Part shown: in pieces, positions 1 to 64,000 of the stretch
Position numbering within the stretch: the stretch's first letter is position 1
Layout of the letters: each line of letters starts with the position of its first letter
Virus record (IMG/VR): IMGVR_UViG_3300034072_000647
Length of the DNA stretch: 64,000 bases
DNA from: a virus
Taxonomy: Duplodnaviria > Heunggongvirae > Uroviricota > Caudoviricetes
Direction: 5' to 3' (one strand)
Translations under genes and position numbers: made by a program
Notes under the pieces: model-generated
What the model was told of the DNA's origin: nothing
Databases searched by the model: none
The model's input: only the letters and a program-made list of their open reading frames with translations

Positions 1-352
1 TCAGTCCACATAGTGCCGCCGATAATACGATAACCATTGAAGTCAACCCAATCGTTGTCCAGATAAATAAAATTATCTGGGATTACATTACGAAGTAGGT
101 CTGAGGTCTCTTCCCACTTTCCAGAGTAATGCTCATGATTACCCGGAACATAGAAAACGGTATCGAACTCACGCCCTACCTGATGGAAAAAAGCATGAGC
201 ATTCTCTGCCTTAACATAGTAAGGAGAGGCCTCAGACTTCTTGAAATAAGCAGCGCAACAAATGTCGCCGCTTAGAACTAGTGCGTCGGCACCAGCATTA
301 GTGATCTCCAGAGGATAAAACTCCAAATGAAGATCCGAAACAATCTGTAGCT

Positions 353-919
353 TCATCGTTTAATCCTTTTCGTCAAATCTTCTAGAGAAATAGGTGTGTA
401 GTCGTCAAGCTGTTCCATACAAACACAAAAGTAACGAGGATCAGGCTTATCGCTGTACAGGATATCTCCCGTTTTAGCGTCTACACCTCGTGGCAATCTC
501 ACTTTATCAGCGTGTAGATGGCCATGAACATTTGTGCCCCAGCGTCCGAGGCTGTCAGAGTGCACAGGTATATGAGTGCAAACAAAGCTATCAAACTTAC
601 GAAAAGCATGAAGATCTTCAAAGCCTGCATTGATATAATCCTTGTTCTTGAAAATGTCATGGTTGCCCTGAATTAGGCGCTTGCGTCCGTTAAATCTGGC
701 AATTTGACTAAGGAAGCGACGATTAATAACAACATCGCCAAGAAACCAAATAGTATCCTTAGGGCCTACAACTTTATTGTGTTGTGAGATGATATGCTCG
801 TCCATTTCCTGAACGGTATCAAAGTCACGCAGCTTAGTAACTCCGTCACGACGAAGAAACTCAACCATCCCTTGATGACCTAGATGATGGTCAGAAGCGA
901 AAAAAGTATTATGAGTCAT
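353..919 (-). CDS. Calcineurin-like metallophosphoesterase (Ser/Thr phosphatase-like)
   Basis: Motifs GDxHG-like (ASDHHLGH), GNHD and GHLH are present. An AGGAG SD sits 6 nt upstream of the ATG at 919. The TAATG overlap with the upstream gene suggests translational coupling. Confidence 0.8.
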   Translation of the reverse strand: MTHNTFFASDHHLGHQGMVEFLRRDGVTKLRDFDTVQEMDEHIISQHNKVVGPKDTIWFLGDVVINRRFLSQIARFNGRKRLIQGNHDIFKNKDYINAGFEDLHAFRKFDSFVCTHIPVHSDSLGRWGTNVHGHLHADKVRLPRGVDAKTGDILYSDKPDPRYFCVCMEQLDDYTPISLEDLTKRIKR

Positions 920-1113
920 TACCAACTCCTAGTAATAATATTCTGCCCACAACCTGGACAACTGAAACCGTCTGCTCCGGCAGGGCCTCCACCATAATCA
1001 GTGCCACTGTAAAGATTGCGAACTTCATTTGGAGTGTACTCTACAATGGCAGCACACTTACGACAAGTAATCCGCTTTACAACGCTCTCGTCTCGCCCAA
1101 CTACCTTAGCCAT
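919..1113 (-). CDS. Small zinc-ribbon protein (CxxC...CxxC)
   Basis: The ORF has an internal Met after a GAGGAGA SD and a consensus early promoter immediately upstream. It contains two Cys pairs. Confidence 0.55.
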   Translation of the reverse strand: MAKVVGRDESVVKRITCRKCAAIVEYTPNEVRNLYSGTDYGGGPAGADGFSCPGCGQNIITRSW

Positions 1114-1135
1114 TTCAATCTCCTCATTAGGCCTC

Positions 1136-1164
1136 ATTATAACGCGAACAAGCACACGAGTCAA
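1136..1164 (-). promoter_or_regulatory. Consensus early promoter (TTGACT-N17-TATAAT) plus conserved leader
   Basis: Read on the minus strand: TTGACTcgtgtgcttgttcgcgtTATAATgaggcc...gaggagattgaaATG. Confidence 0.6.
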
Positions 1165-1206
1165 CACGTAACTTTGGGAATGTTAAAAACGTGATGGTCG
1201 GCGCAC

Positions 1207-1240
1207 AGCAAAAAGCCCGCCAAAAATTGACGGGCTTCTC
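1207..1240 (-). terminator. Intrinsic terminator (minus strand)
   Basis: GCCCG-tcaatttttgg-CGGGC followed by TTTTTG in minus sense. Confidence 0.55.
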
Positions 1241-1318
1241 TAACATAGAGCAGTTGCGCTAGCCGTACTTATATCAGGTCTTGCCTGAAACACCTGAAAG
1301 GGTCAGCTCTACGTATAC

Positions 1319-1393
1319 TGGAGCGGGTAGCGGGAATCGAACCCGCGACTTCTCGTTGGCAACGAGGAGTTTTACCAATTAAACTATACCGGC
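1319..1393 (-). tRNA. tRNA-Gly(GCC)
   Basis: CCA end, T-arm GGGTTCGATTCCC, anticodon loop TTGCCAA. Confidence 0.6.
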
Positions 1394-1394
1394 G

Positions 1395-1643
1395 TTAAAT
1401 CAAGTTTCGAATATCGTACTGCGTACCGTTAACCAATACCGCAGGAGGAAGAAGTTTGCTAATCTCTTCGTTAGACAAAGTATCCACTGCTAGCAGTTCT
1501 CCTTCTCGGGCTGAGAGTTTCTCTAATCGATCGGCCATGATCTTTCTCTCAGAGCGAAGATCAATAACTATATTAGCTACAGCATTTAGGAGAATTAGCC
1601 GATTAGACTCCATACGCTCTTGTAGAATATGATCTAAAGTCAA
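1395..1643 (-). CDS. Hypothetical protein (82 aa)
   Basis: ORF on the minus strand between tRNA genes. Confidence 0.45.
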   Translation of the reverse strand: MTLDHILQERMESNRLILLNAVANIVIDLRSERKIMADRLEKLSAREGELLAVDTLSNEEISKLLPPAVLVNGTQYDIRNLI

Positions 1644-1661
1644 TGTTATGTCCTTTAAAAT

Positions 1662-1754
1662 TGGAGGTGAGAGTCGGTCTCGATCCGAAGACGGGTATTA
1701 GCCGCCCGAACTCCTTAGCAGGGAGACCCAGCACGCCTGTCTGGTTCACTCACC
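1662..1754 (-). tRNA. tRNA-Ser(GCT), long variable arm
   Basis: Anticodon stem CTCC/GGAG with loop CTGCTAA and a long variable arm. T-loop ATCGAGA has A54. CCA end. Confidence 0.6.
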
Positions 1755-2000
1755 AAGTGGTTTGTAGTTAGCCTCGAAGAAAGCGCTATCAACTGAATAA
1801 CGGCTGCCATCGGGGTTAGTAATAACATATTCGCCCGGCTTCATGTATTTAGTTCCGTGAATACTATCTACTAGAATCCAGGAAGATCGAGGATCTACCT
1901 TAGGGCTTCGTGGTCCATCGGACTGTACGCCGGCTGGAATTTTGTCTTCATCCGGTAGAAACTGCTCAGCTTCAACTTCGATGGTCATTGCGTACTTCAA
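1746..2000 (-). CDS. Hypothetical protein (84 aa)
   Basis: ORF whose stop overlaps the start of the downstream macro-domain gene. Confidence 0.5.
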   Translation of the reverse strand: MKYAMTIEVEAEQFLPDEDKIPAGVQSDGPRSPKVDPRSSWILVDSIHGTKYMKPGEYVITNPDGSRYSVDSAFFEANYKPLGE

Positions 2001-2455
2001 TAGGGAACCTCATCGTCTAGAGTATAAACAATTGGCTGAAAGTTGGTGGACTCCTCTTCGATAATAGAGGACATAATTCGCCAATCGCCGCCTGCTAATC
2101 CGCATCCAATTAGAGGAAAGCTAACAGGCTCTGAAATGTGTTGATTTATAGAACGTAAAGCCCTACGAATAGCCAGGTAATCAACATATACATGCTTGTC
2201 ATAACCGTAGTTCTTCTGGCCGATTATGTTAAGAATAACATGATCGCCACAGTCAGCGCCTATAACGAAACCAAGCGGCAATCCGCTCTTTTCATAGCGC
2301 TCTCTATAGACTGTAAAGGCTTTAGGGTATTTATTTCGGATAGCCTTAGCTACACCGGAGTTCATGACACCTTGAGCATTACAACAGTGTGCAATGTACA
2401 AACTATCAGTAGTTAGGATATCACCATAACGGTATTCAATTTTCATATAATCCAC
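1997..2455 (-). CDS. Macro domain protein (ADP-ribose binding or processing)
   Basis: Contains the motifs NAQGVMNSGVAKAI and IGCGLAGGDW typical of macro/Appr-1-p domains. Confidence 0.8.
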   Translation of the reverse strand: MDYMKIEYRYGDILTTDSLYIAHCCNAQGVMNSGVAKAIRNKYPKAFTVYRERYEKSGLPLGFVIGADCGDHVILNIIGQKNYGYDKHVYVDYLAIRRALRSINQHISEPVSFPLIGCGLAGGDWRIMSSIIEEESTNFQPIVYTLDDEVPY

Positions 2456-2547
2456 GCAAGAATAAAGGCAAAAGACATTCCCAGCGTAAATATAATTACC
2501 GCTGCCGCACCTAAACCTGGTTCTGAATAATTACTAAAGTCCATAAG

Positions 2548-2623
2548 TGGTACTCCTGGAGGGATTCGAACCCCCGACCCGGCCGTTATGAGCGGCTGGC
2601 ACTGACCGCCGTGCTACAGGAGC
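2548..2623 (-). tRNA. tRNA-Met or Ile2 (CAT)
   Basis: 76 nt. Anticodon loop CTCATAA, T-arm GGGGTTCGAATCCC, CCA end. Confidence 0.7.
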
Positions 2624-2626
2624 GTG

Positions 2627-2815
2627 TTACTTATTCCACCATTCTTTCGCAAGAATGTATAGATACCAAGGCCCCCAAAGGAACCAAAAGACTGCAACTA
2701 GAACCTGCAGAATATTGAATTGCGCGCCTTGCTTAGCAGCCTCAACGCGGATTAGACCAAAGAAGAGAATTGCTACAACTGCCCAAATTCCAAAGATAAT
2801 CCAAAGATAATCCAT
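2627..2815 (-). CDS. Small membrane protein (2 TM helices)
   Basis: Hydrophobic ORF. The start was placed at an internal Met that follows a GGAGAAG SD. Confidence 0.5.
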   Translation of the reverse strand: MDYLWIIFGIWAVVAILFFGLIRVEAAKQGAQFNILQVLVAVFWFLWGPWYLYILAKEWWNK

Positions 2816-2830
2816 AACTTCTCCGTAAAG

Positions 2831-2910
2831 TGGTGCCCCGGGAGGGACTCGAACCCCCATGTGTCCAATTAGCTTTCTCCTGATTAGAAGTCAGGCGGCA
2901 TACCGAGGCA
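2831..2910 (-). tRNA. Atypical tRNA-like (anticodon hairpin CCTGA-CTTCTAA-TCAGG gives UCU, Arg?)
   Basis: Clear T-arm and CCA end. The D-arm is aberrant or short and there is a 20-nt variable region. Confidence 0.4.
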
Positions 2911-2983
2911 TGGTAGTCTAGGCGGGAGTCGAACCCGCAGAACGCAGATTAGGAGTCCGCATCTCGGTCCAGTCGACTAGACC
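2911..2983 (-). tRNA. tRNA-Arg(CCT)
   Basis: T-arm GCGGGTTCGACTCCCGC, anticodon loop CTCCTAA, CCA end. Confidence 0.55.
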
Positions 2984-3435
2984 ACTGATTCAATCTCGCT
3001 ATAAAACAGCATATACTTAGCCATTCGTTTGAAGTCCTTTTCCGTTACGCCCTTCAAACGACGAATATCGCTGTTATGCTTGAGGTCAGCCTTTTTAACT
3101 TCCCTAGCATCCTTGCTAGCGAGAACCTTAGTCTTATAGCTGTTATAAGACTCGCCCGGCATCTTAGTGAGATTGGTAATACCAAGAATTACGCGAGGCG
3201 TCATTCCAATATCAACCAAATCCTCTACCGTAGCATCAGTATCCTCAAAAAGGTCGTGACCGACAGCAATACACTGAAGCTCTTCATCGTCAGAGTTCAG
3301 AATATGCAATACTGCAAGACAGTGTAGAATATAAGGCTTACCGCCTTTATCGAATTGACCATTATGCTTATCGACCGCAAAGTGGATCATTTTACCAAGC
3401 ATTTCACCCTTTTTCATATCTGTCTCCTTATTCAA
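2977..3435 (-). CDS. HD-domain phosphohydrolase
   Basis: Contains the H...HD metal-binding motifs HCLAVLHIL and GHDLFEDT. Confidence 0.8.
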   Translation of the reverse strand: MNKETDMKKGEMLGKMIHFAVDKHNGQFDKGGKPYILHCLAVLHILNSDDEELQCIAVGHDLFEDTDATVEDLVDIGMTPRVILGITNLTKMPGESYNSYKTKVLASKDAREVKKADLKHNSDIRRLKGVTEKDFKRMAKYMLFYSEIESVV

Positions 3436-3535
3436 CTAATATACGAAAAACGGGGATTAAAGTCAAGAAATAAATTCACAGATTGCCATTGGGTTTGGAC
3501 AGTCGCGTTTACCAATTTCGCCACCCCAGCATAAG

Positions 3536-3812
3536 TGGTGCAAGGGGCAGGACTCGAACCTGCAAGTCTTTCGACAACCGTTTGATTATTCCAATAAAAA
3601 AGTGCTGTTAGCAATCTTAGTATAAGAACAGCGTATTAAAGGCCTCTTGCAGAGGATGTCTACCGTTTCAACACTGGATTGCATTTACATCGCACCAGGT
3701 AGGATTCGAACCTACACCTTTAACACGCCGAACATCTGGAGCTCCTGACAGGACTCGAACCTGCATGTGATCCAATTAACCTTTCAACTCGTTCGTAGCG
3801 AGAGGGTTTACA
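3536..3812 (-). tRNA. Three atypical tRNA-like elements (T-arms at 3548, 3700, 3752; third has ACG anticodon-like hairpin)
   Basis: GGTTCGAGTCC / GGTTCGAATCC T-arm motifs with acceptor-like ends. The D/anticodon regions are irregular. These may be degenerate genes or need a covariance-model fold. Confidence 0.3.
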
Positions 3813-3818
3813 GAAGCA

Positions 3819-4283
3819 TTAACCTGTAGCGAAGGACTTGAACCTAACACAGTGGTCAGCAGCATGAGAGGCTGCCCAGCCGTGGGGCTTGATAACGGGC
3901 TTGAAGCCCATTCCTAGGACCCAGCCAACGGCTTCGCTTACCGCGACGTTGGACTTGTGCTTAGGGTCGTTATTAAGATCCAAGTGAATCTCAAGTGGAC
4001 GATCTCCAAGAACTTCGGTAATTTGTGTAGCTGCTTCAAGAGCGTAATTCGTCTCCATTAGCAACCTATTTTTAAGACCTTGAGCACCTTGCCCGTAGTC
4101 ACGCAAAATCTGAATGTCGTAGAAAATACGGCAGCCATGACGACTATCGCGGTGAACTACAACTACAGTAGCGTAACGAGCGTACCACTCGTCGTTCTTC
4201 TTAAACCTGATGGAGTCACAGCCAATGTAGACGCTAGAGTCTTTGCTGGAATTCCGTACTTCCTCTTTAGCCTCTTCCCACAT
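3819..4283 (-). CDS. RNase H-like fold protein (tentative)
   Basis: The start was placed at an internal Met (MWEEAKEE) after a GGAGAA SD. A DSx and ETNYALEAA pattern resembles the RNase H catalytic core. The ORF-track start would overlap tRNAs. Confidence 0.45.
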   Translation of the reverse strand: MWEEAKEEVRNSSKDSSVYIGCDSIRFKKNDEWYARYATVVVVHRDSRHGCRIFYDIQILRDYGQGAQGLKNRLLMETNYALEAATQITEVLGDRPLEIHLDLNNDPKHKSNVAVSEAVGWVLGMGFKPVIKPHGWAASHAADHCVRFKSFATG

Positions 4284-4306
4284 TGGGATTCTCCTTGTTG
4301 TTAAAA

Positions 4307-4377
4307 TGGTAGCGGGGCAGGAGTCGAACCTGACTGAAGGGTTATGAGCCCGACATGCTACCGTTACAATACCCCGC
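4307..4377 (-). tRNA. tRNA-like, CAT anticodon loop (Met/Ile-like), weak anticodon stem
   Basis: T-arm CAGGTTCGACTCCTG, loop CTCATAA, acceptor GCGGGG/CCCCGC. Confidence 0.4.
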
Positions 4378-4391
4378 AAACTGTGAAATTC

Positions 4392-4469
4392 TGGCGAAGG
4401 TTCAGAGAGTCGAACTCTGTCCTCAAGGTTTTGGAGACCCGCGGCTTAACCGTTTGCCCTAACCAACGC
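4392..4469 (-). tRNA. tRNA (anticodon unresolved)
   Basis: T-arm CAGAGTTCGACTCTCTG and a CCA end. The acceptor pairing is partial. Confidence 0.4.
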
Positions 4470-4546
4470 TGGTACTAGAAGAGGGACTCGAACCCTCATA
4501 CGAACCGTTTTGAGCGGCCCAGGTCTACCATTCCCGTCATTCTAGC
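4470..4546 (-). tRNA. tRNA (anticodon unresolved; loop CTCAAAA candidate)
   Basis: T-arm GAGGGTTCGAGTCCCTC, acceptor GCTAGAA/TTCTAGT, CCA end. Confidence 0.5.
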
Positions 4547-4646
4547 ATGAAACTTGGTCCTGATTGCCCATCACTAGCTCAGGACAAGCTAGTTGCAAGA
4601 GGTTTTCTGCATCACCTTCCGTGGTATCGGGGTCTGAGCCCGAATC

Positions 4647-4721
4647 TGGTAGTTCCAGAAGGAATCGAACCTCCATCTAGCGATTATCAGTCGCTTGCAC
4701 TAGCCGTTATGCTATGGAACC
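4647..4721 (-). tRNA. tRNA-Ile(GAT)
   Basis: Perfect anticodon stem AGCGA/TCGCT with loop CTGATAA. D-arm GCAT...GTGC, T-arm GGAGGTTCGATTCCTTC, CCA end. Confidence 0.75.
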
Positions 4722-4728
4722 ATTTAAC

Positions 4729-4801
4729 TGGTGGAGAAGATGGGTAACGATCCCACACGTTCCTGATTGCAAGTCAAGACGCTGTCCCATACAGCTTCCC
4801 C
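4729..4801 (-). tRNA. tRNA-Ala(TGC), non-canonical T-loop ATCGTTA
   Basis: Acceptor GGGGAAG/CTTCTCC and CCA end. Anticodon hairpin CTTGA-CTTGCAA-TCAGG. T-arm TGGG-ATCGTTA-CCCA. Confidence 0.5.
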
Positions 4802-4975
4802 ATTAATGTGATAGGCTTACTCGATCTCAGATCGGTCGGGGATTGAACCCGTTACATCACATGGCCAACTGCCGTAAAAATCTGTGAGGTCTTTGATACA
4901 TTCACGTTAGCTGGCACTTAACGCTTTCCCAACCTGCCAGGGTCAGCGGCTATTGCCGTCAAAGATACCTCGAAC

Positions 4976-5049
4976 TGGTGGAGAGCCGGGGTGACGATCC
5001 CCGCTCATCAACTCTGCCAGAGTTAAGTGAGCACCAACGCTCGCTCCCC
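4976..5049 (-). tRNA. tRNA-Ala(GGC)-like, non-canonical T-loop ATCGTCA
   Basis: Acceptor GGGGAGC/GCTCTCC and CCA end. D-arm GAGC-GTTGGT-GCTC. Anticodon loop CTGGCAG. Confidence 0.45.
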
Positions 5050-5210
5050 GTTAAACTGCGTAACCTAGCTGACCTAGAAGTGCTGCTAGAGCAATGACTC
5101 CAACGATCAACTTGGCGATCCAATTAAAAGGATTTGGAACCGGAATACGGTCAATAATCCAAAAGGCAAAATAAACCACAACTGCAATAATTAGCAGTGC
5201 AATTAGAACA

Positions 5211-5417
5211 CTAATCATTTTCTTCCCCACCTATCAGGTACTGATAGGCTTGAGGGAGCTTACCGCCCTCGCGCACATAGTTATGTGCAATCATAGAATA
5301 AATATCAATATCAGCTGGTCCCATCCCGCAGGATGCTTCATTAAAGAAGTGTCTCAGCCAATTGAGTTCTTCATTCATAAGTTGAAACTTTCTTAGAACT
5401 ATATCCTTTGGGGTCAT
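5211..5417 (-). CDS. Hypothetical protein (68 aa)
   Basis: ORF tightly coupled to the upstream gene. Confidence 0.5.
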   Translation of the reverse strand: MTPKDIVLRKFQLMNEELNWLRHFFNEASCGMGPADIDIYSMIAHNYVREGGKLPQAYQYLIGGEEND

Positions 5418-5419
5418 GG

Positions 5420-5674
5420 TCAGTCACCATATTCAAACTCCTTAACAGAGTCTACCTTGAAGGCACGCCAAGCGGATTTCCCGAGATCCCAAACCGTGAT
5501 CGTAGTATCGCTAGCAGGGCTCTTCGCCGGACTAGCAGTTGTATCTTCCTGCAACTTAGGCAGGAACTCGGGCATCAGTGTGCAGACCATTTTGCGGTCT
5601 TCACCGTTTTTCTTTGTAAAAGTGACGACAACCACATCTTTATGTAGAATTTCGCGCATCTTAGCAGCGTTCAT
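5420..5674 (-). CDS. Phage-conserved SH3-like/DUF2693-like small protein
   Basis: The pattern VVVTFTKKNGEDRKMVCTL...VWDL is typical of DUF2693. The start was placed at an internal Met after a GAGGAGA SD. Confidence 0.5.
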   Translation of the reverse strand: MNAAKMREILHKDVVVVTFTKKNGEDRKMVCTLMPEFLPKLQEDTTASPAKSPASDTTITVWDLGKSAWRAFKVDSVKEFEYGD

Positions 5675-5738
5675 GCTTCGTCTCCTCTTGATAAAGCCAT
5701 TATACATAATTCAGTAGTTAAAGTCAACACTTGATTTA

Positions 5739-5812
5739 ACTGGAGCCGCGAAAGGTATTCGAAACCTTATTCCATGGCTTTGCAGGCCAGGCAGCAACCT
5801 ATGCGCCGCGGC
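5739..5812 (-). tRNA. tRNA-Cys(GCA)
   Basis: Acceptor GCCGCGG/TCGCGGC. Anticodon stem TGGC/GCCA with loop CTGCAAA. T-arm AAGGTTTCGAATACCTT. CCA end. Confidence 0.65.
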
Positions 5813-5813
5813 G

Positions 5814-5888
5814 TGGTGCTGACGAAAGGACTTGAACCCTCAACCTTCTCCTTACAAGGGAGTTGCACTACCATTGTGCTACGTCAGC
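5814..5888 (-). tRNA. tRNA-Thr(TGT)
   Basis: Acceptor GCTGACG/CGTCAGC, D-arm GCAC..GTGC, anticodon CTCC-CTTGTAA-GGAG, CCA end. Confidence 0.7.
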
Positions 5889-5896
5889 ATTTTTAA

Positions 5897-5972
5897 TGGC
5901 GAGCCTGACGGGTAACGATCCCGCTTTGTGTGATTGACAATCACATGTGTTTACCATAATCACCACAGGCCC
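5897..5972 (-). tRNA. tRNA-Asp(GTC), non-canonical T-loop ATCGTTA
   Basis: Acceptor GGGCCTG/CAGGCTC. Anticodon TGTGA-TTGTCAA-TCACA. T-arm GCGGG-ATCGTTA-CCCGT. CCA end. Confidence 0.55.
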
Positions 5973-6121
5973 AAACAAGATTACTCGTTATTAATAAACG
6001 CGCGAGTAGTCTTATAAATCTCGTTCAGCTCAGCAACTAGCTCAGCTCGCTCGTCTTCATCTTCCGAGTCGTTATAAATATTAATCAGATTTTCTACATA
6101 TTCCATGATTTTATCCTTTAA

Positions 6122-6197
6122 TGGTGGTTCCCCAGAGAATCGAACTCTGACCTCTAGTTCTTCAGACTAGCGCGCCGACCACGTACGCGAGAGAACC
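6122..6197 (-). tRNA. tRNA-Phe(GAA)
   Basis: Anticodon CTAGT-CTGAAGA-ACTAG. T-arm CAGAGTTCGATTCTCTG. CCA end. Confidence 0.75.
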
Positions 6198-6198
6198 A

Positions 6199-6387
6199 TT
6201 ATTTGAACTGACAACCGTAATCGCCACTTACCCGAGACCAATTACCGCCCTTCTGGATGCAGGCCATTCGTATCTCTTTTCCGTTTTTATTGCTTTCAGC
6301 TACGCATTGAGTTAGCATAAAGAATGCCGCGCAAGCCGCAATCAGAGATACAATTAGCATAAAGACGTTAGTTGTGTTGTTACTCAT
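6199..6387 (-). CDS. Small membrane protein
   Basis: ORF with one TM helix. Confidence 0.4.
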   Translation of the reverse strand: MSNNTTNVFMLIVSLIAACAAFFMLTQCVAESNKNGKEIRMACIQKGGNWSRVSGDYGCQFK

Positions 6388-6406
6388 TAACTAATCCCAG
6401 TATGTG

Positions 6407-6483
6407 TGGTGCTTCGTAAGAGGATCGAACTCTTCATCTCGCCCTTACCAAGGGCTTGCCCCGCCAACTGGGCCTACGAAGCA
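6407..6483 (-). tRNA. tRNA-Thr(GGT)
   Basis: Acceptor GCTTCGT/ACGAAGC. Anticodon GCCC-TTGGTAA-GGGC. T-arm AAGAGTTCGATCCTCTT. CCA end. Confidence 0.7.
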
Positions 6484-6572
6484 TGGAGGAGAGAGTCGGT
6501 CTCGATCCGAAGGGACTTTCGCCACCCGATGCGCTTTCCAGGCGGTCCCCGTACCTAACGGGTTCACTCTCC
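6484..6572 (-). tRNA. tRNA-Ser (long arm; anticodon GGA tentative)
   Basis: Paralog of the 1662-1754 gene with the same acceptor/T-arm (T-loop ATCGAGA). Anticodon loop CTGGAAA on a short stem. Confidence 0.5.
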
Positions 6573-7067
6573 AAGATCAATTATATTAGGTGGGATAGAC
6601 TTCTTAATAGTACCACCGCCACCCCATTGCCAAAATCCGGGCAAATCTACCGCCACCTCTACAACTTCTTGGAGGCTGCCTCGATAAAACCCTAGAGAAG
6701 GTCGGTGATGAAAACCACCCAGATCACAGTTAGGGTCTTCGCCTAGAACTTCCCAAACGCCGGTCTCCGTTAAGCCGTGCTTTTTGAGCAGTTCACGTCC
6801 AGAATAACTTTCATTCAAATATCGATGTAGGTTCTTCTTGTGGTTAGCTTTCCTGTCTAGCGAATACTGAAGTGCTTCGGACTTGGTATCAAATTCCTTG
6901 CCGTCGACTTCGTACTTGATTACTTCCTTAATCATTGTCGTCTCCGCTCTTGATGCCTCATTATAGCGTCGTTGAGCATCCGAGTCAAGAAGTTTTTTAT
7001 ATTCCGCTTCCGTACAATGACAAATTCCGCCCCATGGCAATTCAAAGGTTTGTATCTGCTGAACCAT
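6564..7067 (-). CDS. Hypothetical protein (167 aa)
   Basis: ORF with an ATGA-type junction to the upstream HNH gene. Confidence 0.55.
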   Translation of the reverse strand: MVQQIQTFELPWGGICHCTEAEYKKLLDSDAQRRYNEASRAETTMIKEVIKYEVDGKEFDTKSEALQYSLDRKANHKKNLHRYLNESYSGRELLKKHGLTETGVWEVLGEDPNCDLGGFHHRPSLGFYRGSLQEVVEVAVDLPGFWQWGGGGTIKKSIPPNIIDLGE

Positions 7068-7381
7068 TATTCACCGAGATATTCCCATAAATAACCGTTG
7101 CAATAAGCATGAACCGCACCAATCGTCAAGCCAGTATTATGGTCATGATGTAGGTGGATTGGGTTATCTAGAAACCCTTTGGGGAATAGACGCATATTTA
7201 GTTTTTTGCTACGAATGCCCGCGTTAGCAGGGCCGTCTAGCTTATCCTTACAGAACCAGCAAAAACCATTCTGTAGCTTAATATATTGTTGCCTTACTTG
7301 AGCACGTTCTCGTTGGGAGAGAAGCTTATAGTGTGCTGGAAGAGAATGCTCCGTCTTAAGATTAGCAAAGTTCAAAGCCAT
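7067..7381 (-). CDS. HNH / recombination endonuclease VII-like nuclease
   Basis: Contains the CWFC...HLHHDHNTGLTIGAVHAYCN motif. Confidence 0.7.
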   Translation of the reverse strand: MALNFANLKTEHSLPAHYKLLSQRERAQVRQQYIKLQNGFCWFCKDKLDGPANAGIRSKKLNMRLFPKGFLDNPIHLHHDHNTGLTIGAVHAYCNGYLWEYLGE

Positions 7382-7395
7382 TATACTTCCTTAAT

Positions 7396-7470
7396 TGGTA
7401 GCCCGAAAGGGTTTCGATCCCTCTTCTCTTGCTTGAGAAGCAAGCGTCCTAGCCACTAGACGACCGGGCC
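7396..7470 (-). tRNA. tRNA-Glu(CTC), T-loop ATCGAAA
   Basis: Perfect anticodon hairpin CTTGC-TTCTCAA-GCAAG. Acceptor GGCCCGG/TCGGGCT. CCA end. Confidence 0.6.
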
Positions 7471-7474
7471 ATAT

Positions 7475-7636
7475 TTATAGTAATTTAGACCAATCTGTAT
7501 AAGAATCATCCTTTAGAAAATCAGGATCTTCTCTAGCATGTTTCTCACAAAGATAGTGGTCTCCAGCAAACTGAGTATGTCTTATATACTTAGCGGGTTC
7601 ATCACAATCTTCGTAAGCATTACCTATACAAATCAT
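7475..7636 (-). CDS. Small zinc-finger protein (53 aa)
   Basis: Unlisted short ORF (MICIGNAYEDCDEP...CEKH) with CxxC/CxxH pairs. Confidence 0.35.
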   Translation of the reverse strand: MICIGNAYEDCDEPAKYIRHTQFAGDHYLCEKHAREDPDFLKDDSYTDWSKLL

Positions 7637-7640
7637 AAAC

Positions 7641-7715
7641 TGGTACTCCTAAGGAATTCTGAGATCCTAACCTTCTGCGTGTCGAGCAGATGCTCTACCT
7701 TTGAGCTATAGGAGC
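7641..7715 (-). tRNA. tRNA-Val(GAC)-like with unusual T-loop
   Basis: Acceptor GCTCCTA/TAGGAGT. D-arm AGCTC...GAGCA. Anticodon TCTGC-TCGACAC-GCAGA (C33). CCA end. Confidence 0.45.
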
Positions 7716-7895
7716 ATGAAACTGGCGGGTTCTACGCACTCCCGAAAACGTCTAAAGCCGCGCTAGTAAAACTACTTTAGAAACCCCCGTTAGGCTCATT
7801 TCCACGCCTTCTCCAATCTGTGCACATCAGGAGGACTAGTCGTTCGGGGGATTAGTGCCCAGCTGTCCCTGCAGAGAGTTCGGGCTACCTAATAT

Positions 7896-7972
7896 TGGTA
7901 GAGCAGACGGGGTTCGAACCCGCTTACACAAGATTGAAAGTCTTGCCGCCGTGCCACTTAGCGTCCTGCTCC
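7896..7972 (-). tRNA. tRNA-Glu(TTC)
   Basis: Anticodon CAAGA-CTTTCAA-TCTTG. T-arm GCGGGTTCGAACCCCGT. CCA end. Confidence 0.7.
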
Positions 7973-8233
7973 ATATTGTTTCTTCTGTTTAGTGAAGTCT
8001 TTCCAACTGCGTTTCCAATCACGACTGACACGACGATCGTCCCAGCTGTGTGGAATGTACTTGCGCTTGCCTCGAACCCTATGCCCGTCAGCTTCTGCGC
8101 CGCAGTTCTGTCTGCGCTCGTTCTGTGTTGCTACGCTGCGATAATAACGATGCTTCAAAGAGTATCGGCCAATACCACGCCAGTTCCAACACCAGTCGGA
8201 GTCTTCAGTGATTTTTTCGTATTGCTGTTTCAT
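7958..8233 (-). CDS. Hypothetical basic Trp-rich protein (91 aa)
   Basis: Strong AGGAGGT SD upstream. The 3' end abuts a tRNA. Confidence 0.55.
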   Translation of the reverse strand: MKQQYEKITEDSDWCWNWRGIGRYSLKHRYYRSVATQNERRQNCGAEADGHRVRGKRKYIPHSWDDRRVSRDWKRSWKDFTKQKKQYGAGR

Positions 8234-8276
8234 ATGTTACCTCCTAAATAGTTAACATATGTCACCTCCTTATATC

Positions 8277-8350
8277 TGGATGCCCTTTAAGGATTCGAAC
8301 CTTAATTAACGGAGTCAGAGTCCGCTTTCTTGCCATTAGAAGAAAGGGCA
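8277..8350 (-). tRNA. tRNA-Gln(CTG)
   Basis: Acceptor GCCCTTT/AAAGGGC. Anticodon CGGA-CTCTGAC-TCCG. T-arm AAGGTTCGAATCCTT. CCA end. Confidence 0.65.
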
Positions 8351-8535
8351 ATGGTTGTCTCAACCCTGTATTCTACACACTCCACTATTTTCAGTTCATG
8401 TGTATCTCTAAATTGAGACGAATTAAATTCATTGATAATGTTATTGTAATCTAATGCTACCTCGTAGCGTTTACAAAAACCGTCTGTAGATCCAATTGGC
8501 CTTCTATAGCCGAAATACCGTCTACTAACAATCAT
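8302..8535 (-). CDS. Hypothetical protein (77 aa)
   Basis: ORF between tRNA genes. Confidence 0.45.
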   Translation of the reverse strand: MIVSRRYFGYRRPIGSTDGFCKRYEVALDYNNIINEFNSSQFRDTHELKIVECVEYRVETTIALSSNGKKADSDSVN

Positions 8536-8551
8536 ATTAACCTTTCTGTGA

Positions 8552-8624
8552 TGGTCAGGAGCCGGAGTAACGATCTCCGCCTTTCAAAGGTCCAAGCCTC
8601 GACTGCGTGCCCAGCGCGCCCCTG
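8552..8624 (-). tRNA. tRNA-like element without convincing anticodon stem (T-loop ATCGTTA; internal palindrome CCTTTCAAAGG)
   Basis: Acceptor CAGGGGC/GCTCCTG and a CCA end, but the central region does not fold as a standard anticodon arm. It could be a pseudo-tRNA or a tRNA-mimic RNA. Confidence 0.35.
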
Positions 8625-8641
8625 ATTAAATCATAACTAAG

Positions 8642-8717
8642 TTCGCATCAGTGGATTCGAACCACTCTCCGTCCTGGTTAACAGCCAGGTGCCCTCGCCT
8701 AGATGACTCGATGCGAA
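8642..8717 (-). tRNA. tRNA-Asn(GTT)
   Basis: Acceptor TCGCATC/GATGCGA. Anticodon CCTGG-CTGTTAA-CCAGG. T-arm AGTGGTTCGAATCCACT. Confidence 0.7.
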
Positions 8718-8966
8718 CTTAATTATGAAAAAGTATCAAGAGCGACTAGGGCCTGTAAGTACCCTAGCTTTTCGGGCCGCTCCTGATGTAATCATTATAT
8801 TTGAAAATAGCCTCTAAGTCAAGACTTATTTTCTGGAAGCTTCGGAAATTGTTCTAGAAGGAGCAAGAAAAGAGCTTTGCGACTTAATGGTCCGTCTAAA
8901 GCGTTTAACTTGTTCATAAGCTGGTCAATAGCGAACCATTGACCAGCAATGAAACCTTCTAGGTAG

Positions 8967-10436
8967 TTACTGCCAGTCGTATCGTTCAATTTCGACTGCC
9001 TTACGCATGATAGCGTCAGGGGTGATCTTATCAAGGTCAACTGCAAGAATGGACTTCATGATAGCTGGCGAGAAACCAGAAACCAGAGCCACACCAGCCT
9101 CGTTGAACTTAACCGGCTTGTTACCGCGATCAGCGATGTTCCAGTAAACGATGACAGGAGTCTCGTAACCGGCATCCTGGTACATGCGAGCAATCATTGC
9201 CTGAGCACGGTCGTCGTAACGACCAGGATTGAACTGCATGTCAGACATGATAAGAATAATCTTAGGCATGTCCTCTGCGGGAACTCGATTGCTCATTGCG
9301 TGTGCAAGGATAAGATCGAAAACCGAGCGAAGGTTAGTGCTACCCCAAGCAGCAGAGCAAACAGCCGTAAGGCTTTCAGCAAGGCTGTTAGGGTTGTGAA
9401 CTACGAACTTGGCCTGATCGTTGAAGGAGATAGAGAGATTCTTGAAAGCTCCCTTTGACTTGCTTGCAACATACATACCCAGCGAAGCTGCGACGTCTGC
9501 GCAAGTAATCGTACCGGAGCCACCAGCTGGAGCGCCCATGGAACCGGAGTTATCAACGACAGCGATGACGTTCTGATCGTTCATGTAGTCAGGCAGAGCC
9601 TTCCACATGGCGGTAGCAACTTCATCGTCCTTGTAGTGCTGCGAGCGTCCATAACCATAACGGTTATAGCTAAGATCCTGCGCACCACCAATCATCTTGG
9701 TGATATCGTAAGGATAAACAGCCGAAGCGTTAACCTTCGCGACCTTAGGATCCCCCTTCTTCAGAGCTTCCTTGAAGGCACCGAACGCTTCTGGAGCATT
9801 ACGATGGAATGCGGTCATGTAGCGAGACATTGCGACCGAAGGAACGTGGGAGAAATTAATTCCATTCCACTCCTTCTTACACATGTCAGTCTCAACGACG
9901 TTCGTAAGGCCAACAAGCAGCTTACGGTACTCCTTAGGAGAAAGACCGAAAGTGTTGCGAAGCTCTACAGCCTTCGGACCCTTACGAGGCATCCACTTAG
10001 CCGCAAGACCATTTCCTTCGGAAAGAGCCTTAGCGATAAGATAGAAAGCCTTACGCTTAACAGCAGGGTTAGTGAAGATAAGCAGGTCGTCAAAACGGCC
10101 AATCTCTACCGTGTTGTCAAGAAGTTTGGACTCTGCAAGGATTGCAGGGTCATTCTTCTCAAGCCAAAGCAGGATATCTCGAAAGATCTTACGCTCACCA
10201 GCACCGCCGCGAATGTCACGAGCGTACTGAGCAATACGAATTGCGAGGTCTGCGTCCTGAGCGTAAGCTGCCTCAAAAGCAGGAATTACGTTCTGTCCGC
10301 GCATTGCGCCAACCGAACCGAAGAAGTCGACCAGAGCGCTAGAGGTAGTTGCAAAAGCACGCATACCGTTCTGCGTACGTGCAATTACAGGAGAGTGGCC
10401 GGCGGAGCGGCCGAGAGTGTTAACAAAAGTATTCAT
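8967..10436 (-). CDS. Ro60/TROVE-like protein with C-terminal vWA domain (Rsr-like)
   Basis: The C-terminal half has a vWA MIDAS motif (VVDNSGSM). The N-terminal half resembles the TROVE domain: FFGSVGAMRGQ...LAIRIAQYARDIRGG matches the Ro60 FGSEGGTYY...ALIRLIEDGRG region. Confidence 0.7.
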   Translation of the reverse strand: MNTFVNTLGRSAGHSPVIARTQNGMRAFATTSSALVDFFGSVGAMRGQNVIPAFEAAYAQDADLAIRIAQYARDIRGGAGERKIFRDILLWLEKNDPAILAESKLLDNTVEIGRFDDLLIFTNPAVKRKAFYLIAKALSEGNGLAAKWMPRKGPKAVELRNTFGLSPKEYRKLLVGLTNVVETDMCKKEWNGINFSHVPSVAMSRYMTAFHRNAPEAFGAFKEALKKGDPKVAKVNASAVYPYDITKMIGGAQDLSYNRYGYGRSQHYKDDEVATAMWKALPDYMNDQNVIAVVDNSGSMGAPAGGSGTITCADVAASLGMYVASKSKGAFKNLSISFNDQAKFVVHNPNSLAESLTAVCSAAWGSTNLRSVFDLILAHAMSNRVPAEDMPKIILIMSDMQFNPGRYDDRAQAMIARMYQDAGYETPVIVYWNIADRGNKPVKFNEAGVALVSGFSPAIMKSILAVDLDKITPDAIMRKAVEIERYDWQ

Positions 10437-10731
10437 CTGTATTCATTTCCTTTTTCTAAAAGTATGGTTAGAAAGTGGTTAAGGGTTGCTGTTAGAATAC
10501 ATATAATCTAACCAGGCTGCGTTTGATCGCTAGATCATCCAAAGATAGCGGTTTGTGTTGCTGTACACAGCCTAAAAATATGTAAAACGGGATCGCCTAC
10601 TTCTTTATGTTTAAGGCACAAAAAGAAATCGAAGAAGAAGCCTTGGCCGAAGCCGCAAAACTAGGCAAGCTAGTTTTCGATCATGGAGTATCCGAAGATA
10701 CGCTGGTTTCCCAGTTATTGGTTTGCTGCAA

Positions 10732-10941
10732 TTATCCCTTTTGCTTTTTAGCTAGCTCATCGTCTAGCTTTTTCCATTCCTTGTCGAAGTCTTTCTTTTT
10801 ATTACCAGACAAGGTAGTAGTGTAGGCCTCAGTCCACTCGATTGCATCCCGCAAATACGGAGTAGGCTTGCCCAAAATCTTATTAGTCTCATCCATCATG
10901 ATCGCTCGTTGCATACGATCCCAGAAGAACTGTGCACTCAT
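10732..10941 (-). CDS. Hypothetical protein (69 aa)
   Basis: ORF. Confidence 0.45.
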   Translation of the reverse strand: MSAQFFWDRMQRAIMMDETNKILGKPTPYLRDAIEWTEAYTTTLSGNKKKDFDKEWKKLDDELAKKQKG

Positions 10942-11084
10942 TTCAGTATACCTTTCGACAGAGTTGAAGTCTGTTGCCTTACCATTAGGCTAATTTTCCT
11001 AGAGCGGAAAATATTGGAATTGAACCAATATAATTGTTTTGCTGCTAGTATACTTTATATACTTTAACAGGTTTCATAAAAGAC

Positions 11085-11154
11085 GGATTTGAACCGTACA
11101 GTCTCATTAAAAGTGAGATGCTCTACCCATTGAGCTACTATAATGTTTTGCTGT
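11085..11154 (-). tRNA. tRNA-Lys(TTT)
   Basis: D-arm TAGCTCAATGGGTAGAGCA. Anticodon TCTCA-CTTTTAA-TGAGA. T-arm ACGGTTCAAATCCGT. AT-rich acceptor. Confidence 0.6.
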
Positions 11155-11212
11155 GTGAAACCTAAAATTGTTGCTTTTATTATATCAGAATTGTTGAGGA
11201 TCCGCTCGCGCG

Positions 11213-11290
11213 GGGCCGCCAGGCCAGCTCCTCATAATATGGAGAGGAGCGAAGGAATCGAACCTTCTAGTTTTGTTTGCTGTTACAATT
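11213..11290 (-). tRNA. tRNA-like element (T-arm GAAGGTTCGATTCCTTC plus adjacent hairpins; unresolved)
   Basis: Has a T-arm and a CCA-like end, but the upstream part is AT-rich without a clear cloverleaf. Confidence 0.3.
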
Positions 11291-11292
11291 CT

Positions 11293-11505
11293 TTAAATGG
11301 GAGAGAATTTTATCTTCCCAGCTTTCCACAATTGAAGTTGAGTATTAAAATTCGTATTTAATTGTTCTGATCTAGACTTAAGATGCGCTATAATTATTAT
11401 GTCATCATAACTAGCATCTTCCGGATCTTTACCTAGTATCTCCGCGCACTTACGCTTTAACCTGAATATGTCATCTAATTCAGAACGTGTATAGTGAAAA
11501 TACAT
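11293..11505 (-). CDS. Hypothetical protein
   Basis: ORF trimmed to an internal Met to avoid overlap with tRNA-His. Confidence 0.4.
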   Translation of the reverse strand: MYFHYTRSELDDIFRLKRKCAEILGKDPEDASYDDIIIIAHLKSRSEQLNTNFNTQLQLWKAGKIKFSPI

Positions 11506-11517
11506 ATAATAACCTTT

Positions 11518-11590
11518 TGGTCGTGACGGAGGGATTCGAACCCTCAACTGCGGAATCACAATCCGCCATGTTCACCGTTTACACTACGCC
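11518..11590 (-). tRNA. tRNA-His(GTG)
   Basis: Perfect anticodon hairpin GCGGA-TTGTGAT-TCCGC. T-arm GAGGGTTCGAATCCCTC. CCA end. Confidence 0.6.
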
Positions 11591-11598
11591 ATCGAAAC

Positions 11599-11685
11599 TG
11601 GTGGGAGGGTGTGAGATCGAATCACTCCGGGGTTAACCGAGCGGTTTTACAGACCGCGTGCTAGAACCACTAGCTTTACCCGCCC
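11599..11685 (-). tRNA. tRNA-Tyr(GTA), long variable arm
   Basis: Anticodon GCGGT-CTGTAAA-ACCGC, a variable arm, T-arm GTGATTCGATCTCAC, CCA end. Confidence 0.7.
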
Positions 11686-12254
11686 ATATGCGCTAGCTTA
11701 CCACAGACACGAGCACTAGCGAAGCTGCTCCCGCGAACTCCATTACCCATATCTCCTGATACAACAAAATCGGCCCTATTTCGAGCAGCGTGACTTACCT
11801 TAGTCGTCTGCTCCGTTCCCAATACAGCTACCACACCGGGCAAGGCTGCTGGATAGATACCTTCACTCTTGTCGTTACCAAGCGAGGCCACAATCGTTAG
11901 GCCAAGCTGGTCAGCTACAAACTTGAAATCTTTTGCGCCCTTCTCATCATTAGTAGAGAAAGAAGTACAAACATACTTTACTCCGGCCTTTTTCATTTCG
12001 ATCATTGCTTTATAGGCTATCTGCCAGTCAATAATCACTTCATTGGGTCGAGTAGCGTCTGGGTCACGCTCGAAAGGTGACGCATAATAAACTTTAACGT
12101 TAGGAGCATTTTCCTTGATGGCCTTTAGCACCAAGTCTCCATGCTTATAATCAGTGGATTTGGCACTAACCTGAGTCACTGTCACGGAAGCGTCCGAAGG
12201 CATTCCGTTATCAATAACACCTACAGCGGCTAGAGCCAGTGCAAAAATAAGCAT
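11676..12254 (-). CDS. Secreted compact subtilisin-like serine protease (tentative)
   Basis: Has a signal peptide. Candidate catalytic residues are D in VIDNG, H in KHGDLV and S in GSSFASARVCG (compare GTSMAAPHVAG). Confidence 0.55.
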   Translation of the reverse strand: MLIFALALAAVGVIDNGMPSDASVTVTQVSAKSTDYKHGDLVLKAIKENAPNVKVYYASPFERDPDATRPNEVIIDWQIAYKAMIEMKKAGVKYVCTSFSTNDEKGAKDFKFVADQLGLTIVASLGNDKSEGIYPAALPGVVAVLGTEQTTKVSHAARNRADFVVSGDMGNGVRGSSFASARVCGKLAHMGG

Positions 12255-12274
12255 TTGATGTTCCTTTTTAATCT

Positions 12275-12356
12275 GGTATCCACGGTGGGACTCGAACCCA
12301 CAAGGATTAACCGGGAGATTTTAAGTCTCCTGCGTTTACCATTTCGCCACGTGGAC
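12275..12356 (-). tRNA. tRNA-Leu(TAA)
   Basis: Anticodon GGAGA-CTTAAAA-TCTCC, a long variable arm, T-arm TGGGTTCGAGTCCCA, CCA end. Confidence 0.75.
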
Positions 12357-12415
12357 ATGTCTCTCTTTGTTGAAGCCATTATATCCGTTTTAGCTTCTCA
12401 AGTCAACAATTAAAA

Positions 12416-12601
12416 TCACCAATGCGGTACAGCTATATACTCTTGATATAATTTCTCTAATTCCGTACCATCAACTTCTTCCCAAGACATACCCATTAAC
12501 AATTGCCAATTATCCGCGCTATAACGTTGATACTCGCCCCAAGGCTTCTCGGTGGTTCGTACAATCACTGAGCTAATAGGATGGATGCTTTTAATACGCA
12601 T
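12416..12601 (-). CDS. Hypothetical protein (61 aa)
   Basis: Started at an internal Met to avoid tRNA-Leu. Confidence 0.4.
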   Translation of the reverse strand: MRIKSIHPISSVIVRTTEKPWGEYQRYSADNWQLLMGMSWEEVDGTELEKLYQEYIAVPHW

Positions 12602-12617
12602 AATAACCTTTCTAAAC

Positions 12618-12703
12618 TGGTGGGGAAGGTGGGACTCGAACCCACACGGACTTTCATCCACTGCGTTCTAAGCGCAGCGCGGCTACCATTACACCACAAC
12701 CCC
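12618..12703 (-). tRNA. tRNA-Leu(TAG)
   Basis: Anticodon CTGCG-CTTAGAA-CGCAG, a long variable arm, T-arm GTGGGTTCGAGTCCCAC, CCA end. Confidence 0.7.
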
Positions 12704-12912
12704 GAAACTCTCCCAGTACCGGCTAAGCCGGCTCGCTACACATAGCTGGGATCTACGGATCTATACATATAAGGGCGTAGTTAACGTCTCTTCTCCAGAC
12801 TGTTGCCAGACAAGCTGTAGATTTGCAGCTCCCGCGTGTAACCTTACATGTTTACTAGGTCGGCTCCTGTAACCTCAGGGAACACTTTATACGGGACTGT
12901 GCCCAACCAAAC

Positions 12913-12988
12913 TGGTACTCCAGGTGAGACTTGAACTCACAAATTTACGGTTCTTAGCCGATTGCCTCTGCCGTTTGGCTACTGGAGC
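12913..12988 (-). tRNA. tRNA (anticodon unresolved; loop CTAAGAA on 3-bp stem)
   Basis: Acceptor GCTCCAG/CTGGAGT, D-arm GCC..GGC, T-arm GTGAGTTCAAGTCTCAC, CCA end. Confidence 0.5.
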
Positions 12989-13046
12989 ATGTATATCCGG
13001 CCGCCCCCAAGCATGGATCTTTATACCCCGAAAGGAGCCCATCAAA

Positions 13047-13529
13047 TTAGAAGCGGAAACCTACGCCTGCAAGCAGGGCATGGCTACCGGTATTACGGTC
13101 AAACTCAGAGTAATTGTACTGAGCCTTGATATAGGTAACGTCGCTAATCTTGCGCTCAACACCGGCACCTACCTTGAAGCCATCAAGCTTACGACTGAAA
13201 ACGTCGCGATAGTTATCGTAACCAGCATGGACATAGCCAAGAGTGCGTGGAGTGAAAGCGTAACCAAGACGTGCGCTAGCACCAATCATGCGCTCCTTTT
13301 CGAAGAAATTCGAGCTATTGGCTTCGACACCGATAGTCACTCGGTCGCCGAGCGGAGCATCGACACCGACTGCGGCTCCGTAAACCACGTCGTTAGCGTC
13401 TGGGCTGTTCTGAATGTCATTATATCCGGCAGTTACTTCGGCACGAACACCAGTGAAGGCAGCATTGGTCTGCGCAATGGCAGGGGTAGTGGCGAGGGCA
13501 GCAGCCGCTGCAAGTGCAATAAACTTCAT
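13047..13529 (-). CDS. Outer-membrane beta-barrel protein (OmpA/Omp25/opacity family-like) with signal peptide
   Basis: Starts MKFIALAAAAALATTPAIA after an AGGAGA SD. It has alternating amphipathic strands and ends in GVGFRF with a C-terminal Phe. Confidence 0.75.
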   Translation of the reverse strand: MKFIALAAAAALATTPAIAQTNAAFTGVRAEVTAGYNDIQNSPDANDVVYGAAVGVDAPLGDRVTIGVEANSSNFFEKERMIGASARLGYAFTPRTLGYVHAGYDNYRDVFSRKLDGFKVGAGVERKISDVTYIKAQYNYSEFDRNTGSHALLAGVGFRF

Positions 13530-13567
13530 TTTGTCTCCTAATGTGATGAGGAAGTACTCCTCGGAAC

Positions 13568-13642
13568 TGGAGCGGGCGACGGGAATCGAACCCGCTCTAT
13601 GTACGGTTTGGAAGACCGACCGCATACCTTATGCTCGCCTGC
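13568..13642 (-). tRNA. tRNA-Gly(TCC)
   Basis: Anticodon GCGGT-CTTCCAA-ACCGT. T-arm AGCGGGTTCGATTCCCGT. CCA end. Confidence 0.6.
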
Positions 13643-13742
13643 ATTAAACTTGTCCCTCTTTAACTCGTTTCCTCGACTGATTGCTAGCATCAGTATCGCT
13701 TATCGAGCGAGCGGGGAGGCTCAGCAGCCGTAGCTGTAAAAC

Positions 13743-13818
13743 TGGTCTAGGAGACAGGACTTGAACCTGCAACCCCCTGCTCCCAAAGCAGGTGCGCTAC
13801 CACTTGCGCTACTCCCAG
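13743..13818 (-). tRNA. tRNA-Pro(TGG)
   Basis: D-arm GCGCAAGTGGTAGCGC. Anticodon CCTGC-TTTGGGA-GCAGG. T-arm GCAGGTTCAAGTCCTGT. CCA end. Confidence 0.75.
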
Positions 13819-14273
13819 ATGAAAAAACTGGACCAGTTCACCTATAACACCTCACTGAGTGATGCGTGCTCTGTGTTTCCTGCTGCACTGGTAAGCAGCT
13901 CCCCCGAGAAGGCGGCACATTAGGTTCTCATCCTAATGGCTGGGGCGGTCCGGATGCCTCGCCGCTCTACCGAGTAGTAGCACAGCTTTATTGGCAGAGC
14001 AGGATACCGGCTCAATTTAGTCCCGAATACAATCAGTCCGGGCAGATGAATAGCGCTTTTAGGACCATCACCCAATCTCAAGTGGCTAGAGTGCCGTCCA
14101 CTCTCTAGCCCGCTAGTCCCATGTCAACGGAATGACTAGCCCCGCATCTATTCGTAGAGCGACCGGATGAACCTAACGCATGTTCATCACAACGTTATCA
14201 AGAGTTGCAATAAGCTCGTAAACTTCTGCATTGGGGCGGGTCTTCAAGTCCCGACTCCTCTCTTGATAAACTC

Positions 14274-14302
14274 ATTATAATTCAAGTCAGTTTCAATGTC
14301 AA
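14274..14302 (-). promoter_or_regulatory. Consensus promoter TTGACA-N17-TATAAT driving an ORF-free 430-nt segment and downstream tRNAs
   Basis: Minus sense: TTGACAttgaaactgacttgaatTATAATgag. Confidence 0.55.
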
Positions 14303-14318
14303 GAACTATTTTTCTAAC

Positions 14319-14395
14319 TGGTAGACCGGGTGGGGTTCGAACCCACATACGCGCGGATTAAAAGTCCGCCGTTCCGCCTATTGAACTACCGGTCC
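14319..14395 (-). tRNA. tRNA-Lys(TTT) second copy
   Basis: Anticodon GCGGA-CTTTTAA-TCCGC. T-arm GTGGGTTCGAACCCCAC. CCA end. Confidence 0.7.
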
Positions 14396-14601
14396 ATGAT
14401 GACTGTTCAACCTCGGCTATAGCTGGAACTTAATCCAGCTTATTAATTACAATCTTACTGTATTCAGGATTTTTATAGTCGACCGCCATTTCAAATATCA
14501 CCTCCCCTAGTGAGTTGAATAGTTTGAAATTTGAAATTTTCAGCGGCTCAAACTCAGGGCTGAACCAGCTTTTCAACCTTTGCCACATAAAGCACCTAAA
14601 A

Positions 14602-14677
14602 TGGTAGACGAGGTGGGGTTCGAACCCACGACCTAAGGATTAAGAGTCCCGCGCTCTGCCAACTGAGCTACACGTCC
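14602..14677 (-). tRNA. tRNA-Lys(CTT)
   Basis: D-arm TAGCTCAGTTGGCAGAGCG. Anticodon loop CTCTTAA. T-arm GTGGGTTCGAACCCCAC. CCA end. Confidence 0.6.
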
Positions 14678-14862
14678 GTGAAATATTCCTTTTGAAGCTG
14701 CCAATAGGTCAGCTCATTTTCTGCGTCACAAAGTTCATAATGAACCGAATACCACTCTTCGGACTCTTCTTCATAAGTGCTAAGTTCATTAGACAACTCA
14801 TGAACAAGACGTTCAGCTAAGTCTTCATTAGCTTCAATCTCTTCCCAAGTATGATCGTTCAT
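14668..14862 (-). CDS. Small acidic protein (64 aa)
   Basis: ORF downstream of a consensus early promoter. Confidence 0.5.
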   Translation of the reverse strand: MNDHTWEEIEANEDLAERLVHELSNELSTYEEESEEWYSVHYELCDAENELTYWQLQKEYFTDV

Positions 14863-14914
14863 TGCTATCTCCGCTCTTGATGCCTCATTATAACAAAGGC
14901 AGTAGTGAAAGTCA
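14862..14914 (-). promoter_or_regulatory. Consensus early promoter plus conserved leader GAGGCATCAAGAGCGGAGA (representative of 20 or more copies)
   Basis: Minus sense: TTGACTttcactactgcctttgtTATAATgaggcatcaagagcggagatagcaATG. Confidence 0.65.
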
Positions 14915-14931
14915 AGAACTATTTCAGTAAT

Positions 14932-15009
14932 TGGTGAACCGACGAGGATTTGAACCTCGATCCCAAGGATTAAGAGTCCCGGTATTAGCCTATTATTAAG
15001 ATCGGTCCA
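14932..15009 (-). tRNA. tRNA with CTCTTAA anticodon loop (Lys-CTT-like)
   Basis: T-arm CGAGGTTCAAATCCTCG, CCA end, AT-rich D-arm. Confidence 0.5.
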
Positions 15010-15169
15010 TTATCTCTCGTTGCTGTTTAACCGCCACAACGATGGCGTGATCTGCTTTTAGATTACCTGTTCCGTGACAGGCACAGCAGATGCGAAATTT
15101 GTCTTTGAATTTCGAGCCACGCTTAGGCTTGAATAAGTTACCACTTCCGCCGCATTTGTGACACAACAT
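14996..15169 (-). CDS. Small zinc-ribbon protein (57 aa)
   Basis: Unlisted ORF MLCHKCGGSGN...CCACHGTGN with a GGAGAC SD and a promoter upstream. Confidence 0.45.
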   Translation of the reverse strand: MLCHKCGGSGNLFKPKRGSKFKDKFRICCACHGTGNLKADHAIVVAVKQQREIMDRS

Positions 15170-15280
15170 GGTAGTCTCCGCTCTTGATGCCCAATTATAA
15201 CAAGGTTGGCGGTCAAAGTCAAGAACTAAATTTTAAGAGGTTGAATCCGTTTTAATTACAGAGATTCATCCCCGAAAGCT

Positions 15281-15316
15281 ATAAAAATAGCCGAGGCTCC
15301 GTCGAGAACCTCGGCT
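15281..15316 (-). terminator. Intrinsic terminator (minus strand)
   Basis: AGCCGAGG...CCTCGGCT hairpin followed by ATTTTTAT in minus sense. Confidence 0.55.
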
Positions 15317-15324
15317 ATAATAGA

Positions 15325-15395
15325 TGGTAGCAGACCTAGGTAACGATCCTAGCTAGTCCAGGATATGAGCCCGAACCCCTCCCTGAGGGACTGCC
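15325..15395 (-). tRNA. tRNA-like (T-loop ATCGTTA; anticodon unresolved)
   Basis: Acceptor GGCAGTC/GTCTGCT with a CCA end. The internal fold is unclear. Confidence 0.4.
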
Positions 15396-15398
15396 ACA

Positions 15399-15644
15399 TT
15401 AGCCTTCAGACTTTTCGTAGGTCGCTCGATCTACGCAGATCATGCGATTCAACTTCTTGTCTTTAATTAGAAAAGGCTTATCACTATTACAGTTTGGTTC
15501 ACTGTTATACACAGTTTTATGATATTCACTATCTAGTATTACTGCATTAGGCCCTGCGGTAACAATTACGCGCGGGTCTGCATTGGCGGGACTGCCAGCA
15601 GCCAACCCTAGTAAAAACAGTCCTGTGAGTAACTTATTAAACAT
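15399..15644 (-). CDS. Small secreted protein (signal peptide)
   Basis: Starts MFNKLLTGLFLLGLAAGSPANA. Confidence 0.5.
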   Translation of the reverse strand: MFNKLLTGLFLLGLAAGSPANADPRVIVTAGPNAVILDSEYHKTVYNSEPNCNSDKPFLIKDKKLNRMICVDRATYEKSEG

Positions 15645-15659
15645 ATGATAATCCTTATA

Positions 15660-15730
15660 TGGAGCCGACATTGGGGTTCGAGCCCAACTAAACGACGTAC
15701 GAAGCCGTTGTCCTCGCCAGAGGTGTCGGC
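15660..15730 (-). tRNA. tRNA-Thr(CGT)
   Basis: Perfect acceptor GCCGACA/TGTCGGC. Anticodon ACGGC-TTCGTAC-GTCGT. T-arm TTGGGCTCGAACCCCAA. CCA end. Confidence 0.55.
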
Positions 15731-15736
15731 ATGAAA

Positions 15737-15829
15737 TGGAGGAAGGCTGGTGGTGTCGATCCCCAACCGTATCGCTACGAGTCCACTAGTTTTCAAGACT
15801 AGGCCTGGGGCCGCCCAGGATAACCTTCC
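15737..15829 (-). tRNA. tRNA-Ser(TGA)-like, long variable arm
   Basis: Acceptor GGAAGGT/GCCTTCC and a CCA end. Perfect anticodon hairpin CTAGT-CTTGAAA-ACTAG. Atypical T-arm with an ATCGACA loop. Confidence 0.5.
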
Positions 15830-15830
15830 G

Positions 15831-16034
15831 TTAAGCTGTAATTGCGATGACCTTATCGCGAACGCGGGCAGCGCGCTCAATCTCGCTAGCGCGGGCATCT
15901 ACACCAGCACTGAGCTTGACAATGGTTTCTTGGTCTTTCACGTTCTTGGCATTCTCAGCGTCGATATAAGTTTCGAGATCACGCTGAACCTTGCTGAAGG
16001 CTCCAAGAATATTATCAAGACTACGATTGAACAT
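15831..16034 (-). CDS. Small coiled-coil protein
   Basis: Started at an internal Met. Confidence 0.45.
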   Translation of the reverse strand: MFNRSLDNILGAFSKVQRDLETYIDAENAKNVKDQETIVKLSAGVDARASEIERAARVRDKVIAITA

Positions 16035-16060
16035 TAACTTACCTTTCCGTTGTTGAAAAA

Positions 16061-16137
16061 TGGATCCCCGCGTAGGACTCGAACCCACACTCACTAGGGC
16101 CAAAACCTAGCCGCCTTACCCGATAGCGCAACGGGGA
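16061..16137 (-). tRNA. tRNA-Gln(TTG)
   Basis: Anticodon CTAGG-TTTTGGC-CCTAG. T-arm GTGGGTTCGAGTCCTAC. CCA end. Confidence 0.65.
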
Positions 16138-16143
16138 ATGGTG

Positions 16144-16320
16144 TTAGCGACTTACGAAAGCACTAACACCTGCGATGCTCACCCCGAAAACGAGGAAAAT
16201 CAACGCTAGAATTAGGAATAGAATAATAGGCCAGAAGATGAGCAACAGCCAACTGGTGGCAATGACGCCTACGATCTTGAGAATAATCAAAACAAGCCAA
16301 ATAACGCCAACAATACTCAT
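16144..16320 (-). CDS. Small hydrophobic membrane protein (58 aa)
   Basis: Unlisted ORF MSIVGVIWLVLIIL... Confidence 0.4.
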   Translation of the reverse strand: MSIVGVIWLVLIILKIVGVIATSWLLLIFWPIILFLILALIFLVFGVSIAGVSAFVSR

Positions 16321-16338
16321 ATTTATCCCCCTATAAAC

Positions 16339-16413
16339 TGGTACTCACGCAGGGACTCGAACCCCGATAGGCCGCTAATCAGGCGGCAGCCTTAGCCATT
16401 AGACGACGTGAGC
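16339..16413 (-). tRNA. tRNA-Ile(GAT)-like second copy
   Basis: Acceptor GCTCACG/CGTGAGT. Anticodon GCCGC-CTGATTA-GCGGC. T-arm CGGGGTTCGAGTCCCTG. CCA end. Confidence 0.55.
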
Positions 16414-16766
16414 ATGTGTGCATTCGCACGAAACTAGCCGGTTTGAAGTACATGCACCGGAAACTTAACCATCCGCGGGCGATAACTCCCGTTCCATATT
16501 TATACAGCCAAGGAGGTACTTTGGCTGTTGAGGCCGTCCGGAGACGGTTCCACCATCTGGGCCGTGTGTCGCTCCCAGAATAGATCAAATATTTTACAAG
16601 CACGATCATCCTATGCTTGGGGCCGGTAGGGTGGAGCGCACCCTGGCTTTTGCTAGACGTATTGCAAAGTACGATCTCTTCACTCATCAGGTAACGACCC
16701 ATGTTAGTTACTTTACCAAGCCCGTACTTGGTGTGTGGGGAAGCTGTTCCCACCTTCTAGCAAAAC

Positions 16767-16843
16767 TGGTACACGACATAGGATTCGAACCTATCATTTC
16801 CCACTTGTAAGGAGGGCGATTTCACCAAGCTATCTCGTCGTGC
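16767..16843 (-). tRNA. tRNA-Val(TAC)
   Basis: Acceptor GCACGAC/GTCGTGT. Anticodon loop CTTACAA. T-arm ATAGGTTCGAATCCTAT. CCA end. Confidence 0.6.
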
Positions 16844-16962
16844 ATGAAACTATGTAATAGCGGCGTTGATTTAACAACCCTTGGGAGGCTAATCCCGTTA
16901 TCGCCGTTTCCGCTCTTGATGACTCATTATATCTAAATTAGCAAGTAAAGTCAAGAACTATT

Positions 16963-17331
16963 TTATAGCATCTCAATGAACTTGCTCTTTCTATCCAGAA
17001 ACTTATAGTCCACGTGTACTGGTTTGAACTCTTCAATTGCTTCGAATACAATACCAGGAACTACATCAGAGCAGCTGTATACGTCGACCTGCAACATATA
17101 AGGGTACTCTTCATCCCAGCTGTGTAATACCACATGGCTAGTTTCTATAATGGCACCAATGGTCAGACCACGATTACCCTCAATAGGAGAATAACCGCCA
17201 AAAGGTCCGGCCATTATCTTCATGCCAAGACGATCAATAAGAGCTGAAAGCCAGCCCTTCATATATTCCATATCAAGCGGAGGCTTTTCTACCTCCGCTC
17301 TGATAATAAGATGCTTATGCTCTAACAACAA
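16963..17331 (-). CDS. S-adenosylmethionine decarboxylase proenzyme (SpeH/class 1a-like)
   Basis: ETSHVVLHSWDEEYPYMLQVDVYSC matches the [24 protein letters not shown] self-cleavage region. Confidence 0.7.
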   Translation of the reverse strand: MLLEHKHLIIRAEVEKPPLDMEYMKGWLSALIDRLGMKIMAGPFGGYSPIEGNRGLTIGAIIETSHVVLHSWDEEYPYMLQVDVYSCSDVVPGIVFEAIEEFKPVHVDYKFLDRKSKFIEML

Positions 17332-18024
17332 CTACCTCCCAGCAAGCCACTTAGGGAAAGTATTCCGGTATGGCTTGTAAATGTCAATACCATACTCCTT
17401 AAGGTGTTCCAGGTTGCCGAGGTCAAAAGCCGCTGTGTTAGCGTGATACCCGCCGTAATCTTGGACCGACCGGAAATAAGGAGATTCTTCTTCAATAACT
17501 TCAAGATTATAGACCTTATAGACCTTATAATCTTGACGGGATGGAGCTTCTCCTAGCACAATAGCCATGCCATTATGACGAGTATTCCAAACGATCTGAC
17601 CCGTTTCGAACGTATCGCTCATACACTTCTCAGGAAGGACAGGCGGCTTGAAGTAGTCATGGCCTACCGTCTTGGACGGAATACCAATATCCTCAATAAT
17701 GCGCTTTACGAAAGCTACCGAGCGATAAAGGTTTTTAGCAATATCGCTGAGAGAGTCACCATCTAGATAACTAGAGATAACGCTCTGAATCTCGTGAGGT
17801 TGTACCGGCTTGCCTCGATTAGCAGCCCGACGCCTCTCGTCACGAAGTTTCTCTTCTTTATATTCCTCGATGATCTTAGTGAGTCGAGTAGTGTTATAAG
17901 AGATATTCAGGATTTCACAAGCCTGCTTCTTAGTGATAGGCTTTTCCTGTTCAAGAAGCCCGATGACCTTCTCGATGTTCGTTTCAGTCAGGTTTTCACC
18001 TTCCTTCTTCTTAATCTTGGCCAC
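17332..18024 (-). CDS. Putative DNA-binding protein with two HTH-like segments
   Basis: 230 aa. Contains the HTH-like segments ITKKQACEILNISYNTTRL and DSLSDIAKNLYRSVAFVKRII. Confidence 0.5.
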   Translation of the reverse strand: MAKIKKKEGENLTETNIEKVIGLLEQEKPITKKQACEILNISYNTTRLTKIIEEYKEEKLRDERRRAANRGKPVQPHEIQSVISSYLDGDSLSDIAKNLYRSVAFVKRIIEDIGIPSKTVGHDYFKPPVLPEKCMSDTFETGQIVWNTRHNGMAIVLGEAPSRQDYKVYKVYNLEVIEEESPYFRSVQDYGGYHANTAAFDLGNLEHLKEYGIDIYKPYRNTFPKWLAGR

Positions 18025-18231
18025 GCATGTCTCCTATCAATCAATGAAGCCTCAATATACACATATTGAGGCTTCAAGTCAAGAACTAAATTTTAAATCC
18101 TTCGCACGACTAGAACATTATCACCGTTGCGAGTGGACTGAACCTCTAGGGTTACTTTATCTCCCTCTTCCCAATATTCTAGTTCTTCTACGATATCATC
18201 TGTCAGGGCAATTACGAAATTGCCACTGATC

Positions 18232-18441
18232 TCATCTATTTCCAAAACCGATTTTTCTTGCATGATCTAATCTAAACTCCAGTAGTCCTGTAATAGCTCC
18301 ACTCATTTTACCTTCACTGACCATTTCAAAGTCGTCAAAGCCTACTAGAGTGAAACCTTCATGTTCTGATTCTTGGGGGATAATCACTGGGTACTCGAAA
18401 TTACCTTCGTGACCTTCAGCTGTTCTGTAATATGCCTTCAT
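18232..18441 (-). CDS. Hypothetical protein (69 aa)
   Basis: ORF. Confidence 0.45.
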   Translation of the reverse strand: MKAYYRTAEGHEGNFEYPVIIPQESEHEGFTLVGFDDFEMVSEGKMSGAITGLLEFRLDHARKIGFGNR

Positions 18442-18576
18442 ATTTAAAGTTCAGTCCCGGAATGTTTAATAAGCTCTTGAATATATCAAGAGCTACCTCG
18501 TTGGAACGCTCGGCTGGGGCGGAGATATACTTCTCTACCTTACGGCCTGGTCTTACTGGATAACTATATTGAATTT

Positions 18577-18798
18577 TCATAGCTCTAAAAGTTCTGTGAG
18601 AAACTTAGTTTTCTCACGCCTTTGTTTGTCGTTAAAGTCCCACACCTTCTCACGCTGTTCTTCGCTGAGTTCGATGCAAAATTCTTTATCTTCAATACAT
18701 CCTGACGCAAAAATTCTGCGCCCGAAATGTACATACTCTAAGTCAATCCACTGACTTTCCATTATATCTTCCATCCGTGGTAATGAGCAAAAGCACAA
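18577..18798 (-). CDS. Hypothetical protein (73 aa)
   Basis: ORF. It overlaps the thyX 3' end slightly. Confidence 0.4.
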   Translation of the reverse strand: MCFCSLPRMEDIMESQWIDLEYVHFGRRIFASGCIEDKEFCIELSEEQREKVWDFNDKQRREKTKFLTELLEL

Positions 18799-19628
18799 TA
18801 AGCCGCAACGTCTAGCGGATCGCCTTTGCTTACATGTTTACGAAGTTCTGTACGAAGTGACTCCTCCCAATGAGGATTCTGAAACCCATCGTTCCATTCG
18901 TATTTATCTTCACTAGCGCGCAGCTTGGCCTCTAGTGCTTCCGAGAACTTTTCAATCAGAAGGTCAATAGGATCCTTCTGGAAAATACCGGAGATAGCTG
19001 GGAAGTGCTCAGAGATAATAGCCCAGCAAAGGTTAGCTATTTCAGCGTGCTCTTTCTGAGTGCCATTAGCCATACGAAGTTGACAATAGTGGATCCAGCT
19101 ACGCAGAGTACCGGCCATGTATAGAGTGGAGTTAGTAAGCCCCTCAGGAAGAACAGCACGAGCCTGCTCCTTAGCAATGCCCTCCGCTAGCGCGGCTTTA
19201 TAAGTTCCTGCAGCTAGGTCCATAGTTACTTGCTGAGAGTTATTCCACCACTCAGTTAGGTCGTCATTGTCATGCTCAATAGAGTTCTGTCTGTTCTTCT
19301 TGTCCTGTAGACGTGCTTCTCGCGGGGACGAGAAGTCTACTACTTCGGCGTAACGCTGACTAAACTCCTGGAAACTAAAGCTACGGTGGCGAAGAATCTG
19401 CCTAGCAATATCTCTAGTTGTATTGATCTCAATGGTCATTGACACCATTTCTAGTGGAGACCAGTGCTCATTTTCAATGAGGTATTTAATCAGCTTAGCA
19501 GCTGTTTTCTTGTTGTTTTGGTTTGCAGGATTGCTGACGCGGGCACAGTAAGCAATAAGCTCCTCTGCTGTGTCCACGTCAACGGTATCATAAGGTTTGC
19601 TTAGTGCAACTAATCGGCAATGTGCCAA
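18762..19628 (-). CDS. thyX: Flavin-dependent thymidylate synthase ThyX
   Basis: Contains the ThyX signature RHRSFSFQEFSQRY (RHRxxSxxExSxRY). Confidence 0.85.
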   Translation of the reverse strand: MAHCRLVALSKPYDTVDVDTAEELIAYCARVSNPANQNNKKTAAKLIKYLIENEHWSPLEMVSMTIEINTTRDIARQILRHRSFSFQEFSQRYAEVVDFSSPREARLQDKKNRQNSIEHDNDDLTEWWNNSQQVTMDLAAGTYKAALAEGIAKEQARAVLPEGLTNSTLYMAGTLRSWIHYCQLRMANGTQKEHAEIANLCWAIISEHFPAISGIFQKDPIDLLIEKFSEALEAKLRASEDKYEWNDGFQNPHWEESLRTELRKHVSKGDPLDVAAYCAFAHYHGWKI

Positions 19629-19732
19629 GAGGTTTCTCTCCGTAAATGGTTGTATCTATATACCAGTCATCATAAAACTCAAACTCTTCGTCCTCGTCTT
19701 CATCGTCATAGACTGGATCATAATCATTGAGT

Positions 19733-20059
19733 TTAACGAATAGGTTTCTTTTCTGAAAAAATGCCATCTAGGGATTCTCCTAGCAGATCAGCGATCTTCT
19801 TGAGGATAATCGTCTTGGAATCCATTTCACAATCTGGATTGCCTTCTTCGATATCCTGCTTTTTAGCGGCTTCCAATTGAGCTTTCATTTCAGCGAAAGC
19901 TTTTTTAAGCTCGGCCAATTCTTTTTCTAGCTGTCCCAACCTGAAACTGGTTCCACTTTCAGGAACAGTAGCCCTATCAGGAAATGGAATGCTATCTGGC
20001 CACTGCGGCCATCTATCTCTACGAGACCAATCGTCTCCAACCATGCTTACTACGCACAT
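19733..20059 (-). CDS. Hypothetical coiled-coil protein
   Basis: ORF. Confidence 0.5.
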   Translation of the reverse strand: MCVVSMVGDDWSRRDRWPQWPDSIPFPDRATVPESGTSFRLGQLEKELAELKKAFAEMKAQLEAAKKQDIEEGNPDCEMDSKTIILKKIADLLGESLDGIFSEKKPIR

Positions 20060-20274
20060 TATGTGCCTCCTAGTTCATAAAGTTCTGATTTAATATTTCG
20101 CTCTAGCTGATTCAACAATCTATCTCCGTCATAGATATGTGACACAGCCCACTGTTTTCCAGCCTTGTGGTATCGAAACTCCCTAAGGTCTGCTAAGGCG
20201 GCTATTAACGCCGCTCTCTTAGCAGTACGACTCTTTTCGTACTCGTACTCTCGCAGATCGTCATAGTGGCCCAT
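20059..20274 (-). CDS. Hypothetical protein (71 aa)
   Basis: ORF. Confidence 0.5.
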   Translation of the reverse strand: MGHYDDLREYEYEKSRTAKRAALIAALADLREFRYHKAGKQWAVSHIYDGDRLLNQLERNIKSELYELGGT

Positions 20275-20430
20275 AAAGATCTTCCTTAGTAAGATCCTTA
20301 GGGTTATTGAGCGAGATCAGGTAAGCTTCTATAGCTATTGCTTCTCGAATTAAATCCTCTGCTTTGTATATATTAGGCAATCCACTAGCATATAGTAGAG
20401 CCCTCGATCTAGTATCTTCTATTGTGCGCA

Positions 20431-21096
20431 TTAATATCCTTTCGACCAGGCTTTGGTCTTATTTACGGCTGCTTTAACTGTTTTAAGGTAGTTCTCGTGC
20501 GGATCGTCTCCCGCACGCATAACAAGATTCTCATCCCACCAGTCGGGCTTACCACGCCTTTTCCATACAGCTATATCTGCCTTCTCGCCCATGTAATAAT
20601 GGCGATAAGCATCTACAGCGTCTCCGAATTTATATTCATCCGGCATTGCTAGAGCAAATGGACTCAAGGGGTCGCACGGCAAACTTTTAGGGTCTGGTAA
20701 GCTAAACGCTTCGGCGCAACTGGCGTGGGGTTTATTTCCACGCCACTGATTTTCACAGTCTAATGCGCCTACATAAGACAGGGTCCACTCGTAATTAGAT
20801 AAATTAGTCCGAACCCAAATAGCACAAGGATGATTAGGGTGGGTAGGCAAATAGCGTGCCGGATAACCCTTTGCCTTTCTTTCATCAATCGGTTCATTTC
20901 TTGCAGGCGCGACTCGTTTCTTAAGCTCATCAAGTTCTTCCTTATGCAAAGCACGAGGTAAATAGCCGAATACACTATCAATCCATACAGTGGTAGAGAG
21001 CAATTGCGCAGCTTCTAACTGCATTTTGCCTACGTGCAAGTCAATGTGTGCTTGCGCACATTTGTCTAGATCAGTATCTAATACGAATAAGTTCAT
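20431..21096 (-). CDS. Hypothetical protein (221 aa)
   Basis: Started at MNLFVLDTD. The upstream part of the listed ORF is leader. No family could be assigned with confidence. Confidence 0.55.
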   Translation of the reverse strand: MNLFVLDTDLDKCAQAHIDLHVGKMQLEAAQLLSTTVWIDSVFGYLPRALHKEELDELKKRVAPARNEPIDERKAKGYPARYLPTHPNHPCAIWVRTNLSNYEWTLSYVGALDCENQWRGNKPHASCAEAFSLPDPKSLPCDPLSPFALAMPDEYKFGDAVDAYRHYYMGEKADIAVWKRRGKPDWWDENLVMRAGDDPHENYLKTVKAAVNKTKAWSKGY

Positions 21097-21098
21097 GG

Positions 21099-21401
21099 TT
21101 AGTCTCGATGGTGTATCGTAGTCTCGCCGAGCAGAACATAAGGAGGAATAGCGAAGTCGCTGTCCACTAAGTCTGCCCACTTATCAGCCCCCAGGTACGC
21201 TCGTACCTGATCCGTATTACCTAGTTTCCTAATGGAGTCGAAGAGTTCTTTGTCCTCCGTAAAGATGTCCCAATGGTCGTACCCATAAGGCTTTACTATA
21301 ATACGATATACTTCTTGCATGGATTTCCTTTCGTAATAGCTCAATATACCAAAACCCGACCTATTTGTCAAGAAATGTTTTTTGCAAAGTAAAAGGGCCA
21401 C
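21099..21401 (-). CDS. Hypothetical protein (100 aa)
   Basis: ORF. Confidence 0.5.
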   Translation of the reverse strand: MALLLCKKHFLTNRSGFGILSYYERKSMQEVYRIIVKPYGYDHWDIFTEDKELFDSIRKLGNTDQVRAYLGADKWADLVDSDFAIPPYVLLGETTIHHRD

Positions 21402-21422
21402 GCTTACGCGCAGCCCTTTATT

Positions 21423-21689
21423 TTATCTAGTAGGTCTAGCTGGTGGCAGAGGCATGTGCTCTTTTTCTGATAGCCAATACTTACCTTCGGGTCCGCATTT
21501 ATCTCTACCGAACCAGCTTTTCATGCGCTCCCAGTGGGCTGATACAGGGTTACTCTGCCAGCCTTGAACATTAGACCATACCTTCTTACGTCTGCATTGC
21601 CCACTCCAATAATGGAAGCAGGTCTTACAGATAGGTGGAAAGCCTTTCTCGGATGGTTCCGAAAGTTTCCATGTTGGAGACCTTGCCAT
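21423..21689 (-). CDS. Small Cys-rich protein
   Basis: ORF whose 5' end would overlap the nadV 3' end by about 65 nt. The true start may be internal. Confidence 0.3.
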   Translation of the reverse strand: MARSPTWKLSEPSEKGFPPICKTCFHYWSGQCRRKKVWSNVQGWQSNPVSAHWERMKSWFGRDKCGPEGKYWLSEKEHMPLPPARPTR

Positions 21690-23004
21690 TTTCGTATACA
21701 GTCCTCAATTGATCATGATACGACATAGCTGCCGTAGCGCTAGTGGTATTGAATTCGCCCCATTCAGTCTTAATGAGCTTCATACGGCCTTTCTTGCTCA
21801 TCTTACCAGGATCGGTGATAGGGTTCTTGGCAATGCCAATATCCTTACCGTCAATCGTGATATTGCTCGCCTTGAAGGCAAACTTGCAGGTATCTCTGTC
21901 AATGTTAGCCTGCATCAGGCCACCACCCGAACCAGTCATAATGCTATCAGCACTGATGCCCAGCTCCTCAGCAATCTGAAACGGAGTAACTACAGTGTCC
22001 TCATTTATACCGTCACCCTGGAGAATTTTGACATTCTTCAGAACCTTGAAGCCTTTACTGTTGATATCGTAGCCGAAACCTTCTGCGAGGATCGGCAGGA
22101 TCTTAGCAAACACTTCGCGCATGTCACCGCTATCCGGACGAACAACGAGAGTACCGTTCTTGGCACGGATCTTGTCCGCCAGCTTAACCCAATATTCGCA
22201 AGCACGATAAACGTTCCAGGTATCACTAACGACACTCAGGATACAGTTTTCAGGCATCATGTTGTCAATCAGATATTCGAACGAAGCGAACTCGTTCTCT
22301 TCACCGAAGCCGGTCATGACACTGTGTTCCGTGGCTGCTACAGAGTAAGCTGCCATCGGCTCATCATAATAGCGACGTGCGGCAAGCACAGCTGGAATAT
22401 TGTCAGAGCCAACAAAGCTAAGAAGGTGAGCCATGCCACCGACCTCGGAAGTTTCACGGCTAGAGACGCCGCGAGCACTGAAATCGAGAAGAGCGAAAGC
22501 CATATCACCTCGATCACTGGTACGGTCATAGTAAGGCTTGATCTTCTTCTTCATTTCGTGGACGCGAGTGGCAACAGTTACCGGATACCACACAGCACGA
22601 AGCAGAGCGGTTTCGATGTAGCTGGTCAGCCACGGCATACGTGGATCAGTGTTCTCAACCGTTACGAGAACATTGCGGGTAGGCACAACCGTACCTTCCG
22701 GTACCGCCTTGATGCGCACGGGGATGCGCCCATTGTGTTCAAAGACGATAATCAGCCAATCTTCCTCGTTGAAAGGTTCGCCATGAGCAGCAGCAAAAGC
22801 AGCCGCTTCAATGACATCCGCACGAGTTACACGAACTTCGGCCAGCTCCTGGACGAACTTCTGAATACCAGTGAAAACAGTTGCGGGGTATTTACCACCA
22901 CGGCTCTCAGCGTAACTGTATACGTGAGTAGCGCCCTGGGGATAGCCCAGAAAGTGGCTCAATTTATATGAATCGGTATTTAGTACGAAATTAAACTTGT
23001 TCAT
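21625..23004 (-). CDS. nadV: Nicotinamide phosphoribosyltransferase
   Basis: 459 aa with NAMPT-like sequence along its full length (NTDSYKLSHF..., GDG...). Confidence 0.85.
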   Translation of the reverse strand: MNKFNFVLNTDSYKLSHFLGYPQGATHVYSYAESRGGKYPATVFTGIQKFVQELAEVRVTRADVIEAAAFAAAHGEPFNEEDWLIIVFEHNGRIPVRIKAVPEGTVVPTRNVLVTVENTDPRMPWLTSYIETALLRAVWYPVTVATRVHEMKKKIKPYYDRTSDRGDMAFALLDFSARGVSSRETSEVGGMAHLLSFVGSDNIPAVLAARRYYDEPMAAYSVAATEHSVMTGFGEENEFASFEYLIDNMMPENCILSVVSDTWNVYRACEYWVKLADKIRAKNGTLVVRPDSGDMREVFAKILPILAEGFGYDINSKGFKVLKNVKILQGDGINEDTVVTPFQIAEELGISADSIMTGSGGGLMQANIDRDTCKFAFKASNITIDGKDIGIAKNPITDPGKMSKKGRMKLIKTEWGEFNTTSATAAMSYHDQLRTVYENGKVSNMETFGTIRERLSTYL

Positions 23005-23053
23005 TAGAGTCTCCCTCTTTGTTGTCTCATTATATGAAACTTTAGCAGCTGTG

Positions 23054-23782
23054 TCAACAACTAAATTCAGGTAACAATTTATTACCTTTTGATTTATTTT
23101 CTGATTCGGTTAGATATTGAAGATTATTCTCTACATGTAATCCACATACACAATCTCCTTGTAGTGGGATTATATGATCCACGTTATAACCTTTAGGTTT
23201 ATTTAAATAAATTTCTTCAATTTTATTTAAATCAGCCCAAAGAGGTATAGCCTGTAGTTGAGCAGCTCTTCTTTTGGCTGAATTAGCAAAGTACTTATCT
23301 TTATTTCTTTGATAATAATCTCTTCGCCATTTTCTATTATATTCTAAGTTTTCTTGATATCTTATTTTATTGTACTCGGACCAGCGCTCTGCATATTCAG
23401 GTTTAAGTGTTGTGTTGTTTCTCACACAATTTTTACACTCATGTTTTAGCCCGTCTGGAGTGTACTTATCTTTAGAGAATAATTCTCTATTTACAAGCTC
23501 TCTACATCTAGAACATCTTTTAACATTTGTAAAGGTTAAAAATAAACTCTCCCAGGATCTATTAGCCATAGACCTTAGATCAATGTCTGGGAATAGTTCC
23601 TTTACATAACGTCTTAAAGTTTGAGACGACATACCTAAAAAATTTGCTGCATCTTTATCAAATAGATATAATGCATCAATTACGTCTTCTTGAGTAGCCT
23701 CTTGTCTGCTACCAAACTTTGTTACAAGTATTTTACTAGGCTGTATGCCGTAAGTTTCATATAATTTATCTTTGTCGAACAT
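23054..23782 (-). CDS. HNH homing endonuclease
   Basis: The gene is AT-rich. The C-terminal HNH motif is YNVDHIIPLQGDCVCGLHVENNLQYLTESENKSKGNK. It is inserted between nadV and the downstream genes. Confidence 0.8.
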   Translation of the reverse strand: MFDKDKLYETYGIQPSKILVTKFGSRQEATQEDVIDALYLFDKDAANFLGMSSQTLRRYVKELFPDIDLRSMANRSWESLFLTFTNVKRCSRCRELVNRELFSKDKYTPDGLKHECKNCVRNNTTLKPEYAERWSEYNKIRYQENLEYNRKWRRDYYQRNKDKYFANSAKRRAAQLQAIPLWADLNKIEEIYLNKPKGYNVDHIIPLQGDCVCGLHVENNLQYLTESENKSKGNKLLPEFSC

Positions 23783-23836
23783 AAATTATAATAACAAATT
23801 TACACCTCATCGTCAAGGTGTAAATTTTATCTGGGT

Positions 23837-24025
23837 CTACGATACTTTTTCAAAGCGTCCGTCGAAGAATTCATCAGCGGGACGAACCCAGATCGTTCCC
23901 AAAATATCCGTGCCCGCGAACTTACGAGCATAGACTACCATAGGACTAACGTCATCAGTATGTTGTGCAATACCAATATATTGGTAAAGCGTTCTTGTTT
24001 TCTTATGTAGAAAAATCCCAGACAT
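23837..24025 (-). CDS. Hypothetical small protein
   Basis: Started at an internal Met (MSGIFLHKK). Confidence 0.35.
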   Translation of the reverse strand: MSGIFLHKKTRTLYQYIGIAQHTDDVSPMVVYARKFAGTDILGTIWVRPADEFFDGRFEKVS

Positions 24026-24155
24026 AAACCCTCTTAAAAGAAATTCTGATAAACAATAACACCTAGGAGAACTAGGATAATTATGGCCATTACAATAGCT
24101 GCATAGAAGAGAAATTCTATAGCTTCTCCTATGCCTCTGAAAGCACTTCCGTCCA

Positions 24156-24656
24156 TTAAAGCCCCCTAATATGAATGATTTCATTCAAGCGTTCCAGAGA
24201 GTCCTTCGCGCTAGTGTGGACGATGAAAGTACCGCCCGCCTCTTCCCACGCAGCCTTATGCTGTGTCCAGTCGTCGATAAGCACATTATGCTTACCCTCG
24301 ATCATATGCAGCAGCTTGTCTTTAGATTTACAGGTGATAACCGGCAAATCCGGATAATGATCCTGATACCAGCGAATTTTCTGGCCAATGGCCCAGTCGC
24401 TCCCATCCTTGCTAGGGATGCCGGTGAGAACAATAGGATCAAAACCTAGCTCTATCACACCGTTGACTAGATCATCTGCGTCGTGCATCTTAGGGATCTT
24501 ATAGAAGAAATCATCGTGAGCATACAGTCGCGCCCACATTTCTCCTGGACCATGATGCTTTACCTTCTCGAACTCACGAGAAGGCATACCGAGGATTTCC
24601 CCAGCTAGTTTGTCAAAATCGGCTAGTACGCCGTCTGAATCTAAAAATATTTGCAT
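24156..24656 (-). CDS. HAD-superfamily 5'(3')-deoxyribonucleotidase-like phosphatase
   Basis: HAD motif I at the N terminus (FLDSDGVLADF). Confidence 0.7.
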   Translation of the reverse strand: MQIFLDSDGVLADFDKLAGEILGMPSREFEKVKHHGPGEMWARLYAHDDFFYKIPKMHDADDLVNGVIELGFDPIVLTGIPSKDGSDWAIGQKIRWYQDHYPDLPVITCKSKDKLLHMIEGKHNVLIDDWTQHKAAWEEAGGTFIVHTSAKDSLERLNEIIHIRGL

Positions 24657-24904
24657 TAGTCAATAGGCCTTGTATGTCGTTTGAGAATTTCTGCACCTTC
24701 TTCCGCTGTTTTACGAGGTTTTAGAACTTCCTCTTCTTCAACATTTTTATCCACTCTGTTAACCTCATTAATTACGTAAAAGCACCAATAGCGCTCATCA
24801 CTGTTCAATATCTTACGGAAGAAATGTCTCAAAGGCGGAGATCCTGCTTCGAGATATTTATCCATATAAATAAGAAAAGCTAGTTTCTCCGCCTTAGTAA
24901 ACAT
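24656..24904 (-). CDS. Hypothetical protein (82 aa)
   Basis: ORF coupled to natV. Confidence 0.5.
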   Translation of the reverse strand: MFTKAEKLAFLIYMDKYLEAGSPPLRHFFRKILNSDERYWCFYVINEVNRVDKNVEEEEVLKPRKTAEEGAEILKRHTRPID

Positions 24905-25920
24905 TACAGTCCCAACATATTCTTAATGATGTGATAGTGGTCCTCGAAGAACAGCTCTTCACGCAGATCAGAGATCGGGTACCAATCAGCATGATCGGCA
25001 TCATCCGAACCTCGAACTTCTGGCAGGCTAGTCTCATTGCGCAGCTTGATATGCTGCACCAGAGACGCGATACGGCCGCGCTCCGAGCGATTAGGATGAT
25101 CCGCGAAGAAGTTACCATGCACGCTGCCCTTAAGTACTGGCAGGGGCACCTTCAGTCGAGTCTCTTCCTTCAGCTCACGGAAAGCAGCATCAAAGCAAGT
25201 CTCGTCAGGGTTTACGAAACCGCCAGGCAGTGCCAGCAAGCCCTGACCATACTCCTTACCACGAGTAATAAGCAGGATGTTACCACCCACCTGGACCAGC
25301 GCATCAGCCGTCAAAAAGACACCATTACCCCACAGTTTCTTGTAGTTCTTGATGTATTCAAACTCGCTACGAAGGCGATCAGCTTCAGGAGTTCCCATGA
25401 ACTCGTTCTTAATCCAACGAACAGTATCACGATGCATAATCGTGGACAGTTCAAAGGCCTGGTGATCTTCCGCGAAGAACATTTCACGGATTGCAGTCGC
25501 ATTAAGCGGACTAGCAACAGGAACGTCCTCGCTGAGGAGCTCGGGGAACAGTTTCAGGTAGTAGCTAGTGTTGTCCTTGGCGTGACCTATCAGACCTACC
25601 TTGAGATCCTTCATCCCAAGACCAGTCCACTTGTCTCCAAGTGCAACTTCCTTGATATTCTTCTGGACTTCCTCAATCCAAGCGGTATCGTTGTAAGTGT
25701 GGTCCTTGACCCCACGAACGATAACATTCGGGTAGATCGTCTTAATCATATTCCGACGTTCGAGATAAGTGAACGGATTGCGCGTGGAACGCGCCTTCCC
25801 CTCTCCGCCTACCAGAACCAGAACTCGTTCGGACAAAGAAAGAGCGCGTTCAATCACTTCCTGGTGGCCCAAGTGAAGTGGCTGAAAGCGCCCGATAAAA
25901 ACTAGCAGATCATATTTCAT
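24904..25920 (-). CDS. natV: Bifunctional NMN adenylyltransferase / Nudix hydrolase
   Basis: N-terminal GRFQPLHLGH (HxGH cytidylyltransferase motif). C-terminal Nudix box GGFVNPDETCFDAAFRELKEETRL. Confidence 0.85.
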   Translation of the reverse strand: MKYDLLVFIGRFQPLHLGHQEVIERALSLSERVLVLVGGEGKARSTRNPFTYLERRNMIKTIYPNVIVRGVKDHTYNDTAWIEEVQKNIKEVALGDKWTGLGMKDLKVGLIGHAKDNTSYYLKLFPELLSEDVPVASPLNATAIREMFFAEDHQAFELSTIMHRDTVRWIKNEFMGTPEADRLRSEFEYIKNYKKLWGNGVFLTADALVQVGGNILLITRGKEYGQGLLALPGGFVNPDETCFDAAFRELKEETRLKVPLPVLKGSVHGNFFADHPNRSERGRIASLVQHIKLRNETSLPEVRGSDDADHADWYPISDLREELFFEDHYHIIKNMLGL

Positions 25921-25961
25921 TAGAAGACTCCCTTCTTGATATGACTCATTGTATGAAATTT

Positions 25962-26603
25962 TCAGTTCCGAGTCAAGAACTGATTTAACTTACTCTTAGC
26001 TGATACTTCGGCGGTTTCCAAACCATCCCAGTTACCGACCCTACCTACAACCTGACCTTTATCATTAGTCCAAGCAATAGCATTGTCTCTAATAATCATA
26101 CGTGGCGGTTGCCAATCATAATTATCATAGCCAGTTACATTATAGCTACCGACTTCATTCATTCTAGGAAGATGATCTAGTACATCATCCTTTAGAGTTT
26201 GTTTCTGAACTACAGATTCTCTAGCCTTCTGATTCCTTTGAATCATTCCCTGAATAAGCTCTTTCAGTTGCTCACTATTATCTGTGGTTGTTCCAGTGAC
26301 ATAGTTAGTAACTGTAATCACCGGAGTAGTATCATTTGATACCTCAAGCTTCTTTAGTCGATCTTCGACTAATTTAGCATAGCCTTGGATATCATGGTAA
26401 TTATCAGTGTAGTAAGGATCTCCGTTGAGAATCCTTGCAATCTTATCAGAGATAACAACTAGACACTGACGAATGTCATAATCTAAAGTATCCCAGTTAC
26501 GTCCCTTACGGTAAACTTCCTGAATACCCTGTGCAATCTCTGCGTGGTCAATAAATTGGCCGTAACGTGCTCCACGCTCGGCCAGAGTGTTTTCTACTGT
26601 CAA
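25962..26603 (-). CDS. Hypothetical protein (213 aa)
   Basis: ORF. Confidence 0.55.
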   Translation of the reverse strand: MTVENTLAERGARYGQFIDHAEIAQGIQEVYRKGRNWDTLDYDIRQCLVVISDKIARILNGDPYYTDNYHDIQGYAKLVEDRLKKLEVSNDTTPVITVTNYVTGTTTDNSEQLKELIQGMIQRNQKARESVVQKQTLKDDVLDHLPRMNEVGSYNVTGYDNYDWQPPRMIIRDNAIAWTNDKGQVVGRVGNWDGLETAEVSAKSKLNQFLTRN

Positions 26604-26717
26604 GTTATAGGCTCCATCTTTCTAGGTGGTGTCATTAATTCTGCCGGTATCGGCTGTATCTTAACTGTTGGGTCTGGTAGCGTGACTTTCGGTCCGCACG
26701 CAGCTAGAGCCAACAGA

Positions 26718-27248
26718 CTACTTATTACCAGTAATCTTAGCAATTTCGGCCTCCCTCTCAGTTATGAGACTCTGCAAAGCTTCTAATTGGTTAGCATTTG
26801 CTAAACACTGAGCGTTATTCTTTGCGATTCTTTCAAGTGCATACCTGTCACTAAACGCGGAAGGATTTGAGTTACCTGCATCCTGAGGTTCGGCGCCAAC
26901 AACGGAAGCGTTATAAGTATTAATCCATCCCTGACTCAATTTATATTGCTCAGGAACGACCGTCTTAATAACCTCAACCGTTTTAGTCTGCACTCTATCT
27001 ATATATTCTACATCTTTCACATATTTGGTGATATACTTAATATCTACCTTCGATGTGGCAGCGTCTAATTTAGATTTTAATTCTGTTTTTTCTTTCTCGT
27101 ATTGTATAATAGCAAAACGAGACTCATTAAATCCCTTATTGTACGACACGAAAGCCGTAGCCGCTAACAATGCAGCTAGCGTGACCAGGATAGTTCCTAG
27201 CCACGCTATCTTTAGCTTGTTAGGTAGCAGTTTAAATGCTGCCCACAT
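26718..27248 (-). CDS. Membrane-anchored coiled-coil protein
   Basis: N-terminal TM segment followed by a coiled coil. Confidence 0.5.
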   Translation of the reverse strand: MWAAFKLLPNKLKIAWLGTILVTLAALLAATAFVSYNKGFNESRFAIIQYEKEKTELKSKLDAATSKVDIKYITKYVKDVEYIDRVQTKTVEVIKTVVPEQYKLSQGWINTYNASVVGAEPQDAGNSNPSAFSDRYALERIAKNNAQCLANANQLEALQSLITEREAEIAKITGNK

Positions 27249-27257
27249 CTGTGCTCC

Positions 27258-27599
27258 TTATTTGTGGTCCTCACACGTAGTCCTGAACCATCCTTGCTTG
27301 TTGCCCATACTGGCAAGCTTACCGCAGTCCTCGCAATAGTAGCCAGATAGATCCTCTATAAAAGCTTCTAGAATAGAGCTAAGTTCGTTTCCGCCTTGGG
27401 TATATATACGTAGAGTACCGAACTTCTCTTTTACCTGAGAGATAGAAACCGGAGGCATATCACCTTTGGAAACCTGATAGTCAATATTCCTAGCGTATCG
27501 CTCTAGAAGAGGACGCCAGCCGGGACCCACACTATCTACCCACTGCTCCATTTCTTCGGAAAGAGTAGGAACAATTACAACTTTGGGATCAACCCACAT
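27258..27599 (-). CDS. Hypothetical protein with C-terminal CxxC pair
   Basis: ORF. Confidence 0.5.
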   Translation of the reverse strand: MWVDPKVVIVPTLSEEMEQWVDSVGPGWRPLLERYARNIDYQVSKGDMPPVSISQVKEKFGTLRIYTQGGNELSSILEAFIEDLSGYYCEDCGKLASMGNKQGWFRTTCEDHK

Positions 27600-27697
27600 A
27601 TGAACCTCTTACTTAAAAAATCAACCAACAAAGCGCCAATCCTAGACAGATCAGTGCGAGGAATACCCATGGATCTGGCTCTATAGGCCATTCGTTT

Positions 27698-27901
27698 TCA
27701 TACACGATTAGCTCTCCTTTGTGCCAGAAATTCATCTAGCTTACATGCGGCCAGAAACTCAATCCTATTAGCAGCCTCTCGCAGCATTCGTGCATTAGCA
27801 GCGCCCATATATACCGCTCGCGGATCTGGATCGCTCTTATACATAGACTCCTCTACATCTGCCAAAACTCGCAATTCAAATATAAGATTAGCGTCATCCA
27901 T
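27698..27901 (-). CDS. Hypothetical protein (67 aa)
   Basis: ORF. Confidence 0.45.
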   Translation of the reverse strand: MDDANLIFELRVLADVEESMYKSDPDPRAVYMGAANARMLREAANRIEFLAACKLDEFLAQRRANRV

Positions 27902-28429
27902 AGAGTATCTCCTAAATTCTGTGGCCCGTTGGGTAACAAGGTGGGCCAGACCCCGGTCACTTATGCGGCGAGACGAATCTCGTCGAAAGCGACAACGTCA
28001 TTGTCGTTTGCGTTTACTTTTTGTGGCCAGTTTAAGTTTAGCCAGACTATAGCCTAACGTGCTTTTTTCACGCCGAATCGATCTCAGTTCTGCCCCATCA
28101 ATATTCTAGTAAAACTTCTAAGCTACACTGACCCATGCCAACGTCCTTAGACCATAGGAATCTCTCGTTTTGCAATCGAGCGCTTTGTTTTTCTGTTACC
28201 GCAGAATGGTCATTCGTCTTGTCGGGAGAGTAGTGCCTCGGTAAAAGCAGGGAGTCCCTATACTAGAATAATGGTGGAGCAGGTGGGAGTCAAACCCACG
28301 TCTTCAGCTGCTATTAAGTCGCTTCAAGCGGCTATTTAGTTAGATAAGTATAATGTTACCACGCAGGGTAGAGAACAATATACTTATCAATCTCGTTATG
28401 TCTCAATATACTAAATTTGAGCCGTCAAG

Positions 28430-28693
28430 TCAAGAACTTTTTTCCGAACGCTTCCGCTTTTCGTCTTCTTGAGGCGTATCCCCGAAATTGGGATGATTCA
28501 CTGACAGATTAGCCATGATATACTCATTAGTACGATAAAGGTCTCGATTATGAGCGTTAAGAATCTTCTTAGCCTCCATCTTCACCTTATGAGCATCGCG
28601 CAGCATTTCTTTCGTTACGCCCTTACCAGGACGCTTACAGGGCTTCTTATCGATCATTCTTTTCTCCAAAGGTTTCTTCACCCCGCTCCGCAC
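28430..28693 (-). CDS. Hypothetical basic protein (87 aa)
   Basis: ORF. Confidence 0.45.
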   Translation of the reverse strand: MRSGVKKPLEKRMIDKKPCKRPGKGVTKEMLRDAHKVKMEAKKILNAHNRDLYRTNEYIMANLSVNHPNFGDTPQEDEKRKRSEKSS

Positions 28694-29225
28694 GAGTGAA
28701 CTTTTCCATGCTAGCCAGTGCGTCCGCGAAGCTACTGGTATCTCCGTTGTTGTAGGCGTCTACCAGATCAGCGATCAGCCCACGAGTACCGCCATTTTCA
28801 GCAGTCTTGCGAGAAAACTGCGTTCGCAGATTAATCACGTTATCGCTGGTCTCGATTGCCTTTTCGCGCTCTTCCTCGCCCATATCGCGCATCACCTTAG
28901 CCGCATTTTTCAGCTTGGTAGGCGGCGAAATCTTCTTAGCACGAAGAACAAGCTCATGAACGCCGGAAGACGTCTCCATTCGATTAGTTTGACGGTTCAG
29001 CTTATCTTCAATGCCATATTCGTCGTAATAATTGCGGAAGTCAACTACAAACTTCATGAGATCGTCATACGTGGGTTCAGACATCAATAAAATCCTTGAA
29101 CTGTTGAATATATTCTTCCTTGGAAAACCGCAGCGGGAATCGCTTAGGGTCTTCTCGACTACACTCGCGATTGAACTTATCAAACAAACGAATTTGCTCT
29201 CTAATCCATGTTGTAAACTCTTCAA
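28647..29225 (-). CDS. Hypothetical protein (192 aa)
   Basis: ORF. Confidence 0.5.
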   Translation of the reverse strand: MKSLQHGLESKFVCLISSIASVVEKTLSDSRCGFPRKNIFNSSRILLMSEPTYDDLMKFVVDFRNYYDEYGIEDKLNRQTNRMETSSGVHELVLRAKKISPPTKLKNAAKVMRDMGEEEREKAIETSDNVINLRTQFSRKTAENGGTRGLIADLVDAYNNGDTSSFADALASMEKFTRAERGEETFGEKNDR

Positions 29226-29341
29226 GCCTCACGCTTTGTCTCCCTTTGTTGCACCCATTATATCCAAGATAAGGACCAGAGTCAACTCTGGATTAAGCAA
29301 CTGGTTAATAATATACCACCGACTAACTTATAAAATAGTTC

Positions 29342-29370
29342 TTGACTTGAAAGCTAAATATTGTTATACT
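29342..29370 (+). promoter_or_regulatory. Plus-strand consensus promoter TTGACT-N17-TATACT; leaderless start 7 nt downstream
   Basis: TTGACTtgaaagctaaatattgtTATACTtgcagcATG. Confidence 0.55.
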
Positions 29371-29376
29371 TGCAGC

Positions 29377-29544
29377 ATGAAGTATAAAAAGGCCCCTTGG
29401 AGTAGGGAAGAAAGATTTATACTAAAGAAGCATTATGGACGAGTCCCTAACTCAGAACTTCTTATACTTCTACCAAATAGAAGCTTATCCAGCATCTATT
29501 CACAGGTTAATTATTTAAGAAAACGAGGATGGACTTTTGGATGA
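29377..29544 (+). CDS. Small Myb/SANT-like protein (55 aa), leaderless
   Basis: The sequence WSREERFILKKHYGRVPNSELLILLP resembles the N-terminal repeats of the 301 aa protein at 60004-60909. Its ATG lies 7 nt after the -10 of a consensus plus-strand promoter. Confidence 0.5.
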   Translation: MKYKKAPWSREERFILKKHYGRVPNSELLILLPNRSLSSIYSQVNYLRKRGWTFG

Positions 29545-29732
29545 GTAATGTTATTCCACTCTTTAAAGATAAATACGAGCCGGTTGTCGGCACAGGTAAG
29601 CTCCAAGACATTATGAGGGCTTATACTGAATTTGCCGAAAGGCAGGGGGTGGATATTCAAAGCCCTAAATTTTTGTACCATTGCTCCACAATCATGACAC
29701 TTATGCAAATAGAGGTAGCTAATGGAGCTTAA
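29541..29732 (+). CDS. Hypothetical protein (63 aa)
   Basis: ATGA overlap with the upstream gene. Its stop lies inside the dut start region. Confidence 0.45.
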
Positions 29733-30177
29733 ATTTAAGAGGTTAGAAAACGGTGAGGGATTGCCCTTACCTAGATATGCTACGGCTGGTGCGGCTGCCA
29801 TGGATATTTGTGCAGCGGAAGATGCAGATATCTGGCCGGGTACTACAAAAATGATTAAGACGGGATTCGCCGTAGCTATTCCCGAGGGTTATGAGGTACA
29901 GGTCAGACCTAGGTCTGGTTTGGCTGCGAAGAATAATATTACCGTAGCTAATACGCCTGGGACTATTGACAGCGATTACCGCGGAGAGATTTGCGTGTTG
30001 CTGCATAACCTTAGCAATACGGGAGCTGCCGCTCCTAGAGCCTTTGAAGTAAACAGAGGCGATAGAATTGCTCAGCTAGTGCTGGCACCTGTGACGCAGG
30101 CCAATGTCATTGAGGTCGATGAACTCGACGAAACGGAACGAGGAGCCGGCGGTTTCGGCTCTACTGGAAGGAATTAA
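29722..30177 (+). CDS. dut: dUTP diphosphatase
   Basis: Contains the dUTPase motifs AGAAAMD, RSGLA and [10 protein letters not shown]. Confidence 0.9.
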
Positions 30178-30179
30178 GT

Positions 30180-30377
30180 TTGAAAGTTGAAGTAAGGAAT
30201 AACAATGTCGATCGCGCTATTCGAGTGCTCAAGCGAAAGCTGACAGACGAGGGTCTGTTTCAGGAGCTACAGAAGAGGCGATTCTACGAGAAGCCTAGCG
30301 ATCGTAAGCGCCGTCTGAAGCGCGCTGCCGTAGCGAGGTCTCGTAAGGCACAGCGACTTCAGCAAGAGGTTCAGTAA
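30180..30377 (+). CDS. rpsU: Ribosomal protein S21 homolog
   Basis: MKVEVRNNNVDRAIRVLKRK...RFYEKPSDRKRRLKRAAVARSRKAQR aligns with bacterial S21 (FYEKP...R.K... pattern). Followed by an intrinsic terminator. Confidence 0.75.
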   Translation: MKVEVRNNNVDRAIRVLKRKLTDEGLFQELQKRRFYEKPSDRKRRLKRAAVARSRKAQRLQQEVQ

Positions 30378-30380
30378 GAT

Positions 30381-30408
30381 AAAGCCCCTTCGGGGGCTTT
30401 ATTTTTGT
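30381..30408 (+). terminator. Intrinsic terminator after the rpsU homolog
   Basis: AAAGCCCC-ttcg-GGGGCTTT followed by ATTTTTGT. Confidence 0.7.
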
Positions 30409-30463
30409 GCCTATGAAATAAGGAGTAAATTTTGGGTTAAGTCAGAGTACACCCCATTAAGTT

Positions 30464-30805
30464 ATGATAGATCTACCACCGCAGCAAGTAGTGTGTGTTG
30501 CTCAAGCTATATGGCATGAGGCCAGAGGCGAGAGCGAACTAGGACAGAGAGCGGTTGGCCACGTTATTATCAATAGAAGCAAAAAGCAGAAGAAACCACC
30601 TTGCTCGATAATTAGACAACCTGGTCAATTTAGTTTCAAGTTTAAAACCAGGTACTCTGGTAAGGCTTGGAACAAAGCTTGGCAGATAGCTAACTATTTA
30701 GGAAGGGATCCTACTGGAGGAGCCCTTTACTTTAAGTCTAATAACAATATTAGATGGAAGTATAAGCTAACAACAGTAATCGGTAATCATGCCTTTTACA
30801 AATAA
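30464..30805 (+). CDS. SleB/CwlJ-like cell wall hydrolase (candidate endolysin)
   Basis: AIWHEARGESELGQRAVGHVIINR is typical of the Hydrolase_2 (SleB) domain. Confidence 0.7.
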   Translation: MIDLPPQQVVCVAQAIWHEARGESELGQRAVGHVIINRSKKQKKPPCSIIRQPGQFSFKFKTRYSGKAWNKAWQIANYLGRDPTGGALYFKSNNNIRWKYKLTTVIGNHAFYK

Positions 30806-30846
30806 AATAAGCCCGCCGGAGTATTTCCAGCGGGCTTTTATTTTAT
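30806..30846. terminator. Bidirectional intrinsic terminator between convergent genes
   Basis: AAGCCCGC...GCGGGCTT flanked by an A-run and a T-run. Confidence 0.65.
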
Positions 30847-31076
30847 CTATCATACCAGTTACTGGTATTTGGTCGTATTTCATAGCAATTGATAGTTGCA
30901 CTGCATACAGGGCAAGTTACCATTAAGGATTCTCTATCGCGCTGATCGTAAGCGGGCTTGATCCTGCCATCTGACTGCTTGCACTTGATTTTAGTTTTGC
31001 ACGTATAACAAGTGCCTTCATAATCCGTATCTTTGGGGTGTTTACCCCTATGTACTATTTCAATCGCCATCATCAA
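30843..31076 (-). CDS. Small zinc-ribbon protein
   Basis: Contains CYTCKTKIKC...CPVCSATINC. Confidence 0.5.
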   Translation of the reverse strand: MMMAIEIVHRGKHPKDTDYEGTCYTCKTKIKCKQSDGRIKPAYDQRDRESLMVTCPVCSATINCYEIRPNTSNWYDR

Positions 31077-31298
31077 TCTCCGGTAACTCTAATGTGATAC
31101 CTCCGACTCCTTCAATACGCATAACGTCTCCTTTCATAACATGAAAAATATCTACCCACGCCTTGAGCTGACAGTATTCCTCGAACTCGAAGACGGAACC
31201 GTCTGAAAGATACATCTTTATCATAGAGACGCAGTATACACGAAAATAGGGTCCGTGTCAAGAACGAAAAAAGGCGAGTCCGAAGACTCGCCTTTCTT

Positions 31299-31598
31299 TT
31301 ACATGAACTGATGAACAATCCAAGCGATACCGAGAATGATAAACGGCCCAATATAAGCCAGAACAACCTTGTCCCAATCAGTAGGACGATCGTCTTGCTT
31401 GTAGTCTGTCTGTCGGGCCATGACTCCGACGACCATAGCTACACCAACACTCCAGGCAATGCCAATAGCTGGAAGCCCAAAAGGCACCATAAACCACAGC
31501 CACATTACCGAAAGTACCCAGCCCTTAATCAGGAACTCAAGGAACGCTAGAGCAATAAGCCCTAGCACTCCTGCGACACCTAGCGTAAAGGTCTTCAT
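31299..31598 (-). CDS. Membrane protein (3 TM)
   Basis: Hydrophobic ORF. Confidence 0.5.
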   Translation of the reverse strand: MKTFTLGVAGVLGLIALAFLEFLIKGWVLSVMWLWFMVPFGLPAIGIAWSVGVAMVVGVMARQTDYKQDDRPTDWDKVVLAYIGPFIILGIAWIVHQFM

Positions 31599-32401
31599 TA
31601 CTTGCTACCGTTCAGAGGTACATTGATGAAGGGAACACCTGCACCGTTTCCGCCCATCACAGTGCTAGGAACATCACCATTCCAGGTCTTGATGGCCAGC
31701 TCCTGAACTTCAAGTTCACGAAGACGCATCGCCAAAGGATTGCTCGCCGCCGCAGCCTTAGCCTGCATAGCCTTAGCCTCACCTTCTGCACTGATAACAG
31801 CCTGGTTAGCCTCTTCCTGGATCTTCACAGTGTTGTTCTTAGCCGCAATACCCTTCTGGACGGCAATTTCCTTCGCCTCAACCGCATCCATGAACGCTTC
31901 GGAGAACGAAGTTCCCGTAAGGCTGTATTCATCCAGCCGGATACCCTTAGCAAGCAGCTGCTTGGTCAGTTCGTTCTGAATGTTGGCTTCAACGATGGAA
32001 CGCTTTGCGATGATATCTACAGCGCGCCAACGACCGATTTCGTTCTTTTGCACGCTATAAAGCAGCTGAGGAACTACGCGGTCCTTCCATTCCGTATTGT
32101 AGGCACGGTATACCTTGGCGGCCTGTCCTGGGATCAGACTAACCGTAGCTACGGACTCCACGGTGATCTGCTGAATGTCAGCAGTTGGAGTAGTCAGCTT
32201 ACTGTCCATCTTCTGACCGGTGGTATCCATAACGAGAATATCCGTCGACCACGGCTCATACCACTGGAAGCCCTTGATCGGGGTATCTTCGACTTCACCG
32301 TAAACCTTACGGAGGCCAACAGTGCCGTCGTCAATCTGAGTACAGGCACCCAGCGACATGGCCGAGGCAGCGAGGAGGGCGGCGGCAAAAATCTTCTTCA
32401 C
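31598..32401 (-). CDS. SPFH/band-7 (prohibitin/HflC-like) lipoprotein
   Basis: Has a signal peptide with an LGAC lipobox. The core is SPFH-like and the C-terminal half is a coiled coil (EANQAVISAEGEAKAMQAKAAAA). Confidence 0.65.
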   Translation of the reverse strand: MKKIFAAALLAASAMSLGACTQIDDGTVGLRKVYGEVEDTPIKGFQWYEPWSTDILVMDTTGQKMDSKLTTPTADIQQITVESVATVSLIPGQAAKVYRAYNTEWKDRVVPQLLYSVQKNEIGRWRAVDIIAKRSIVEANIQNELTKQLLAKGIRLDEYSLTGTSFSEAFMDAVEAKEIAVQKGIAAKNNTVKIQEEANQAVISAEGEAKAMQAKAAAASNPLAMRLRELEVQELAIKTWNGDVPSTVMGGNGAGVPFINVPLNGSK

Positions 32402-32592
32402 TTATTCAATTCCTTCAAAGTTTCAGTAAGTTCACGGAGGTCTGCAATCTTCGCGTCAAGTTCCCGTTTTTCCTTGGCACGAGTCGTAAGGATGTGATCG
32501 TATCCCCACTTCAAAATTAAATATAATGCGTACAGCACGATAGCTACCGCTAGACATGCAAACGTCAGAAGAATTAGCGTTTTAACAAACAC
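32398..32592 (-). CDS. Small membrane protein with coiled-coil tail
   Basis: ORF. Confidence 0.5.
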   Translation of the reverse strand: MFVKTLILLTFACLAVAIVLYALYLILKWGYDHILTTRAKEKRELDAKIADLRELTETLKELNK

Positions 32593-32998
32593 TACTTAGC
32601 CTCCAATTGAGATTGTTAAGCTGGGCGGCAAAATACTCTGCCTTAGCTGCGTCCTTTGGGTTAAGCCTAATCTTGAAAAAGATTTCTTTCTCCTCTTCAG
32701 AGAGCTTATCTAGCTTTAACCACTCTAGAGCAAGCCTGGCTGTCTTTTTACTAAACCCGGCGTCTATGATTAGAAAAGAAATAAGTGCTTTATCACTTAA
32801 AGAAGTTTCGGAGAATGTCGACAACCACGCCTCCCAGCATTTGCTGTTCCATCTTGTATTCGCAGAAGTCTGCGTATAGCCGATCAATATCCTGATCGGT
32901 AAGATGTGTAAAGTCTGCGTAGACTTCGACAATGGCATCCTTATAGTCGTCAGGAGTTGCCCGAAGGCCTTGGCAAGCCTTGAAAACTTCTGCCTCAA
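32582..32998 (-). CDS. Hypothetical protein (frame overlaps 32793-33003; C-terminal half protein-like, no internal ATG)
   Basis: Long ORF in an alternative frame. Only the part downstream of 32793 looks like genuine protein sequence. Confidence 0.3.
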   Translation of the reverse strand: MRQKFSRLAKAFGQLLTTIRMPLSKSTQTLHILPIRILIGYTQTSANTRWNSKCWEAWLSTFSETSLSDKALISFLIIDAGFSKKTARLALEWLKLDKLSEEEKEIFFKIRLNPKDAAKAEYFAAQLNNLNWRLSSVC

Positions 32999-33003
32999 TC
33001 TGC
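32793..33003 (-). CDS. Hypothetical acidic protein
   Basis: ORF downstream of a conserved promoter/leader. The start is uncertain: a TTG sits 6 nt after GGAGA, and an ATG (MQIEAEV) follows. Confidence 0.4.
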
Positions 33004-33080
33004 ATGAATGTGATGGGGTCCAATGTCGTTCTCCGTTCTTGATGACTCATTATAATAAAAATCGGCAAGCAAGTCAACAC

Positions 33081-33362
33081 TCAATGCAAGGTAGGCTCAT
33101 AATTCACAGCTTCTGACAAGAAGTTAATAGGAGCCCAATAATCTCCATACTCATGTACCCAATCCGCAAGCCAGTCGGATACTCTAACCATTTTAGGGCT
33201 AGAAGATTTCAGCTCACTATTAGAGTTGTTACTAATGTACTTCTTGGCATCTGCGTAAGAACGATGGAAGCTAGCTCCGAATTTGGTTCCGGATTTAGTC
33301 CACGGCACTCCGTAGAGCCAATGAGTATTGGGCACAGTATAAGTATGTTCAGATAATTGCAC
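33081..33362 (-). CDS. Hypothetical protein (93 aa)
   Basis: ORF. Confidence 0.5.
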   Translation of the reverse strand: MQLSEHTYTVPNTHWLYGVPWTKSGTKFGASFHRSYADAKKYISNNSNSELKSSSPKMVRVSDWLADWVHEYGDYWAPINFLSEAVNYEPTLH

Positions 33363-33467
33363 TGATAAGTTCCTTTATTCCTATAATAGCCGTGGCTAGA
33401 AGGAGAAAGATGTACATCATCGTTACAAGTGGGAAGGTCGGCTTCCCTGCGTCACGGATAAGTCTAG

Positions 33468-33638
33468 TTACCCTCCGCGCAATCTGGATATTTTCGTACT
33501 CTTCCATGTGACTGTTCGCTTATCTTTCTTCTTTTTACCACATCTGAGACAGACTTTCTGGACGGAGTAGTCAAAACCTTCTAAATATGTATACTCGTCT
33601 CTAAAGTCGTGCCCTTTGATTAAACATTTAAGATTCAT
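33468..33638 (-). CDS. Small zinc-ribbon protein
   Basis: Started at an internal Met. Contains CLRCGKKKK. Confidence 0.4.
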   Translation of the reverse strand: MNLKCLIKGHDFRDEYTYLEGFDYSVQKVCLRCGKKKKDKRTVTWKSTKISRLRGG

Positions 33639-33921
33639 TCGGCACCTTGACCCTATAAAGTGGGTCATCCTTACTTATAAATTCAGAAATAACTACTTCA
33701 ACGCCGGCTTTTTCAAGGAAGATTTGCTCTTCGGCTTCTTCCTGACTGAAGTAGACCTCTAGTGGTTGATCGGCATCCAAACACATCCAACCCAGCAGCG
33801 TTACCTTTCGCTGGGGGATGAATACTACCGCTTTTTCTGAAATATTATACTTGCGACCCCTGGGGAGATTGTCCCACTCGGCTTTAGTAATCCTACGCCT
33901 AATAACTCTGTATCTGGCCAT
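33628..33921 (-). CDS. Hypothetical protein
   Basis: Started at an internal Met after the conserved leader. Confidence 0.5.
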   Translation of the reverse strand: MARYRVIRRRITKAEWDNLPRGRKYNISEKAVVFIPQRKVTLLGWMCLDADQPLEVYFSQEEAEEQIFLEKAGVEVVISEFISKDDPLYRVKVPNES

Positions 33922-34801
33922 AAAATCTCCTATTGATGACTCATTATACGCCAACTAAACATGTGAGTCAACACGTAACTTTGGAAGTGCTTGAAATGCG
34001 GTGGTCGGCGCACAGCAAAATGGGCAGCAACCCGAAAGTTGCTGCCCATGCCCCGGCAAATTCGTATTACGGGTTGATCCGGCCTGAACTTCTGCGCTTC
34101 AGGTCTTTAGGTGGGTTAATTACTCCGCTTGTTACCTCCTCAGATATTTCCCGCGAGGACGGGCCGGTTCTCCGGTATAAGGCAGTTTTAACTTCTGCCA
34201 AAGTAGACACATTTTGAGGACCAAGGAGACTTATGACGTAATCTCAGCTATCTCAAGGCTGCACCATGCCTAAACTGAACGTGAGGTCGCTCACCACCTG
34301 CTCCTCACCAACCGCATAGCCGGCCTTGACCCGCGGTTCCCGTCTAATTGTCGTCTGCGGCCGCGAACCGGACCACAAAATCCTACTAAGCCGCTAAGCC
34401 TAGATTTACCGTTAGTCTCTTACATGAACTTGTTCGGCAATCCTTAATGGTACGTGAAGTGTCTCGACCACGCACATCCGCTTTGTTCTACACAACAAAG
34501 ACCGTCTCTCTTTAGGCTAGAGCCGCCTATCAGGGTTAACTACCCCAATATGAATCAGGAGTTGAGGTCGTCTTCGATTACACCGCGTACGTCGGAAACC
34601 TCTTTCATCGTCGGGTCGTTGATCTCCTGAACTGTTAAACCGAGCCGGAGGTTAGTCCGGGGAATTCTTTGACTGGTCACAGGCAATTTTTCCTAGGATG
34701 CCAGCAATCGCAGTAGTAACAAGTTTGCTCCACGATTTAGCCCAGCTTGTAGCGGAGATCAACCCGCGTCTGGATTAAGGAGCCTCTATCTTACTTTCCA
34801 C

Positions 34802-34871
34802 TTCTCGGAACTCTGGTGGTGCGTTAGGGAATCGAACCCGACATGATATGAAGCCTATAGAACTTCCATGC
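34802..34871 (-). tRNA. Degenerate tRNA-like element (T-arm GGGTTCGATTCCC, CCA end, truncated anticodon region)
   Basis: Lies inside a 1.9 kb ORF-free island. Confidence 0.3.
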
Positions 34872-35083
34872 TATCTACAAACCTTTTACTCTCCTAACAT
34901 CACTTCTAGACAGAAAGGCCTTCCCGTTCTAGGTTACTGATAGTCAAGCGATAGTCGCACCAAAATCATATTATATAGAGTCAGGCTGGTCAGCATTGCC
35001 AGCGAAATACTCTAATTCTCGGAGCTGTTCGAGGAGTCGTTTTTAACGCCCGGTTAAACTACTGAATCTATATAATATGCGCG

Positions 35084-35152
35084 TTTGCAGGCTGGGACTC
35101 GAACCCAGACTCCCGATCATAGGCCGGGGTGCTGCCGTTACACTACCTGCGT
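35084..35152 (-). tRNA. tRNA-like element (anticodon hairpin CCCGG-CCTATGA-TCGGG; no CCA)
   Basis: T-arm CTGGGTTCGAGTCCCAG and a D-arm-like GTG..CAC. Confidence 0.3.
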
Positions 35153-35484
35153 CCCTCGCGAAGGGTTGACCGAGCATTTAAGCGCTACTACTCGATCGAA
35201 CAGATACAGACGCTTAGCGACTGTGCTGCATGTACGGGTTCTTCGCAAGAGTCCCGTTCTCTTGACAGATTGCGTTTAACGTGCCATCTGCAAACCACAT
35301 TGCTAGCTTAACGGGGACTCGAACCCTCTTACTTAACGTAACCAACCCTGGCAGCTAGACTTCCTCATTCTATATCCGAGAGGCACAGACCCTGGGTTTC
35401 ATCCCATTAATATCAGTCTTCGGGAGAGTTAATTACCACTCACAACTAAGCAACACCAAATGTTAAGTGCCTGTTGCCACACTT

Positions 35485-35557
35485 TTCTTGATGTAGGAAT
35501 CCAACCTACCTTTATTCCGGTTTAAATCCGGATTGACTCGCAGAATCATAATCAAGA
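35485..35557 (-). tRNA. tRNA-like element with anticodon loop ATTTAAA (UUA, ochre-suppressor-like); T-loop TTGGATT
   Basis: Perfect hairpin TCCGG-ATTTAAA-CCGGA. Acceptor TCTTGAT/ATCAAGA. D-stem GATT/AATC. The T-loop deviates (G56). Confidence 0.3.
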
Positions 35558-35918
35558 CACTGGTTTATCACGTACGCCTCCTTGGAGGTTTCTCTTGCAA
35601 TCCGCTTCTAGCCAGCATGTCGCCATCAGCCCGATAAGCTAACCCTCAATTACTAAGACATATGAGCCAGTGCAGGGTCTGGTGGTTAATAACTCATATG
35701 AATATCGGCTGTTTCGCGTCCCACGACATTAACACCTTCTCAGTGCCACCAATTGATGTAGGCTCCGATGCACATAACTTTCTCGGATTTAATAGCGTAT
35801 AATATTGTGCTAACCTATAAGACGCTCGGCAAGGCACCCTGTGGATACCGGCCTAACTTCGTATTCGCGTCTTGATGTCTCATTATATCAACTTTAGGGT
35901 CTCAAGTCAAGAATTATT

Positions 35919-36128
35919 TTAGAAACCCATCAACTTCGCAACTTCGATCCGGTAATTTGCGGGATCAAACACTCCCGACATAGGCTCTTCATCACCTTCT
36001 AGGAAAGAGAAGCCATCATACTTACCGTCTTCACTGACTTCACACGTGGCTACGAACACTTGCTGTCCGTAATTGTCCTTTGCACCGAAACCGAAAGGAC
36101 TCTCTGAAAACTCAATAATTCGAACCAT
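35919..36128 (-). CDS. Hypothetical protein (69 aa)
   Basis: Started after the conserved leader. The N-terminal extension in the ORF track is a translation of the promoter region. Confidence 0.5.
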   Translation of the reverse strand: MVRIIEFSESPFGFGAKDNYGQQVFVATCEVSEDGKYDGFSFLEGDEEPMSGVFDPANYRIEVAKLMGF

Positions 36129-36177
36129 GTCTTTCTCCGTTCTTGATGACTCATTATAACGTGGCGGGCAGCTAAAG

Positions 36178-36597
36178 TCAACACTCATTTGAGTTAATGA
36201 TGAAAACTTCTCTAACATAGCAGCGACGCGGACCAAACTCGTCAATATGAGCAATTTCATACTGATCCATGGCGTAGGCATTTTGCACAGTTACCACATG
36301 ACCCGAAGTCCAGACCATATAGTGAACATTTGGCATAGCATAGAGCGAGTGCCACTTATGCAGTGTCATGCGCTCTGGCTGAGGAAGCTGAGTGTAGTTA
36401 ACACCCAACTTATTCATGGCCTCAGCAACCTGCTCAGGGTATGTCTTACCTCCATGCCGCTTTTGCCAAGGCATAAGACTACGCTTGATAGCATCAGTAG
36501 CCTTCTCAAAAGTTACGCTCGCAGCCACAGCTGTAGCCAGAACACCGCAAATAGGCTTCTTAGAAAGTTCTTCTTTCCAATCCGAAGGATACTTCAT
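36178..36597 (-). CDS. Hypothetical protein (139 aa)
   Basis: Started at MKYPSDW after the conserved leader. Confidence 0.5.
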   Translation of the reverse strand: MKYPSDWKEELSKKPICGVLATAVAASVTFEKATDAIKRSLMPWQKRHGGKTYPEQVAEAMNKLGVNYTQLPQPERMTLHKWHSLYAMPNVHYMVWTSGHVVTVQNAYAMDQYEIAHIDEFGPRRCYVREVFIINSNEC

Positions 36598-36654
36598 GCT
36601 CTGTCTCCGCTCTTGATGCCTCATTATACTGAGACGGACAGAGAAAGTCAACAA

Positions 36655-36798
36655 TCAATCTAAGCGATGCCAAGCTTCAAAGTATTTATAAAAACAGTCA
36701 ATGAAAGCTTGATCTTCCTCGTCATCTAGCCATTTCGGCTCGTCCATGAAACCTTGAATGGTCTCAGGCGTCAGATGGGGCCACTTCTCCTTGCGCAT
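36655..36798 (-). CDS. Hypothetical small protein
   Basis: The start is uncertain. Confidence 0.3.
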   Translation of the reverse strand: MRKEKWPHLTPETIQGFMDEPKWLDDEEDQAFIDCFYKYFEAWHRLD

Positions 36799-36976
36799 CC
36801 CCAAGTAGACGTACACCGCTAAGCTCAACCCACTCATAGTGTAAATCCCATACCAAGTCTACTAGCCAGTCCTCGAAACTATGAGGCTTGCCTTCCAGAA
36901 TCTTTTTGATACCCTCTACAGAAGGGTGAGTTTCGTCTTGTGCCAGTTCTTTCTGGATGTATTCATATTCAGTCAT
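36764..36976 (-). CDS. Hypothetical protein
   Basis: Started at MTEYEY. ATGA overlap with the upstream gene. Confidence 0.45.
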   Translation of the reverse strand: MTEYEYIQKELAQDETHPSVEGIKKILEGKPHSFEDWLVDLVWDLHYEWVELSGVRLLGDAQGEVAPSDA

Positions 36977-37163
36977 TGTAATATCTCTGTAGCTTGCCAG
37001 TGTGCTTATCGAAATCAGTATCGTATTCATCTGCAAGCATTTGCACTTGAGCGACAAATTCGCTCGGATTAGTAATATTTCCTAGCAGTACGTCCAGCAC
37101 GTCTTCTGGATCAGTGCCCTTAGGCATCTGTGCTGCTATCCAATTCGCCTTCTTGAAGTTCAT
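36969..37163 (-). CDS. Hypothetical protein (64 aa)
   Basis: GGAGAT SD 8 nt upstream. Confidence 0.5.
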   Translation of the reverse strand: MNFKKANWIAAQMPKGTDPEDVLDVLLGNITNPSEFVAQVQMLADEYDTDFDKHTGKLQRYYND

Positions 37164-37470
37164 CCTGGAATATCTCCGCTAAGGCTGTATGGAGTCGTTT
37201 CAACTCCAGTTTACCCGTTTTAGCCAGGCTAGGAGCCTCGATTTCGAGCCAGCGCTCGATATCAGCTACAAGCTCTTCTTTCTTGACGATGGCCTCGCCA
37301 GTTTTAGTAAGTCGCTGAGGAGTCTGATACACATGCGCCGCCGCTAGTTTTGCGATTACGGAACGCGCACTTTTACCGATACGAGCAGCAATAGCATCTA
37401 CTGTTTCTCGCGTCGGGTTAGCTTCATACTCAGCTATAATCTGTTTTGTTAGTTCTTCTGTATAGCTCAT
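37120..37470 (-). CDS. Hypothetical protein; paralog of 38030-38359
   Basis: Shares an N-terminal R/K-SVIAK motif region with the 38030-38359 product. Confidence 0.5.
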   Translation of the reverse strand: MSYTEELTKQIIAEYEANPTRETVDAIAARIGKSARSVIAKLAAAHVYQTPQRLTKTGEAIVKKEELVADIERWLEIEAPSLAKTGKLELKRLHTALAEIFQDELQEGELDSSTDA

Positions 37471-37865
37471 TTCCTACTCGTCCACCGATAACTTAGGTAC
37501 GCCTCTAGCGCACGTGCTTCCATTTCCCAAGGACACAGGAAATAATCGTCCATAAGCTTGCCGCAAACATAGGGCTTTTCCTCCCAGTGATATAGATACC
37601 CTTCCGGGATTGGTCCCCCATCAATAAGCCTACCCTCTAGGTATTGCTTGAGGTGAACCATTTCGTGCCCAAGAAGCTCGATATCCGTTGATACAGCATT
37701 CTTTGACAGATTAATCTCGAACTCGGAATCATCAATGCGAAGACATTCAGCGCTAACATCGCTCAGCTTTTTACGCTTGATTTCCAGAGTGAAATCTTTC
37801 TCAATGTTTAGAACATTAGTCAGAAAGACTGCCATCTTCACTAGCTTCTTTGGTCCGGTTATCAT
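37467..37865 (-). CDS. Zinc metallopeptidase (HExxH; SprT/ImmA-like)
   Basis: Contains LGHEMVHLKQY. Confidence 0.55.
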   Translation of the reverse strand: MITGPKKLVKMAVFLTNVLNIEKDFTLEIKRKKLSDVSAECLRIDDSEFEINLSKNAVSTDIELLGHEMVHLKQYLEGRLIDGGPIPEGYLYHWEEKPYVCGKLMDDYFLCPWEMEARALEAYLSYRWTSRK

Positions 37866-38001
37866 CCCATTTATCCAGCTCTATAAGATATTTCAGAAAT
37901 TCCGCGTCGTCCATATCACTAGGGAACAGCCGGGTTGCCAGTTGCTTAAAGTAATCTAACCTGTGCATGGACCCTCCGTTTATTGAGGGTCCATTATACA
38001 A
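37816..38001 (-). CDS. Hypothetical protein (61 aa)
   Basis: ORF. Confidence 0.4.
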   Translation of the reverse strand: MYNGPSINGGSMHRLDYFKQLATRLFPSDMDDAEFLKYLIELDKWDDNRTKEASEDGSLSD

Positions 38002-38029
38002 CAGTCAACAGTAGAAGTCAATAGCTAAG

Positions 38030-38359
38030 TTAGGCATCGGTAGCATTGACCGCAATGAGATAATTGGTCAGCTTTTCGAGGTCGGTAACAGTCATGCTAG
38101 GCAGCGAGGGCAGTTCCGGGCCATAGTAAGCACCGTAGAACTCCTTGATAATGTCAGCCTTGGTCTTCTTCTTGACAGCCGACTTCTTCTTATCGCCAGG
38201 GGCCTTCGTCTCGTAAGGAATTTCGAGCGACTTCGCCTTCGCGATAACACTTCGGACACCAATATTGTGCTTTTCTGCAAATACGGTAGCAATCTCATAG
38301 TTCATCTTCGGCACAGACTTGAGTTCTTCAATCTGAGCGTCGGTATAAGTCTGTGCCAT
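38030..38359 (-). CDS. Hypothetical protein; paralog of 37120-37470
   Basis: Shares the GVRSVIAKAKSL motif with the 37120-37470 product. Confidence 0.5.
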   Translation of the reverse strand: MAQTYTDAQIEELKSVPKMNYEIATVFAEKHNIGVRSVIAKAKSLEIPYETKAPGDKKKSAVKKKTKADIIKEFYGAYYGPELPSLPSMTVTDLEKLTNYLIAVNATDA

Positions 38360-38417
38360 AGTTATTTCTCCGTTCTTGATGACTCATTATATCGCGATAA
38401 GCGGGTCAAGTCAATAC

Positions 38418-38609
38418 TTAGTTAAAGCATTCCTCGATACGAGTCAAGCCCGCTTCTAGCCCCTTGAGAGCATCTTCTAGAGCATTAACCCAAATGTCTA
38501 AGTCCTCTGTACGTACCTTGGTAAAATCCTCTCCAAAACGCTTAGCATCTGCTAGCGCCTTCAAGATACGGGCTTCTGCATCATCTTCAATCAAGGTCAA
38601 GTCCTCCAT
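38418..38609 (-). CDS. Hypothetical protein (63 aa)
   Basis: ORF. Confidence 0.45.
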   Translation of the reverse strand: MEDLTLIEDDAEARILKALADAKRFGEDFTKVRTEDLDIWVNALEDALKGLEAGLTRIEECFN

Positions 38610-38868
38610 AATCCCATTCCATAATTAGAAAGTCAATAGCGCTTACCTCTTTTGGAGTAAGGCTCGCTCTATTTACTGGCATCTTCCACAGCCAATCACG
38701 AGTGAGCTTAAAGCCTCTACCCTCTAAGTAAGTGATAGCTTGGCTTTCATCAGTTCCCCACTCGTCTCTGAGGTAATCAGGCGCTGTTGGCATTTCGGTG
38801 AATCTCGTTTCTAAGAGTGTAAAGGCTTTTAAGTAGCTGAGGGTGGCCGTCCTCTCTAAACCACTCAT
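38587..38868 (-). CDS. Hypothetical protein (93 aa)
   Basis: ORF. Confidence 0.45.
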   Translation of the reverse strand: MSGLERTATLSYLKAFTLLETRFTEMPTAPDYLRDEWGTDESQAITYLEGRGFKLTRDWLWKMPVNRASLTPKEVSAIDFLIMEWDYGGLDLD

Positions 38869-39229
38869 CGTTAACAGGACCTAGACCAACGGCGGTGGTA
38901 GTGGTACACTCAAACACAGTATAGCCACAATCATCCACAATAGTAGCACCCATGTACGGCTTATAAAGTTCATATAAGTGTTCCAGGTCCTGTACAGTAT
39001 CTACTACTAGAGCGATCTTACGGGCATCGTCACCGTTACGGTAGTCATCCATAGTATCGCAATAATCATACCCTAGAAATCCTGGGGCTTCTTCATGTTC
39101 TGAATTAGTGCGATCCTCTGCATCCCACCAAGCATGTAGGTAAGCGTGTCCTGCCTGAGCGGCTAGCTTACCTTCAAATTTCATCTGCGAGAGAGTTTCT
39201 CGGCAGAAAATGGCATACATCTTAATCAT
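38777..39229 (-). CDS. Peptidyl-tRNA hydrolase, PTH2 family-like
   Basis: KMYAIFCRETLSQMKFEGKLAAQAGHA and KIALVVD...GYTVFE...TTTAVGLGP follow the PTH2 pattern (KMVLVVRTDL.MGKGKIAAQCSHA ... DAGYT ... GIGP). Confidence 0.6.
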   Translation of the reverse strand: MIKMYAIFCRETLSQMKFEGKLAAQAGHAYLHAWWDAEDRTNSEHEEAPGFLGYDYCDTMDDYRNGDDARKIALVVDTVQDLEHLYELYKPYMGATIVDDCGYTVFECTTTTAVGLGPVNDEWFREDGHPQLLKSLYTLRNEIHRNANSA

Positions 39230-39576
39230 ACAGTTACAACCACCGCTAGCTTTCGGGCCTCAATGTCATCACCGCAGAGACGGTCAAGAGCCTCTTCCTC
39301 CGTATTAGCGACAACCGTAGTAGTCACTCGGAAAGACCTCTTCCAGCTAGTGATAATTTCTGCGCCTGCCCGCTTGAAAGGTTCCACGAAACCTAGAGCT
39401 TCTGACTCCTTGGTAAATTCGGCTATCTTATTTTTAAGTTTAGTCTCCTCTACATATACCATAAACTTATGAGTAGGCTGCACCCATTCGTTATAGTCAT
39501 TGTGGGAATATGGAAAAGGTTCGGTTCGTTTAATTATAATCTTCAAAGCAATGCTCCAATAATAAGTCCAGCCCAA
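39226..39576 (-). CDS. Hypothetical protein (116 aa)
   Basis: ORF. Confidence 0.5.
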   Translation of the reverse strand: MGWTYYWSIALKIIIKRTEPFPYSHNDYNEWVQPTHKFMVYVEETKLKNKIAEFTKESEALGFVEPFKRAGAEIITSWKRSFRVTTTVVANTEEEALDRLCGDDIEARKLAVVVTV

Positions 39577-39679
39577 GCGAGGCAGAAAATAAGTCCGCCA
39601 GCTTTATAGCCCCAGTGAATGGGCTTCAGCTCCGGGCTAGGCCAATGGTCAATAATATAGTCTACGGGATGAATATCGG

Positions 39680-39871
39680 TCAAGCGCCCCATTTCGTGTC
39701 CTTCCAGAGTAGATTTGAAAGATCGGCATTGAGTTGTGCATTACGCTTCTCAAGATACTCGATGTAGCTTACGATGATTTCAGCACGAGTCTTCTCTTTG
39801 CCGGGATACCAACTTTTAGCATCTTCTGCGGCAATACGACGAAGATCATCAATTACTTCATTAATCGTCAT
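39680..39871 (-). CDS. Hypothetical protein
   Basis: Started at MTINEV after a GAGGAG SD. Confidence 0.45.
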   Translation of the reverse strand: MTINEVIDDLRRIAAEDAKSWYPGKEKTRAEIIVSYIEYLEKRNAQLNADLSNLLWKDTKWGA

Positions 39872-40145
39872 ATCCGTGCTCCTCGTCCATACACTGCTTG
39901 CAGTGCCAATCACCGCGCTCATCTTGCTCTTCGATAGGCATAGTCCAACCACAGCCTTGACAGGTAAACCACAAAGAGTCTACCAGAGTGCAAATATTTC
40001 CCTCATGAGCATCGAAAAACTCCTGCTCAAGTACACCTTCGTCAATCATCTTGTCAAAAAGACTGAAGACGTCTTCACAAGTTCCGCCCTGAACTTCAAG
40101 GTGGAACCAGTCTATAATCTTCTGTCGAATATCGTCCGAAAGCAT
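39861..40145 (-). CDS. Hypothetical zinc-finger protein (94 aa)
   Basis: Contains CQGCG...CKQC. Confidence 0.5.
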   Translation of the reverse strand: MLSDDIRQKIIDWFHLEVQGGTCEDVFSLFDKMIDEGVLEQEFFDAHEGNICTLVDSLWFTCQGCGWTMPIEEQDERGDWHCKQCMDEEHGYDD

Positions 40146-40206
40146 AAAAAATCTCCGTGTCTTGATGCCTCATTATATAAGACATAAGACACGGAGTCAA
40201 GAGCTT

Positions 40207-40461
40207 TTATAGGCGTTGCTGCCTCTTTTCCCGCGCCTCTTTCTCTAGCTTTTCATGCTCGATAGCGGTAAGAGCTGCACAAGTAACTACAAGTCCCCCA
40301 ATCAGTGCGAAGATAAATAGAAAACCCCACCAACCCAGAGAAATCGCGAAAGCGATGACAGCAATTACTAGAGTTAGTACAATAGCGGTTGCTAGTGTAC
40401 CGAGAGTGAAATAGGCCGGAATACGAAGGTATAAAGGCCCATCTGAAAGAAATTTAAACAA
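40207..40461 (-). CDS. Small membrane protein
   Basis: ORF. Confidence 0.5.
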   Translation of the reverse strand: MFKFLSDGPLYLRIPAYFTLGTLATAIVLTLVIAVIAFAISLGWWGFLFIFALIGGLVVTCAALTAIEHEKLEKEAREKRQQRL

Positions 40462-40789
40462 GAGTGACCTCCACAGTGGTAGTAGCTTTAAGTTCCTGGA
40501 ATTTAATAATACGCTTGATGTTACATTTAGTATACGTCTTGACGCTTTCTTGGACTAGAAACTCTTTTAGTTGCTGCTCCGTATCAAAATATTTCAGGGT
40601 TTCGTACCTGACAGTGGAGGTGTCATATCCAGTGCCTTCTGTGTAGCTATTTTCATAAACTACTGCGTATTGATCTTTCAACTTAATTTTCCCGTAATCG
40701 TGGCCTCTAGGGCACGGACCGAATTTACATATTGGACAAGACCTAGGGTAAGGCTTGCCAGATAGACGAATGTCCTCTCTACAAGTCAT
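40454..40789 (-). CDS. Hypothetical Cys-rich protein (111 aa)
   Basis: ORF. Confidence 0.5.
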   Translation of the reverse strand: MTCREDIRLSGKPYPRSCPICKFGPCPRGHDYGKIKLKDQYAVVYENSYTEGTGYDTSTVRYETLKYFDTEQQLKEFLVQESVKTYTKCNIKRIIKFQELKATTTVEVTLV

Positions 40790-40950
40790 TTGCGAGCCAT
40801 ATTGTAGAGATTATCCAGAGCACCTTCCAACTTAGTAAGATGGACGATAAATTCAGGGTCCAGATTGTCCAGACGAACTACTTCATCCAGAGCCTTAGTG
40901 GCGATATTGCGGTACGTGCGAGCCTGGAGTTCGTTATTGAGAAAAGCCAT
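40786..40950 (-). CDS. Hypothetical small protein (54 aa)
   Basis: Unlisted ORF MAFLNNELQART... ATGA overlap with the downstream gene. Confidence 0.4.
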   Translation of the reverse strand: MAFLNNELQARTYRNIATKALDEVVRLDNLDPEFIVHLTKLEGALDNLYNMARK

Positions 40951-41195
40951 TAAGGAATCCTTTTAAAGAGATTGAAAATAAAAGAAATACAGAAGGCAAT
41001 AAGAGCAATGACACCTACTTCCTGTCCGAAGAAGCGCATAATAACCGATACTACCCCTAGAGATACCATAGCCAGTATAGCTAAGCCTAACCCCAACATA
41101 AAGGTATCGAAAAAGAAATTACCTTTAAAGCGACTTAAAAACGGTGGTAGATAGGCAAACACGTCGTTCGAACTCCTCTTCTGTAATTTCTTCAT
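40950..41195 (-). CDS. Small membrane protein
   Basis: Started at MKKLQKR. Confidence 0.45.
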   Translation of the reverse strand: MKKLQKRSSNDVFAYLPPFLSRFKGNFFFDTFMLGLGLAILAMVSLGVVSVIMRFFGQEVGVIALIAFCISFIFNLFKRIP

Positions 41196-41294
41196 TCCAG
41201 GAACGCTCAAAGTTCCTGCGATCCCAACCATCCGGGTCAAAGATCACTAGCGAGCGATATTTCTCAGTCTTCATCCATTCAGCCGAGGTTTTCT

Positions 41295-41966
41295 TCATAG
41301 TGGCTCCATAATAATAACTTCTACACCCGCGACTTTCTTGACTACGCGCTTGTGTGTAGGCTTTGGCGGTTCGGGTACAGGATCTGGCTTAGGCTCAACA
41401 TTATCGAACATCCAAAAAGGCTGAGCACCGTCCTTTAGATTACCAGATTTATCCCAGTCAGGATAGTTCCAGAAGTCTAAGCGTAGCTTTATATCTACTA
41501 CAGGCTGCTTTGGGGTAGCGGAAACTACCTCTTTAATAGAGGCTTTCTGTATAGCATTATCACGAAATTTTTCGTTTATTCGCTCTACAATTTCACGCTT
41601 TTTTGCCACTTCTCGTCTAGTAGCCGGACTTGTACGACTACTGGGTCTAACCAGTCGTGTGCTTCTAGGTAGCTGGCACTCAGGAACACGCATATTATAT
41701 AGAGTACCTAGGAACTGGTAAGCCTTATCATAGCAATCAATATCAACTTTGCCGGACCCGAAAAGCAACTTCTCTTCGTACCAAACTCCTCGGTAACCAA
41801 TCACTGGACGGCCATATATGCTAGCCATAGCGCCGGTAGGACCTGAGGGCAGTAAATCAGTGTTTAACAATTGCCGTGAGGATAACGCAGTGGCTCTCTG
41901 TGGATTGGAAGAATTCGACATCGGCTGTCGTGAGCTTTTTGTCTCGTAAGTATCGTCCCAAATCAT
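41295..41966 (-). CDS. Hypothetical protein (223 aa)
   Basis: ORF. Confidence 0.55.
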   Translation of the reverse strand: MIWDDTYETKSSRQPMSNSSNPQRATALSSRQLLNTDLLPSGPTGAMASIYGRPVIGYRGVWYEEKLLFGSGKVDIDCYDKAYQFLGTLYNMRVPECQLPRSTRLVRPSSRTSPATRREVAKKREIVERINEKFRDNAIQKASIKEVVSATPKQPVVDIKLRLDFWNYPDWDKSGNLKDGAQPFWMFDNVEPKPDPVPEPPKPTHKRVVKKVAGVEVIIMEPL

Positions 41967-42029
41967 CTAACATCCTCTGCCCTCTAGCTTCGAGATTGTG
42001 GGCGTATATACCGCCCGTAGTGAAAATCT

Positions 42030-42239
42030 TCACAGGTCCCTCCAAATAAGCCAAAGAAAGAAAATAAATCCACCAATTCCTGTCGCCCACTGGGCAGCTA
42101 CAGGTCCCAGCAGCCATGCTAGCGGATAATAAATGACTACGAGTAAAACTATTACTACTAAGTAGTAAACAACGGCAAGAATACCCATCACTAGGAGGAA
42201 TATTCCTAGTAACTTTAGTTTACGAACAGACTCGCTCAT
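42030..42239 (-). CDS. Small membrane protein
   Basis: Started at MSESVRKL. Confidence 0.45.
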   Translation of the reverse strand: MSESVRKLKLLGIFLLVMGILAVVYYLVVIVLLVVIYYPLAWLLGPVAAQWATGIGGFIFFLWLIWRDL

Positions 42240-42418
42240 GCGCTCTCCCACAGCCACTGGATAACATCCTCGGCTTCCAATTCGTGCCAATCTTCCCTAT
42301 TACCTGATGCAATATCCTCCAGATACTTATCCGCTGCAATATTTATGTCACGAATAAAGGCATCACGGCCTGCCTCAACTGCTGCGATCGCCTTAATCTG
42401 CCACTGTTCCAACTTCAA
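42236..42418 (-). CDS. Hypothetical protein (60 aa)
   Basis: ORF. Confidence 0.4.
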   Translation of the reverse strand: MKLEQWQIKAIAAVEAGRDAFIRDINIAADKYLEDIASGNREDWHELEAEDVIQWLWESA

Positions 42419-42605
42419 TCTCCTTAAAAAGCTTCACGTTCTTTTCACCGAAAAGTTCTTTGAACGTATCGCAGGCTCTGGTAGCTGCTGGTTTCTGGTC
42501 ATAAAACGGATGGGTAACCCCCTGCTCCGCTAGCACCCAACCTTTACGATCCAGCTTATTTATCATAATCGCGTAACTCATGGGAACAAAACTACTCCTG
42601 CACAA
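42393..42605 (-). CDS. Hypothetical protein (70 aa)
   Basis: ORF. Confidence 0.45.
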   Translation of the reverse strand: MCRSSFVPMSYAIMINKLDRKGWVLAEQGVTHPFYDQKPAATRACDTFKELFGEKNVKLFKEIEVGTVAD

Positions 42606-42799
42606 GATACTCGTTTTGGGCTAATGGGCTTAGACCCGCTGAAAGTTTCCTTACCATTAACTACCTTCCAGATAGAGTAGTTAGGTACAGCAGGTTGAGG
42701 GGTATCCAGCCCTTGGCTTAGCCAGGTCCAGCACCTTTTTGCGAACTGCCATTCTACATCGAACTTATTAGTTCGGATGCGAGTTTCATTTTCAGCCAT
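42578..42799 (-). CDS. Hypothetical protein (73 aa)
   Basis: ORF. Confidence 0.45.
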   Translation of the reverse strand: MAENETRIRTNKFDVEWQFAKRCWTWLSQGLDTPQPAVPNYSIWKVVNGKETFSGSKPISPKRVSCAGVVLFP

Positions 42800-42847
42800 G
42801 TAATCTCCTGTCTTGATCGCTCATTATACCGCGTTCAGCAGCTAGAG

Positions 42848-43081
42848 TCAAGACCGATTTTGAGCATTGAACAATTCAATTAAGTAAGAGTTAAATTGAC
42901 GGCTAATATGTGCGTCTGCTTCTCGCTTCTTCCGCCATCGTTCACGCTCAGCCAGTTCTTTAGCCGAGGGGAAGGTTCTGAAGTTCTGCGATGTATCAGG
43001 ACCGTAGTCTCCGTCATCGCCTTCGTCCGATTCAAAGTTCATAATCCTCCGGTATTTGTCCGTTCTTCTTAAGTTCTTCAA
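42848..43081 (-). CDS. Hypothetical protein (77 aa)
   Basis: ORF. Confidence 0.45.
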   Translation of the reverse strand: MKNLRRTDKYRRIMNFESDEGDDGDYGPDTSQNFRTFPSAKELAERERWRKKREADAHISRQFNSYLIELFNAQNRS

Positions 43082-43421
43082 TAGCCCATTGGCGAGCCAT
43101 AGCTTCTGTAGGGGGCATACCTACTTCAATACGATCCATAATTTCACGAGTCCTCAGCATGACGAGGGCGGCGTAAGCTCGTTCTGGTGTAAATACTGGC
43201 TTCTTAGGAAATTTACCCATTCGACAGGCATGTCGAATCCATTCTCCATCATTATACTCAGCAAGATACCAGCCGGAGCTGTCCTCAAGCCATTTAACCG
43301 TACATCCGCAAGTATCACACTTAACTCTGGTAGGTTTGTGTCCTCCACGAGATTTACCTCCCCAAGGATTTAGTCCACCGAACATAAGGTTGTCAGTAAA
43401 AAGGTCTGCATATTCACCCAT
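43032..43421 (-). CDS. Hypothetical zinc-binding protein (129 aa)
   Basis: Contains CDTCGC...HAC. Confidence 0.5.
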   Translation of the reverse strand: MGEYADLFTDNLMFGGLNPWGGKSRGGHKPTRVKCDTCGCTVKWLEDSSGWYLAEYNDGEWIRHACRMGKFPKKPVFTPERAYAALVMLRTREIMDRIEVGMPPTEAMARQWAIEELKKNGQIPEDYEL

Positions 43422-43629
43422 TTTTCACCCAAAATGATCTAGTGAAACAATCCCAGATAGCACGATTAGCTGGACCGATATAGGTTCCTGCAGGCCATCC
43501 GTACCTGACTATAATCGTGACCCCATCTTCTAGCCAGTCGGGACGTTTACCACCATCCGTCTTATGTTCAGTCCAACCTTCCGCCATATAGCTTTCCAAT
43601 ATTTTACTCATGTATAATATCCCATACAC
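43414..43629 (-). CDS. Hypothetical protein (71 aa)
   Basis: ORF. Confidence 0.45.
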   Translation of the reverse strand: MYGILYMSKILESYMAEGWTEHKTDGGKRPDWLEDGVTIIVRYGWPAGTYIGPANRAIWDCFTRSFWVKNG

Positions 43630-43831
43630 TATGATAGATGGTTTCGAAATCGCGTGTAGTTTCGTACAGTTGTTTAATACGCTCGATATTAGCCCAGTAA
43701 TTAAGCTCTATGGACATTTTGGTATCCATTTCAGCATAACGTTCTAGGGCTGAACGTTCTCGTTCAGATTTAGTATAGTCATCGTAGCCTTCGTTATTGT
43801 GCATACGACACCAATCAGCCCACTCACCCAC
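43604..43831 (-). CDS. Hypothetical protein (75 aa)
   Basis: ORF. Confidence 0.45.
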   Translation of the reverse strand: MGEWADWCRMHNNEGYDDYTKSERERSALERYAEMDTKMSIELNYWANIERIKQLYETTRDFETIYHSVWDIIHE

Positions 43832-43980
43832 TAACCTTCTCCCAAAATTTTAGCTCTTCAATCTCAGCGTCTGGAGGAATATGATCTTTTACAGCATCAT
43901 AGACGTTATCCCTCTCGCAAAGACTAGGGTCAAAGTCTTCGTCACTTACGTAAAAAGCCAGCTCAACAATTGCTACATAT

Positions 43981-44433
43981 TTAGCCATTCAAAATTACCT
44001 CCGCTTCTAGAATATCTAGCTCGGTCAATCCAACCATAAAATCCGTATATACTACCGGCTGATCTGGTATAAAATCATCATCGTCATCGAGACACACGAA
44101 CTTCGTGACCTCTGGATGTTTATTTAGCCATAGTTGAACCTGATAACCACGTCCCTGATGAGCCTCCGTAAATTCTGGTGTCCAGCTATGACAAGTGCGC
44201 CAATCCTCATGCAACGGCACCCCAAGATCGCGGAGACGATCTCTCGTGTTCTCATCACTTCGCCAGGTACTAGACACCACGACTTTAGCATCTGTAGAGT
44301 CACACAACTTTTTAAGAAGCTCGATCTTATCCTGAGGGATTGTACGGTTGCGTGGAATATAGGAACTGTTCCAAAGATCAGGCCCAGATAATATCACTCC
44401 GTCCATGTCTAAAAAGATAATCTTCACGTACAT
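43981..44433 (-). CDS. HAD-superfamily phosphatase-like protein
   Basis: Started at MYVKIIFLDMDGVILS (HAD motif I). Confidence 0.6.
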   Translation of the reverse strand: MYVKIIFLDMDGVILSGPDLWNSSYIPRNRTIPQDKIELLKKLCDSTDAKVVVSSTWRSDENTRDRLRDLGVPLHEDWRTCHSWTPEFTEAHQGRGYQVQLWLNKHPEVTKFVCLDDDDDFIPDQPVVYTDFMVGLTELDILEAEVILNG

Positions 44434-44692
44434 AACCCCATTCATCATATGGATCTGTTGGAATGATCCTGTTATCAAACTCAGGCAAAATCATAGGAAT
44501 AATACCTACTAGAGTTCTGCCATTTTCATCGTGCAATCGTCGATAGCCAAAAGCTTGCCTAAGTCTACTAGCACATCGGTATCCGTCAGTGGTTGAAGGT
44601 CTGTGCTTACATCTACAAGCTAAAGAGTCTACAAAGTCTGAGCCATACATAATGACTTCGTTGGGATATGGAAATCCACATAAAAGCTTCAC
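44378..44692 (-). CDS. Hypothetical protein (104 aa)
   Basis: ORF. Confidence 0.45.
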   Translation of the reverse strand: MKLLCGFPYPNEVIMYGSDFVDSLACRCKHRPSTTDGYRCASRLRQAFGYRRLHDENGRTLVGIIPMILPEFDNRIIPTDPYDEWGYVREDYLFRHGRSDIIWA

Positions 44693-44756
44693 GGCTGTCT
44701 CCTTTACAGCCCATTATACGAAAAAAGACGGCCCCAGTCAAGAGCCGTCTTCATCG

Positions 44757-45032
44757 TTACCTAATTTGTTTCAATTCGTATACGGGTTGATATTCATACA
44801 CCTCTACGATTAAATCTTGCGGGTTTAAGTCTAAAGATTCCATAATAAGTCGTGCTTTAATAATCACAGGATCATAGATATTAAAAGCCTGAGCCTTATT
44901 AGTAAGGGTTTCTCGTTCGTACGTGACTGCTATACCACCTATTGAGAATATGACGGTAACATCTGGCTTAGGTCCGTTAAACCCAGACACAGAGCCATGA
45001 GTGATTTTTACAAGAAACTCAGCTGACATCAT
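44757..45032 (-). CDS. Hypothetical protein (91 aa)
   Basis: ORF. Confidence 0.45.
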   Translation of the reverse strand: MMSAEFLVKITHGSVSGFNGPKPDVTVIFSIGGIAVTYERETLTNKAQAFNIYDPVIIKARLIMESLDLNPQDLIVEVYEYQPVYELKQIR

Positions 45033-45243
45033 TCAAGCCTTTCATAGTTAAAACTGCACGAATCTTTTCCACGTCAAATCCACCTCGATCAGGCACATCA
45101 AACCACCAAAGGTCCGAGTCTTCAATTCTTTCCAGAACTGAATTTAACACATGCCATAGAGAATCCCTCTCTTTTTTCGTCTGAGAAAGAGACTTCTGTA
45201 GAGATACAATAGCAGCTGAGAATTCTTCAGGTGATTGCGACAT
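45019..45243 (-). CDS. Hypothetical protein (74 aa)
   Basis: ORF. Confidence 0.45.
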   Translation of the reverse strand: MSQSPEEFSAAIVSLQKSLSQTKKERDSLWHVLNSVLERIEDSDLWWFDVPDRGGFDVEKIRAVLTMKGLNDVS

Positions 45244-45592
45244 AGGTCATTCCTATATAAGTAAGAGAGTGAACAAATTGATCGAAACCGGTCAGAATCC
45301 AGAACTCATTATGAGTCGTTGCAGTCCAGCCTTTGCGCTTGTTTAGGTTCATCTTGAACCAATCCATATGATAATGGATAATGAATTCACCCAACGCTAT
45401 TAGCGCCGCCCATGGCACGCTAACAAAGAAGAGCAGGATCACAAAACTAGCAAGCATATGCTGGCCGGAATGAACAAGTCCACCCCAGTGTCCGTACGTT
45501 CCCTTATTCTGCCACTGATAAGGTGGTTGATAAAGGAAGTCGAAGACGAAATGCTTAAGCGTTAGAAGTGTCAGCAGGAAGAGCATATGCAA
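45227..45592 (-). CDS. Membrane protein (121 aa)
   Basis: ORF. Confidence 0.5.
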   Translation of the reverse strand: MHMLFLLTLLTLKHFVFDFLYQPPYQWQNKGTYGHWGGLVHSGQHMLASFVILLFFVSVPWAALIALGEFIIHYHMDWFKMNLNKRKGWTATTHNEFWILTGFDQFVHSLTYIGMTYVAIT

Positions 45593-45785
45593 GTTCCTTA
45601 TAAATATCTACCCAGTAACCGGCTTTCTGACGCCTTGCAGCATAAATCAGAGCTGCTTCGAAGCTACCCGCATTTTCCGCTAGTGTATGGCGATTAAATT
45701 CTGGCATACCGTTATAGGTGGTTCTGGACAGAACAACATACTGATAGGCACCATCAGAGGGTCTAAACGGCTCAGGTAACATCAA
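45555..45785 (-). CDS. Hypothetical protein (76 aa)
   Basis: ORF. Confidence 0.45.
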   Translation of the reverse strand: MMLPEPFRPSDGAYQYVVLSRTTYNGMPEFNRHTLAENAGSFEAALIYAARRQKAGYWVDIYKELAYALPADTSNA

Positions 45786-45960
45786 TAGTCACCATAGTAT
45801 AAGAGGACCAAGCATCGCCAACTCTGCGATAGACCTGATCACCATAAATGATATCAGCAGCGTTGGTTGCATCGCCAATAGCAATAGCTTCCACCAAACT
45901 ATTCGCACTTTCGTAGTCCCATAGGCCGTTGCCTAAGTCGATCCAGATGGTATATGTCAT
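45772..45960 (-). CDS. Hypothetical protein (62 aa)
   Basis: ORF. Confidence 0.4.
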   Translation of the reverse strand: MTYTIWIDLGNGLWDYESANSLVEAIAIGDATNAADIIYGDQVYRRVGDAWSSYTMVTIDVT

Positions 45961-46165
45961 GAAAATCCATGTTCCTTATGATATTGTCTAGAATTGGGAC
46001 AAGATTGCGAGGGTTCTCAGTTAGGGCTTCTTGGAGTTCGGCTTTAATCAGGAGATTTTTAGCCTGATGTAGTGATTTACCCTCAGCGCGAAGTTGCTTG
46101 ATGTTTTGTGAATTATACCAACTACTTCCGCTCATAGGGGTCTCCACAGAATATACACTCATCAT
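45899..46165 (-). CDS. Hypothetical protein (88 aa)
   Basis: ORF. Confidence 0.45.
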   Translation of the reverse strand: MMSVYSVETPMSGSSWYNSQNIKQLRAEGKSLHQAKNLLIKAELQEALTENPRNLVPILDNIIRNMDFHDIYHLDRLRQRPMGLRKCE

Positions 46166-46487
46166 GACACCAATCTAATTCGTCATTATACACACACTTT
46201 TTAGTGGGTGAAGTGGGGCAATCCCAGGCCCAGTAGTCAGTATCTACACTGAGCTCGGAACTGTTGATGTCTCCTAGATGCGAAGCGACGAGTTTCTGCT
46301 TGGCTTCTTTAGCTGCGCGGCGAAGCCCGCGAGCCTGTGCTTCCAGCCTCTCAGCATCTTGCTCCCAGCCGATAATAGTTCCCATGCTAGTCATATATTC
46401 CTCCACTACTTCTTCGATAGCTTTTATCATTTCATGCGTAAGAAGTACCATCGAAATACTCCATCTTACTATAGTGGCCGAAAGCAT
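46122..46487 (-). CDS. Hypothetical protein with C-terminal zinc finger
   Basis: ORF. Confidence 0.5.
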   Translation of the reverse strand: MLSATIVRWSISMVLLTHEMIKAIEEVVEEYMTSMGTIIGWEQDAERLEAQARGLRRAAKEAKQKLVASHLGDINSSELSVDTDYWAWDCPTSPTKKCVYNDELDWCHDECIFCGDPYERK

Positions 46488-46623
46488 CCATAGTGTAGAT
46501 AGCCACTGCTAGTGGTGCGTTATCTCCTTGCATGATGCTATCTCCATATTCCTGAATGTCATCATCTTTGATGCGCTTAGAAACACTATAGCCATCTTCA
46601 CGGATTTCTACAATATGGATCAT
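46432..46623 (-). CDS. Hypothetical protein (63 aa)
   Basis: ORF. Confidence 0.4.
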   Translation of the reverse strand: MIHIVEIREDGYSVSKRIKDDDIQEYGDSIMQGDNAPLAVAIYTMDAFGHYSKMEYFDGTSYA

Positions 46624-46726
46624 AACCCACGCTTTCTTTTATACCAGGGAATAAACTCTTCGTAATCCTCAGGATTACGACTTACGGGCGGATTGCCGTA
46701 AAATGACACCATAAAAAGCTCAAGAC

Positions 46727-46972
46727 TTACGACCTCAGCGACACCCCACGAGCCTTTTTCAGACCGCGTGACTTTGGTCCCGATTTCCATAGTTGAATAA
46801 CCTTCCCCATACTATAGCACATAACCAGAAAAGATAGAATTCCTCCGATGAAAAATCCCATCGCTACAATAAATTTATCGAAGCCTAGCTGGTTTATGAT
46901 AGCTGCTGACCCGCATAGCAGGATAAAAGCCCACAGTGCCGGCAAAAAGCCGTCTTCTAGAGTGTCTCTCAT
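46727..46972 (-). CDS. Small membrane protein
   Basis: ORF. Confidence 0.45.
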   Translation of the reverse strand: MRDTLEDGFLPALWAFILLCGSAAIINQLGFDKFIVAMGFFIGGILSFLVMCYSMGKVIQLWKSGPKSRGLKKARGVSLRS

Positions 46973-47160
46973 GGTGAGGTAATCCTTCCAATAACATAAG
47001 CCAAAGACAGTAGTGCTAGAACGGCGGCGAACATAATAGCCAAATAACCGATTACTGTGAAGAAAATGCCCATATAAAGCATACAGATCGATAGTACGAT
47101 CATAAATGCAGGTAGCAGCCCTCGATAGATATAATCACTCATGAAAAGCCCTCGTTGCAA
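46969..47160 (-). CDS. Small membrane protein
   Basis: ORF. Confidence 0.45.
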   Translation of the reverse strand: MQRGLFMSDYIYRGLLPAFMIVLSICMLYMGIFFTVIGYLAIMFAAVLALLSLAYVIGRITSP

Positions 47161-47332
47161 GATTGATGATGCTAGTCTCGTGGCCTTTAGGGTTATTCAG
47201 AATAGCTGCAGCAAGATTCTTTCGATCTTGGTCCATCTTCAATGCCAAATCTTTCATAGAATTCACTAGAGCACTGAGAGCGATAAGACATACTATTATA
47301 ACGAGCGAAAGTCCTACTATAACTAGTAACAT
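47135..47332 (-). CDS. Small membrane protein
   Basis: ORF. Confidence 0.45.
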   Translation of the reverse strand: MLLVIVGLSLVIIVCLIALSALVNSMKDLALKMDQDRKNLAAAILNNPKGHETSIINLATRAFHE

Positions 47333-47538
47333 TATTCAGTACTCCCGCTAAGGGCTTTTCCAACCCAATAACACACCCAAATAAACACACCAAGAAGAAT
47401 TCCGGCAACTGCTGTCAAGGGTGAAAGAATAAAAATATGTATAACGGATATAACCGCTATAGCGCAACCGACTGTCAGAACCACCACAATGAAGAGTAGT
47501 ACTAGCGTCGGGATGACACCTTTAAGAAAGTATCTCAC
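47332..47538 (-). CDS. Small membrane protein
   Basis: ORF. Confidence 0.45.
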   Translation of the reverse strand: MRYFLKGVIPTLVLLFIVVVLTVGCAIAVISVIHIFILSPLTAVAGILLGVFIWVCYWVGKALSGSTE

Positions 47539-47834
47539 ATCGCACCTTCAAACATTTCGTCCAGGAACTCGTTCAGACCATTGAAGCCATACAGATCAGC
47601 GAACTCGCTGTCATAAACCTTCATTTCGTCCTCAGTGCCGCAAGCCAGCTGCACCATTTCACTGTGATCCAGCGTCGACAGATAAGACTCGACACACGCC
47701 AGGAAATCATCGTCGTAATCCGTCAGAAACAGATACAGCTTGTCGATAATCTTCTCAAGCGACTGGTCCGCACTCACGCAACCGTTGTCGTAAGCGATCT
47801 CTTCGGCAATCTTTTCAATCATCACGTAACGCAT
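47535..47834 (-). CDS. Acidic hypothetical protein (99 aa)
   Basis: ORF. Confidence 0.5.
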   Translation of the reverse strand: MRYVMIEKIAEEIAYDNGCVSADQSLEKIIDKLYLFLTDYDDDFLACVESYLSTLDHSEMVQLACGTEDEMKVYDSEFADLYGFNGLNEFLDEMFEGAM

Positions 47835-47837
47835 AAG

Positions 47838-48149
47838 TTATCCTTTAACGAGAGTTCGGTAAGTGGGAACATGATCGGAAGTGGTAGAGGCCAGACGTTG
47901 CTTGCAGATCTTTACCAACTTACTGTCGGCTGAATAAACATCCACAATTCTCTCTAGAACGAACCTAAACGGACAGAACCGAGCATGAAACTTGTCCAGC
48001 CATGTGGGTGTGTTAATTACAACCACCTCGTCCTGATCCGTGATCCAATCTAGACCATAATGGTAACGTAGCGTCCCGCATCGCTTCATCCAGTAGTACA
48101 TTTGAGCACTCTGTTGAGGCGTGCCATAGGTTTTATCAATTGCCGCCAT
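47838..48149 (-). CDS. Hypothetical protein (103 aa)
   Basis: ORF downstream of the conserved promoter/leader. Confidence 0.5.
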   Translation of the reverse strand: MAAIDKTYGTPQQSAQMYYWMKRCGTLRYHYGLDWITDQDEVVVINTPTWLDKFHARFCPFRFVLERIVDVYSADSKLVKICKQRLASTTSDHVPTYRTLVKG

Positions 48150-48239
48150 GTGGTCTCCTGTCTTGATGCCTCATTATAACAAAAAGGGCGGAGTGAGTCA
48201 ACAGCTAGATTTAGTAGTCGTACTCTCTCCGCCCTTTTA

Positions 48240-48443
48240 TTAGTTGCCCGGAAGCAAAAGATATTTCCTCGTAGGCATATCCGGCCTAGCATTCTGAATC
48301 CAACCATCGGACCTAGGGTAGCATAGGTCTACTACTGCTATTTCGTCAATGTTCAGCTCACACTGTTCACTAAACATCCGGTGGGCCACTATCATGTCTT
48401 GGTCCAGGGTAAGTAGATACTTAATGAGCTCACGTACGGTCAT
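48240..48443 (-). CDS. Hypothetical protein (67 aa)
   Basis: ORF downstream of the conserved promoter/leader. Confidence 0.45.
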   Translation of the reverse strand: MTVRELIKYLLTLDQDMIVAHRMFSEQCELNIDEIAVVDLCYPRSDGWIQNARPDMPTRKYLLLPGN

Positions 48444-48504
48444 TATCGGCCTCCTCTTGAAGGCCCATTATAGCAAGATAGGCACCCAGAGTCAACAATC
48501 CAAA

Positions 48505-48999
48505 TCAATAATCCAGATAATAAGTCTTATAAGTCTCTATAGCCGTCTTTCTATAGTCCTCGCACCAATCCAAGTCCAACTCTATTCCCAGACTTTCATA
48601 GTACAACATGTCCCTCAAAGTCTTTCTAAACGTCGCACCGTTAAAGCCCATGGTATAAAGATGACAACCTACCACGACTTTCATAGGAGCTACTCTACAC
48701 TTCAGTACTTCGGAACCTCTACCACTGTTAAAGTCATAGGGTATAATCTCTGTAGACCACTCTCTGACCTTCCTATTAACACTATTATCTCTAATGTCAA
48801 TATCTAGAGTAACCCCATTCTGGGACATAATTCTGCGTGTAGGAGTCTTAATTAAAGGGCCTTTTAAGTGTTCGTGTAGCCAGTCTACTTGTTCTTCGGA
48901 AGCTATTAGATCAATATCTTTTGTGAAGCCGTTTCTCCACGGAGGTAAATATCCCCAATACTCTGCGGCCTTAGAACCTACTAAAATCGGTAATTGCAT
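48505..48999 (-). CDS. Hypothetical protein (164 aa)
   Basis: ORF. Confidence 0.5.
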   Translation of the reverse strand: MQLPILVGSKAAEYWGYLPPWRNGFTKDIDLIASEEQVDWLHEHLKGPLIKTPTRRIMSQNGVTLDIDIRDNSVNRKVREWSTEIIPYDFNSGRGSEVLKCRVAPMKVVVGCHLYTMGFNGATFRKTLRDMLYYESLGIELDLDWCEDYRKTAIETYKTYYLDY

Positions 49000-49000
49000 T

Positions 49001-49726
49001 TCACATCCCCGTTACATCTACTAGAAGGAAATTCGCTGAACCTTCTGCGAAGTCTCCATACATTTCATAATCACTATAGGCTGGAGCAAATCCATCGCCA
49101 CCATTAGTCGAGATAAGATCGATTCGGTATCCGCCCAAAACATTAGTACCCATTGTTAGATTCTGCTCCCAAGTCCAATAATAAGTAGGAGGCCCAGAAG
49201 GGTTAGAAATTTCGTGCTCTTGCTCACGATAGCCATAGCCTGAACAAAGTGCCAAAGCATAAGTTCTAGAATCATCTACGACCCAGCCCTGCCTGCTGGA
49301 ATTATATGTAGGGCTGCGGGTTTCTACTAGCATAGCTTGCTGAGCGGAGCTGTAGGTGAGATTTCCCGAAGCATCATATATTGCTAGTCCCCAGGAATCT
49401 CTAGTGTTGGGCCTGTCGAAAATATAATAGTCTACAATGTAGGTACCCTGAAGTCCTGACCAGTTTTCCATGGCTATCTTAAAGGTCCAGGTTCCTCCAC
49501 TTAGTTTGGCACCGGTCATGGTTGCGTAGGCTTGTCGTTCTGGCGGCACTCTGAGGGCTACTAGAGGAGTAGAGCCTCCCGAGTAGGTGAGATTTGCTGT
49601 AATATGGGCGGTATTAGTACCTGAGGCAACTGTTAGCTGGCCCTTTTGTCTAAGCTGAAGACATGGGGTTGTTTCGTCTATCTGAAGGGTTCCATCTTCT
49701 GTGAAAGATTGAAAGCCAAAAGCCAT
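49001..49726 (-). CDS. Hypothetical beta-rich protein (241 aa)
   Basis: ORF. Confidence 0.5.
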   Translation of the reverse strand: MAFGFQSFTEDGTLQIDETTPCLQLRQKGQLTVASGTNTAHITANLTYSGGSTPLVALRVPPERQAYATMTGAKLSGGTWTFKIAMENWSGLQGTYIVDYYIFDRPNTRDSWGLAIYDASGNLTYSSAQQAMLVETRSPTYNSSRQGWVVDDSRTYALALCSGYGYREQEHEISNPSGPPTYYWTWEQNLTMGTNVLGGYRIDLISTNGGDGFAPAYSDYEMYGDFAEGSANFLLVDVTGM

Positions 49727-50049
49727 TATGCAGTCCCCCAGAATACGTAGGCCACGGCACCTGCTGGCCAGGGATCACGACCTGGGCCATAAGTCACTGT
49801 GGAATTTGCCTCATTTATGCCTAGAATAGCGACTCCTCCGTTACTTCCGTAGGTGAAGGCCCAGATTGTGGCGGAGCCAGTTTTTGGCACACTTACTGTA
49901 GTAGTGCCGCCTCCTGCAGTGATAGTGACTGTACCCATTTGTCTAGTTGTCTTTCTGGTCGTATCTAACCAGGTGGCCCCGTTGGGGCCAAATATCTGTA
50001 GTCCATATGCCATAGCTTGTAGCATAACAAAAAAGGACCAAAAAGTCAA
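49726..50049 (-). CDS. Hypothetical protein (107 aa)
   Basis: ORF with an ATGA junction to the downstream gene. Confidence 0.5.
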   Translation of the reverse strand: MTFWSFFVMLQAMAYGLQIFGPNGATWLDTTRKTTRQMGTVTITAGGGTTTVSVPKTGSATIWAFTYGSNGGVAILGINEANSTVTYGPGRDPWPAGAVAYVFWGTA

Positions 50050-50090
50050 GTAAAATTTTAGCCACCTAACCGAAGCTAGGTGGCTATCAT

Positions 50091-50528
50091 TTAAGCTAGT
50101 TTATATTCCTCTTTGGAGGTGGGAGTAATGGCATCTACTTCTAAAATTAGCATATCCCCAAAAGTAGTGCTTAACGCCCCTTTTACAGCTTGGTTAGCAT
50201 CGCTATAGCTATGGAAACTAATACCAGTGTAGTACCAGTCATTGTCTTCATCTTGCAAGTACAGTAAGAATCTACCGGCCTCTTTTCCGTCCATTCTAGA
50301 GTGGAATACGGTTCTTACAGTACCAATATCTTTCAAATCTTCGTCAAATTCTACAATTTGTGCAGTGAATCCGTCATCCATAAGGTGAAGATCTTGTTTC
50401 ACAGGTTCACCACCATAGCGGCGTGCCTGCTTCTCAGTTACATAACTAGAGGTGATGGTATATTTTTCAGTTTCGGTTTTTACATAGTACATATGAGATT
50501 TTCCTTTTGTGTACGATCTAAACTTCAT
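50091..50528 (-). CDS. Hypothetical protein (145 aa)
   Basis: ORF. Confidence 0.5.
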   Translation of the reverse strand: MKFRSYTKGKSHMYYVKTETEKYTITSSYVTEKQARRYGGEPVKQDLHLMDDGFTAQIVEFDEDLKDIGTVRTVFHSRMDGKEAGRFLLYLQDEDNDWYYTGISFHSYSDANQAVKGALSTTFGDMLILEVDAITPTSKEEYKLA

Positions 50529-50566
50529 TGTTTAGAAGTATACTATAGTATAGTTTGACCTCAAAG

Positions 50567-50896
50567 TCAAGAAATATAATTTTCGACGGTTTCACTATCT
50601 ACTACTAGCACTTCGGGAAATAAAAATCTTAGCCCATTCATACAAGACAAAGCGTGCGCTTTGTTCTTAAAACCTCTAGGTAGCTTTTTCCATACTCCGT
50701 CTAAATACCAGACTTTATATTTCCCTTTCATATAATAATCATCTAAAAGCTTATCACTACTAAAAGAAGCTTCTATTCTGTTGCTACCGTTAAAAGGAAT
50801 AATTTCATTATCTACAAAGGATAGTAGTTCCTCGGTTCCATTAACTTTAGCGAAAACTTTATAAATTCCGCCGTGTTTTTCTTCTACTCTATACAT
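50567..50896 (-). CDS. Hypothetical protein (109 aa)
   Basis: ORF. Confidence 0.5.
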   Translation of the reverse strand: MYRVEEKHGGIYKVFAKVNGTEELLSFVDNEIIPFNGSNRIEASFSSDKLLDDYYMKGKYKVWYLDGVWKKLPRGFKNKAHALSCMNGLRFLFPEVLVVDSETVENYIS

Positions 50897-51124
50897 GTTA
50901 TCATATTAGCACTTAACAATTAGTGGGTCAACTACTATTTTCAGAAAAACAGACTATTATAACTTGAAAATATACCCATTCCCCCTCGTTTTAGTCTGGT
51001 TATATTATTCGACTAAGCGCTTGTGCTAGATAGTTACGACCCTGGGAAAAATAATTCTTGACTTTTGGCAAAAGTCATGATACTATAGTAACGTAGTTAC
51101 AGATTGGTAGTATGCAAAAATTGA

Positions 51125-51262
51125 TTTATCAGACTGCGGAGGATGTCCCTAATTACATTAGGTAAGGTACTTTGAAGAGAAGGAAGAGGCCTCTGGACGG
51201 AGGGAATTCTCGGGTACCTTAACTGAATGTCTATTAGGGACATATCCTCCGCAGGTAATTTA
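51125..51262. repeat. Large imperfect inverted repeat (about 40-bp arms, about 50-bp spacer)
   Basis: CTGCGGAGGATGTCCCTAATTACATTAGGTAAGGTAC ... GGTACCTTAACTGAATGTCTATTAGGGACATATCCTCCGCAG. Confidence 0.6.
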
Positions 51263-52104
51263 ATCTTACCAAAGCGGTAAGATCATTTTACAATAAGTCA
51301 AAGGTCCTCATCGTATTGCGTCTTCACTACGTGAAGACCAATGCAACGTGCTAAAGTGATTTAATTCACTATGGAATACTAAGGCAACTTGATGGGTTGC
51401 ATACCAATTTTCATCTATTTCATAAAATTGGAACGAACTCCGCTACCGGCCGCCCCACCTCCTAGCTTCGTGAACATGCTCTAGCTTATTATGACCTTTA
51501 AAGGGTTGTAGCAGGCTTTTATTTTGTCCTAAGCATACGCACTTCATTCCCATCACCCTAGATTGAGTAAATACTGTAGTGTGCGTTGGTCTGCTACACC
51601 CGTTGAAAGGCCCGTAGTCGGTTGCAACCTGCCACAGGTCCGCAGCAAATTTTTCTGAATCCGCTCGAATTTGCACTAAATTCGGCGCAACTTTTCCCGC
51701 AAACCACCCGTTGCATCCCGTTATCATCGAGCAAAGTGGCAGAAAATAAAAATATGTGGTTAAATCAGCACTTTGTCAAATAAATCTTGACTTTACGCAA
51801 AATAAGGCTTATAATCGTGGCGTTTACCGAATATGGTAGATTTTGCACTGATATTGAATTTGCACTGCCGCCGGCGCAGGTGAGTTTCGGCGCTAGAGAA
51901 ATTTTGGTCGAAATCTGTCTTTGGCACGAAGATGCCTAGCTGGGTAGCTTTAGCACTGGTCGAATTAGCACTTTATTGGCCACACGTAAAAATAGTTGTT
52001 GAACTACTACTGCCGCCGGCGCAATAGCAGCGCTATTGCGAATCATTAGCAATAAAAAATCCTTTGTTTTCAATGACTTAGCTGGAACCGACCGGCCGCC
52101 AAAT

Positions 52105-52190
52105 GTTACGTTATATCATATCCCTATGTGATGATATATCATATCCTGATGTTACGTTATATCATATCGTCATGTTATAACATATCCTAG
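52105..52190. repeat. Four direct repeats of TTATATCATATCC-like 13-mers at about 21-bp spacing
   Basis: ttatatcatatcc / atatatcatatcc / ttatatcatatcg / ttataacatatcc. Confidence 0.55.
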
Positions 52191-52259
52191 CCGGTCTCAG
52201 GGGGCACGATTATAGCAGCGTTCGCGGTCGTGTCAAGCCCAAGAAAAATAAATTTTTGC

Positions 52260-52320
52260 TTGACGCGGGCTTGCTAGTCTGCCAAAATCGGCGCAAGTTA
52301 TTGAGAATGATTCTCAGTAG
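52260..52320 (+). promoter_or_regulatory. Promoter-hairpin unit: TTGACG-N17-CAAAAT-CGGCGCAA plus palindrome TTGAGAATGATTCTCA
   Basis: Plus-strand sigma70 consensus with a GC-rich discriminator. No downstream plus-strand ORF. Confidence 0.5.
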
Positions 52321-52354
52321 AGGACAAAAGAAAAGGGCCTTGCGGCCCAAGTCT

Positions 52355-52600
52355 TTATTCGTTCTCCACCTCGACCCGTCCGATTAGGTCCGCGTTCCTA
52401 TAGTAAAACATTTTTTCGGTTCCGTCAACGTGCATTTGATGGACCCAGAAAATATCCTGCCGCCCCCCTTCCCAGCCGCAGCGAAGGGATGCCACCACCT
52501 TGCCGCAAGGGCCACGCCCTAGCTTAAATTCAGCAACGGTAAAAATATTGCCGCCGCCATTGTCATAGCGCGCTGGAACGCGAATTTTAACAATCGCCAT
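52355..52600 (-). CDS. Hypothetical protein (81 aa), GC-rich module
   Basis: ORF followed by the GGGCCGCAAGGCCC+T-run terminator at 52322-52350. Confidence 0.5.
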   Translation of the reverse strand: MAIVKIRVPARYDNGGGNIFTVAEFKLGRGPCGKVVASLRCGWEGGRQDIFWVHQMHVDGTEKMFYYRNADLIGRVEVENE

Positions 52601-52736
52601 TTTCCAATTCCCTAATTTCGCGCAAGAGCCTTATGCGCTCATTATCCTTAGCAGGGGTGAAAGGCTCGCGCAAGCATTTTTCCATTTTCTTGCGCAGTTT
52701 TTTCATCTTCGCATAATAGGTAGCGTTGCGTTCCAT
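52587..52736 (-). CDS. Hypothetical basic small protein (49 aa)
   Basis: Unlisted ORF MERNATYYAKMKK... that overlaps the start of the next gene. Confidence 0.35.
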   Translation of the reverse strand: MERNATYYAKMKKLRKKMEKCLREPFTPAKDNERIRLLREIRELENGDC

Positions 52737-52738
52737 AG

Positions 52739-52909
52739 CTAATCCTCCAGCCATGTTTTGCCGCTATTAAGGTCGCGACATTCCACCACCTTAACGCTAT
52801 TTCCAGCGTTAATCAAGTCATTAAATATCTTTTTTGCTTCCAGTTTGTCGGAGCCGCTCCAGTAGTCAAACCAGTCGAGGCCGTGAAGCGTGAAAATCTC
52901 ATAATACAT
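52739..52909 (-). CDS. Hypothetical protein
   Basis: Started at MYYEIF after an AAAGGA SD. Minus-strand TTGACA promoters lie upstream. Confidence 0.45.
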   Translation of the reverse strand: MYYEIFTLHGLDWFDYWSGSDKLEAKKIFNDLINAGNSVKVVECRDLNSGKTWLED

Positions 52910-53074
52910 ATTCAATCCTTTCCAGTGCCAGCTTAGGCGGAACAAACGCCCATGTCAACATGTAATTTATGAGAACAAACCGTGACCAAATTTTCGGCGC
53001 TCCCTATGGATAAACATAACGCCGTTTTGGCGGTCTGTCAAGCGAAAAATTTGCTTTTTTGCATAATTTTTCGG

Positions 53075-53105
53075 TTGACAGGTATGTCTATAAAAATGCT
53101 ATAAT
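53075..53105 (+). promoter_or_regulatory. Plus-strand promoter TTGACA ... TATAAT (19-bp spacer) divergent from minus-strand TTGACA promoters
   Basis: Drives a roughly 90-nt ORF-free transcript that ends at the 53161-53195 terminator. Confidence 0.45.
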
Positions 53106-53160
53106 CGCCCCGTTTCGGTCGCCCCATGATATGATATATCATCACATTGCTAGAACGTCA

Positions 53161-53195
53161 AAAAACCGGAGATGGCCATCTCCGGTTTTTCTATC
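53161..53195. terminator. Bidirectional intrinsic terminator
   Basis: AAAAACCGGAGATggccATCTCCGGTTTTT. Confidence 0.7.
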
Positions 53196-53522
53196 TAGCC
53201 GTATCGGTTGACTAGCAAAACGCCGTTTTAACTATTCAGCAGACGATACTGTTATAGGGTGACAATTCCGGTTTAATGAGAATTACGGAAAGCCCCTTGC
53301 TAAGTCTGACCTATCTCCATTTCAACCAAACCTAACTAATGATCGCTTTTCGTTTGTCACGCTTCCCGTTCGCCCCGTCTTTAATTGCTATTTTTCAAGC
53401 CGCGAGTGAAAGGGGAAATGGAAGCTATGACAAATCAGGCTAATCGAATCCAAACCTTATGCGATGATTATAGACGTTTTGGGCGGGCCGGTCAAGAATT
53501 ATTTTGACCGGCCCTAATCCCG

Positions 53523-53930
53523 TTAGTCGTCCGTGCCGGTCTTTTCCAGCGAAACGCGGCTGGCCGCTGCCTCAACATAGGCGGCGATAGCGACCAGTGC
53601 GGCCTTTGGCGACTTTTCCAGACCGTCCAGATTGCCCGTCACGATAGCGCCGATGCGTTCGACAAGGTCGGTTTTCTTGACGATGGGGCTGCCGTCCTTG
53701 GAGGTCGGTTCCTTGCCCGCGTAGGGCAGGCCCATCCGGCCAATCTTGGCGACCAGCGAACGATAGGAACGTTCCTTGCCGTCGCTATCGCGCATGTCGG
53801 GGCGTTCCGCCAGCGCCTTGGCGATTTCCAGATTGCCCTTTCCGTTGGGGCCGGCTTCGCAAGCCGCACGAATGATTGCTTCCTGAGCGGCGGTATAGTT
53901 GGTCGGCTTGGCGTTTGCGGTGTTGTCCAT
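53523..53930 (-). CDS. Hypothetical protein (135 aa)
   Basis: Started at MDNTANAK after an AAAGGA SD. Confidence 0.5.
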   Translation of the reverse strand: MDNTANAKPTNYTAAQEAIIRAACEAGPNGKGNLEIAKALAERPDMRDSDGKERSYRSLVAKIGRMGLPYAGKEPTSKDGSPIVKKTDLVERIGAIVTGNLDGLEKSPKAALVAIAAYVEAAASRVSLEKTGTDD

Positions 53931-54058
53931 TTTTAAGAGTCCTTTTGACTTTAGTGTTTCTCTATCAAGCTGCCTCATCGCCTCTTGATGTAATCCTTAT
54001 ATATCGGGCGAAGCATCCCGTCAACAAAAATCGACAAAAAATCTGAAAATCTTTTCTC

Positions 54059-54116
54059 TTGACATGGGCTGAAAAACCTGCTAAAATTTCGGCGCAAAAT
54101 CGGGATCGATTTTTGG
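54059..54116 (+). promoter_or_regulatory. Promoter-hairpin unit: TTGACA-N17-TAAAAT-ttCGGCGCAAAATCGggatCGATTTT
   Basis: Same module family. Confidence 0.5.
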
Positions 54117-54170
54117 CGGCACGATGATAAAGCAATCGCGAGAATTTGTCAAGCCCCTAAAATAAATAAA

Positions 54171-54200
54171 AGAAAAGGGGCTTTTCAGCCCCTTTTCCCT
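54171..54200. terminator. Bidirectional intrinsic terminator downstream of the A1-like gene
   Basis: AAAAGGGGCttttcAGCCCCTTTTC. Confidence 0.7.
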
Positions 54201-54205
54201 TGACA

Positions 54206-55870
54206 TTAGGCAAAAATGATTTGCCGCTGCCCGTTGGCATATGTGATAGTATCCGCGATTGCCCATGACGATGCGCCGATATTATATCCCATTTCCAGCG
54301 ATGCCGTTACGCCAGCCGTAAAGCAAGGATAGAAAATGCTAGGGCTGTGTGTGTGCCCGGTGTTCATCGGAACGCCAAGCGCCGCAAATTGTTTTGGCGA
54401 CCCGCGCGACCCGTTGACACCATTGTGCCCATGATTGCCCATTTCGACACCGGCGATAACTAGGCTTTCATCGGTTTCATGAAAATTGATTTGATCCGAA
54501 TAACCGCCTTCGCCAATTTCTTCATATGCATATTGCAGCATATTGAAATAATCGCCGTTTCCTTCCTCTTTATGGCGGTAAAGCGCCGTCATGCAATCCA
54601 GATAGACAAGTGCGTTTATCGGATCAATCTTAAAGTCAGCATTTTTCAGCCAAGTATTTATGGCCAAATCGTGGTTGCTTTCCACAATGTGAATCTGCCC
54701 GTCATGGCGGAAAGTCGTTTCCGCAATGGCGTCCAGAACGTCGGCCAGCTTTTGCAGGTCGCCGCGCACCGTATTGCCCTTGACGAATTGTTCATGCAGG
54801 AAAGTCGGATCCTTGATATTATGATGGTTCCGGCTGGAAAAATCCAAAACGTCATGCAGGATCACATTTGACGGCTTGAAATTCAGGATCATTTCGCAAG
54901 CGCGATCGAGATTGGCTTGCTCCATCTTTTCCGCATGAATGTCACCGAATTGCAAAGCCGCAACGTCGCCACGCGACAAGGGAACGAAAGCCGATGCGGA
55001 ATAGAAACCGTCCACATCATAGAAGCCGCTTTCGCCGTCCAGCTTGTGCAAATGCCGCATTTCGTTCGTGACAGTATCGACAAACACCGCGCCGATGCAA
55101 TGCGCCGCGCTTGCCTTAGCGCCGCGACCGCGAACGATATAGTTACGCTTGGTAACTGCGCCAGTGCCGACGATGGTTTTCGTTTTCGCGCCCTTCAGTG
55201 CCGCGCCTACGCGAAGCTCAATTTTGGACGTTGGCACGATAGCATGAACGCCGGGAGGCGTATTGCCATCGAATCCTTGCGTCGGCCATTGTGCCGTCAC
55301 GATGACATTTGCGTCGGCCAGAAAATGCGCGCCGTGCAAGTCGATTGTGCCGCGAACAATATAGCGCTTGATCGCCGGATCAAACCAGATATTTGCCTCG
55401 GGATCACCGCTGCCCATATCGTCAAGCGACACTTGACGAAACGCCTTTTTATTATAGACCGTCTGCGCGACCAGAATTTTCGCGCCGTGCATTTCCGCGT
55501 AGCGTTCCAGTGCCGCGAGAAAATCGCGGTCAACATCAGTGTTATTCTGCGCGACGGTCAGGATATAGCGGCCAGCCGGGAAAGCGTCAATATGGTCGCC
55601 AGCTTCCTGAGAAGCCGAAACCGGCATGGCTTCCAGCTTCGCCAGCTTCGCGGCGTCACGCGCCAGCTTCGCGGCTTCGCGCTTGCGCTTGGCGTCTGCC
55701 TTTTCCGCCTGATAGTTGACCAGCATCTGCCAATCATCGTCGGTAGGATCGCGATCAAATTCCGCCGCGAAGTCACCCGACAAGTCATCCCATGCCTTGC
55801 GCTGATTTTCCGGCGTTTTCTTGCGAAATACGCCAGCCGCGCTTGCAAATGCGATGATTTCTGTATTCAT
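54206..55870 (-). CDS. Large metallophosphoesterase, T5 A1-like (554 aa)
   Basis: Motifs GDIHA, HDVLDF, SNHD, GNHGHNG and GHTHSP are present. The start was placed at MNTEIIAF after an AAAGGAG SD. Size and context match the T5 pre-early protein A1 (by inference). Confidence 0.75.
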   Translation of the reverse strand: MNTEIIAFASAAGVFRKKTPENQRKAWDDLSGDFAAEFDRDPTDDDWQMLVNYQAEKADAKRKREAAKLARDAAKLAKLEAMPVSASQEAGDHIDAFPAGRYILTVAQNNTDVDRDFLAALERYAEMHGAKILVAQTVYNKKAFRQVSLDDMGSGDPEANIWFDPAIKRYIVRGTIDLHGAHFLADANVIVTAQWPTQGFDGNTPPGVHAIVPTSKIELRVGAALKGAKTKTIVGTGAVTKRNYIVRGRGAKASAAHCIGAVFVDTVTNEMRHLHKLDGESGFYDVDGFYSASAFVPLSRGDVAALQFGDIHAEKMEQANLDRACEMILNFKPSNVILHDVLDFSSRNHHNIKDPTFLHEQFVKGNTVRGDLQKLADVLDAIAETTFRHDGQIHIVESNHDLAINTWLKNADFKIDPINALVYLDCMTALYRHKEEGNGDYFNMLQYAYEEIGEGGYSDQINFHETDESLVIAGVEMGNHGHNGVNGSRGSPKQFAALGVPMNTGHTHSPSIFYPCFTAGVTASLEMGYNIGASSWAIADTITYANGQRQIIFA

Positions 55871-56002
55871 TTCATAGGCTCCTTTGCCACTAAGAATTTG
55901 CAAGTCCGTTTCCCGTCCTTGCCCTCCCCTTATACAGACGCCAGCGGATAACACAATAGGGAAAATTCGATTAGTGCGATTTTATTTAGAAAATTTTTTC
56001 GC

Positions 56003-56080
56003 TTGACAAGTCGCGGCGAACCTGCCAAAATCGGCGCAAAATTAAGGCTCTTGAGAATCATTCTCAAGAGCCTCATTTTT
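56003..56080 (+). promoter_or_regulatory. Promoter-hairpin-T-tract unit: TTGACA-N17-CAAAAT-CGGCGCAAAA plus GGCTCTTGAGAATCATTCTCAAGAGCC plus TCATTTTT
   Basis: Perfect 27-bp palindrome followed by a T-run. Genes on both sides are on the minus strand. Confidence 0.55.
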
Positions 56081-56084
56081 AGCT

Positions 56085-56255
56085 TAGCGGCGTTTTGACC
56101 GGCAAGTCATTGTCAAGCGCAAATTTCAGCCGCCCCAACGGCCCTAGCGCCTTTTCCGCGTTGGGTGGAACGTCCATATTTGACTTTAGCAACGTCCAGT
56201 AAATGAAAACGCAAAGCAATATGCCAAAAATAGACAGGATAGTTTCAGTCCACAT
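56085..56255 (-). CDS. Small membrane protein (56 aa)
   Basis: Unlisted ORF MWTETILSIFGILLCVFIYW... ATGTGGACTGA overlap with the upstream ORF. Confidence 0.4.
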
Positions 56256-56421
56256 TTGCTAAATCCTCCAACGCGATCATATCGCGCATTTGCAGTTGCA
56301 TTTCGCGCCAAAAAGCGCGGCGATACTCTAACGGCCGGTCGCGAATTTTCGTTACCATTTCCGCGAGGAATGAAGCTAAAGCGCCTTGCGCCCTAGCTTC
56401 ACCCTTTTCCGTTTCGTTCAT
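56245..56421 (-). CDS. Hypothetical small protein (58 aa)
   Basis: Unlisted ORF MNETEKGEARAQ... ATGA overlap with the stop of the HAD gene. Confidence 0.4.
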   Translation of the reverse strand: MNETEKGEARAQGALASFLAEMVTKIRDRPLEYRRAFWREMQLQMRDMIALEDLANVD

Positions 56422-56930
56422 GCGGCCAGCCGCAGGCGGGCATTTTCCCGCGTCGCGTCAATCATCATGACATCATCAGCCAGTGCCCGAATGACGCCTA
56501 GATTGTCATCGAACATGATCGCGCCCATTTCGCGGATAGTGTCGAAACCTTGCGAAAACGCATAGTCTGACAGTAGCTTGATTTTCAGCGCGCCGTCGCC
56601 CATCGTTTCGTGATCCGGGCCAGCCATCAGCCGATGCAGGCAAGCATGATGATGCAAACCATTATCGGCCAAGAATTGCGTATAAATTGCGCCCAAGTCA
56701 ACGCCATTCAGCGGCGAAAAATCACGCGCCGTGCAAATGACGATTGTATGACCGGCGGCAAACATAGTCCGCATGGAAGCCGCCAGCGGCAAGAGCGTAT
56801 CGCGAGCGATCATTTCCGGCGTGCTATTAGCAAACCAAAAATCGAGGTCGCAATGGCCATCTGCATTGTTACGGTAGCGATGCGACGTGTCGATGACAGT
56901 GCCATCCAAGTCAAAAATCACATAAGCCAT
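56418..56930 (-). CDS. HAD-superfamily phosphatase, T5 Dmp (5'-deoxyribonucleotidase)-like
   Basis: Contains HAD motif I (FDLDGTV). Its position next to the A1-like gene matches the T5 layout. Confidence 0.65.
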   Translation of the reverse strand: MAYVIFDLDGTVIDTSHRYRNNADGHCDLDFWFANSTPEMIARDTLLPLAASMRTMFAAGHTIVICTARDFSPLNGVDLGAIYTQFLADNGLHHHACLHRLMAGPDHETMGDGALKIKLLSDYAFSQGFDTIREMGAIMFDDNLGVIRALADDVMMIDATRENARLRLAA

Positions 56931-57047
56931 TTTGGTTTCCTTTTTTAAGCGATGTTTCCCTATCGCTGAAATTGTTATGCCTTAACCCAGCGATGATTGC
57001 AAGCCTAAAAATACGATTAAAAAGATTTATTTATTGAAAATTTTCGC

Positions 57048-57125
57048 TTGACAAATGCCTGCGCCGGCCCTAAAATCGGCGCAAATTGGGGTTATTGAGA
57101 ATCAATCTCAATAACCCCTTTGCTT
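57048..57125 (+). promoter_or_regulatory. Promoter-hairpin-T-tract unit: TTGACA-N17-TAAAAT-CGGCGCAAATT plus GGGGTTATTGAGAATCAATCTCAATAACCCC plus TTTGCTT
   Basis: Same module family. The hairpin core TTGAGAAT..ATTCTCAA is shared with the units at 52260 and 56003. Confidence 0.55.
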
Positions 57126-57387
57126 ATGTCGGAAATACAATCAAAGCCAGCAAAATGGATTGCAAGAAAATTCCGACGCTTTCCGAAACAATGTAAAGCA
57201 TCTGGCGATTGTATATGGAGCGCAGCAGGAACAAAAAGAGTCCAGCCCAGACCATAAGGACCATTGAAAGCGGCGGCAATTCATGGGACCAGCCCATAAT
57301 CACGCCGACCAGACTAGGGATTGCCGCGCCTTGAATAAGGCAAATTCCGACATATCCGCCAGCCTCAAATGCCTTTGCTTTGCTCAT
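57124..57387 (-). CDS. Small membrane protein (3 TM)
   Basis: ORF. Confidence 0.5.
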   Translation of the reverse strand: MSKAKAFEAGGYVGICLIQGAAIPSLVGVIMGWSHELPPLSMVLMVWAGLFLFLLRSIYNRQMLYIVSESVGIFLQSILLALIVFPT

Positions 57388-57494
57388 TATTCTGTCTCCA
57401 GACCGAAAGCTGAATTTTATATTGCCATTCCTTCCTTATCTTAGCAGCGGCCTTGCCGCTGTCAAGCGTTCCGATGAAAGGTGGATCGAATTTT

Positions 57495-57746
57495 CTAGTT
57501 GACGACATGCAAGTCAATCCCTTTAAGCCGCTTGACGCGAAGCAAGAGCGACTGAATTTCGGGAATGTCTGCGCCATACATGACGATTTCATCTTCCAGC
57601 AATTCATGCAAATAATCGACTTCGCTTTCCGTTAGCGTCAAGGTGAAAGTCGGAGGAACGTCGCCGTTATCATATCCGGCGGCCAGACGTTCCAGTTGAA
57701 TTAGGGCTTGTGTTACCATTTTTTCGGCCTTCCCTTTGCTTTCCAA
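57495..57746 (-). CDS. Hypothetical protein (83 aa)
   Basis: ORF. Confidence 0.45.
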   Translation of the reverse strand: MESKGKAEKMVTQALIQLERLAAGYDNGDVPPTFTLTLTESEVDYLHELLEDEIVMYGADIPEIQSLLLRVKRLKGIDLHVVN

Positions 57747-58458
57747 TATCCGTCGCTATATCCGCGCTTATATTCACTAGACCATTCCCGCGAGCCTGTC
57801 AAGTCGCCATTGATAAAGGCGGCCTTGCCGTCGCGAAGACCGGCGATGTATTGTGCAGCTTGCTTGTTCGTTTTCATGCCCCGATTATATCAAATTCGCC
57901 AACCCATGCAACAGAAAAAACGTGTCAAGTAAAAATAAAAATCTTTGCTCTTGACACATTTTTCGCTTGACGCCACCTTCACGCTAGTATATATGTAATG
58001 TATGGCTGGGAAATCGGCCAAAATTTTCGGCGCAAAATGGGGTCGTCATCCCATTATAGCAAGTCTGCATATGGCAGTCAAATAAAAAATGAGGCCGAAG
58101 CCTCATTCTTTGAGTTTTCTTTCTATGTCATATGGGTTGGCATAACCACAATAGCGAAGGCTCTTGAATGTCCTCTCCTCCGCCCTTGTCATCTTGCGAC
58201 CGAGAAGGCTTTCCACCTCTTTGCGAATGTTGATAATCATATCAGCGCGCCCCCTTCCAATCTGCCCGCATCTTGACACCGGCCGTGCCGCGCCATGCCG
58301 GAATACGGTCGATCATTTCCTGCCCACCCTTGCGGGTCGCGGCAGTTGCGAGAAGCGCGTTGCTCTTGATATCAACGATAACGAAGGGCGATGCATTCAT
58401 GTCCGTGTCTCCTCAGTTGGTAGGGCCATCTTAGCAGCCCTACCAATCGAGTCAACAT

Positions 58459-58722
58459 TTATTTTTCCATCGCCTCAAATTCTTCCGCGAAGGAATTGCC
58501 ACCAACGCGCAGCATGTCGTGCTTATAGGGATCGTATTCCTCGACCCAATAATCCGGCCCCTCGTCCTCGAGCCCACTTTCCTCCTCGGGCGCTTCCCAG
58601 CGTTCCCACGCATAGCAGTGGGCGTCGGTTTCCGCAGCCTCTAGGCTGTCATATATGCCCAGCGCATCGCAATAGTCCGTGCCGACATAGGGCGCCCAAT
58701 TACCCTGAATGATAACGCGCAT
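58459..58722 (-). CDS. Acidic hypothetical protein (87 aa)
   Basis: ORF with a TAATG overlap to the upstream ORF. Confidence 0.5.
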   Translation of the reverse strand: MRVIIQGNWAPYVGTDYCDALGIYDSLEAAETDAHCYAWERWEAPEEESGLEDEGPDYWVEEYDPYKHDMLRVGGNSFAEEFEAMEK

Positions 58723-58895
58723 TACAATTCTCCATTAAGGAACAATTCGACGGTTTCGCTGGCGACTTCCTCCGGCGAATCCCCCTGCTCATACATATCC
58801 CAATACATCTGATCGGGCAAGTCATCGGTGGTCAAGCAGCTAAGCTGTTCCGCGACAAGATTGTCCACCTTTGCCTTCCAAGCCTCGAACGACAT
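58722..58895 (-). CDS. Hypothetical acidic small protein (57 aa)
   Basis: Unlisted ORF MSFEAWKAKVDN... after an AGGAGA SD. Confidence 0.45.
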   Translation of the reverse strand: MSFEAWKAKVDNLVAEQLSCLTTDDLPDQMYWDMYEQGDSPEEVASETVELFLNGEL

Positions 58896-58963
58896 TGCCT
58901 TATCTCCTGAAATTGAGCCTTATAATAAAACGAAAAAAGCACCTTGTCAACAAATCTTTTCAG

Positions 58964-59036
58964 TTGACATTGAATTGAATCTGTGCTAAAATCGGCGCCA
59001 ATTTGAGCGCATTGAAAATGCGCTCATTGAATATTG
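58964..59036 (+). promoter_or_regulatory. Promoter-hairpin unit: TTGACA-N17-TAAAAT-CGGCGCCAATT plus TGAGCGCATTgaaaAATGCGCTCA
   Basis: Same module family. Confidence 0.5.
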
Positions 59037-59050
59037 ACTTATAACTTAGA

Positions 59051-59191
59051 TCAATTTTCGTCCTGTTCCCGGTCTGTTCTCGTTCCGTTCCCGTTCCGTT
59101 CCGCCAGCGCCGCCTGCCCGGATATGAAATACCATATCACCGCTCCGTATACGATTGCGATGACACCGATGGATGCGATAACGTCCGACAT
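59051..59191 (-). CDS. Small membrane protein with NG-rich repeat tail (46 aa)
   Basis: Unlisted ORF MSDVIASIGVIAIVYGAVIWYF...ERNGNGTRT. It overlaps a GTTCC tandem repeat. Confidence 0.35.
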   Translation of the reverse strand: MSDVIASIGVIAIVYGAVIWYFISGQAALAERNGNGTRTDREQDEN

Positions 59192-59295
59192 GCTGCTAAG
59201 TCCTTGATATTGCTGGATTTCGGCGCCTCCTGCGAGGCGTTCTCATTTAGCCTAAAGCTAATGCTATCCCGCCGCGAGGCGGGATAGTGAGAGCC

Positions 59296-59481
59296 TTAGT
59301 CTTCAAAGACTTCGCAATGTTCTATCATGCGATTGTCGTTAGCTTCGCTAACGAAGTCGATTGCCTCCTCCTTCGTCATGCAGCCATTTTCCCACGACAC
59401 ATAGACTTCCTCGGGAAGCATGAAGGTAGCGACGCCCCAATCGTCATGCGCCCAGATGATGTTGGTTACGATGAAATTCAT
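59296..59481 (-). CDS. Hypothetical protein (61 aa)
   Basis: Started at MNFIVTN. Confidence 0.4.
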   Translation of the reverse strand: MNFIVTNIIWAHDDWGVATFMLPEEVYVSWENGCMTKEEAIDFVSEANDNRMIEHCEVFED

Positions 59482-59494
59482 AGTCAGGGTTCCT

Positions 59495-59755
59495 TTACAG
59501 ATAGACGATAACGGCATAGCGCTCGGGATCATCTATAACGTCAATGCGAAGATCCGCTATTTCCGCCTTTAGCTGTTCATAGCTGCGCGTTAGAACATGG
59601 TTACGTATCGCTTCCCATGCATCCACACCTTCCAGCGAGAGCAAGGGCGTTTCAGTATCGCCATTAACGATAGTGAAGTAGCAGGCCAGGCAGGCGGGCA
59701 GCTCGTTGGTCATGGCTTCGTTTCCTTCGTTGTCAACACCTCCGATTATACACAT
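59495..59755 (-). CDS. Hypothetical protein (86 aa)
   Basis: ORF. Confidence 0.4.
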   Translation of the reverse strand: MCIIGGVDNEGNEAMTNELPACLACYFTIVNGDTETPLLSLEGVDAWEAIRNHVLTRSYEQLKAEIADLRIDVIDDPERYAVIVYL

Positions 59756-59832
59756 ATTTTGCCCCTTGTGTGAAAAAAGAATCGTGTGTTTTCAATGGCT
59801 TATAAGATTTTTCTGGACCAAGTATAGATTCA

Positions 59833-59935
59833 AGTATCTGCCAAGTAATACATTGCTATTGACAAGTATTGCCTAAATTAAGCGAAGTAAAAGAAATCGC
59901 TTGACAAGTATAGGGGCGGTTACGAGACAAGTAAA
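59833..59935. repeat. Four copies of (T)GACAAGTA(T/A) upstream of the Myb/T5orf172 gene
   Basis: ctgccaagtaat, attgacaagtattg, cttgacaagtatag, gagacaagtaaaaa. Confidence 0.45.
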
Positions 59936-60003
59936 AATACCCATTCCCAGGTCCCACCCACATGCGGTAAATTGGATTTTTCTGATTTCAAAAAAGGGTG
60001 CTG

Positions 60004-60909
60004 TTAAATCAAATCCTCGATACAATTACATTCAGATATGAAACATTCCGTATTGCCATTGGGCAACCCCGGATTTACCCTACTTTCCCTCAATTTCCAC
60101 AAAATTTCCCGCTCTGTTTCAATTGCCTCATCTAAATCTGGAAACTTCACGAAGTCTAATAACTTATACGCTGGGAACCCCCTAAAACGACTTTCTGTGT
60201 CTCTCTGAGTTATACCTATTTTTTTAAATTTACCAAAATCTACTAAATATAAATAAGTTTCTTTATTCTTCTTAAGAACACTATGATTTATATCTAATCC
60301 GGCTAACTCCAAGGCTTTTACCCAACTACCAAAACGCCCCACGACCGCCATAGAGCTAGGTTCTTCATCCTCTCGGAAGTAATCTAATCTTTCTTTGACT
60401 ACATATTTTCTAACCAAATCCAGCAGATACTCATCTGTATATTCTTTCTTAACTCCCAAACCTCTAGTACGTACCACGTTAGTTATAGCAGCTTCACTAC
60501 GCCCTAGAACCTCTGCAATGTACTTGTACTGATGACCCTTCTCTATTAGTTCTTTGACTTTACTAATATCAGCCTCGATCCAAGAACCTTCTCTATGCTT
60601 TTTACCTCTACGAACCTTTTCGAGCCCCTCCAGCTTAGACAATCTTCTAGATATAGAAGCCTCCGTACGGCCCAATTGTTTAGCTATAGCTTTATAAGTT
60701 TCTTTCGATTCATATAACTCTATAAGTAATTCATCCTCATAGTCTTTCCAGGATTCTCTAATTACGTTAGATTCTAGTACCCCGTATTGTATTAATTTAG
60801 ATATTCTACATTGTATCGCCTTTGTAGTTCTTCCCTCTATTTCCGGAAATTCATCCCTCTCTCTGGCGTTAATTATAATTTGATCTTCTTCTTTTGTCCA
60901 TCGTTTCAT
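60004..60909 (-). CDS. Myb/SANT-like repeat protein with C-terminal T5orf172 (GIY-YIG superfamily) domain
   Basis: The N-terminal half has three W..EED..I / HTH-like repeats. The C-terminal region LYLVDFGKFKKIGITQRDTESRF has a GIY...YIG...R arrangement like the T5orf172 domain. The AT content is atypical, which suggests a homing-endonuclease-like mobile gene. Confidence 0.65.
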   Translation of the reverse strand: MKRWTKEEDQIIINARERDEFPEIEGRTTKAIQCRISKLIQYGVLESNVIRESWKDYEDELLIELYESKETYKAIAKQLGRTEASISRRLSKLEGLEKVRRGKKHREGSWIEADISKVKELIEKGHQYKYIAEVLGRSEAAITNVVRTRGLGVKKEYTDEYLLDLVRKYVVKERLDYFREDEEPSSMAVVGRFGSWVKALELAGLDINHSVLKKNKETYLYLVDFGKFKKIGITQRDTESRFRGFPAYKLLDFVKFPDLDEAIETEREILWKLRESRVNPGLPNGNTECFISECNCIEDLI

Positions 60910-61024
60910 GTTTAGAGTATAGATTAATTTTGATCAAATGTCAAGAATTTTTATAACATTTGAAAATTTACCTTGACTCTCTTTAGGTGAATTTGATATA
61001 CTACTCAAAATAAGGAGAATTTTA

Positions 61025-61453
61025 ATGACCGCACTAACCATTTCACCGGAGGGGCTAGAAGTTGCAAACGCATACCTACAATATGGTGATGTTAAAACTG
61101 TAGCTTATGAATTGGAAATACCACAGCATGAGGTCGTAAGACAACTACAACTGACTCATGTTAAAAAATACCTAGATGGAGTCTATTTAGACTTAGGCTA
61201 CCGTAATAGAACTAAACTAGCTTCTGTTCTGGATAAAGTGATCGATGCCAAGCTAGAAGAAGCTGAAGAGACAGGCATATACTCAAGTAAAGACTTGATA
61301 GATATATTACAACTAGCTCATAAGCTTCGCATGGACGAAATAAAGTTACAAAAAGAAGAGAAAACTATTGACTCCCAGACCAACATTCAGGTCAACCAAT
61401 ACGGAGACTCTAGTTACGGGAAGCTTATGGAAAGGCTTCTGGAGAAAAAGTAA
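61025..61453 (+). CDS. Putative terminase small subunit (DNA-binding, HTH N-terminus)
   Basis: Position immediately upstream of the large terminase. Helical, with an HTH-like N terminus. Assigned by position only. Confidence 0.45.
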   Translation: MTALTISPEGLEVANAYLQYGDVKTVAYELEIPQHEVVRQLQLTHVKKYLDGVYLDLGYRNRTKLASVLDKVIDAKLEEAEETGIYSSKDLIDILQLAHKLRMDEIKLQKEEKTIDSQTNIQVNQYGDSSYGKLMERLLEKK

Positions 61454-61872
61454 TGAAGACTATTAAGAGAGGATACGTGAAGTGGGAAGAGAACGGTGTT
61501 TTCCACAAGGAGCCCCTTTACAAGCACCCCGATCTGCTAGCTTCCGCATCCGTTGAAGACCAGATCGCCGCAGAGGAAGTTCGTCGACTTAATGAAGCTG
61601 CAGAAGAATTTCTATTGGAGCGTGAACTGGAAGGTCAGGAGGACGCTGAAGCCGTTCTAGAGGCTTTGAAGGCTGCACCAGATGATGTTCTTACTGCTGA
61701 ACAGCTTGCTGTAGATGACGAGGGGAATCCTGTCCCAGAAGCCGTGGAGCCGATTGACTCGGAGGATCTTCAGACTGTAGAAGCTACCAAGATCCCTGCA
61801 GGATCTATCACAGCAGATATGCTAGCCGCAGACGTTAATGACGACAGTAACAACGACGGAGACAGCGACTAA
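61453..61872 (+). CDS. Acidic hypothetical protein (139 aa)
   Basis: ORF whose stop overlaps the start of the upstream gene. Confidence 0.5.
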   Translation: MKTIKRGYVKWEENGVFHKEPLYKHPDLLASASVEDQIAAEEVRRLNEAAEEFLLERELEGQEDAEAVLEALKAAPDDVLTAEQLAVDDEGNPVPEAVEPIDSEDLQTVEATKIPAGSITADMLAADVNDDSNNDGDSD

Positions 61873-62203
61873 TACATCGGCGGTAGCACCTGCCGTAGTA
61901 GCTGTTCAGCCCGCGTCGGTCGTCGTCCCTAGCACATATCTCGCCGCCTCGGATCGCAGAAAGGGCTTCGCCCTATTTTTCCTAGCCGGCGGTGGTGCAA
62001 TGATGACAATCTACGCATCTATAGTTCTGTATCTAGTTCAGGAGTATCCGCGCTACGCATACTATCTCGGACTATTTGCAATGTTAAACATATTTATGAT
62101 ATTCACCGGCCTGGTAGGCATGTTCGTTAAGAGATCGATCAATGTTACTAGAAATGGTGTAATTATTGAGGATCAAAATGGCAGTCAAGATCAGCAGAGC
62201 TGA
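61838..62203 (+). CDS. Small membrane protein
   Basis: ORF with 2 TM helices. The start may be the internal MMTIYAS. Confidence 0.4.
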   Translation: MTTVTTTETATNTSAVAPAVVAVQPASVVVPSTYLAASDRRKGFALFFLAGGGAMMTIYASIVLYLVQEYPRYAYYLGLFAMLNIFMIFTGLVGMFVKRSINVTRNGVIIEDQNGSQDQQS

Positions 62204-63614
62204 CGTAGTAGACACACATATTGTTGAAGACTTGCCGGGGCGTTTTCTCAAGGTACCGATTTCACGGTACCTTGAGACCCTGGCCGAGGGTCGTTATCAG
62301 GGATTTGAGGAGGCGTTGCCTTCTCAGATGGCTTTGATTAATGCGATAAATAAGTATCGCTTTGTTGTTGCGGCATTGTCTCGACGACAGGGGAAGACGT
62401 TTATTGCGAATATCATTGGGCAGTGCGTGACACTGGTTCCTGGTTCGAACGTGTTGATTATGTCACCGAATTACCAGCTGAGCTCGATTTCGTGGGACGA
62501 GCAGCATAAGCTGTTGAAGTTTCATGATATTGAGACGGAGCGCGATAATGCTAAGGACCGAGTGGTTGAGCTGTCGAACGGATCTACGATCCGTATGGGT
62601 TCGATCAATCAGGTTGACTCTAGCGTTGGACGTAGCTACGATTTGATTATTTTCGACGAGGCGGCACTGACTGACGGAATGGAGGCATTCTCGCAGGCTT
62701 TGAGACCTACGTTGGATAAACCGAATTCGAAGGCTATCTTTATTTCGACGCCTCGTGGTAAGTCGAACTGGTTTAGCGTGCTTTATAACCGCGGTTACGA
62801 CATTGGTGAAGATGGCCAGATGCAGAAGTTTCCTGACTGGTGTTCGATTCACGCAACCTGGGCCGATAATCCTAGAATGACTGAGGATGACGTCGCTGAG
62901 GCACGTCGTACAATGTCTAAGGCTCTATTTGAGCAGGAATATGAGGCATCGTTCAACAACTACGAAGGTCAGATTTGGAACTTAACGGACGACTGTATAG
63001 TTGAGGAAGGAGAGACGCATGAAGTATTTCTTGAAGACGATCGCGGGAATCCTGTTACAGCTCCAGACGGCTCGTTTGTTAGCGAGATCAGGCTCAAGCA
63101 TCCCTATCTTCGCGGCAACGATCGCCATAAGTTGGATATCGTCGCGGGTCTAGACCTTGGTTTCAAGGATCCAACGGCAATGTGTGTCATTGGATATGAT
63201 TATGCGGCTGATATTTACTACGTTCTAGACGAGTATTTTGACAACGAGAAGACCACTTCGGGTCACGCGCAGGAAATAGAGCGCTTGATCAAAAAGTGGG
63301 AAATTGACTACGTATTTATCGACTCGGCAGCGCAACAGACTAAGTTCGACCTTGCTAAAGATTACGACATTCCGACAATTAACGCGACTAAATCCGTTAA
63401 TGACGGTATCGGTTTCGTAGCTTCCCTAGTTGATAATAAGAAAGTAATTGTACCAAAGCACTGTCGTGAGGTACTGAGAGCATTTGACGCTTATAAGTGG
63501 GATCCTAATCCTAACCTCGTCAAGGAGAAGCCGAAGCACGATATTGCATCTCACATGGCTGACGCTATTAGATATGCTCTGTACAGCTTCGAATCCTCTG
63601 TAGGAAAGATGTAA
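62178..63614 (+). CDS. Terminase large subunit
   Basis: Walker A-like SRRQGKTF, Walker B LIIFDEAAL, and a C-terminal nuclease-like region. About 480 aa. Confidence 0.9.
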   Translation: MAVKISRADVVDTHIVEDLPGRFLKVPISRYLETLAEGRYQGFEEALPSQMALINAINKYRFVVAALSRRQGKTFIANIIGQCVTLVPGSNVLIMSPNYQLSSISWDEQHKLLKFHDIETERDNAKDRVVELSNGSTIRMGSINQVDSSVGRSYDLIIFDEAALTDGMEAFSQALRPTLDKPNSKAIFISTPRGKSNWFSVLYNRGYDIGEDGQMQKFPDWCSIHATWADNPRMTEDDVAEARRTMSKALFEQEYEASFNNYEGQIWNLTDDCIVEEGETHEVFLEDDRGNPVTAPDGSFVSEIRLKHPYLRGNDRHKLDIVAGLDLGFKDPTAMCVIGYDYAADIYYVLDEYFDNEKTTSGHAQEIERLIKKWEIDYVFIDSAAQQTKFDLAKDYDIPTINATKSVNDGIGFVASLVDNKKVIVPKHCREVLRAFDAYKWDPNPNLVKEKPKHDIASHMADAIRYALYSFESSVGKM

Positions 63615-64000
63615 TGGCAATGACGAATGCCTCTAGATGGTACTGGCTTAAACGCCGTGCCTATAGAGAGAATAAGGAGAATACCGCAGTAGGGAGTAGT
63701 ACTATACTAACCCCTACTAGTACGGCTACAGGAGTGGCGGCGGCCTCCGCCGCGGTGCTAGCGACTAAAGCATATCCCGCGGCTCATCCTTCTGGAGCAA
63801 CTTCGGGTCTATCTATCAAATCGCTGGCAGCCGATACATTCGTAGCAGCTAGATGGCCCGCAGCTCAGATTCCCGCCAATTTCAAGCTGCAGAATGCCCT
63901 AATTGTAGGAATGTGGGTATATTGGGGCGCAAATCAAGGTTCAGTGGCTTTAAGGTTCACTTCGGACAACTTCAGTACTAAAAACAAAACTTTTAGTTGG
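63614..64000 (+). CDS. Hypothetical protein (partial; continues past the window end)
   Basis: ORF with an ATG overlapping the terminase stop. Confidence 0.4.
   Translation, partial: MAMTNASRWYWLKRRAYRENKENTAVGSSTILTPTSTATGVAAASAAVLATKAYPAAHPSGATSGLSIKSLAADTFVAARWPAAQIPANFKLQNALIVGMWVYWGANQGSVALRFTSDNFSTKNKTFSW

What the first reader, a model, noticed from the sequence alone, without database searches (positions are those of the whole stretch)
1319..16843. About 40-gene tRNA cluster with a subset carrying non-canonical A54 T-loops (ATCGTTA / ATCGAGA / ATCGAAA)
At least 40 tRNA or tRNA-like genes lie on the minus strand, most with encoded CCA ends. The tentative anticodons cover most amino acids, with duplicates for Lys, Ile, Thr, Arg, Ala, Leu, Ser, Glu, Gln, Gly and Val. 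Nine of them replace the universal T54 with A. Five of those also have U at position 58, which looks like a covarying reverse-Hoogsteen pair. These are Ala(TGC) at 4729, Ala(GGC) at 4976, Asp at 5897, and the elements at 8552 and 15325. The two Ser paralogs, Glu(CTC) and Ser(TGA) have A54 with A58. These could be functional variants that escape host T-loop-directed nucleases or modification enzymes, or they could be tRNA mimics. Several further elements (2831, 3536-3812, 4835-4900, 11213) are tRNA-like but fold abnormally.
Basis: seen in the sequence. Interest (0 to 1): 0.6.

Follow-up and report, generated by a model that had tools for sequence, protein, structure and literature searches.

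The report
Phage tRNAs with swapped T-loop pair
A T5-like phage carries about 45 tRNA genes. In nine of them the near-universal U54·A58 T-loop pair is replaced by A54·U58 or A54·A58, a compensated variant that proves common in phage tRNA arrays and rare in cellular genomes. Two further arginine tRNAs have their D-arm strands rearranged around the anticodon arm.

Summary
Positions 1319-16843 (minus strand) hold about 45 tRNA or tRNA-like genes, nearly all with encoded CCA. Exactly nine have A54: five are A54/U58 (4729, 4976, 5897, 8552, 15325) and four are A54/A58 (1662, 6484, 7396, 15741). ARAGORN and Infernal both place A at position 54, so this is not a register artefact.

The variant is not peculiar to this phage. 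In 171 viral loci (1,919 unique non-seed tRNAs), 54/58 is U/A 1744, A/U 112 and A/A 37 (Fisher 4e-142). A54 goes with A60, and the sister variant G55 goes with A18. Isolated phages of Xanthomonas, Stenotrophomonas, Ralstonia, Mesorhizobium and Synechococcus carry it; T5 does not. In cellular genomes the same motif is mostly chance hits.

The variant arose repeatedly within isoacceptor families. I read these genes as working tRNAs with an internally compensated alternative elbow that lacks U54 and A58. Whether this evades host enzymes that read the T-loop is untested.

The three Ser genes are the known (8/4) allo-type. I found no description of the A54·U58 swap.

By-product: 2831 and 3737 belong to a large, unannotated phage family of tRNA-Arg with permuted D-arm strands.

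The parts
1319..16843 (-). tRNA array of about 45 tRNA or tRNA-like genes interspersed with small ORFs, in a distant T5-like phage
   Evidence: Phage type: A1 protein about 41% and TerL 47.6% identical to T5-like phages.
1662..1754 (-). tRNA-Ser(GCU), (8/4) allo-type, T-loop ATCGAGA (A54, A58, A60)
   Evidence: ARAGORN -ps 96.7; 8-bp acceptor (with a U·U) plus 4-bp T-stem. No Rfam tRNA hit at E<=10.
4729..4801 (-). tRNA-Ala(UGC), G3:U70, no 8/9 linker, compact D-arm, T-loop ATCGTTA (A54·U58, A60)
   Evidence: Infernal 25.6 bits, below gathering score, with A aligned at position 54.
4976..5049 (-). tRNA-Ala(GGC), G3:U70, compact D-arm, T-loop ATCGTCA (A54·U58, A60)
   Evidence: No Rfam tRNA hit.
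5897..5972 (-). tRNA-Asp(GUC), otherwise a canonical cloverleaf, T-loop ATCGTTA
   Evidence: ARAGORN 108.6; Rfam 45.2 bits; Infernal alignment puts A at 54 and U at 58. 91% identical homologue in L148.
6484..6572 (-). tRNA-Ser(GGA), (8/4) allo-type, T-loop ATCGAGA
7396..7470 (-). tRNA-Glu(CUC), canonical cloverleaf, T-loop ATCGAAA (the same A54 and A60 as eukaryotic initiator tRNA)
   Evidence: Rfam 54.1 bits; ARAGORN 107.4. 81-91% identical homologues with the same loop in L002, L007-9, L082 and Mesorhizobium phage Cp1R7A-A1.
8552..8624 (-). tRNA-Pro(UGG) with C1:G72/A73, compact D-arm, T-loop ATCGTTA. A canonical Pro(UGG) paralogue lies at 13743-13818.
   Evidence: No Rfam hit.
15325..15395 (-). 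CAU-anticodon tRNA (Met or Ile2 type) with a 5-bp D-stem and 3-nt loop (AGG), 3-nt variable loop, T-loop ATCGTTA
   Evidence: Found only by the structural scan and MFE fold. Missed by ARAGORN and Rfam.
15741..15829 (-). tRNA-Ser(UGA), allo/Sec-like: 8-bp acceptor, 6-bp D-stem with tetraloop, T-loop ATCGACA in a T-stem with one conserved mismatch
   Evidence: Rfam tRNA-Sec 44.9 bits, below its gathering score of 47. Orthologue in L001 with a compensating T-stem change.
7641..7715 (-). tRNA-Val(GAC)-like with C33 and T-loop CTCAGAA (C54·G58, A60)
   Evidence: Rfam 49.1 bits
15660..15730 (-). tRNA-Thr(CGU)-like with compact D-arm, T-loop CTCGAAC (C54·A58)
2831..2909 (-). tRNA-Arg(UCU) of the 'permuted D-arm' class: acceptor, UAU, strand x, anticodon hairpin, NGAAA, strand y, D-loop-like UAAUUGGACACAU, T-arm
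   Evidence: Rfam tRNA 38.8 bits; missed by ARAGORN. Family of at least 88 distinct phage sequences with x/y covariation.
3737..3817 (-). tRNA-Arg(ACG) of the same permuted D-arm class (x=ACC, y=GGU)
   Evidence: Rfam 24.9 bits
8967..10436 (-). 489-aa DUF2828/DUF7788 protein (phrog_850, 'RNA-binding protein') inside the array. Context only, used as an anchor to collect related arrays.
   Evidence: It is present in only 10 of 120 motif-anchored loci, so it is not tied to A54.

Best explanation
The nine genes are genuine, translation-competent phage tRNAs with an alternative, internally compensated elbow.

What changes. The intraloop 54·58 pair, which stacks on G53-C61, is kept but its two bases are exchanged (A54·U58). 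In four genes it sits at the purine-purine form A54·A58, the form known from eukaryotic initiator tRNA. In both forms the usual pyrimidine at position 60 becomes A.

What stays. U55, C56, G57 and the D-loop G18/G19 are unchanged, so the outer face of the elbow (G19·C56), which ribosome and RNase P use, and the L-shape should be preserved.

Evolution. The likely mutational path is U54·A58 with A60, then A54·A58, then A54·U58. It has been taken many times independently in phage tRNA arrays.

Direct chemical consequence. These tRNAs cannot carry m5U54 or m1A58. By analogy with yeast initiator tRNA, they probably also keep U55 unmodified.

Inferred, not shown (about 0.35). Phages retain the variant because it makes these tRNAs independent of, or invisible to, host factors that read the T-loop bases. 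Candidates are TrmA, TruB, TrmI and T-loop-cutting tRNases.

The three Ser genes additionally have the known (8/4) allo-tRNA architecture.

The confidence given (0.6) is for the whole statement. The core claim alone, working tRNAs with a compensated alternative T-loop, I put at about 0.85.
For: Register and fold:
- ARAGORN and Infernal agree on A54.
- MFE folds are cloverleaves.

Identity elements:
- G3:U70 in both Ala genes; C1:G72/A73 in Pro; anticodons form complete Ala, Asp and Ser decoding sets found nowhere else in the array.

Covariation across phages:
- 54/58 is U/A 1744, A/U 112, A/A 37, U/U 2 (Fisher 4e-142).
- A54 has A60 in 122 of 150 cases, against T or C in 1681 of 1746 U54 tRNAs.
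- G55 goes with an AG rather than GG D-loop in 44 of 51 cases, against 52 of 1868 for non-G55 tRNAs (7e-55).
- The independent count tool gives UA 128, AU 18, other 4, with no one-sided change; slid controls pair in at most 61% of cells against 97.9%.

Comparable quality to canonical tRNAs:
- A54 tRNAs are 98% CCA-encoded and have the same median of 21 paired positions.

Spread:
- 23 of 27 protein-anchored arrays contain at least one A54 tRNA (13.8% of their tRNAs).
- 73 of 80 viral motif hits are called tRNAs inside arrays.
- Isolated phages X1, DLP6, RSP15, Cp1R7A-A1 and BUCT-ZZ01 carry them.

Recurrent origin:
- Within nine isoacceptor families the closest A54/U54 pairs are 68-92% identical outside the loop. 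One example is Lys TTCGAAA versus ATCGTAA on identical stems.

Rarity in cells:
- Only 19 of 120 genome hits are tRNAs. Most of those lie in dense tRNA arrays on MAG contigs or are allo-tRNA(UAU)-like.
- T5 has none.

Literature:
- U54 is described as universal except in the eukaryotic initiator, which has A54·A58 (PMC7912444).
- Yeast tRNAi has an A20/A54/A60 elbow with unmodified A54 and U55 (PMC10602860).
Against: - There are no expression, charging or modification data for any A54 phage tRNA.
- The host is unknown, so host T-loops could not be compared.
- The adaptive step rests on one precedent from an interbacterial toxin, not from a phage defence.
- Only about 14% of array tRNAs carry the variant, and most tRNAs in this same phage keep U54. 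A general escape strategy would be expected to be more complete.
- Five of the nine window genes also have compact or irregular D-arms and score below Rfam's tRNA threshold, or are not reported at all. Their function is therefore less secure than that of Asp and Glu.
- A swapped A54·U58 pair is not among the trans WC/Hoogsteen variants seen in solved structures (PMC2615604), so its geometry is unknown.
Confidence: 0.6

Rival explanations
1. Near-neutral structural drift. Phage tRNAs are under relaxed constraint because host tRNAs back them up and modification and quality control are not needed. An equally stable alternative T-loop (A54·U58/A60) therefore appears and persists without any selective benefit.
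For: - Other tertiary pairs are also swapped in the same data set: U8·A14 to A8·U14 in 88 tRNAs and G18·U55 to A18·G55 in 44. Rarer 54·58 combinations also occur (C·A, G·G, C·G).
- A54 tRNAs do not form one clade.
- Only a minority of tRNAs per array carry the variant.
Against: - The same three-position solution recurs independently in at least nine isoacceptor families and is kept across very divergent phages (Demerecviridae-like, Ackermannviridae, Kyanoviridae, jumbo phages).
- One-sided intermediates other than A·A are almost absent.
- The distribution is strongly biased by isoacceptor: Ile-GAU 44% and Val-GAC 58%, against Pro and Ala about 2%.
- The A54 gene is usually the only copy of its anticodon in the locus (262 cases against 47).
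Confidence: 0.3
2. Non-translational tRNA mimics, decoys or decaying pseudogenes. The A54 elements would bind or titrate host factors, or be remnants, rather than decode.
For: - Five of the nine are missed or scored below threshold by Rfam's tRNA model.
- Four have irregular D-arms.
- Mukai et al. found that most allo-tRNA(UAU) species were inactive in E. coli (PMC5389517).
- T5 carries 'tRNA-like stable RNAs' of unknown function in its tRNA region.
Against: - Stems are intact with compensatory changes. Identity elements are present (G3:U70, C1:G72/A73) and CCA is encoded in 98%.
- The anticodons fill exactly the Ala, Asp and Ser gaps of an otherwise complete set.
- Asp and Glu pass Rfam at 45-54 bits.
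- The elbow contacts G18/G19 to U55/C56 are retained, and they co-vary when changed.
Confidence: 0.07
3. Host matching. The host's own tRNAs for these isoacceptors carry A54, and the phage copies simply mirror them.
For: A few A54 tRNAs lie on long MAG contigs (for example L199, L241). The host of this phage is unknown; the tmRNA tag ANDN... hints at an alphaproteobacterium.
Against: - The motif is mostly chance in 185,579 genomes (101 of 120 sampled hits are not tRNAs). The true hits sit in dense arrays of 13-23 tRNAs per 8 kb, typical of phage or mobile DNA.
- Carrier phages infect unrelated hosts: Xanthomonadales, Burkholderiales, Rhizobiales and cyanobacteria.
- A review states that U54 is universal outside eukaryotic initiators (PMC7912444).
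Confidence: 0.04

Closest known systems
(8/4) tRNA-Ser and allo-tRNAs of bacteria and phages (Mukai et al. 2017, NAR, PMC5389517)
   Same: The three Ser genes (1662, 6484, 15741) have an 8-bp acceptor plus a 4-bp T-stem, a long D-stem with a small loop, a long variable arm and Ser anticodons. They sit in a phage tRNA cluster, as that paper describes for alphaproteobacterial phages. Allo-tRNA(UAU)-like genes recovered from bacterial genomes here also carry ATCGTTA.
   Different: The main text of the paper never mentions the T-loop. Six of the nine A54 genes here are ordinary 7/5 class I tRNAs (Ala, Asp, Glu, Pro, CAU). The discriminator of the window's Ser genes is U73, whereas the X1 and DLP6 Ser genes have G73.
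Eukaryotic initiator tRNA-Met elbow (A20/A54/A60, A54·m1A58; PMC10602860, PMC7912444)
   Same: A54 together with A60. Glu-CUC has ATCGAAA with A54, A58 and A60, the initiator's non-canonical T-loop positions. In the yeast initiator A54 and U55 are unmodified.
   Different: The host domain is bacterial. The tRNAs have elongator anticodons, no A20, no A1:U72 and no initiator anticodon-stem G:C run. Most phage members go one step further, to U58, which is not reported for initiators.
T5 tRNA gene region (NC_005859)
   Same: Same phage lineage and the same layout: a minus-strand array of tRNAs with encoded CCA, interspersed with small ORFs, homing-endonuclease-like genes and tRNA-like RNAs of unknown function.
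   Different: All 25 T5 tRNAs have T54. This phage has nearly twice as many tRNAs, plus (8/4) Ser, A54 loops and permuted-D Arg genes.
Phage tRNAs that evade tRNA-targeting defences through anticodon-loop changes (van den Berg et al. 2023, PMC10264068)
   Same: Phage-encoded tRNA variants that differ from host tRNAs at otherwise conserved positions.
   Different: That work concerns anticodon loops and does not mention the T-loop or D-loop. No nuclease is known that would select for the T-loop change seen here.
T-loop / UA_handle motif (PMC2615604)
   Same: A trans pair between loop positions 1 and 5 stacked on a closing G-C pair, with two bulged nucleotides.
   Different: In solved structures the pair is U:A in 92% of cases, with C:A, A:A, G:A, C:C and G:G as the rest. 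A:U is not listed. In phage tRNAs A:U is the second most common form.

Membership tests
Bacterial-type elongator tRNA (Rfam RF00005) | Cloverleaf that scores at or above the curated gathering score (29 bits) | tested here: inconclusive
   Met by Glu-CUC (54.1 bits) and Asp (45.2 bits). Ala-UGC scores 25.6, below threshold. Ser-UGA hits tRNA-Sec at 44.9 against a gathering score of 47. There is no tRNA hit at E<=10 for Ser-GCU, Ser-GGA, Ala-GGC, Pro-8552 or CAU-15325. ARAGORN of the 9 at default settings and 7 of 9 when relaxed.
Bacterial-type elongator tRNA (Rfam RF00005) | Conserved T-loop T54-Psi55-C56-R57-A58 with Y60 | tested here: not met
   A54 in all nine; U58 in five; A60 in all nine. 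U55, C56 and G57 are retained.
Bacterial-type elongator tRNA (Rfam RF00005) | Amino-acid identity elements and a 3' CCA | tested here: met
   G3:U70 in both Ala genes; C1:G72 plus A73 in Pro; long variable arm in the Ser genes; NCCA encoded in all nine. Charging itself cannot be tested with these tools.
(8/4) allo-tRNA / tRNA-Ser (Mukai 2017) | 12-bp acceptor branch split 8/4, long D-stem with small loop, long variable arm | tested here: met
   Ser-GCU and Ser-GGA: 8-bp acceptor with a U·U at pair 7, and a 4-bp T-stem. Ser-UGA: 8-bp acceptor, 6-bp D-stem with tetraloop, and a 4-bp T-stem with one mismatch conserved in the L001 orthologue. This applies to those three genes only, not to the six 7/5 genes.
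Eukaryotic initiator-type elbow | A54 and A60 together with A58 | tested here: met
   ATCGAAA (Glu-CUC), ATCGAGA (Ser x2) and ATCGACA (Ser-UGA).
Eukaryotic initiator-type elbow | A20 in the D-loop, CAU anticodon with three G:C pairs, A1:U72 | tested here: not met
   The Glu-CUC D-loop AGUGGCUA has C at position 20. The anticodons are elongator types and 1:72 is G:C. The loop therefore resembles the initiator elbow, but the tRNA is not a member of that family.
tRNA pseudogene or fragment | Broken stems, missing 3' half or lost identity elements | tested here: not met
   All nine have acceptor >=6/7 and T-stem >=4/5 pairs (3/4 in the (8/4) reading of Ser-UGA). Across phages A54 tRNAs have the same median number of paired positions (21) as canonical tRNAs.
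Permuted-D-arm tRNA-Arg (class defined here) | Three-bp helix between the strand after U8-A9-U and the strand after the anticodon hairpin plus GAAA; a D-loop-like UAAYUGGAYA segment before the T-arm; an Arg anticodon | tested here: met
   Windows 2831-2909 and 3737-3817 align with 86 other distinct phage sequences. Pair 11-39 is paired in 88 of 88 (CG 40, GC 29, AU 17, UA 2) and pair 12-38 in 51 of 51. Slid controls pair in at most 52% against 96%. 88 of 91 anticodons are Arg. RNAalifold does not predict the short helix on energy alone.

The most novel reading that the evidence does not exclude
This array shows a systematic phage strategy: rebuilding the tRNA core so that phage tRNAs still fit the ribosome and the synthetases but no longer present the conserved bases or chain topology that host tRNA-directed enzymes and immune nucleases read. 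Three rebuilds are seen here: the swapped 54·58 pair with A60, (8/4) Ser, and tRNA-Arg whose D-stem strands and D-loop are transposed to the 3' side of the anticodon arm. If so, undiscovered bacterial defences that cut or mark the T-loop, D-arm or elbow should exist, and the variant tRNAs are their counter-measure.
Probability: 0.22. Interest if true: 0.85.

Novelty: new variant of a known kind. Interest (0 to 1): 0.7.

Why it matters
U54·A58 is treated as a universal feature of cytoplasmic tRNA, with the eukaryotic initiator as the single textbook exception. Finding that about one in seven tRNAs in many phage arrays carries a compensated A54·U58/A60 loop has several consequences.
- With the parallel swaps at 18·55 and 8·14, it gives a natural mutational scan of the tRNA elbow.
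- It predicts a class of tRNAs that cannot receive m5U54 or m1A58.
- It points to T-loop-reading host factors as a possible battleground between phage and host.

There is also a practical consequence. Standard tools miss these genes. Five of the nine here get no Rfam tRNA hit. The RSP15 Asp gene and the X1 Lys and Ser genes are unannotated. The permuted-D tRNA-Arg genes are unannotated in Streptomyces, Microbacterium and Vibrio phages. Phage tRNA repertoires, and the codon-usage inferences built on them, are therefore underestimated.

[quoted passage not shown] A natural tRNA-Arg with rearranged D-arm connectivity in bacterial viruses would bear directly on that statement.

Tried and rejected
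- Register-shift artefact: rejected.
- A trait inherited from T5: rejected, since all T5 tRNAs have T54.
- A single A54 lineage that radiated by anticodon switching: only weakly supported. The nearest neighbour with a different anticodon is A54 in 13 of 40 cases against a 15% background, and several A54 tRNAs are closest to U54 tRNAs of the same anticodon.
- A functional link between A54 tRNAs and the DUF2828/DUF7788 protein in the array: not supported. The protein is found in 10 of 120 motif-anchored loci. It has no PDB or NCBIfam relative.
- A54 tRNAs as back-up paralogues of canonical copies: mostly not. They are the sole copy of their anticodon in 262 cases against 47.
- Host identification: ARAGORN finds no tmRNA. 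Rfam finds a permuted tmRNA whose tag suggests an alphaproteobacterium. The closest phage proteins are only 41-48% identical, and megablast finds nothing beyond two tRNAs.
- Literature: ten full-text searches found no paper describing A54·U58 T-loops or D-arm-rearranged tRNA-Arg in phages. The library does not hold most subscription journals, so older T5 or T4 tRNA sequencing papers could not be checked.
- The GATC site created by G53-A54-U55-C56: considered and set aside, because the G55 sister variants lack it.
- Elements 3536-3665, 3685-3735, 4802-4975, 10922-10999 and 11240-11327: no homologues in the collected loci and no convincing tRNA fold. They remain unexplained.

Full report
**What the window is.** The window comes from a distant T5-like (Demerecviridae-like) phage. 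It encodes an A1 DNA-transfer protein (54206-55954, about 41% identical to T5-group A1) and a D5-like regulator. Its large terminase is 47.6% identical to that of Vibrio T5-like phages. It also encodes ThyX, NAMPT and a NadR-like NMNAT/Nudix protein. Megablast finds no close relative. As in T5, a long minus-strand stretch holds the tRNA genes, separated by small ORFs.

**Checking the observation.**
- ARAGORN finds 30 tRNAs in 1319-16843 at default settings and 34 when relaxed, all on the minus strand.
- Rfam's tRNA model gives 29 hits at or above threshold, and more at E<=10.
- A purely structural scan (T-arm plus acceptor plus NCCA) gives 36 sites in the range on the minus strand and none on the plus strand. 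Shuffled sequence gives 0-5.
- The union is about 45 genes covering all 20 amino acids, nearly all with encoded CCA.
- Exactly nine have A at position 54. Five also have U58: Ala-UGC 4729, Ala-GGC 4976, Asp 5897, Pro 8552 and CAU 15325. Four keep A58: Ser-GCU 1662, Ser-GGA 6484, Glu-CUC 7396 and Ser-UGA 15741. All nine have A60.
- Infernal aligns Asp and Ala-UGC to the tRNA consensus with A at 54 and U at 58 at maximal posterior probability. No alternative register restores TTCRA.

**Are they real tRNAs?**
- Both Ala genes carry G3:U70, and the Pro gene has C1:G72 and A73.
- Stems are intact and MFE folds are cloverleaves.
- The A54 genes are the only Ala, Asp and Ser tRNAs of an otherwise complete set, and together they cover those codon boxes.
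- The three Ser genes have an 8-bp acceptor and a 4-bp T-stem. Ser-UGA also has a 6-bp D-stem with a tetraloop, which explains its near-threshold hit to Rfam tRNA-Sec. This is the (8/4) tRNA-Ser/allo-tRNA architecture that Mukai et al. reported in bacteria and phages (PMC5389517).
- Ala-UGC, Ala-GGC, Pro-8552 and CAU-15325 have compact D-arms, and some lack the 8/9 linker. Asp and Glu-CUC are otherwise canonical.

**The variant is widespread in phages.**
- I used the DUF2828/DUF7788 protein inside the array as an anchor and collected 48 IMG/VR loci. Of the 27 with at least five tRNAs, 23 contain at least one A54 tRNA. In total 61 of 441 tRNAs (13.8%) have A54.
Of the 80 loci listed, 73 carry an ARAGORN-called tRNA with that loop inside an array (median 13 tRNAs per locus). 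Asp-GUC, Ile-GAU and His-GUG are the most frequent.
- Isolated phages carry such genes too: Xanthomonas X1, Stenotrophomonas DLP6, Ralstonia RSP15, Mesorhizobium Cp1R7A-A1 and Synechococcus BUCT-ZZ01. Some are annotated as ordinary tRNAs and some are not annotated at all.
- T5 itself has none.
Most of these sit in dense tRNA arrays on MAG contigs, and five are allo-tRNA(UAU)-like genes.

**Covariation.** Among 1,919 unique tRNAs from 171 viral loci (seed-motif tRNAs excluded), all:
- 54/58 is U/A 1744, A/U 112, A/A 37, C/A 10, G/G 7, C/G 4 and U/U 2 (Fisher 4e-142).
- A54 is accompanied by A60 in 122 of 150 cases, whereas U54 tRNAs have a pyrimidine at position 60.
- The sister variant G55 (AGCGTWA) occurs with a D-loop AG instead of GG in 44 of 51 cases (7e-55). 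The G18·U55 contact is thus replaced by A18·G55.

On 150 randomly sampled T-arms, the pair-count tool gives UA 128, AU 18 and other 4 for the 54-58 pair, with no one-sided change. Overall pairing is 97.9%, against at most 61% for slid partners. The U8·A14 pair is likewise swapped to A8·U14 in 88 tRNAs. A54 tRNAs are as well paired as canonical ones and as often CCA-ended.

**Origin.** A54 tRNAs are not one clade. Within the Ile, Glu, His, Asp, Thr, Phe, Met and Lys families, the closest A54 and U54 members are 81-92% identical outside the loop (68% for Val-GAC). Some differ essentially by the loop alone:
- Met: TTCGATA versus ATCGATA.
- Lys: TTCGAAA versus ATCGTAA.
- Phe: TTCGATA versus ATCGTTA.

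This indicates repeated conversion along the path U54·A58 with A60, then A54·A58, then A54·U58. The A54 gene is usually the only copy of its anticodon in the locus (262 cases against 47). The variant is strongly enriched in G34 tRNAs: Ile-GAU 44%, Val-GAC 58%, and Asp, His and Thr-GGU 21-24%.

**Mechanism: what is shown and what is inferred.**
- Shown: the 54·58 interaction and the D-loop/T-loop contacts are maintained by compensation, so the elbow is under selection.
- Follows from chemistry: m5U54 and m1A58 cannot form.
- By analogy with yeast initiator tRNA, which has an A20/A54/A60 elbow and unmodified A54 and U55 (PMC10602860): Psi55 may also be absent.
- Inferred (about 0.35): the variant is retained because it uncouples phage tRNAs from host factors that read T-loop bases. 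The only precedent I found for a T-loop-specific tRNase is CdiA-CT E479, which cuts between the conserved T and Psi (PMC9086364). Recent work shows that defences also hit non-anticodon parts of tRNA, namely CCA tails (PMC12851939) and the variable loop (PMC13096335).
- Main rival (about 0.30): near-neutral drift under relaxed constraint.
- Less likely: mimicry or decay (about 0.07) and host matching (about 0.04).

**Comparison with the literature.** A 2021 review of the T-loop calls U54 universal apart from the eukaryotic initiator's A54·A58 and describes position 60 as a conserved pyrimidine (PMC7912444). A survey of this motif in solved structures lists U:A, C:A, A:A, G:A, C:C and G:G but not A:U (PMC2615604). 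The eLife paper on phage tRNA evasion does not mention the T-loop. The (8/4) Ser genes are therefore a known kind. In the searchable literature, the A54·U58/A60 loop in ordinary 7/5 elongator tRNAs appears to be undescribed.

**By-product inside the same coordinates: permuted-D tRNA-Arg.** The family has these properties:
- 88 of 91 anticodons are Arg: ACG, UCU, UCG or CCU.
- The order of parts is: acceptor, invariant U8-A9-U, 3-nt strand x, one nucleotide, anticodon hairpin, N-GAAA, 3-nt strand y, UAAYUGGAYACAU, T-arm, acceptor.
- x and y co-vary. Column pair 11-39 is paired in 88 of 88 sequences (CG 40, GC 29, AU 17, UA 2) and pair 12-38 in 51 of 51. Slid controls pair in at most 52% against 96%. 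Shuffles give 146±5 paired cells against 219 observed.
- The segment after y reads like a D-loop (A14 A15 Y U G18 G19 A20 Y A21, including the ArgRS determinant A20), followed by C-A-U48.

My reading is that the D-stem 5' strand plus the D-loop have been transposed to the 3' side of the anticodon arm. All canonical helices and elbow contacts would be kept, but with different chain connectivity. This is inference from sequence. RNAalifold does not predict the 3-bp helix on energy alone.

ARAGORN misses 90 of 91 of these genes. In Streptomyces, Microbacterium and Vibrio phage records the sites are unannotated; one example is the gap between gp128 and gp127 in the Mildred21 tRNA array. I found no paper describing this class. 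[quoted passage not shown]

**Verdict.**
- The covariation idea is right and generalises to a widespread class of phage tRNAs.
- The 'mimic' alternative is unlikely.
- The 'escape' rationale is plausible but untested.
- The array also contains members of a second, apparently undescribed tRNA architecture.

Noticed in passing
window 2831-2909(-) and 3737-3817(-); also L001, L058, L059, L100, L296-L373, L413:2501-2569: A large phage family of tRNA-Arg genes (ACG, UCU, UCG, CCU), about 80 nt long. The two D-stem strands flank the anticodon hairpin, and a D-loop-like UAAYUGGAYACAU segment (G18, G19, A20) lies just before the T-arm. The x/y helix co-varies: 88 of 88 and 51 of 51 sequences paired, with four pair types. 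ARAGORN misses these genes, and they are unannotated in Streptomyces, Microbacterium and Vibrio phage records.
   Followed up: yes
window 27961-28335(-): A permuted (two-piece) tmRNA: Rfam RF04321, 85.6 bits. The tag reading frame is ANDNDVVAFDEIRLAA*, which resembles alphaproteobacterial tags and hints at the host. ARAGORN does not detect it. The T-loop of its tRNA-like domain is UUUGACU.
   Followed up: partly
window 7641-7715(-) and 15660-15730(-); viral loci generally: Other non-U54 T-loops. Val-GAC has C33 and CTCAGAA (C54·G58, A60); Thr-CGU has CTCGAAC (C54·A58). Across phage arrays C·A, G·G and C·G also occur at 54·58. The tertiary pairs 8·14 (A8·U14, 88 tRNAs) and 18·55 (A18·G55, 44 tRNAs) are also swapped.
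   Followed up: partly
window 3536-3665(-), 3685-3735(-), 4802-4975(-), 11240-11327(-): Intergenic RNAs with a tRNA-like T-arm (TTCGAGT, TTCGAAT, TTCAATC, TTCGATT). 3536 also has an acceptor-like end with ACCA, but none has a complete cloverleaf. No homologues were found in the collected loci. They may be analogous to the 'tRNA-like stable RNAs of unknown function' annotated in the T5 tRNA region.
   Followed up: partly
window 10922-10999(-): A borderline Rfam tRNA hit (29.2 bits) with anticodon-loop sequence CUUCAAC (UCA, opal-reading) and no recognisable T-arm. ARAGORN does not call it.
   Followed up: no
window 34814-34883(-), 35083-35152(-), 35485-35557(-): Three further tRNA-like genes lie 18 kb away from the array. 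One is an ACCA-ended element with a TTCGATT loop. ARAGORN calls the other two tRNA-Ile(UAU) and a tRNA with anticodon UUA (ochre-reading). Neither reaches the Rfam threshold.
   Followed up: no
window 8967-10436(-); L001-L048: A 489-aa DUF2828 plus DUF7788 protein (phrog_850, 'RNA-binding protein') is embedded in tRNA arrays in dozens of unrelated viral contigs. It has no PDB or NCBIfam relative by sequence. A role in tRNA or RNA handling is suggested by context only.
   Followed up: partly
window 21625-23004(-) and 24904-25920(-): NAMPT plus a NadR-like NMNAT/Nudix protein. From memory, this gene pair matches a phage NAD+ reconstitution pathway that counters NAD-depleting defences.
   Followed up: no
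window 1997-2455(-) and 2977-3435(-): A macro-domain protein with weak similarity to the DarG antitoxin, and a small SpoT/RelA-type HD hydrolase. Both lie inside the tRNA array and may act against host defence or against the stringent response.
   Followed up: no
L210, L276, L286, L289, L238 (bacterial genome contigs): Allo-tRNA(UAU)-like genes of about 91-95 nt in bacterial genomes carry the same ATCGTTA T-loop. The A54·U58/A60 loop therefore also characterises at least some of the allo-tRNA group.
   Followed up: partly

What the first reader, a model, noticed from the sequence alone, without database searches (positions are those of the whole stretch)
8967..10436. Ro60/TROVE-vWA (Rsr-like) protein inside the phage tRNA cluster
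The 489 aa product has a C-terminal vWA MIDAS motif (DNSGSM) and an N-terminal half that resembles the TROVE domain of Ro60 (FGSxGG...LIRLIEDGRG-like segments). Ro60/Rsr proteins bind Y RNAs, and bacterial Y-RNA-like RNAs (YrlA) mimic tRNA and are encoded next to rsr. This gene sits among tRNA genes and next to atypical tRNA-like elements: the anticodon-stem-less element at 8552-8624 and the ORF-free 10437-10606 upstream leader, which contains a GGCTG...CAGCC-enclosed structure. A phage Ro60 together with its own tRNA-mimic RNA would point to an RNA quality-control or ribosome-targeting function.
Basis: partly seen in the sequence, partly recalled or inferred. Interest (0 to 1): 0.75.

Follow-up and report, generated by a model that had tools for sequence, protein, structure and literature searches.

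The report
Phage Ro-like protein with partner RNAs
A phage gene for a ring-shaped, Ro60-like RNA-binding protein sits directly behind six small structured RNAs that share a common "stem plus CAGCAA" handle; two of them mimic tRNA, and the same gene-RNA pairing recurs in phages of many bacterial phyla, pointing to an undescribed counterpart of the Ro60/Y-RNA particle.

Summary
The ORF is real: 8967-10436, minus strand, 489 aa. It is not a Pfam TROVE protein. It matches DUF2828 + DUF7788 (PHROG 850), a family found in at least 710 phage records. Its predicted fold matches only Ro60/Rsr structures over the full length, and its vWA MIDAS residues are invariant in an alignment of 64 homologs.

8552-8624 is a conserved atypical tRNA-Pro(UGG), not a Y-like RNA. 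The 10437-10606 leader holds two members (E, F) of a family of six tandem units (A-F, 10437-11293, gene strand). Each unit has a closing stem, 2-4 nt, CAGCAA, a variable cargo, and the complementary strand followed by G. Units A and C carry circularly permuted tRNA-like cargo, the YrlA topology. Unit B carries a tRNA-Lys(UUU) body.

Covariation supports the helices. No Rfam Y_RNA/YrlA model matches, although the YrlA model does find the published YrlA beside the true TROVE Ro of mycobacteriophage ET08.

The scaffold flanks DUF2828-type genes in T5-like, T4-like, Felix O1-like (including Bas63 gp130, a known anti-Ppl factor), Listeria, Staphylococcus, Bacillus, Campylobacter, Fusobacterium and mycobacterial phages. 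It is about 40-fold enriched, on the gene strand only, in two independent locus sets.

Best reading: a divergent Ro-like ribonucleoprotein system with a new Y-RNA-like class. Physical binding is inferred, not shown.

The parts
8967..10436 (-). Ro-like protein gene (489 aa): N-terminal alpha-helical repeat domain (DUF2828) plus C-terminal vWA domain (DUF7788)
   Evidence: ORF. Pfam DUF7788 6e-40 and DUF2828 1.7e-28. PHROG 850 'RNA-binding protein' 6e-130, full length. AF2 pLDDT 81. Foldseek top 11 hits are all Ro60/Rsr/phiLo Ro60, E 5e-11 to 1e-6.
9540..9554 (-). MIDAS DxSxS motif (D295-N-S297-G-S299) of the vWA domain
   Evidence: Read from the translation. D295, S297, S299, T367 and D399 are invariant in 64 homologs.
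10437..10501 (-). Unit F: scaffold unit in the 5' UTR. Stem TGTATTC/GAATACA, CAGCAA at 10491-10486. The 3' strand ends 1 nt before the ATG and the RBS lies in or next to it.
   Evidence: Strict scan. Helix 100% paired with 3 double-sided covarying pairs. An equivalent unit sits just before the RBS in most relatives, down to 39-46% protein identity.
10513..10573 (-). Unit E: stem AGGCTGTG/CGCAGCCT, CAGCAA at 10563-10558, inner hairpin CGCTA...TAGCG.
   Evidence: Closing helix 8 bp, 100% paired, 3 double-sided covarying pairs. Leader conserved in L001, L050, L123, L124, L126, L128 and L130.
10588..10738 (-). Unit D: long unit closed by GGGAT/ATCCC followed by G, CAGCAA (as GCAGCAAACC) at 10728-10723, several internal tetraloop hairpins. 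Its 5' strand overlaps the stop codon of a 69-aa ORF.
   Evidence: The closure appears in the MFE fold. Homologous units with the same cargo hairpins occur in L127, L128 and L130. This is the weakest of the six: a 5-bp stem, and missed by the strict scan.
10943..11057 (-). Unit C: permuted tRNA-like unit. Stem AGTATAC/GTATACT, CAGCAA at 11044-11039, T arm (ATTGG-TTCAATT-CCAAT), closed acceptor stem, D arm, and an anticodon-type arm with loop CUUCAAC.
   Evidence: Model R1 45.5 bits, E 1e-8. Fold. Rfam tRNA 29.2 bits over 10922-10999. Strict scan.
11067..11166 (-). Unit B: scaffold (AGGTTTC/GAAACCT, CAGCAA at 11153-11148) enclosing a tRNA-Lys(UUU) body whose own acceptor stem has two mismatches.
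   Evidence: ARAGORN and Rfam call a tRNA at 11074-11145, with non-canonical acceptor pairs flagged. R1 22.6 bits.. Equivalent acceptor-poor tRNA bodies sit in the scaffold in L126, L006, L123 and L127.
11186..11293 (-). Unit A: permuted tRNA-like unit. Closing stem 11293-11286/11194-11187, CAGCAA 11283-11278, T arm 11267-11251, closed 7-bp acceptor stem 11250-11244/11233-11227 with N-CCA (11242-11240) in its loop, D-like hairpin 11225-11214, GNRA hairpin 11213-11202.
   Evidence: MFE -40.3 kcal/mol, z = -4.6. In a 7-sequence alignment 99% of cells are paired, 16 of 28 pairs have double-sided changes, 0 of 500 shuffles reach this, and slid controls give 35-51%. R1 114 bits.

Best explanation
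The gene encodes a divergent Ro60-like ring protein: a helical repeat domain plus a vWA domain with an intact MIDAS site. It belongs to the DUF2828/PHROG 850 family. The six RNA units transcribed just upstream on the same strand are its cognate small RNAs, the functional counterpart of Y RNAs.

Proposed working:
- The units are made as part of the tRNA-cluster transcript.
- Each folds so that its 5' and 3' ends pair into a 6-9 bp basal stem, next to a single-stranded CAGCAA.
- This invariant handle is the protein-binding module. It plays the role of the conserved 5'-strand helix of Y RNAs.
- The variable cargo is the effector module. It can be a permuted tRNA-like domain, a tRNA-Lys body, or a short hairpin. 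It would tether the ring to tRNA-recognising factors or nucleases, or act as a decoy.
- The unit in the gene's own 5' UTR allows feedback on translation.

Shown here, by computation only: the fold, the RNA structures with covariation, and the strong, strand-specific, cross-phylum gene-RNA linkage.

Inferred: physical binding, autoregulation, and a role in RNA surveillance or counter-defence.
For: Protein:
- DUF2828 + DUF7788; PHROG 850.
- Ro60-only full-length structural neighbours.
- Invariant MIDAS residues and many invariant Arg/Lys in the helical half.

RNA:
- Unit A has five helices, 99% paired, with 16 of 28 pairs compensatory.
- Units E and F are 100% paired with 6 compensatory pairs.
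- All 81 matches to the covariance model built from unit A lie on the gene's strand.
- Single exceptions in closing stems favour G.U over A.C, 36 to 15, on the gene strand only.

Linkage:
- Strict units reach 2.63/kb in the 350 nt upstream of the gene, against 0 on the opposite strand and about 0.06/kb background. 42 of 58 loci carry an adjacent unit.
- An independent set of 55 loci replicates this: 2.44 against 0.044/kb, and 39 of 55 against 3 of 55 loci.
- Reverse test starting from the RNA pattern alone: 15 of 29 stem-bearing matches have the gene within 21-1458 nt on the same strand, against 0 of 52 stemless matches, p = 1e-8.
- In BigCheese (72.8 kb) the only 3 hits abut the gene, while the tRNA cluster lies more than 20 km... 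20 kb away.
- Units abut the gene in S13, Phi87, Bas63, LP-048, a Staphylococcus phage, Campylobacter F352, Bacillus PK-3, Fusobacterium Fnu1 and Vibrio K566.

Analogy:
- YrlA has the same T / closed-acceptor / D order and is encoded within 4 kb on the same strand (PMC4201824; bioRxiv 10.1101/312249).
- phiLo Yrl1 and Yrl2 lie upstream of phiRo60 and bind it (PMC12135203).
Against: - No binding data exist.
- Six scaffold-bearing loci with ample flanks lie in big tRNA clusters with no Ro-like gene within 3-9 kb. In PC-Liy1 a related RNA is about 11 kb from the gene. Linkage is therefore frequent, not obligatory.
- 16 of 58 and 16 of 55 loci show no strict unit beside the gene.
- Bas63 gp130 alone, expressed from a plasmid or from T7, counters Ppl (PMC11482910). 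At least that activity does not require the phage's own RNAs.
- The published Ro-binding motif GNCGAA is absent from the 5' side of the units.
- The protein's relation to Ro60 rests on predicted fold only (TM about 0.55).
Confidence: 0.62

Rival explanations
1. The units are cis-acting punctuation of phage tRNA-cluster and polycistronic transcripts. They would be processing or stability signals recognised by a host or phage RNase. The Ro-like gene merely tends to be embedded in such transcripts, and the protein does not bind them.
For: Several scaffold units occur inside large tRNA clusters with no Ro-like gene in the fetched 3-9 kb. The units are co-oriented with tRNAs. No promoter or terminator separates them from neighbouring genes in the window. 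gp130 works without them against Ppl.
Against: Units abut the gene where no tRNAs are nearby: BigCheese, where the tRNAs are more than 20 kb away, and the Staphylococcus phage, Fnu1 and K566. In the window's 16-kb tRNA cluster they occur only in the 860 nt before the gene. The phages concerned have unrelated transcription and processing set-ups and hosts from different phyla; the only shared element seen next to the units in the loci examined is the DUF2828 gene.
Confidence: 0.2
2. The tRNA-like units are genuine but unconventional tRNA genes. They would be circularly permuted or acceptor-extended precursors, matured by RNase P, 3' trimming or CCA use into two-piece or re-joined tRNAs that decode (Lys-UUU, a UCA-anticodon species). 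The Ro-like protein would act as their maturation chaperone.
For: A 7-bp acceptor stem with a conserved N-CCA at the exact tRNA 3'-end position occurs in unit-A-type RNAs. Units B and C carry canonical anticodon loops. M. smegmatis YrlA is cleaved by RNase P and receives CCA. Permuted tRNA genes exist in algae (discussed). S13 has intact-ended versions.
Against: Unit A has a GNRA/UUCG-capped hairpin instead of an anticodon loop. About half of all units are 80 nt or shorter, and only 62 of 317 carry a T-loop-like motif. Many tRNA-like units lack CCA: unit C, Phi87 and BigCheese. No bacterial pathway is known that would rejoin the halves.
Confidence: 0.1
3. The structure is only a 5'-UTR regulatory leader (riboswitch-like or protein-independent) of the Ro-like gene, duplicated by chance.
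For: A unit ends 1-25 nt before the RBS or ATG in most lineages. In the window clade the 3' strand overlaps the RBS region.
Against: In BigCheese, the Staphylococcus phage, Phi87, Bas63 and S13 the units are downstream of the gene. There are up to 5-6 tandem copies with different cargo. S13 carries the module inside free-standing tRNA-like RNAs.
Confidence: 0.05
4. The repeats act at the DNA level, as recombination or protein-binding inverted repeats flanking cassettes, rather than as RNA.
For: The repeats are short inverted repeats bracketing variable 'cargo', and they occur in tandem arrays.
Against: Strand bias is complete: 55 against 0 and 55 against 1 upstream hits. G.U tolerance is seen on one strand only. 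The cargo consists of tRNA-type RNA folds with covariation.
Confidence: 0.03

Closest known systems
Bacterial Ro60 (Rsr) with YrlA/YrlB Y RNAs (Salmonella, Mycobacterium; also mycobacteriophage ET08 gp220 + YrlA)
   Same: A ring-type helical-repeat domain plus vWA/MIDAS protein. Small RNAs are encoded within a few kb on the same strand. The RNA 5' and 3' ends pair into a stem next to a conserved motif. One RNA per locus has a circularly permuted tRNA-like domain in T / closed-acceptor / D order, alongside shorter RNAs without it (YrlA and YrlB).
   Different: The protein is DUF2828 + DUF7788, not TROVE + vWA_Ro60, and shares no significant sequence similarity with them. The RNA motif is CAGCAA after the 5' strand, not GNCGAAN0-1G. 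Rfam YrlA does not match, although it does find ET08's YrlA. Up to six tandem units occur. Some units contain whole tRNA bodies or an encoded CCA.
Thermus phage phiLo phiRo60 with Yrl1/Yrl2 (PDB 9KOP, 9L5Y)
   Same: It is the best structural neighbour of the model (E 5e-11). It is phage-encoded. Its two Y-like RNAs lie directly upstream of the gene, each with a 5'-3' stem flanking a loop that carries a short conserved motif.
   Different: phiRo60 is a TROVE-domain protein and the Yrl motif is CGAA. Binding and PNPase recruitment are experimentally shown there; nothing is shown here.
Escherichia phage Bas63 (JohannRWettstein) gp130
   Same: Same protein family: 38% identity, E 1e-96, full length. 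It sits directly upstream of the tRNA cluster. Its authors noted Ro60-like structure and guessed that some neighbouring 'tRNAs' might be Y RNAs. It counters the Ppl defence.
   Different: The candidate RNAs found here are not the annotated tRNAs. They are four unannotated CAGCAA-stem units between the tRNAs, at record positions 82,072-82,907. No phenotype is known for the window's phage.
Circularly permuted tRNA genes (Cyanidioschyzon) and two-piece (permuted) tmRNA
   Same: The gene order is T arm, 3' acceptor strand, (CCA), loop, 5' acceptor strand, D arm. A closing helix is formed by the transcript ends.
   Different: The break lies at the variable-region or anticodon side, with an added conserved CAGCAA handle. 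Unit A has no anticodon or mRNA-like part. The acceptor stem has no G3:U70 alanine identity pair.
'Pseudo-tRNAs' of T4-like phages (S13 tRNA-Ser 121 nt and tRNA-OTHER 113 nt; KVP40 tRNA-Pseudo-4)
   Same: They carry the same module (stem, N3, CAGCA), inserted where the anticodon arm should be in an otherwise complete tRNA with CCA. They are the unpermuted form of unit A.
   Different: Their free ends are at the acceptor stem rather than at the scaffold stem. They are annotated only as aberrant tRNAs.

Membership tests
Ro60/Rsr (Pfam TROVE PF05731 + vWA_Ro60 PF25045) | Significant match to the TROVE and Ro60-vWA sequence models | tested here: not met
   Pfam lists only DUF7788, DUF2828 and a weak VWA_2 hit. 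ET08 gp220 scores TROVE 4.7e-49 and vWA_Ro60 2e-54 as a control. BLASTP against gp220 gives E = 0.12. A family profile against PDB Ro60 gives E = 0.34-1.1.
Ro60/Rsr (Pfam TROVE PF05731 + vWA_Ro60 PF25045) | Fold: alpha-helical repeat domain followed by a vWA domain, superposable on Ro60 over the full length | tested here: met
   The 11 best Foldseek PDB hits are all Ro60, Rsr or phiLo Ro60: probability 1.0, E 5e-11 to 1.4e-6, about 480-580 aligned columns, TM 0.40-0.55. The model is predicted (pLDDT 81). Ring closure was not inspected.
Ro60/Rsr (Pfam TROVE PF05731 + vWA_Ro60 PF25045) | MIDAS site (DxSxS...T...D) in the vWA domain | tested here: met
   D295, S297, S299, T367 and D399 are invariant in 64 homologs.
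Ro60/Rsr (Pfam TROVE PF05731 + vWA_Ro60 PF25045) | Binds Y RNA on the outer surface and single-stranded RNA ends in the central cavity | not testable with these tools
   This needs biochemistry or a structure of the complex.
DUF2828 / PHROG 850 'Ro-like RNA-binding protein' family | Full-length match to PHROG 850 and to Pfam DUF2828 + DUF7788 | tested here: met
   PHROG 850 6.1e-130 over residues 1-488. Pfam. 710 phage records by tblastn. More than 6,320 database proteins with the same two domains.
YrlA / Y RNA (Rfam RF02553, RF00019) | Match to the family covariance model | tested here: not met
   No hit at E <= 10 in 8200-11700, nor at E <= 0.1 in S13, Phi87, BigCheese or phiWae14. The positive control, ET08, gives a YrlA hit at E 9e-6.
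YrlA / Y RNA (Rfam RF02553, RF00019) | Conserved GNCGAAN0-1G (Ro-binding) motif near the 5' end | tested here: not met
   The only occurrence, GTCGAAAG at 10959, is at the 3' side of unit C. The conserved motif here is CAGCAA.
YrlA / Y RNA (Rfam RF02553, RF00019) | Encoded within about 4 kb of the Ro gene on the same strand; 5' and 3' ends form a stem | tested here: met
   Units lie 1-857 nt upstream on the same strand. Closing stems covary.
YrlA / Y RNA (Rfam RF02553, RF00019) | Effector domain that is a circularly permuted tRNA mimic (T arm, closed acceptor stem-loop, D arm) | tested here: met
   Units A and C. Equivalent units occur in Phi87, BigCheese, PK-3 and S13. Tertiary contacts were not modelled. 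The D loop of unit A is only 4 nt.
Canonical tRNA (for the element at 8552-8624) | Cloverleaf with anticodon arm, T arm and acceptor stem, scoring above the Rfam tRNA threshold | tested here: inconclusive
   ARAGORN calls tRNA-Pro(tgg). Rfam tRNA gives no hit. The alignment fold shows a conserved cloverleaf with a 3-bp D stem, an invariant anticodon loop and CCA.

The most novel reading that the evidence does not exclude
A pan-phage ribonucleoprotein that has gone unrecognised. The DUF2828 Ro-like ring would use a universal 'basal stem + CAGCAA' handle to carry interchangeable RNA cargoes: permuted tRNA mimics, acceptor-less tRNA-Lys(UUU) or Thr/Glu bodies, and anticodon-arm mimics. These cargoes would serve as decoys or adaptors against host defences that sense or cleave tRNAs and other nucleic acids (anticodon nucleases, PARIS-type systems, Ppl). 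The conserved N-CCA and the alternative acceptor pairing in unit A would mark a processing- or state-dependent switch.
Probability: 0.3. Interest if true: 0.9.

Novelty: new variant of a known kind. Interest (0 to 1): 0.8.

Why it matters
Ro60/Y-RNA particles are conserved from bacteria to humans, yet their functions remain only partly understood.

The DUF2828-type relative is far more common in phages than true TROVE Ro60. It occurs in at least 710 deposited phage genomes, including the Felix O1, A511/P100-like, Twort-like, KVP40-like and mycobacteriophage groups. One member, Bas63 gp130, already has an anti-defence phenotype. No RNA partner has been defined for this family.

A simple, searchable RNA signature beside the gene makes the question directly testable in cultured phages, by RIP, EMSA and unit deletions on Ppl hosts. 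It explains many 'pseudo-tRNA' calls and spurious small-ORF annotations. It also supplies a natural modular RNA scaffold: one protein handle with swappable tRNA-like cargo.

Tried and rejected
- Megablast of 8000-11500 against phages found no close relative. NCBIfam gave no hit. A PDB sequence search gave no hit.
- Rfam at gathering and at permissive thresholds found no Y_RNA, YrlA or other family for the units.
- I considered 8552-8624 as the Y-like RNA and rejected it. It is a conserved atypical tRNA-Pro, has no scaffold, and lies at a variable distance from the gene.
- ARAGORN's 88-nt 'tRNA-Phe(aaa)' at 11240-11327 is rejected as a miscall of unit A.
- I considered self-cleaving ribozymes (hammerhead, twister, hatchet, HDV/theta-like). 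No Rfam match was found and no consensus cores were seen by eye.
- I considered a phage promoter. This is unlikely across unrelated phage families, and the helix covaries.
- A loose motif-plus-stem scan gave too much background (26 hits against about 16 in shuffles), so I replaced it with stricter scans.
- The phiWae14 locus showed no clear unit.
- Chen et al. 2014 supplementary tables are not held, and Burroughs & Aravind 2016 is not held. I could not check whether any DUF2828-type phage was in their YrlA list or whether DUF2828 was discussed there.
- The Bas63 screen text gives nothing on genes 137/138, which overlap unit 4.
- The alternative pairing in unit A was not tested formally, because the MAFFT alignment is shifted there.
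Full report
OBSERVATION. The ORF at 8967-10436 (minus strand) is real: ATG start, 489 aa. It lies in a same-strand cluster of about 30 tRNA genes spanning roughly 1.3-16.8 kb. The context looks like a T5-like phage: DNA-transfer protein PHROG 1745, a D5-like regulator, ThyX, NAMPT, NMNAT-Nudix and a large terminase. No close relative exists among deposited phages.

PROTEIN. Pfam gives DUF7788 (residues 289-465, 6e-40) and DUF2828 (1.7e-28), and only a marginal VWA_2 hit. There is no TROVE hit. PHROG 850 'RNA-binding protein' matches end to end at 6e-130. NCBIfam and PDB sequence searches are empty. A 64-sequence family profile reaches Ro60 only at E = 0.34-1.1, and only over the MIDAS stretch.

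An AlphaFold2 model built from that alignment has mean pLDDT 81 and pTM 0.70. Its 11 best PDB neighbours by Foldseek are all Ro60-type structures: Thermus phage phiLo Ro60 (9KOP, 9L5Y), D. radiodurans Rsr (2NVO), and Xenopus and human Ro60. E-values run from 5e-11 to 1.4e-6 over about 480-580 aligned columns, with TM 0.40-0.55. Plain vWA domains follow only at E > 1e-3. The MIDAS residues D295, S297, S299, T367 and D399 are invariant in the alignment, and the helical half carries many invariant Arg/Lys.

So the protein works like, and is probably a remote homolog of, Ro60. By sequence it belongs to a separate family. That family is large: 710 phage records by tblastn, all below 60% identity, spread over Escherichia/Salmonella Felix O1-like, Mycobacterium, Vibrio, Listeria, Staphylococcus, Campylobacter, Enterococcus, Bacillus and Aeromonas phages. 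Some are annotated 'Ro-like RNA binding protein'. More than 6,320 database proteins match.

Infernal scans against all Rfam families found only tRNAs around the gene, even at E <= 10. There was no Y_RNA or YrlA hit.

The 8552-8624 element has homologs in five related contigs, 0.35-4.4 kb from the gene. It folds as a cloverleaf with a short D stem, a G.U-rich anticodon stem, an invariant CUUGGAC loop (UGG) and an encoded CCA. 12 of its 22 pairs show compensatory change. It is a conserved atypical tRNA-Pro and not an anticodon-stem-less Y-like RNA.

The leader at 10437-10606 is conserved at coding-like levels in seven relatives.

WHAT IS ACTUALLY THERE. Reading the upstream region and comparing relatives revealed six tandem units on the gene strand between 10437 and 11293. 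Each unit has:
- a 5' strand of a closing stem, usually beginning (T)AGG;
- 2-4 nt;
- CAGCAA;
- a variable cargo, often followed by an A-rich stretch;
- the complementary strand, followed by G.

Unit A (11186-11293) folds with MFE -40.3 kcal/mol, z = -4.6. Its order is closing stem, T arm with a canonical UUCGAUU loop, a closed 7-bp acceptor stem whose loop starts with N-CCA, a 4-bp D-like hairpin with a UGGY loop, and a GNRA/UUCG-capped hairpin. On seven homologs, 99% of cells pair and 16 of 28 pairs show double-sided changes. No shuffle out of 500 reaches this, and slid controls give 35-51%.

Unit C (10943-11057) has the same permuted order but keeps a D arm and an anticodon-type arm. Unit B (11067-11166) encloses a tRNA-Lys(UUU) body whose own acceptor stem has two mismatches. 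Unit D (10588-10738) is long and closed by only 5 bp; it has homologs in three relatives. Units E and F (10513-10573 and 10437-10501) are short. Their helices are 100% paired with six compensatory pairs. Unit F ends 1 nt before the ATG.

The T / closed-acceptor / D order, with the RNA ends forming a stem, is the published YrlA architecture (PMC4201824; bioRxiv 10.1101/312249).

IS THE SCAFFOLD TIED TO THE GENE?
1. A covariance model built from unit A found 81 matches in 705 kb of related loci. All are on the gene's strand, and many abut the gene.
2. In most relatives, down to 39-46% protein identity, a unit ends 1-25 nt before the RBS or ATG.
3. A strict scan (7-bp stem, exact CAGCAA) over 58 non-redundant loci gives 2.63 units/kb in the 350 nt upstream on the gene strand. 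The opposite strand gives 0, and background is about 0.06/kb. 42 of 58 loci carry an adjacent unit, against 1 of 58 on the opposite strand.
4. An independent set of 55 loci from genome and MAG contigs (29-51% identity, many phyla) replicates this: 2.44 against 0.044/kb, and 39 of 55 against 3 of 55 loci.
5. Reverse test. A pattern taken from the RNA alone (TTAGG-N7-CAGCAAACC) was scanned over IMG/VR. Of 29 matches that also have the closing stem, 15 have a DUF2828 homolog in the locus, all on the same strand and 21-1458 nt away. None of 52 stemless matches does (Fisher p = 9.5e-9).
6. Whole genomes. In mycobacteriophage BigCheese (72.8 kb) the only three hits are tandem units 41-297 nt downstream of its Ro-like gene, while its tRNA cluster is more than 20 kb away. 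In the window, 5 of 7 hits are the cluster before the gene. In Phi87, 4 hits lie within 1.2 kb downstream. In ET08, which has a true TROVE Ro, none lies near the gene.
7. Other phyla. Units abut the gene in Listeria LP-048 (3), a Staphylococcus phage (3), Campylobacter F352 (2), Bacillus PK-3 (5, one tRNA-like), Fusobacterium Fnu1 (1, the only CAGCAA on that strand in 7.5 kb), Vibrio K566 (1) and Cronobacter S13.
8. S13 also carries two complete, CCA-ended tRNA-like RNAs in which the anticodon arm is replaced by 'stem-tetraloop, UAU, UCAGCA'. This is the unpermuted form of unit A and shows that the handle is a transferable module. Relatives in KVP40-like phages are annotated as pseudo-tRNAs.
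9. Single non-Watson-Crick exceptions in closing stems favour G.U over A.C, 36 to 15, on the gene strand only. This fits an RNA read from that strand.

From 317 units, the consensus is TTTA-AGGnnnn-(n)UA-CAGCAA...A-rich...nnnnCCU-G. The median length is 80 nt, and about one fifth carry a T-loop-like motif.

RELATION TO KNOWN SYSTEMS. Rfam does contain YrlA (RF02553). It detects the published YrlA just upstream of ET08 gp220 (E 9e-6), and gp220 is a true TROVE + vWA_Ro60 protein. The same scans find nothing beside DUF2828-type genes. The published Ro-binding motif GNCGAAN0-1G is absent from the 5' side of the units.

Thermus phage phiLo has two Y-like RNAs upstream of its TROVE-type Ro60, which bind it and recruit PNPase (PMC12135203). 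For the DUF2828 type I found only a passing speculation. Bas63 gp130 is 38% identical to the window protein (E 1e-96). [quoted passage not shown] My scan places four CAGCAA-stem units in the unannotated gaps between Bas63's first tRNAs, at record positions 82,072-82,907.

Searches of the held literature found no description of this RNA family. That library is incomplete.

MECHANISM. Best reading (confidence about 0.6): the protein binds the basal stem plus CAGCAA handle of these RNAs, as Ro60 binds the conserved 5'-strand helix of Y RNAs. The cargo, most often a tRNA mimic, is the effector module. The 5'-UTR unit gives feedback.

Shown here: the fold, the RNA structures, and the gene-RNA linkage. 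Inferred: binding, autoregulation and biological role.

Evidence against:
- Linkage is not obligatory. Six scaffold-positive loci lie in big tRNA clusters without the gene in 3-9 kb, and PC-Liy1's related RNA is about 11 kb from its gene.
- About 28% of loci lack a strict adjacent unit.
- gp130 alone suffices against Ppl.

The main rival (about 0.2) is that the units are processing or stability punctuation of tRNA-cluster transcripts. BigCheese, the Staphylococcus phage, Fnu1 and K566 argue against this, because their units sit at the gene and away from tRNAs. Smaller rivals are genuine permuted or split tRNAs, a mere 5'-UTR leader, and DNA-level repeats.

UNEXPLAINED. In unit A the 5' acceptor strand has a second complementary partner downstream (TCCUC). 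It covaries with that strand in all seven homologs (GAGGA/TCCTC, GAGGGA/TCCCTC, CGGGA/TCCCG). The N-CCA in the acceptor loop is conserved in this RNA type but absent in others. Together these suggest processing or a conformational switch. I did not test this formally.

VERDICT. Its RNA idea is right in spirit, but the elements it named are mostly not the ones that matter. The result is a new variant of a known kind: a Ro-like protein family with its own, apparently undescribed, Y-RNA-like partner class.

Noticed in passing
window 27961-28335 (-): A circularly permuted (two-piece type) tmRNA gene, Rfam RF04321 at 85.6 bits. Related contigs also carry tmRNA genes near the Ro-like gene (L003, L007).
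   Followed up: no
window 35485-35557 (-), 35083-35152 (-); unit C 10943-11057: An ochre-suppressor-type tRNA (anticodon tta) and a tRNA-Ile(tat) lie far from the main cluster. Unit C carries a UCA (opal-reading) anticodon-like loop. Many relatives carry an amber-suppressor tRNA(cta) within a few kb of the Ro-like gene. Stop-codon recoding in this phage group is possible.
   Followed up: no
window 8552-8624 (-): A conserved atypical tRNA-Pro(UGG) with a 3-bp D stem, a non-canonical T loop in some copies and an encoded CCA. It occurs in addition to a canonical tRNA-Pro(UGG) at 13743-13818. 12 of its 22 pairs covary across six phages.
   Followed up: partly
window 8822-8794 (-) and about 8785-8735 (-): A near-consensus sigma-70 promoter (TTGACT-17-TATAAT) lies immediately after the Ro-like stop codon. 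It is followed by a nested hairpin (AGGAGCG...CTAGGG-loop-CCCTAG...CGCTCTT) ahead of tRNA-Asn. The stretch is conserved in L124 and L127.
   Followed up: partly
window 11240-11327 (-); 7644-7715, 2834-2909, 4395-4467, 13571-13642, 14935-15008 (-): ARAGORN's 88-nt 'tRNA-Phe(aaa)' is a miscall of unit A. Conversely, Rfam finds five further tRNAs that ARAGORN missed.
   Followed up: partly
window 21625-23004 (-), 24904-25920 (-): NAD+ salvage genes (NAMPT; NMNAT-Nudix). Phi87/Bas63 and BigCheese, which carry the same Ro-like family, also encode NAD-salvage enzymes and a polynucleotide kinase. This may be a recurrent counter-defence gene set.
   Followed up: no
L132 6791-6967 and 7358-7615; L269 22748-23022; L144 4477-4824: Deposited annotations place small 'hypothetical protein' CDSs over the RNA units: on the opposite strand for Phi87_08/09 and bas63_0137/0138, and on the same strand for CoNPh4_CDS0144/0145. 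These are probably mis-annotations.
   Followed up: partly
L131 6856-7098 (Cronobacter phage S13); KVP40 180966-181094: Abnormally long 'tRNAs' (121 and 113 nt, annotated tRNA-Ser, tRNA-OTHER and tRNA-Pseudo) are complete CCA-ended tRNA-like RNAs whose anticodon arm is replaced by the stem + CAGCA module.
   Followed up: partly
L143 5852-7063 (Listeria LP-048); L131 11241+ (S13): An RtcB-type RNA ligase lies 1.3 kb downstream of the Ro-like gene in LP-048, and a tRNA nucleotidyltransferase lies about 5 kb downstream in S13. This echoes the bacterial rsr-yrlA-rtcBA arrangement.
   Followed up: no
L294, L302, L323: Gene-plus-unit loci occur on contigs binned as Pacearchaeota and Promethearchaeota MAGs. 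The system may extend to archaeal viruses, or the binning may be wrong.
   Followed up: no
window 11676-12254 (-) and 10732-10941 (-): A subtilase-like 192-aa ORF sits inside the tRNA cluster. A 69-aa ORF with no family match sits between units C and D; its C-terminus resembles a CDS upstream of the gene in L129.
   Followed up: no
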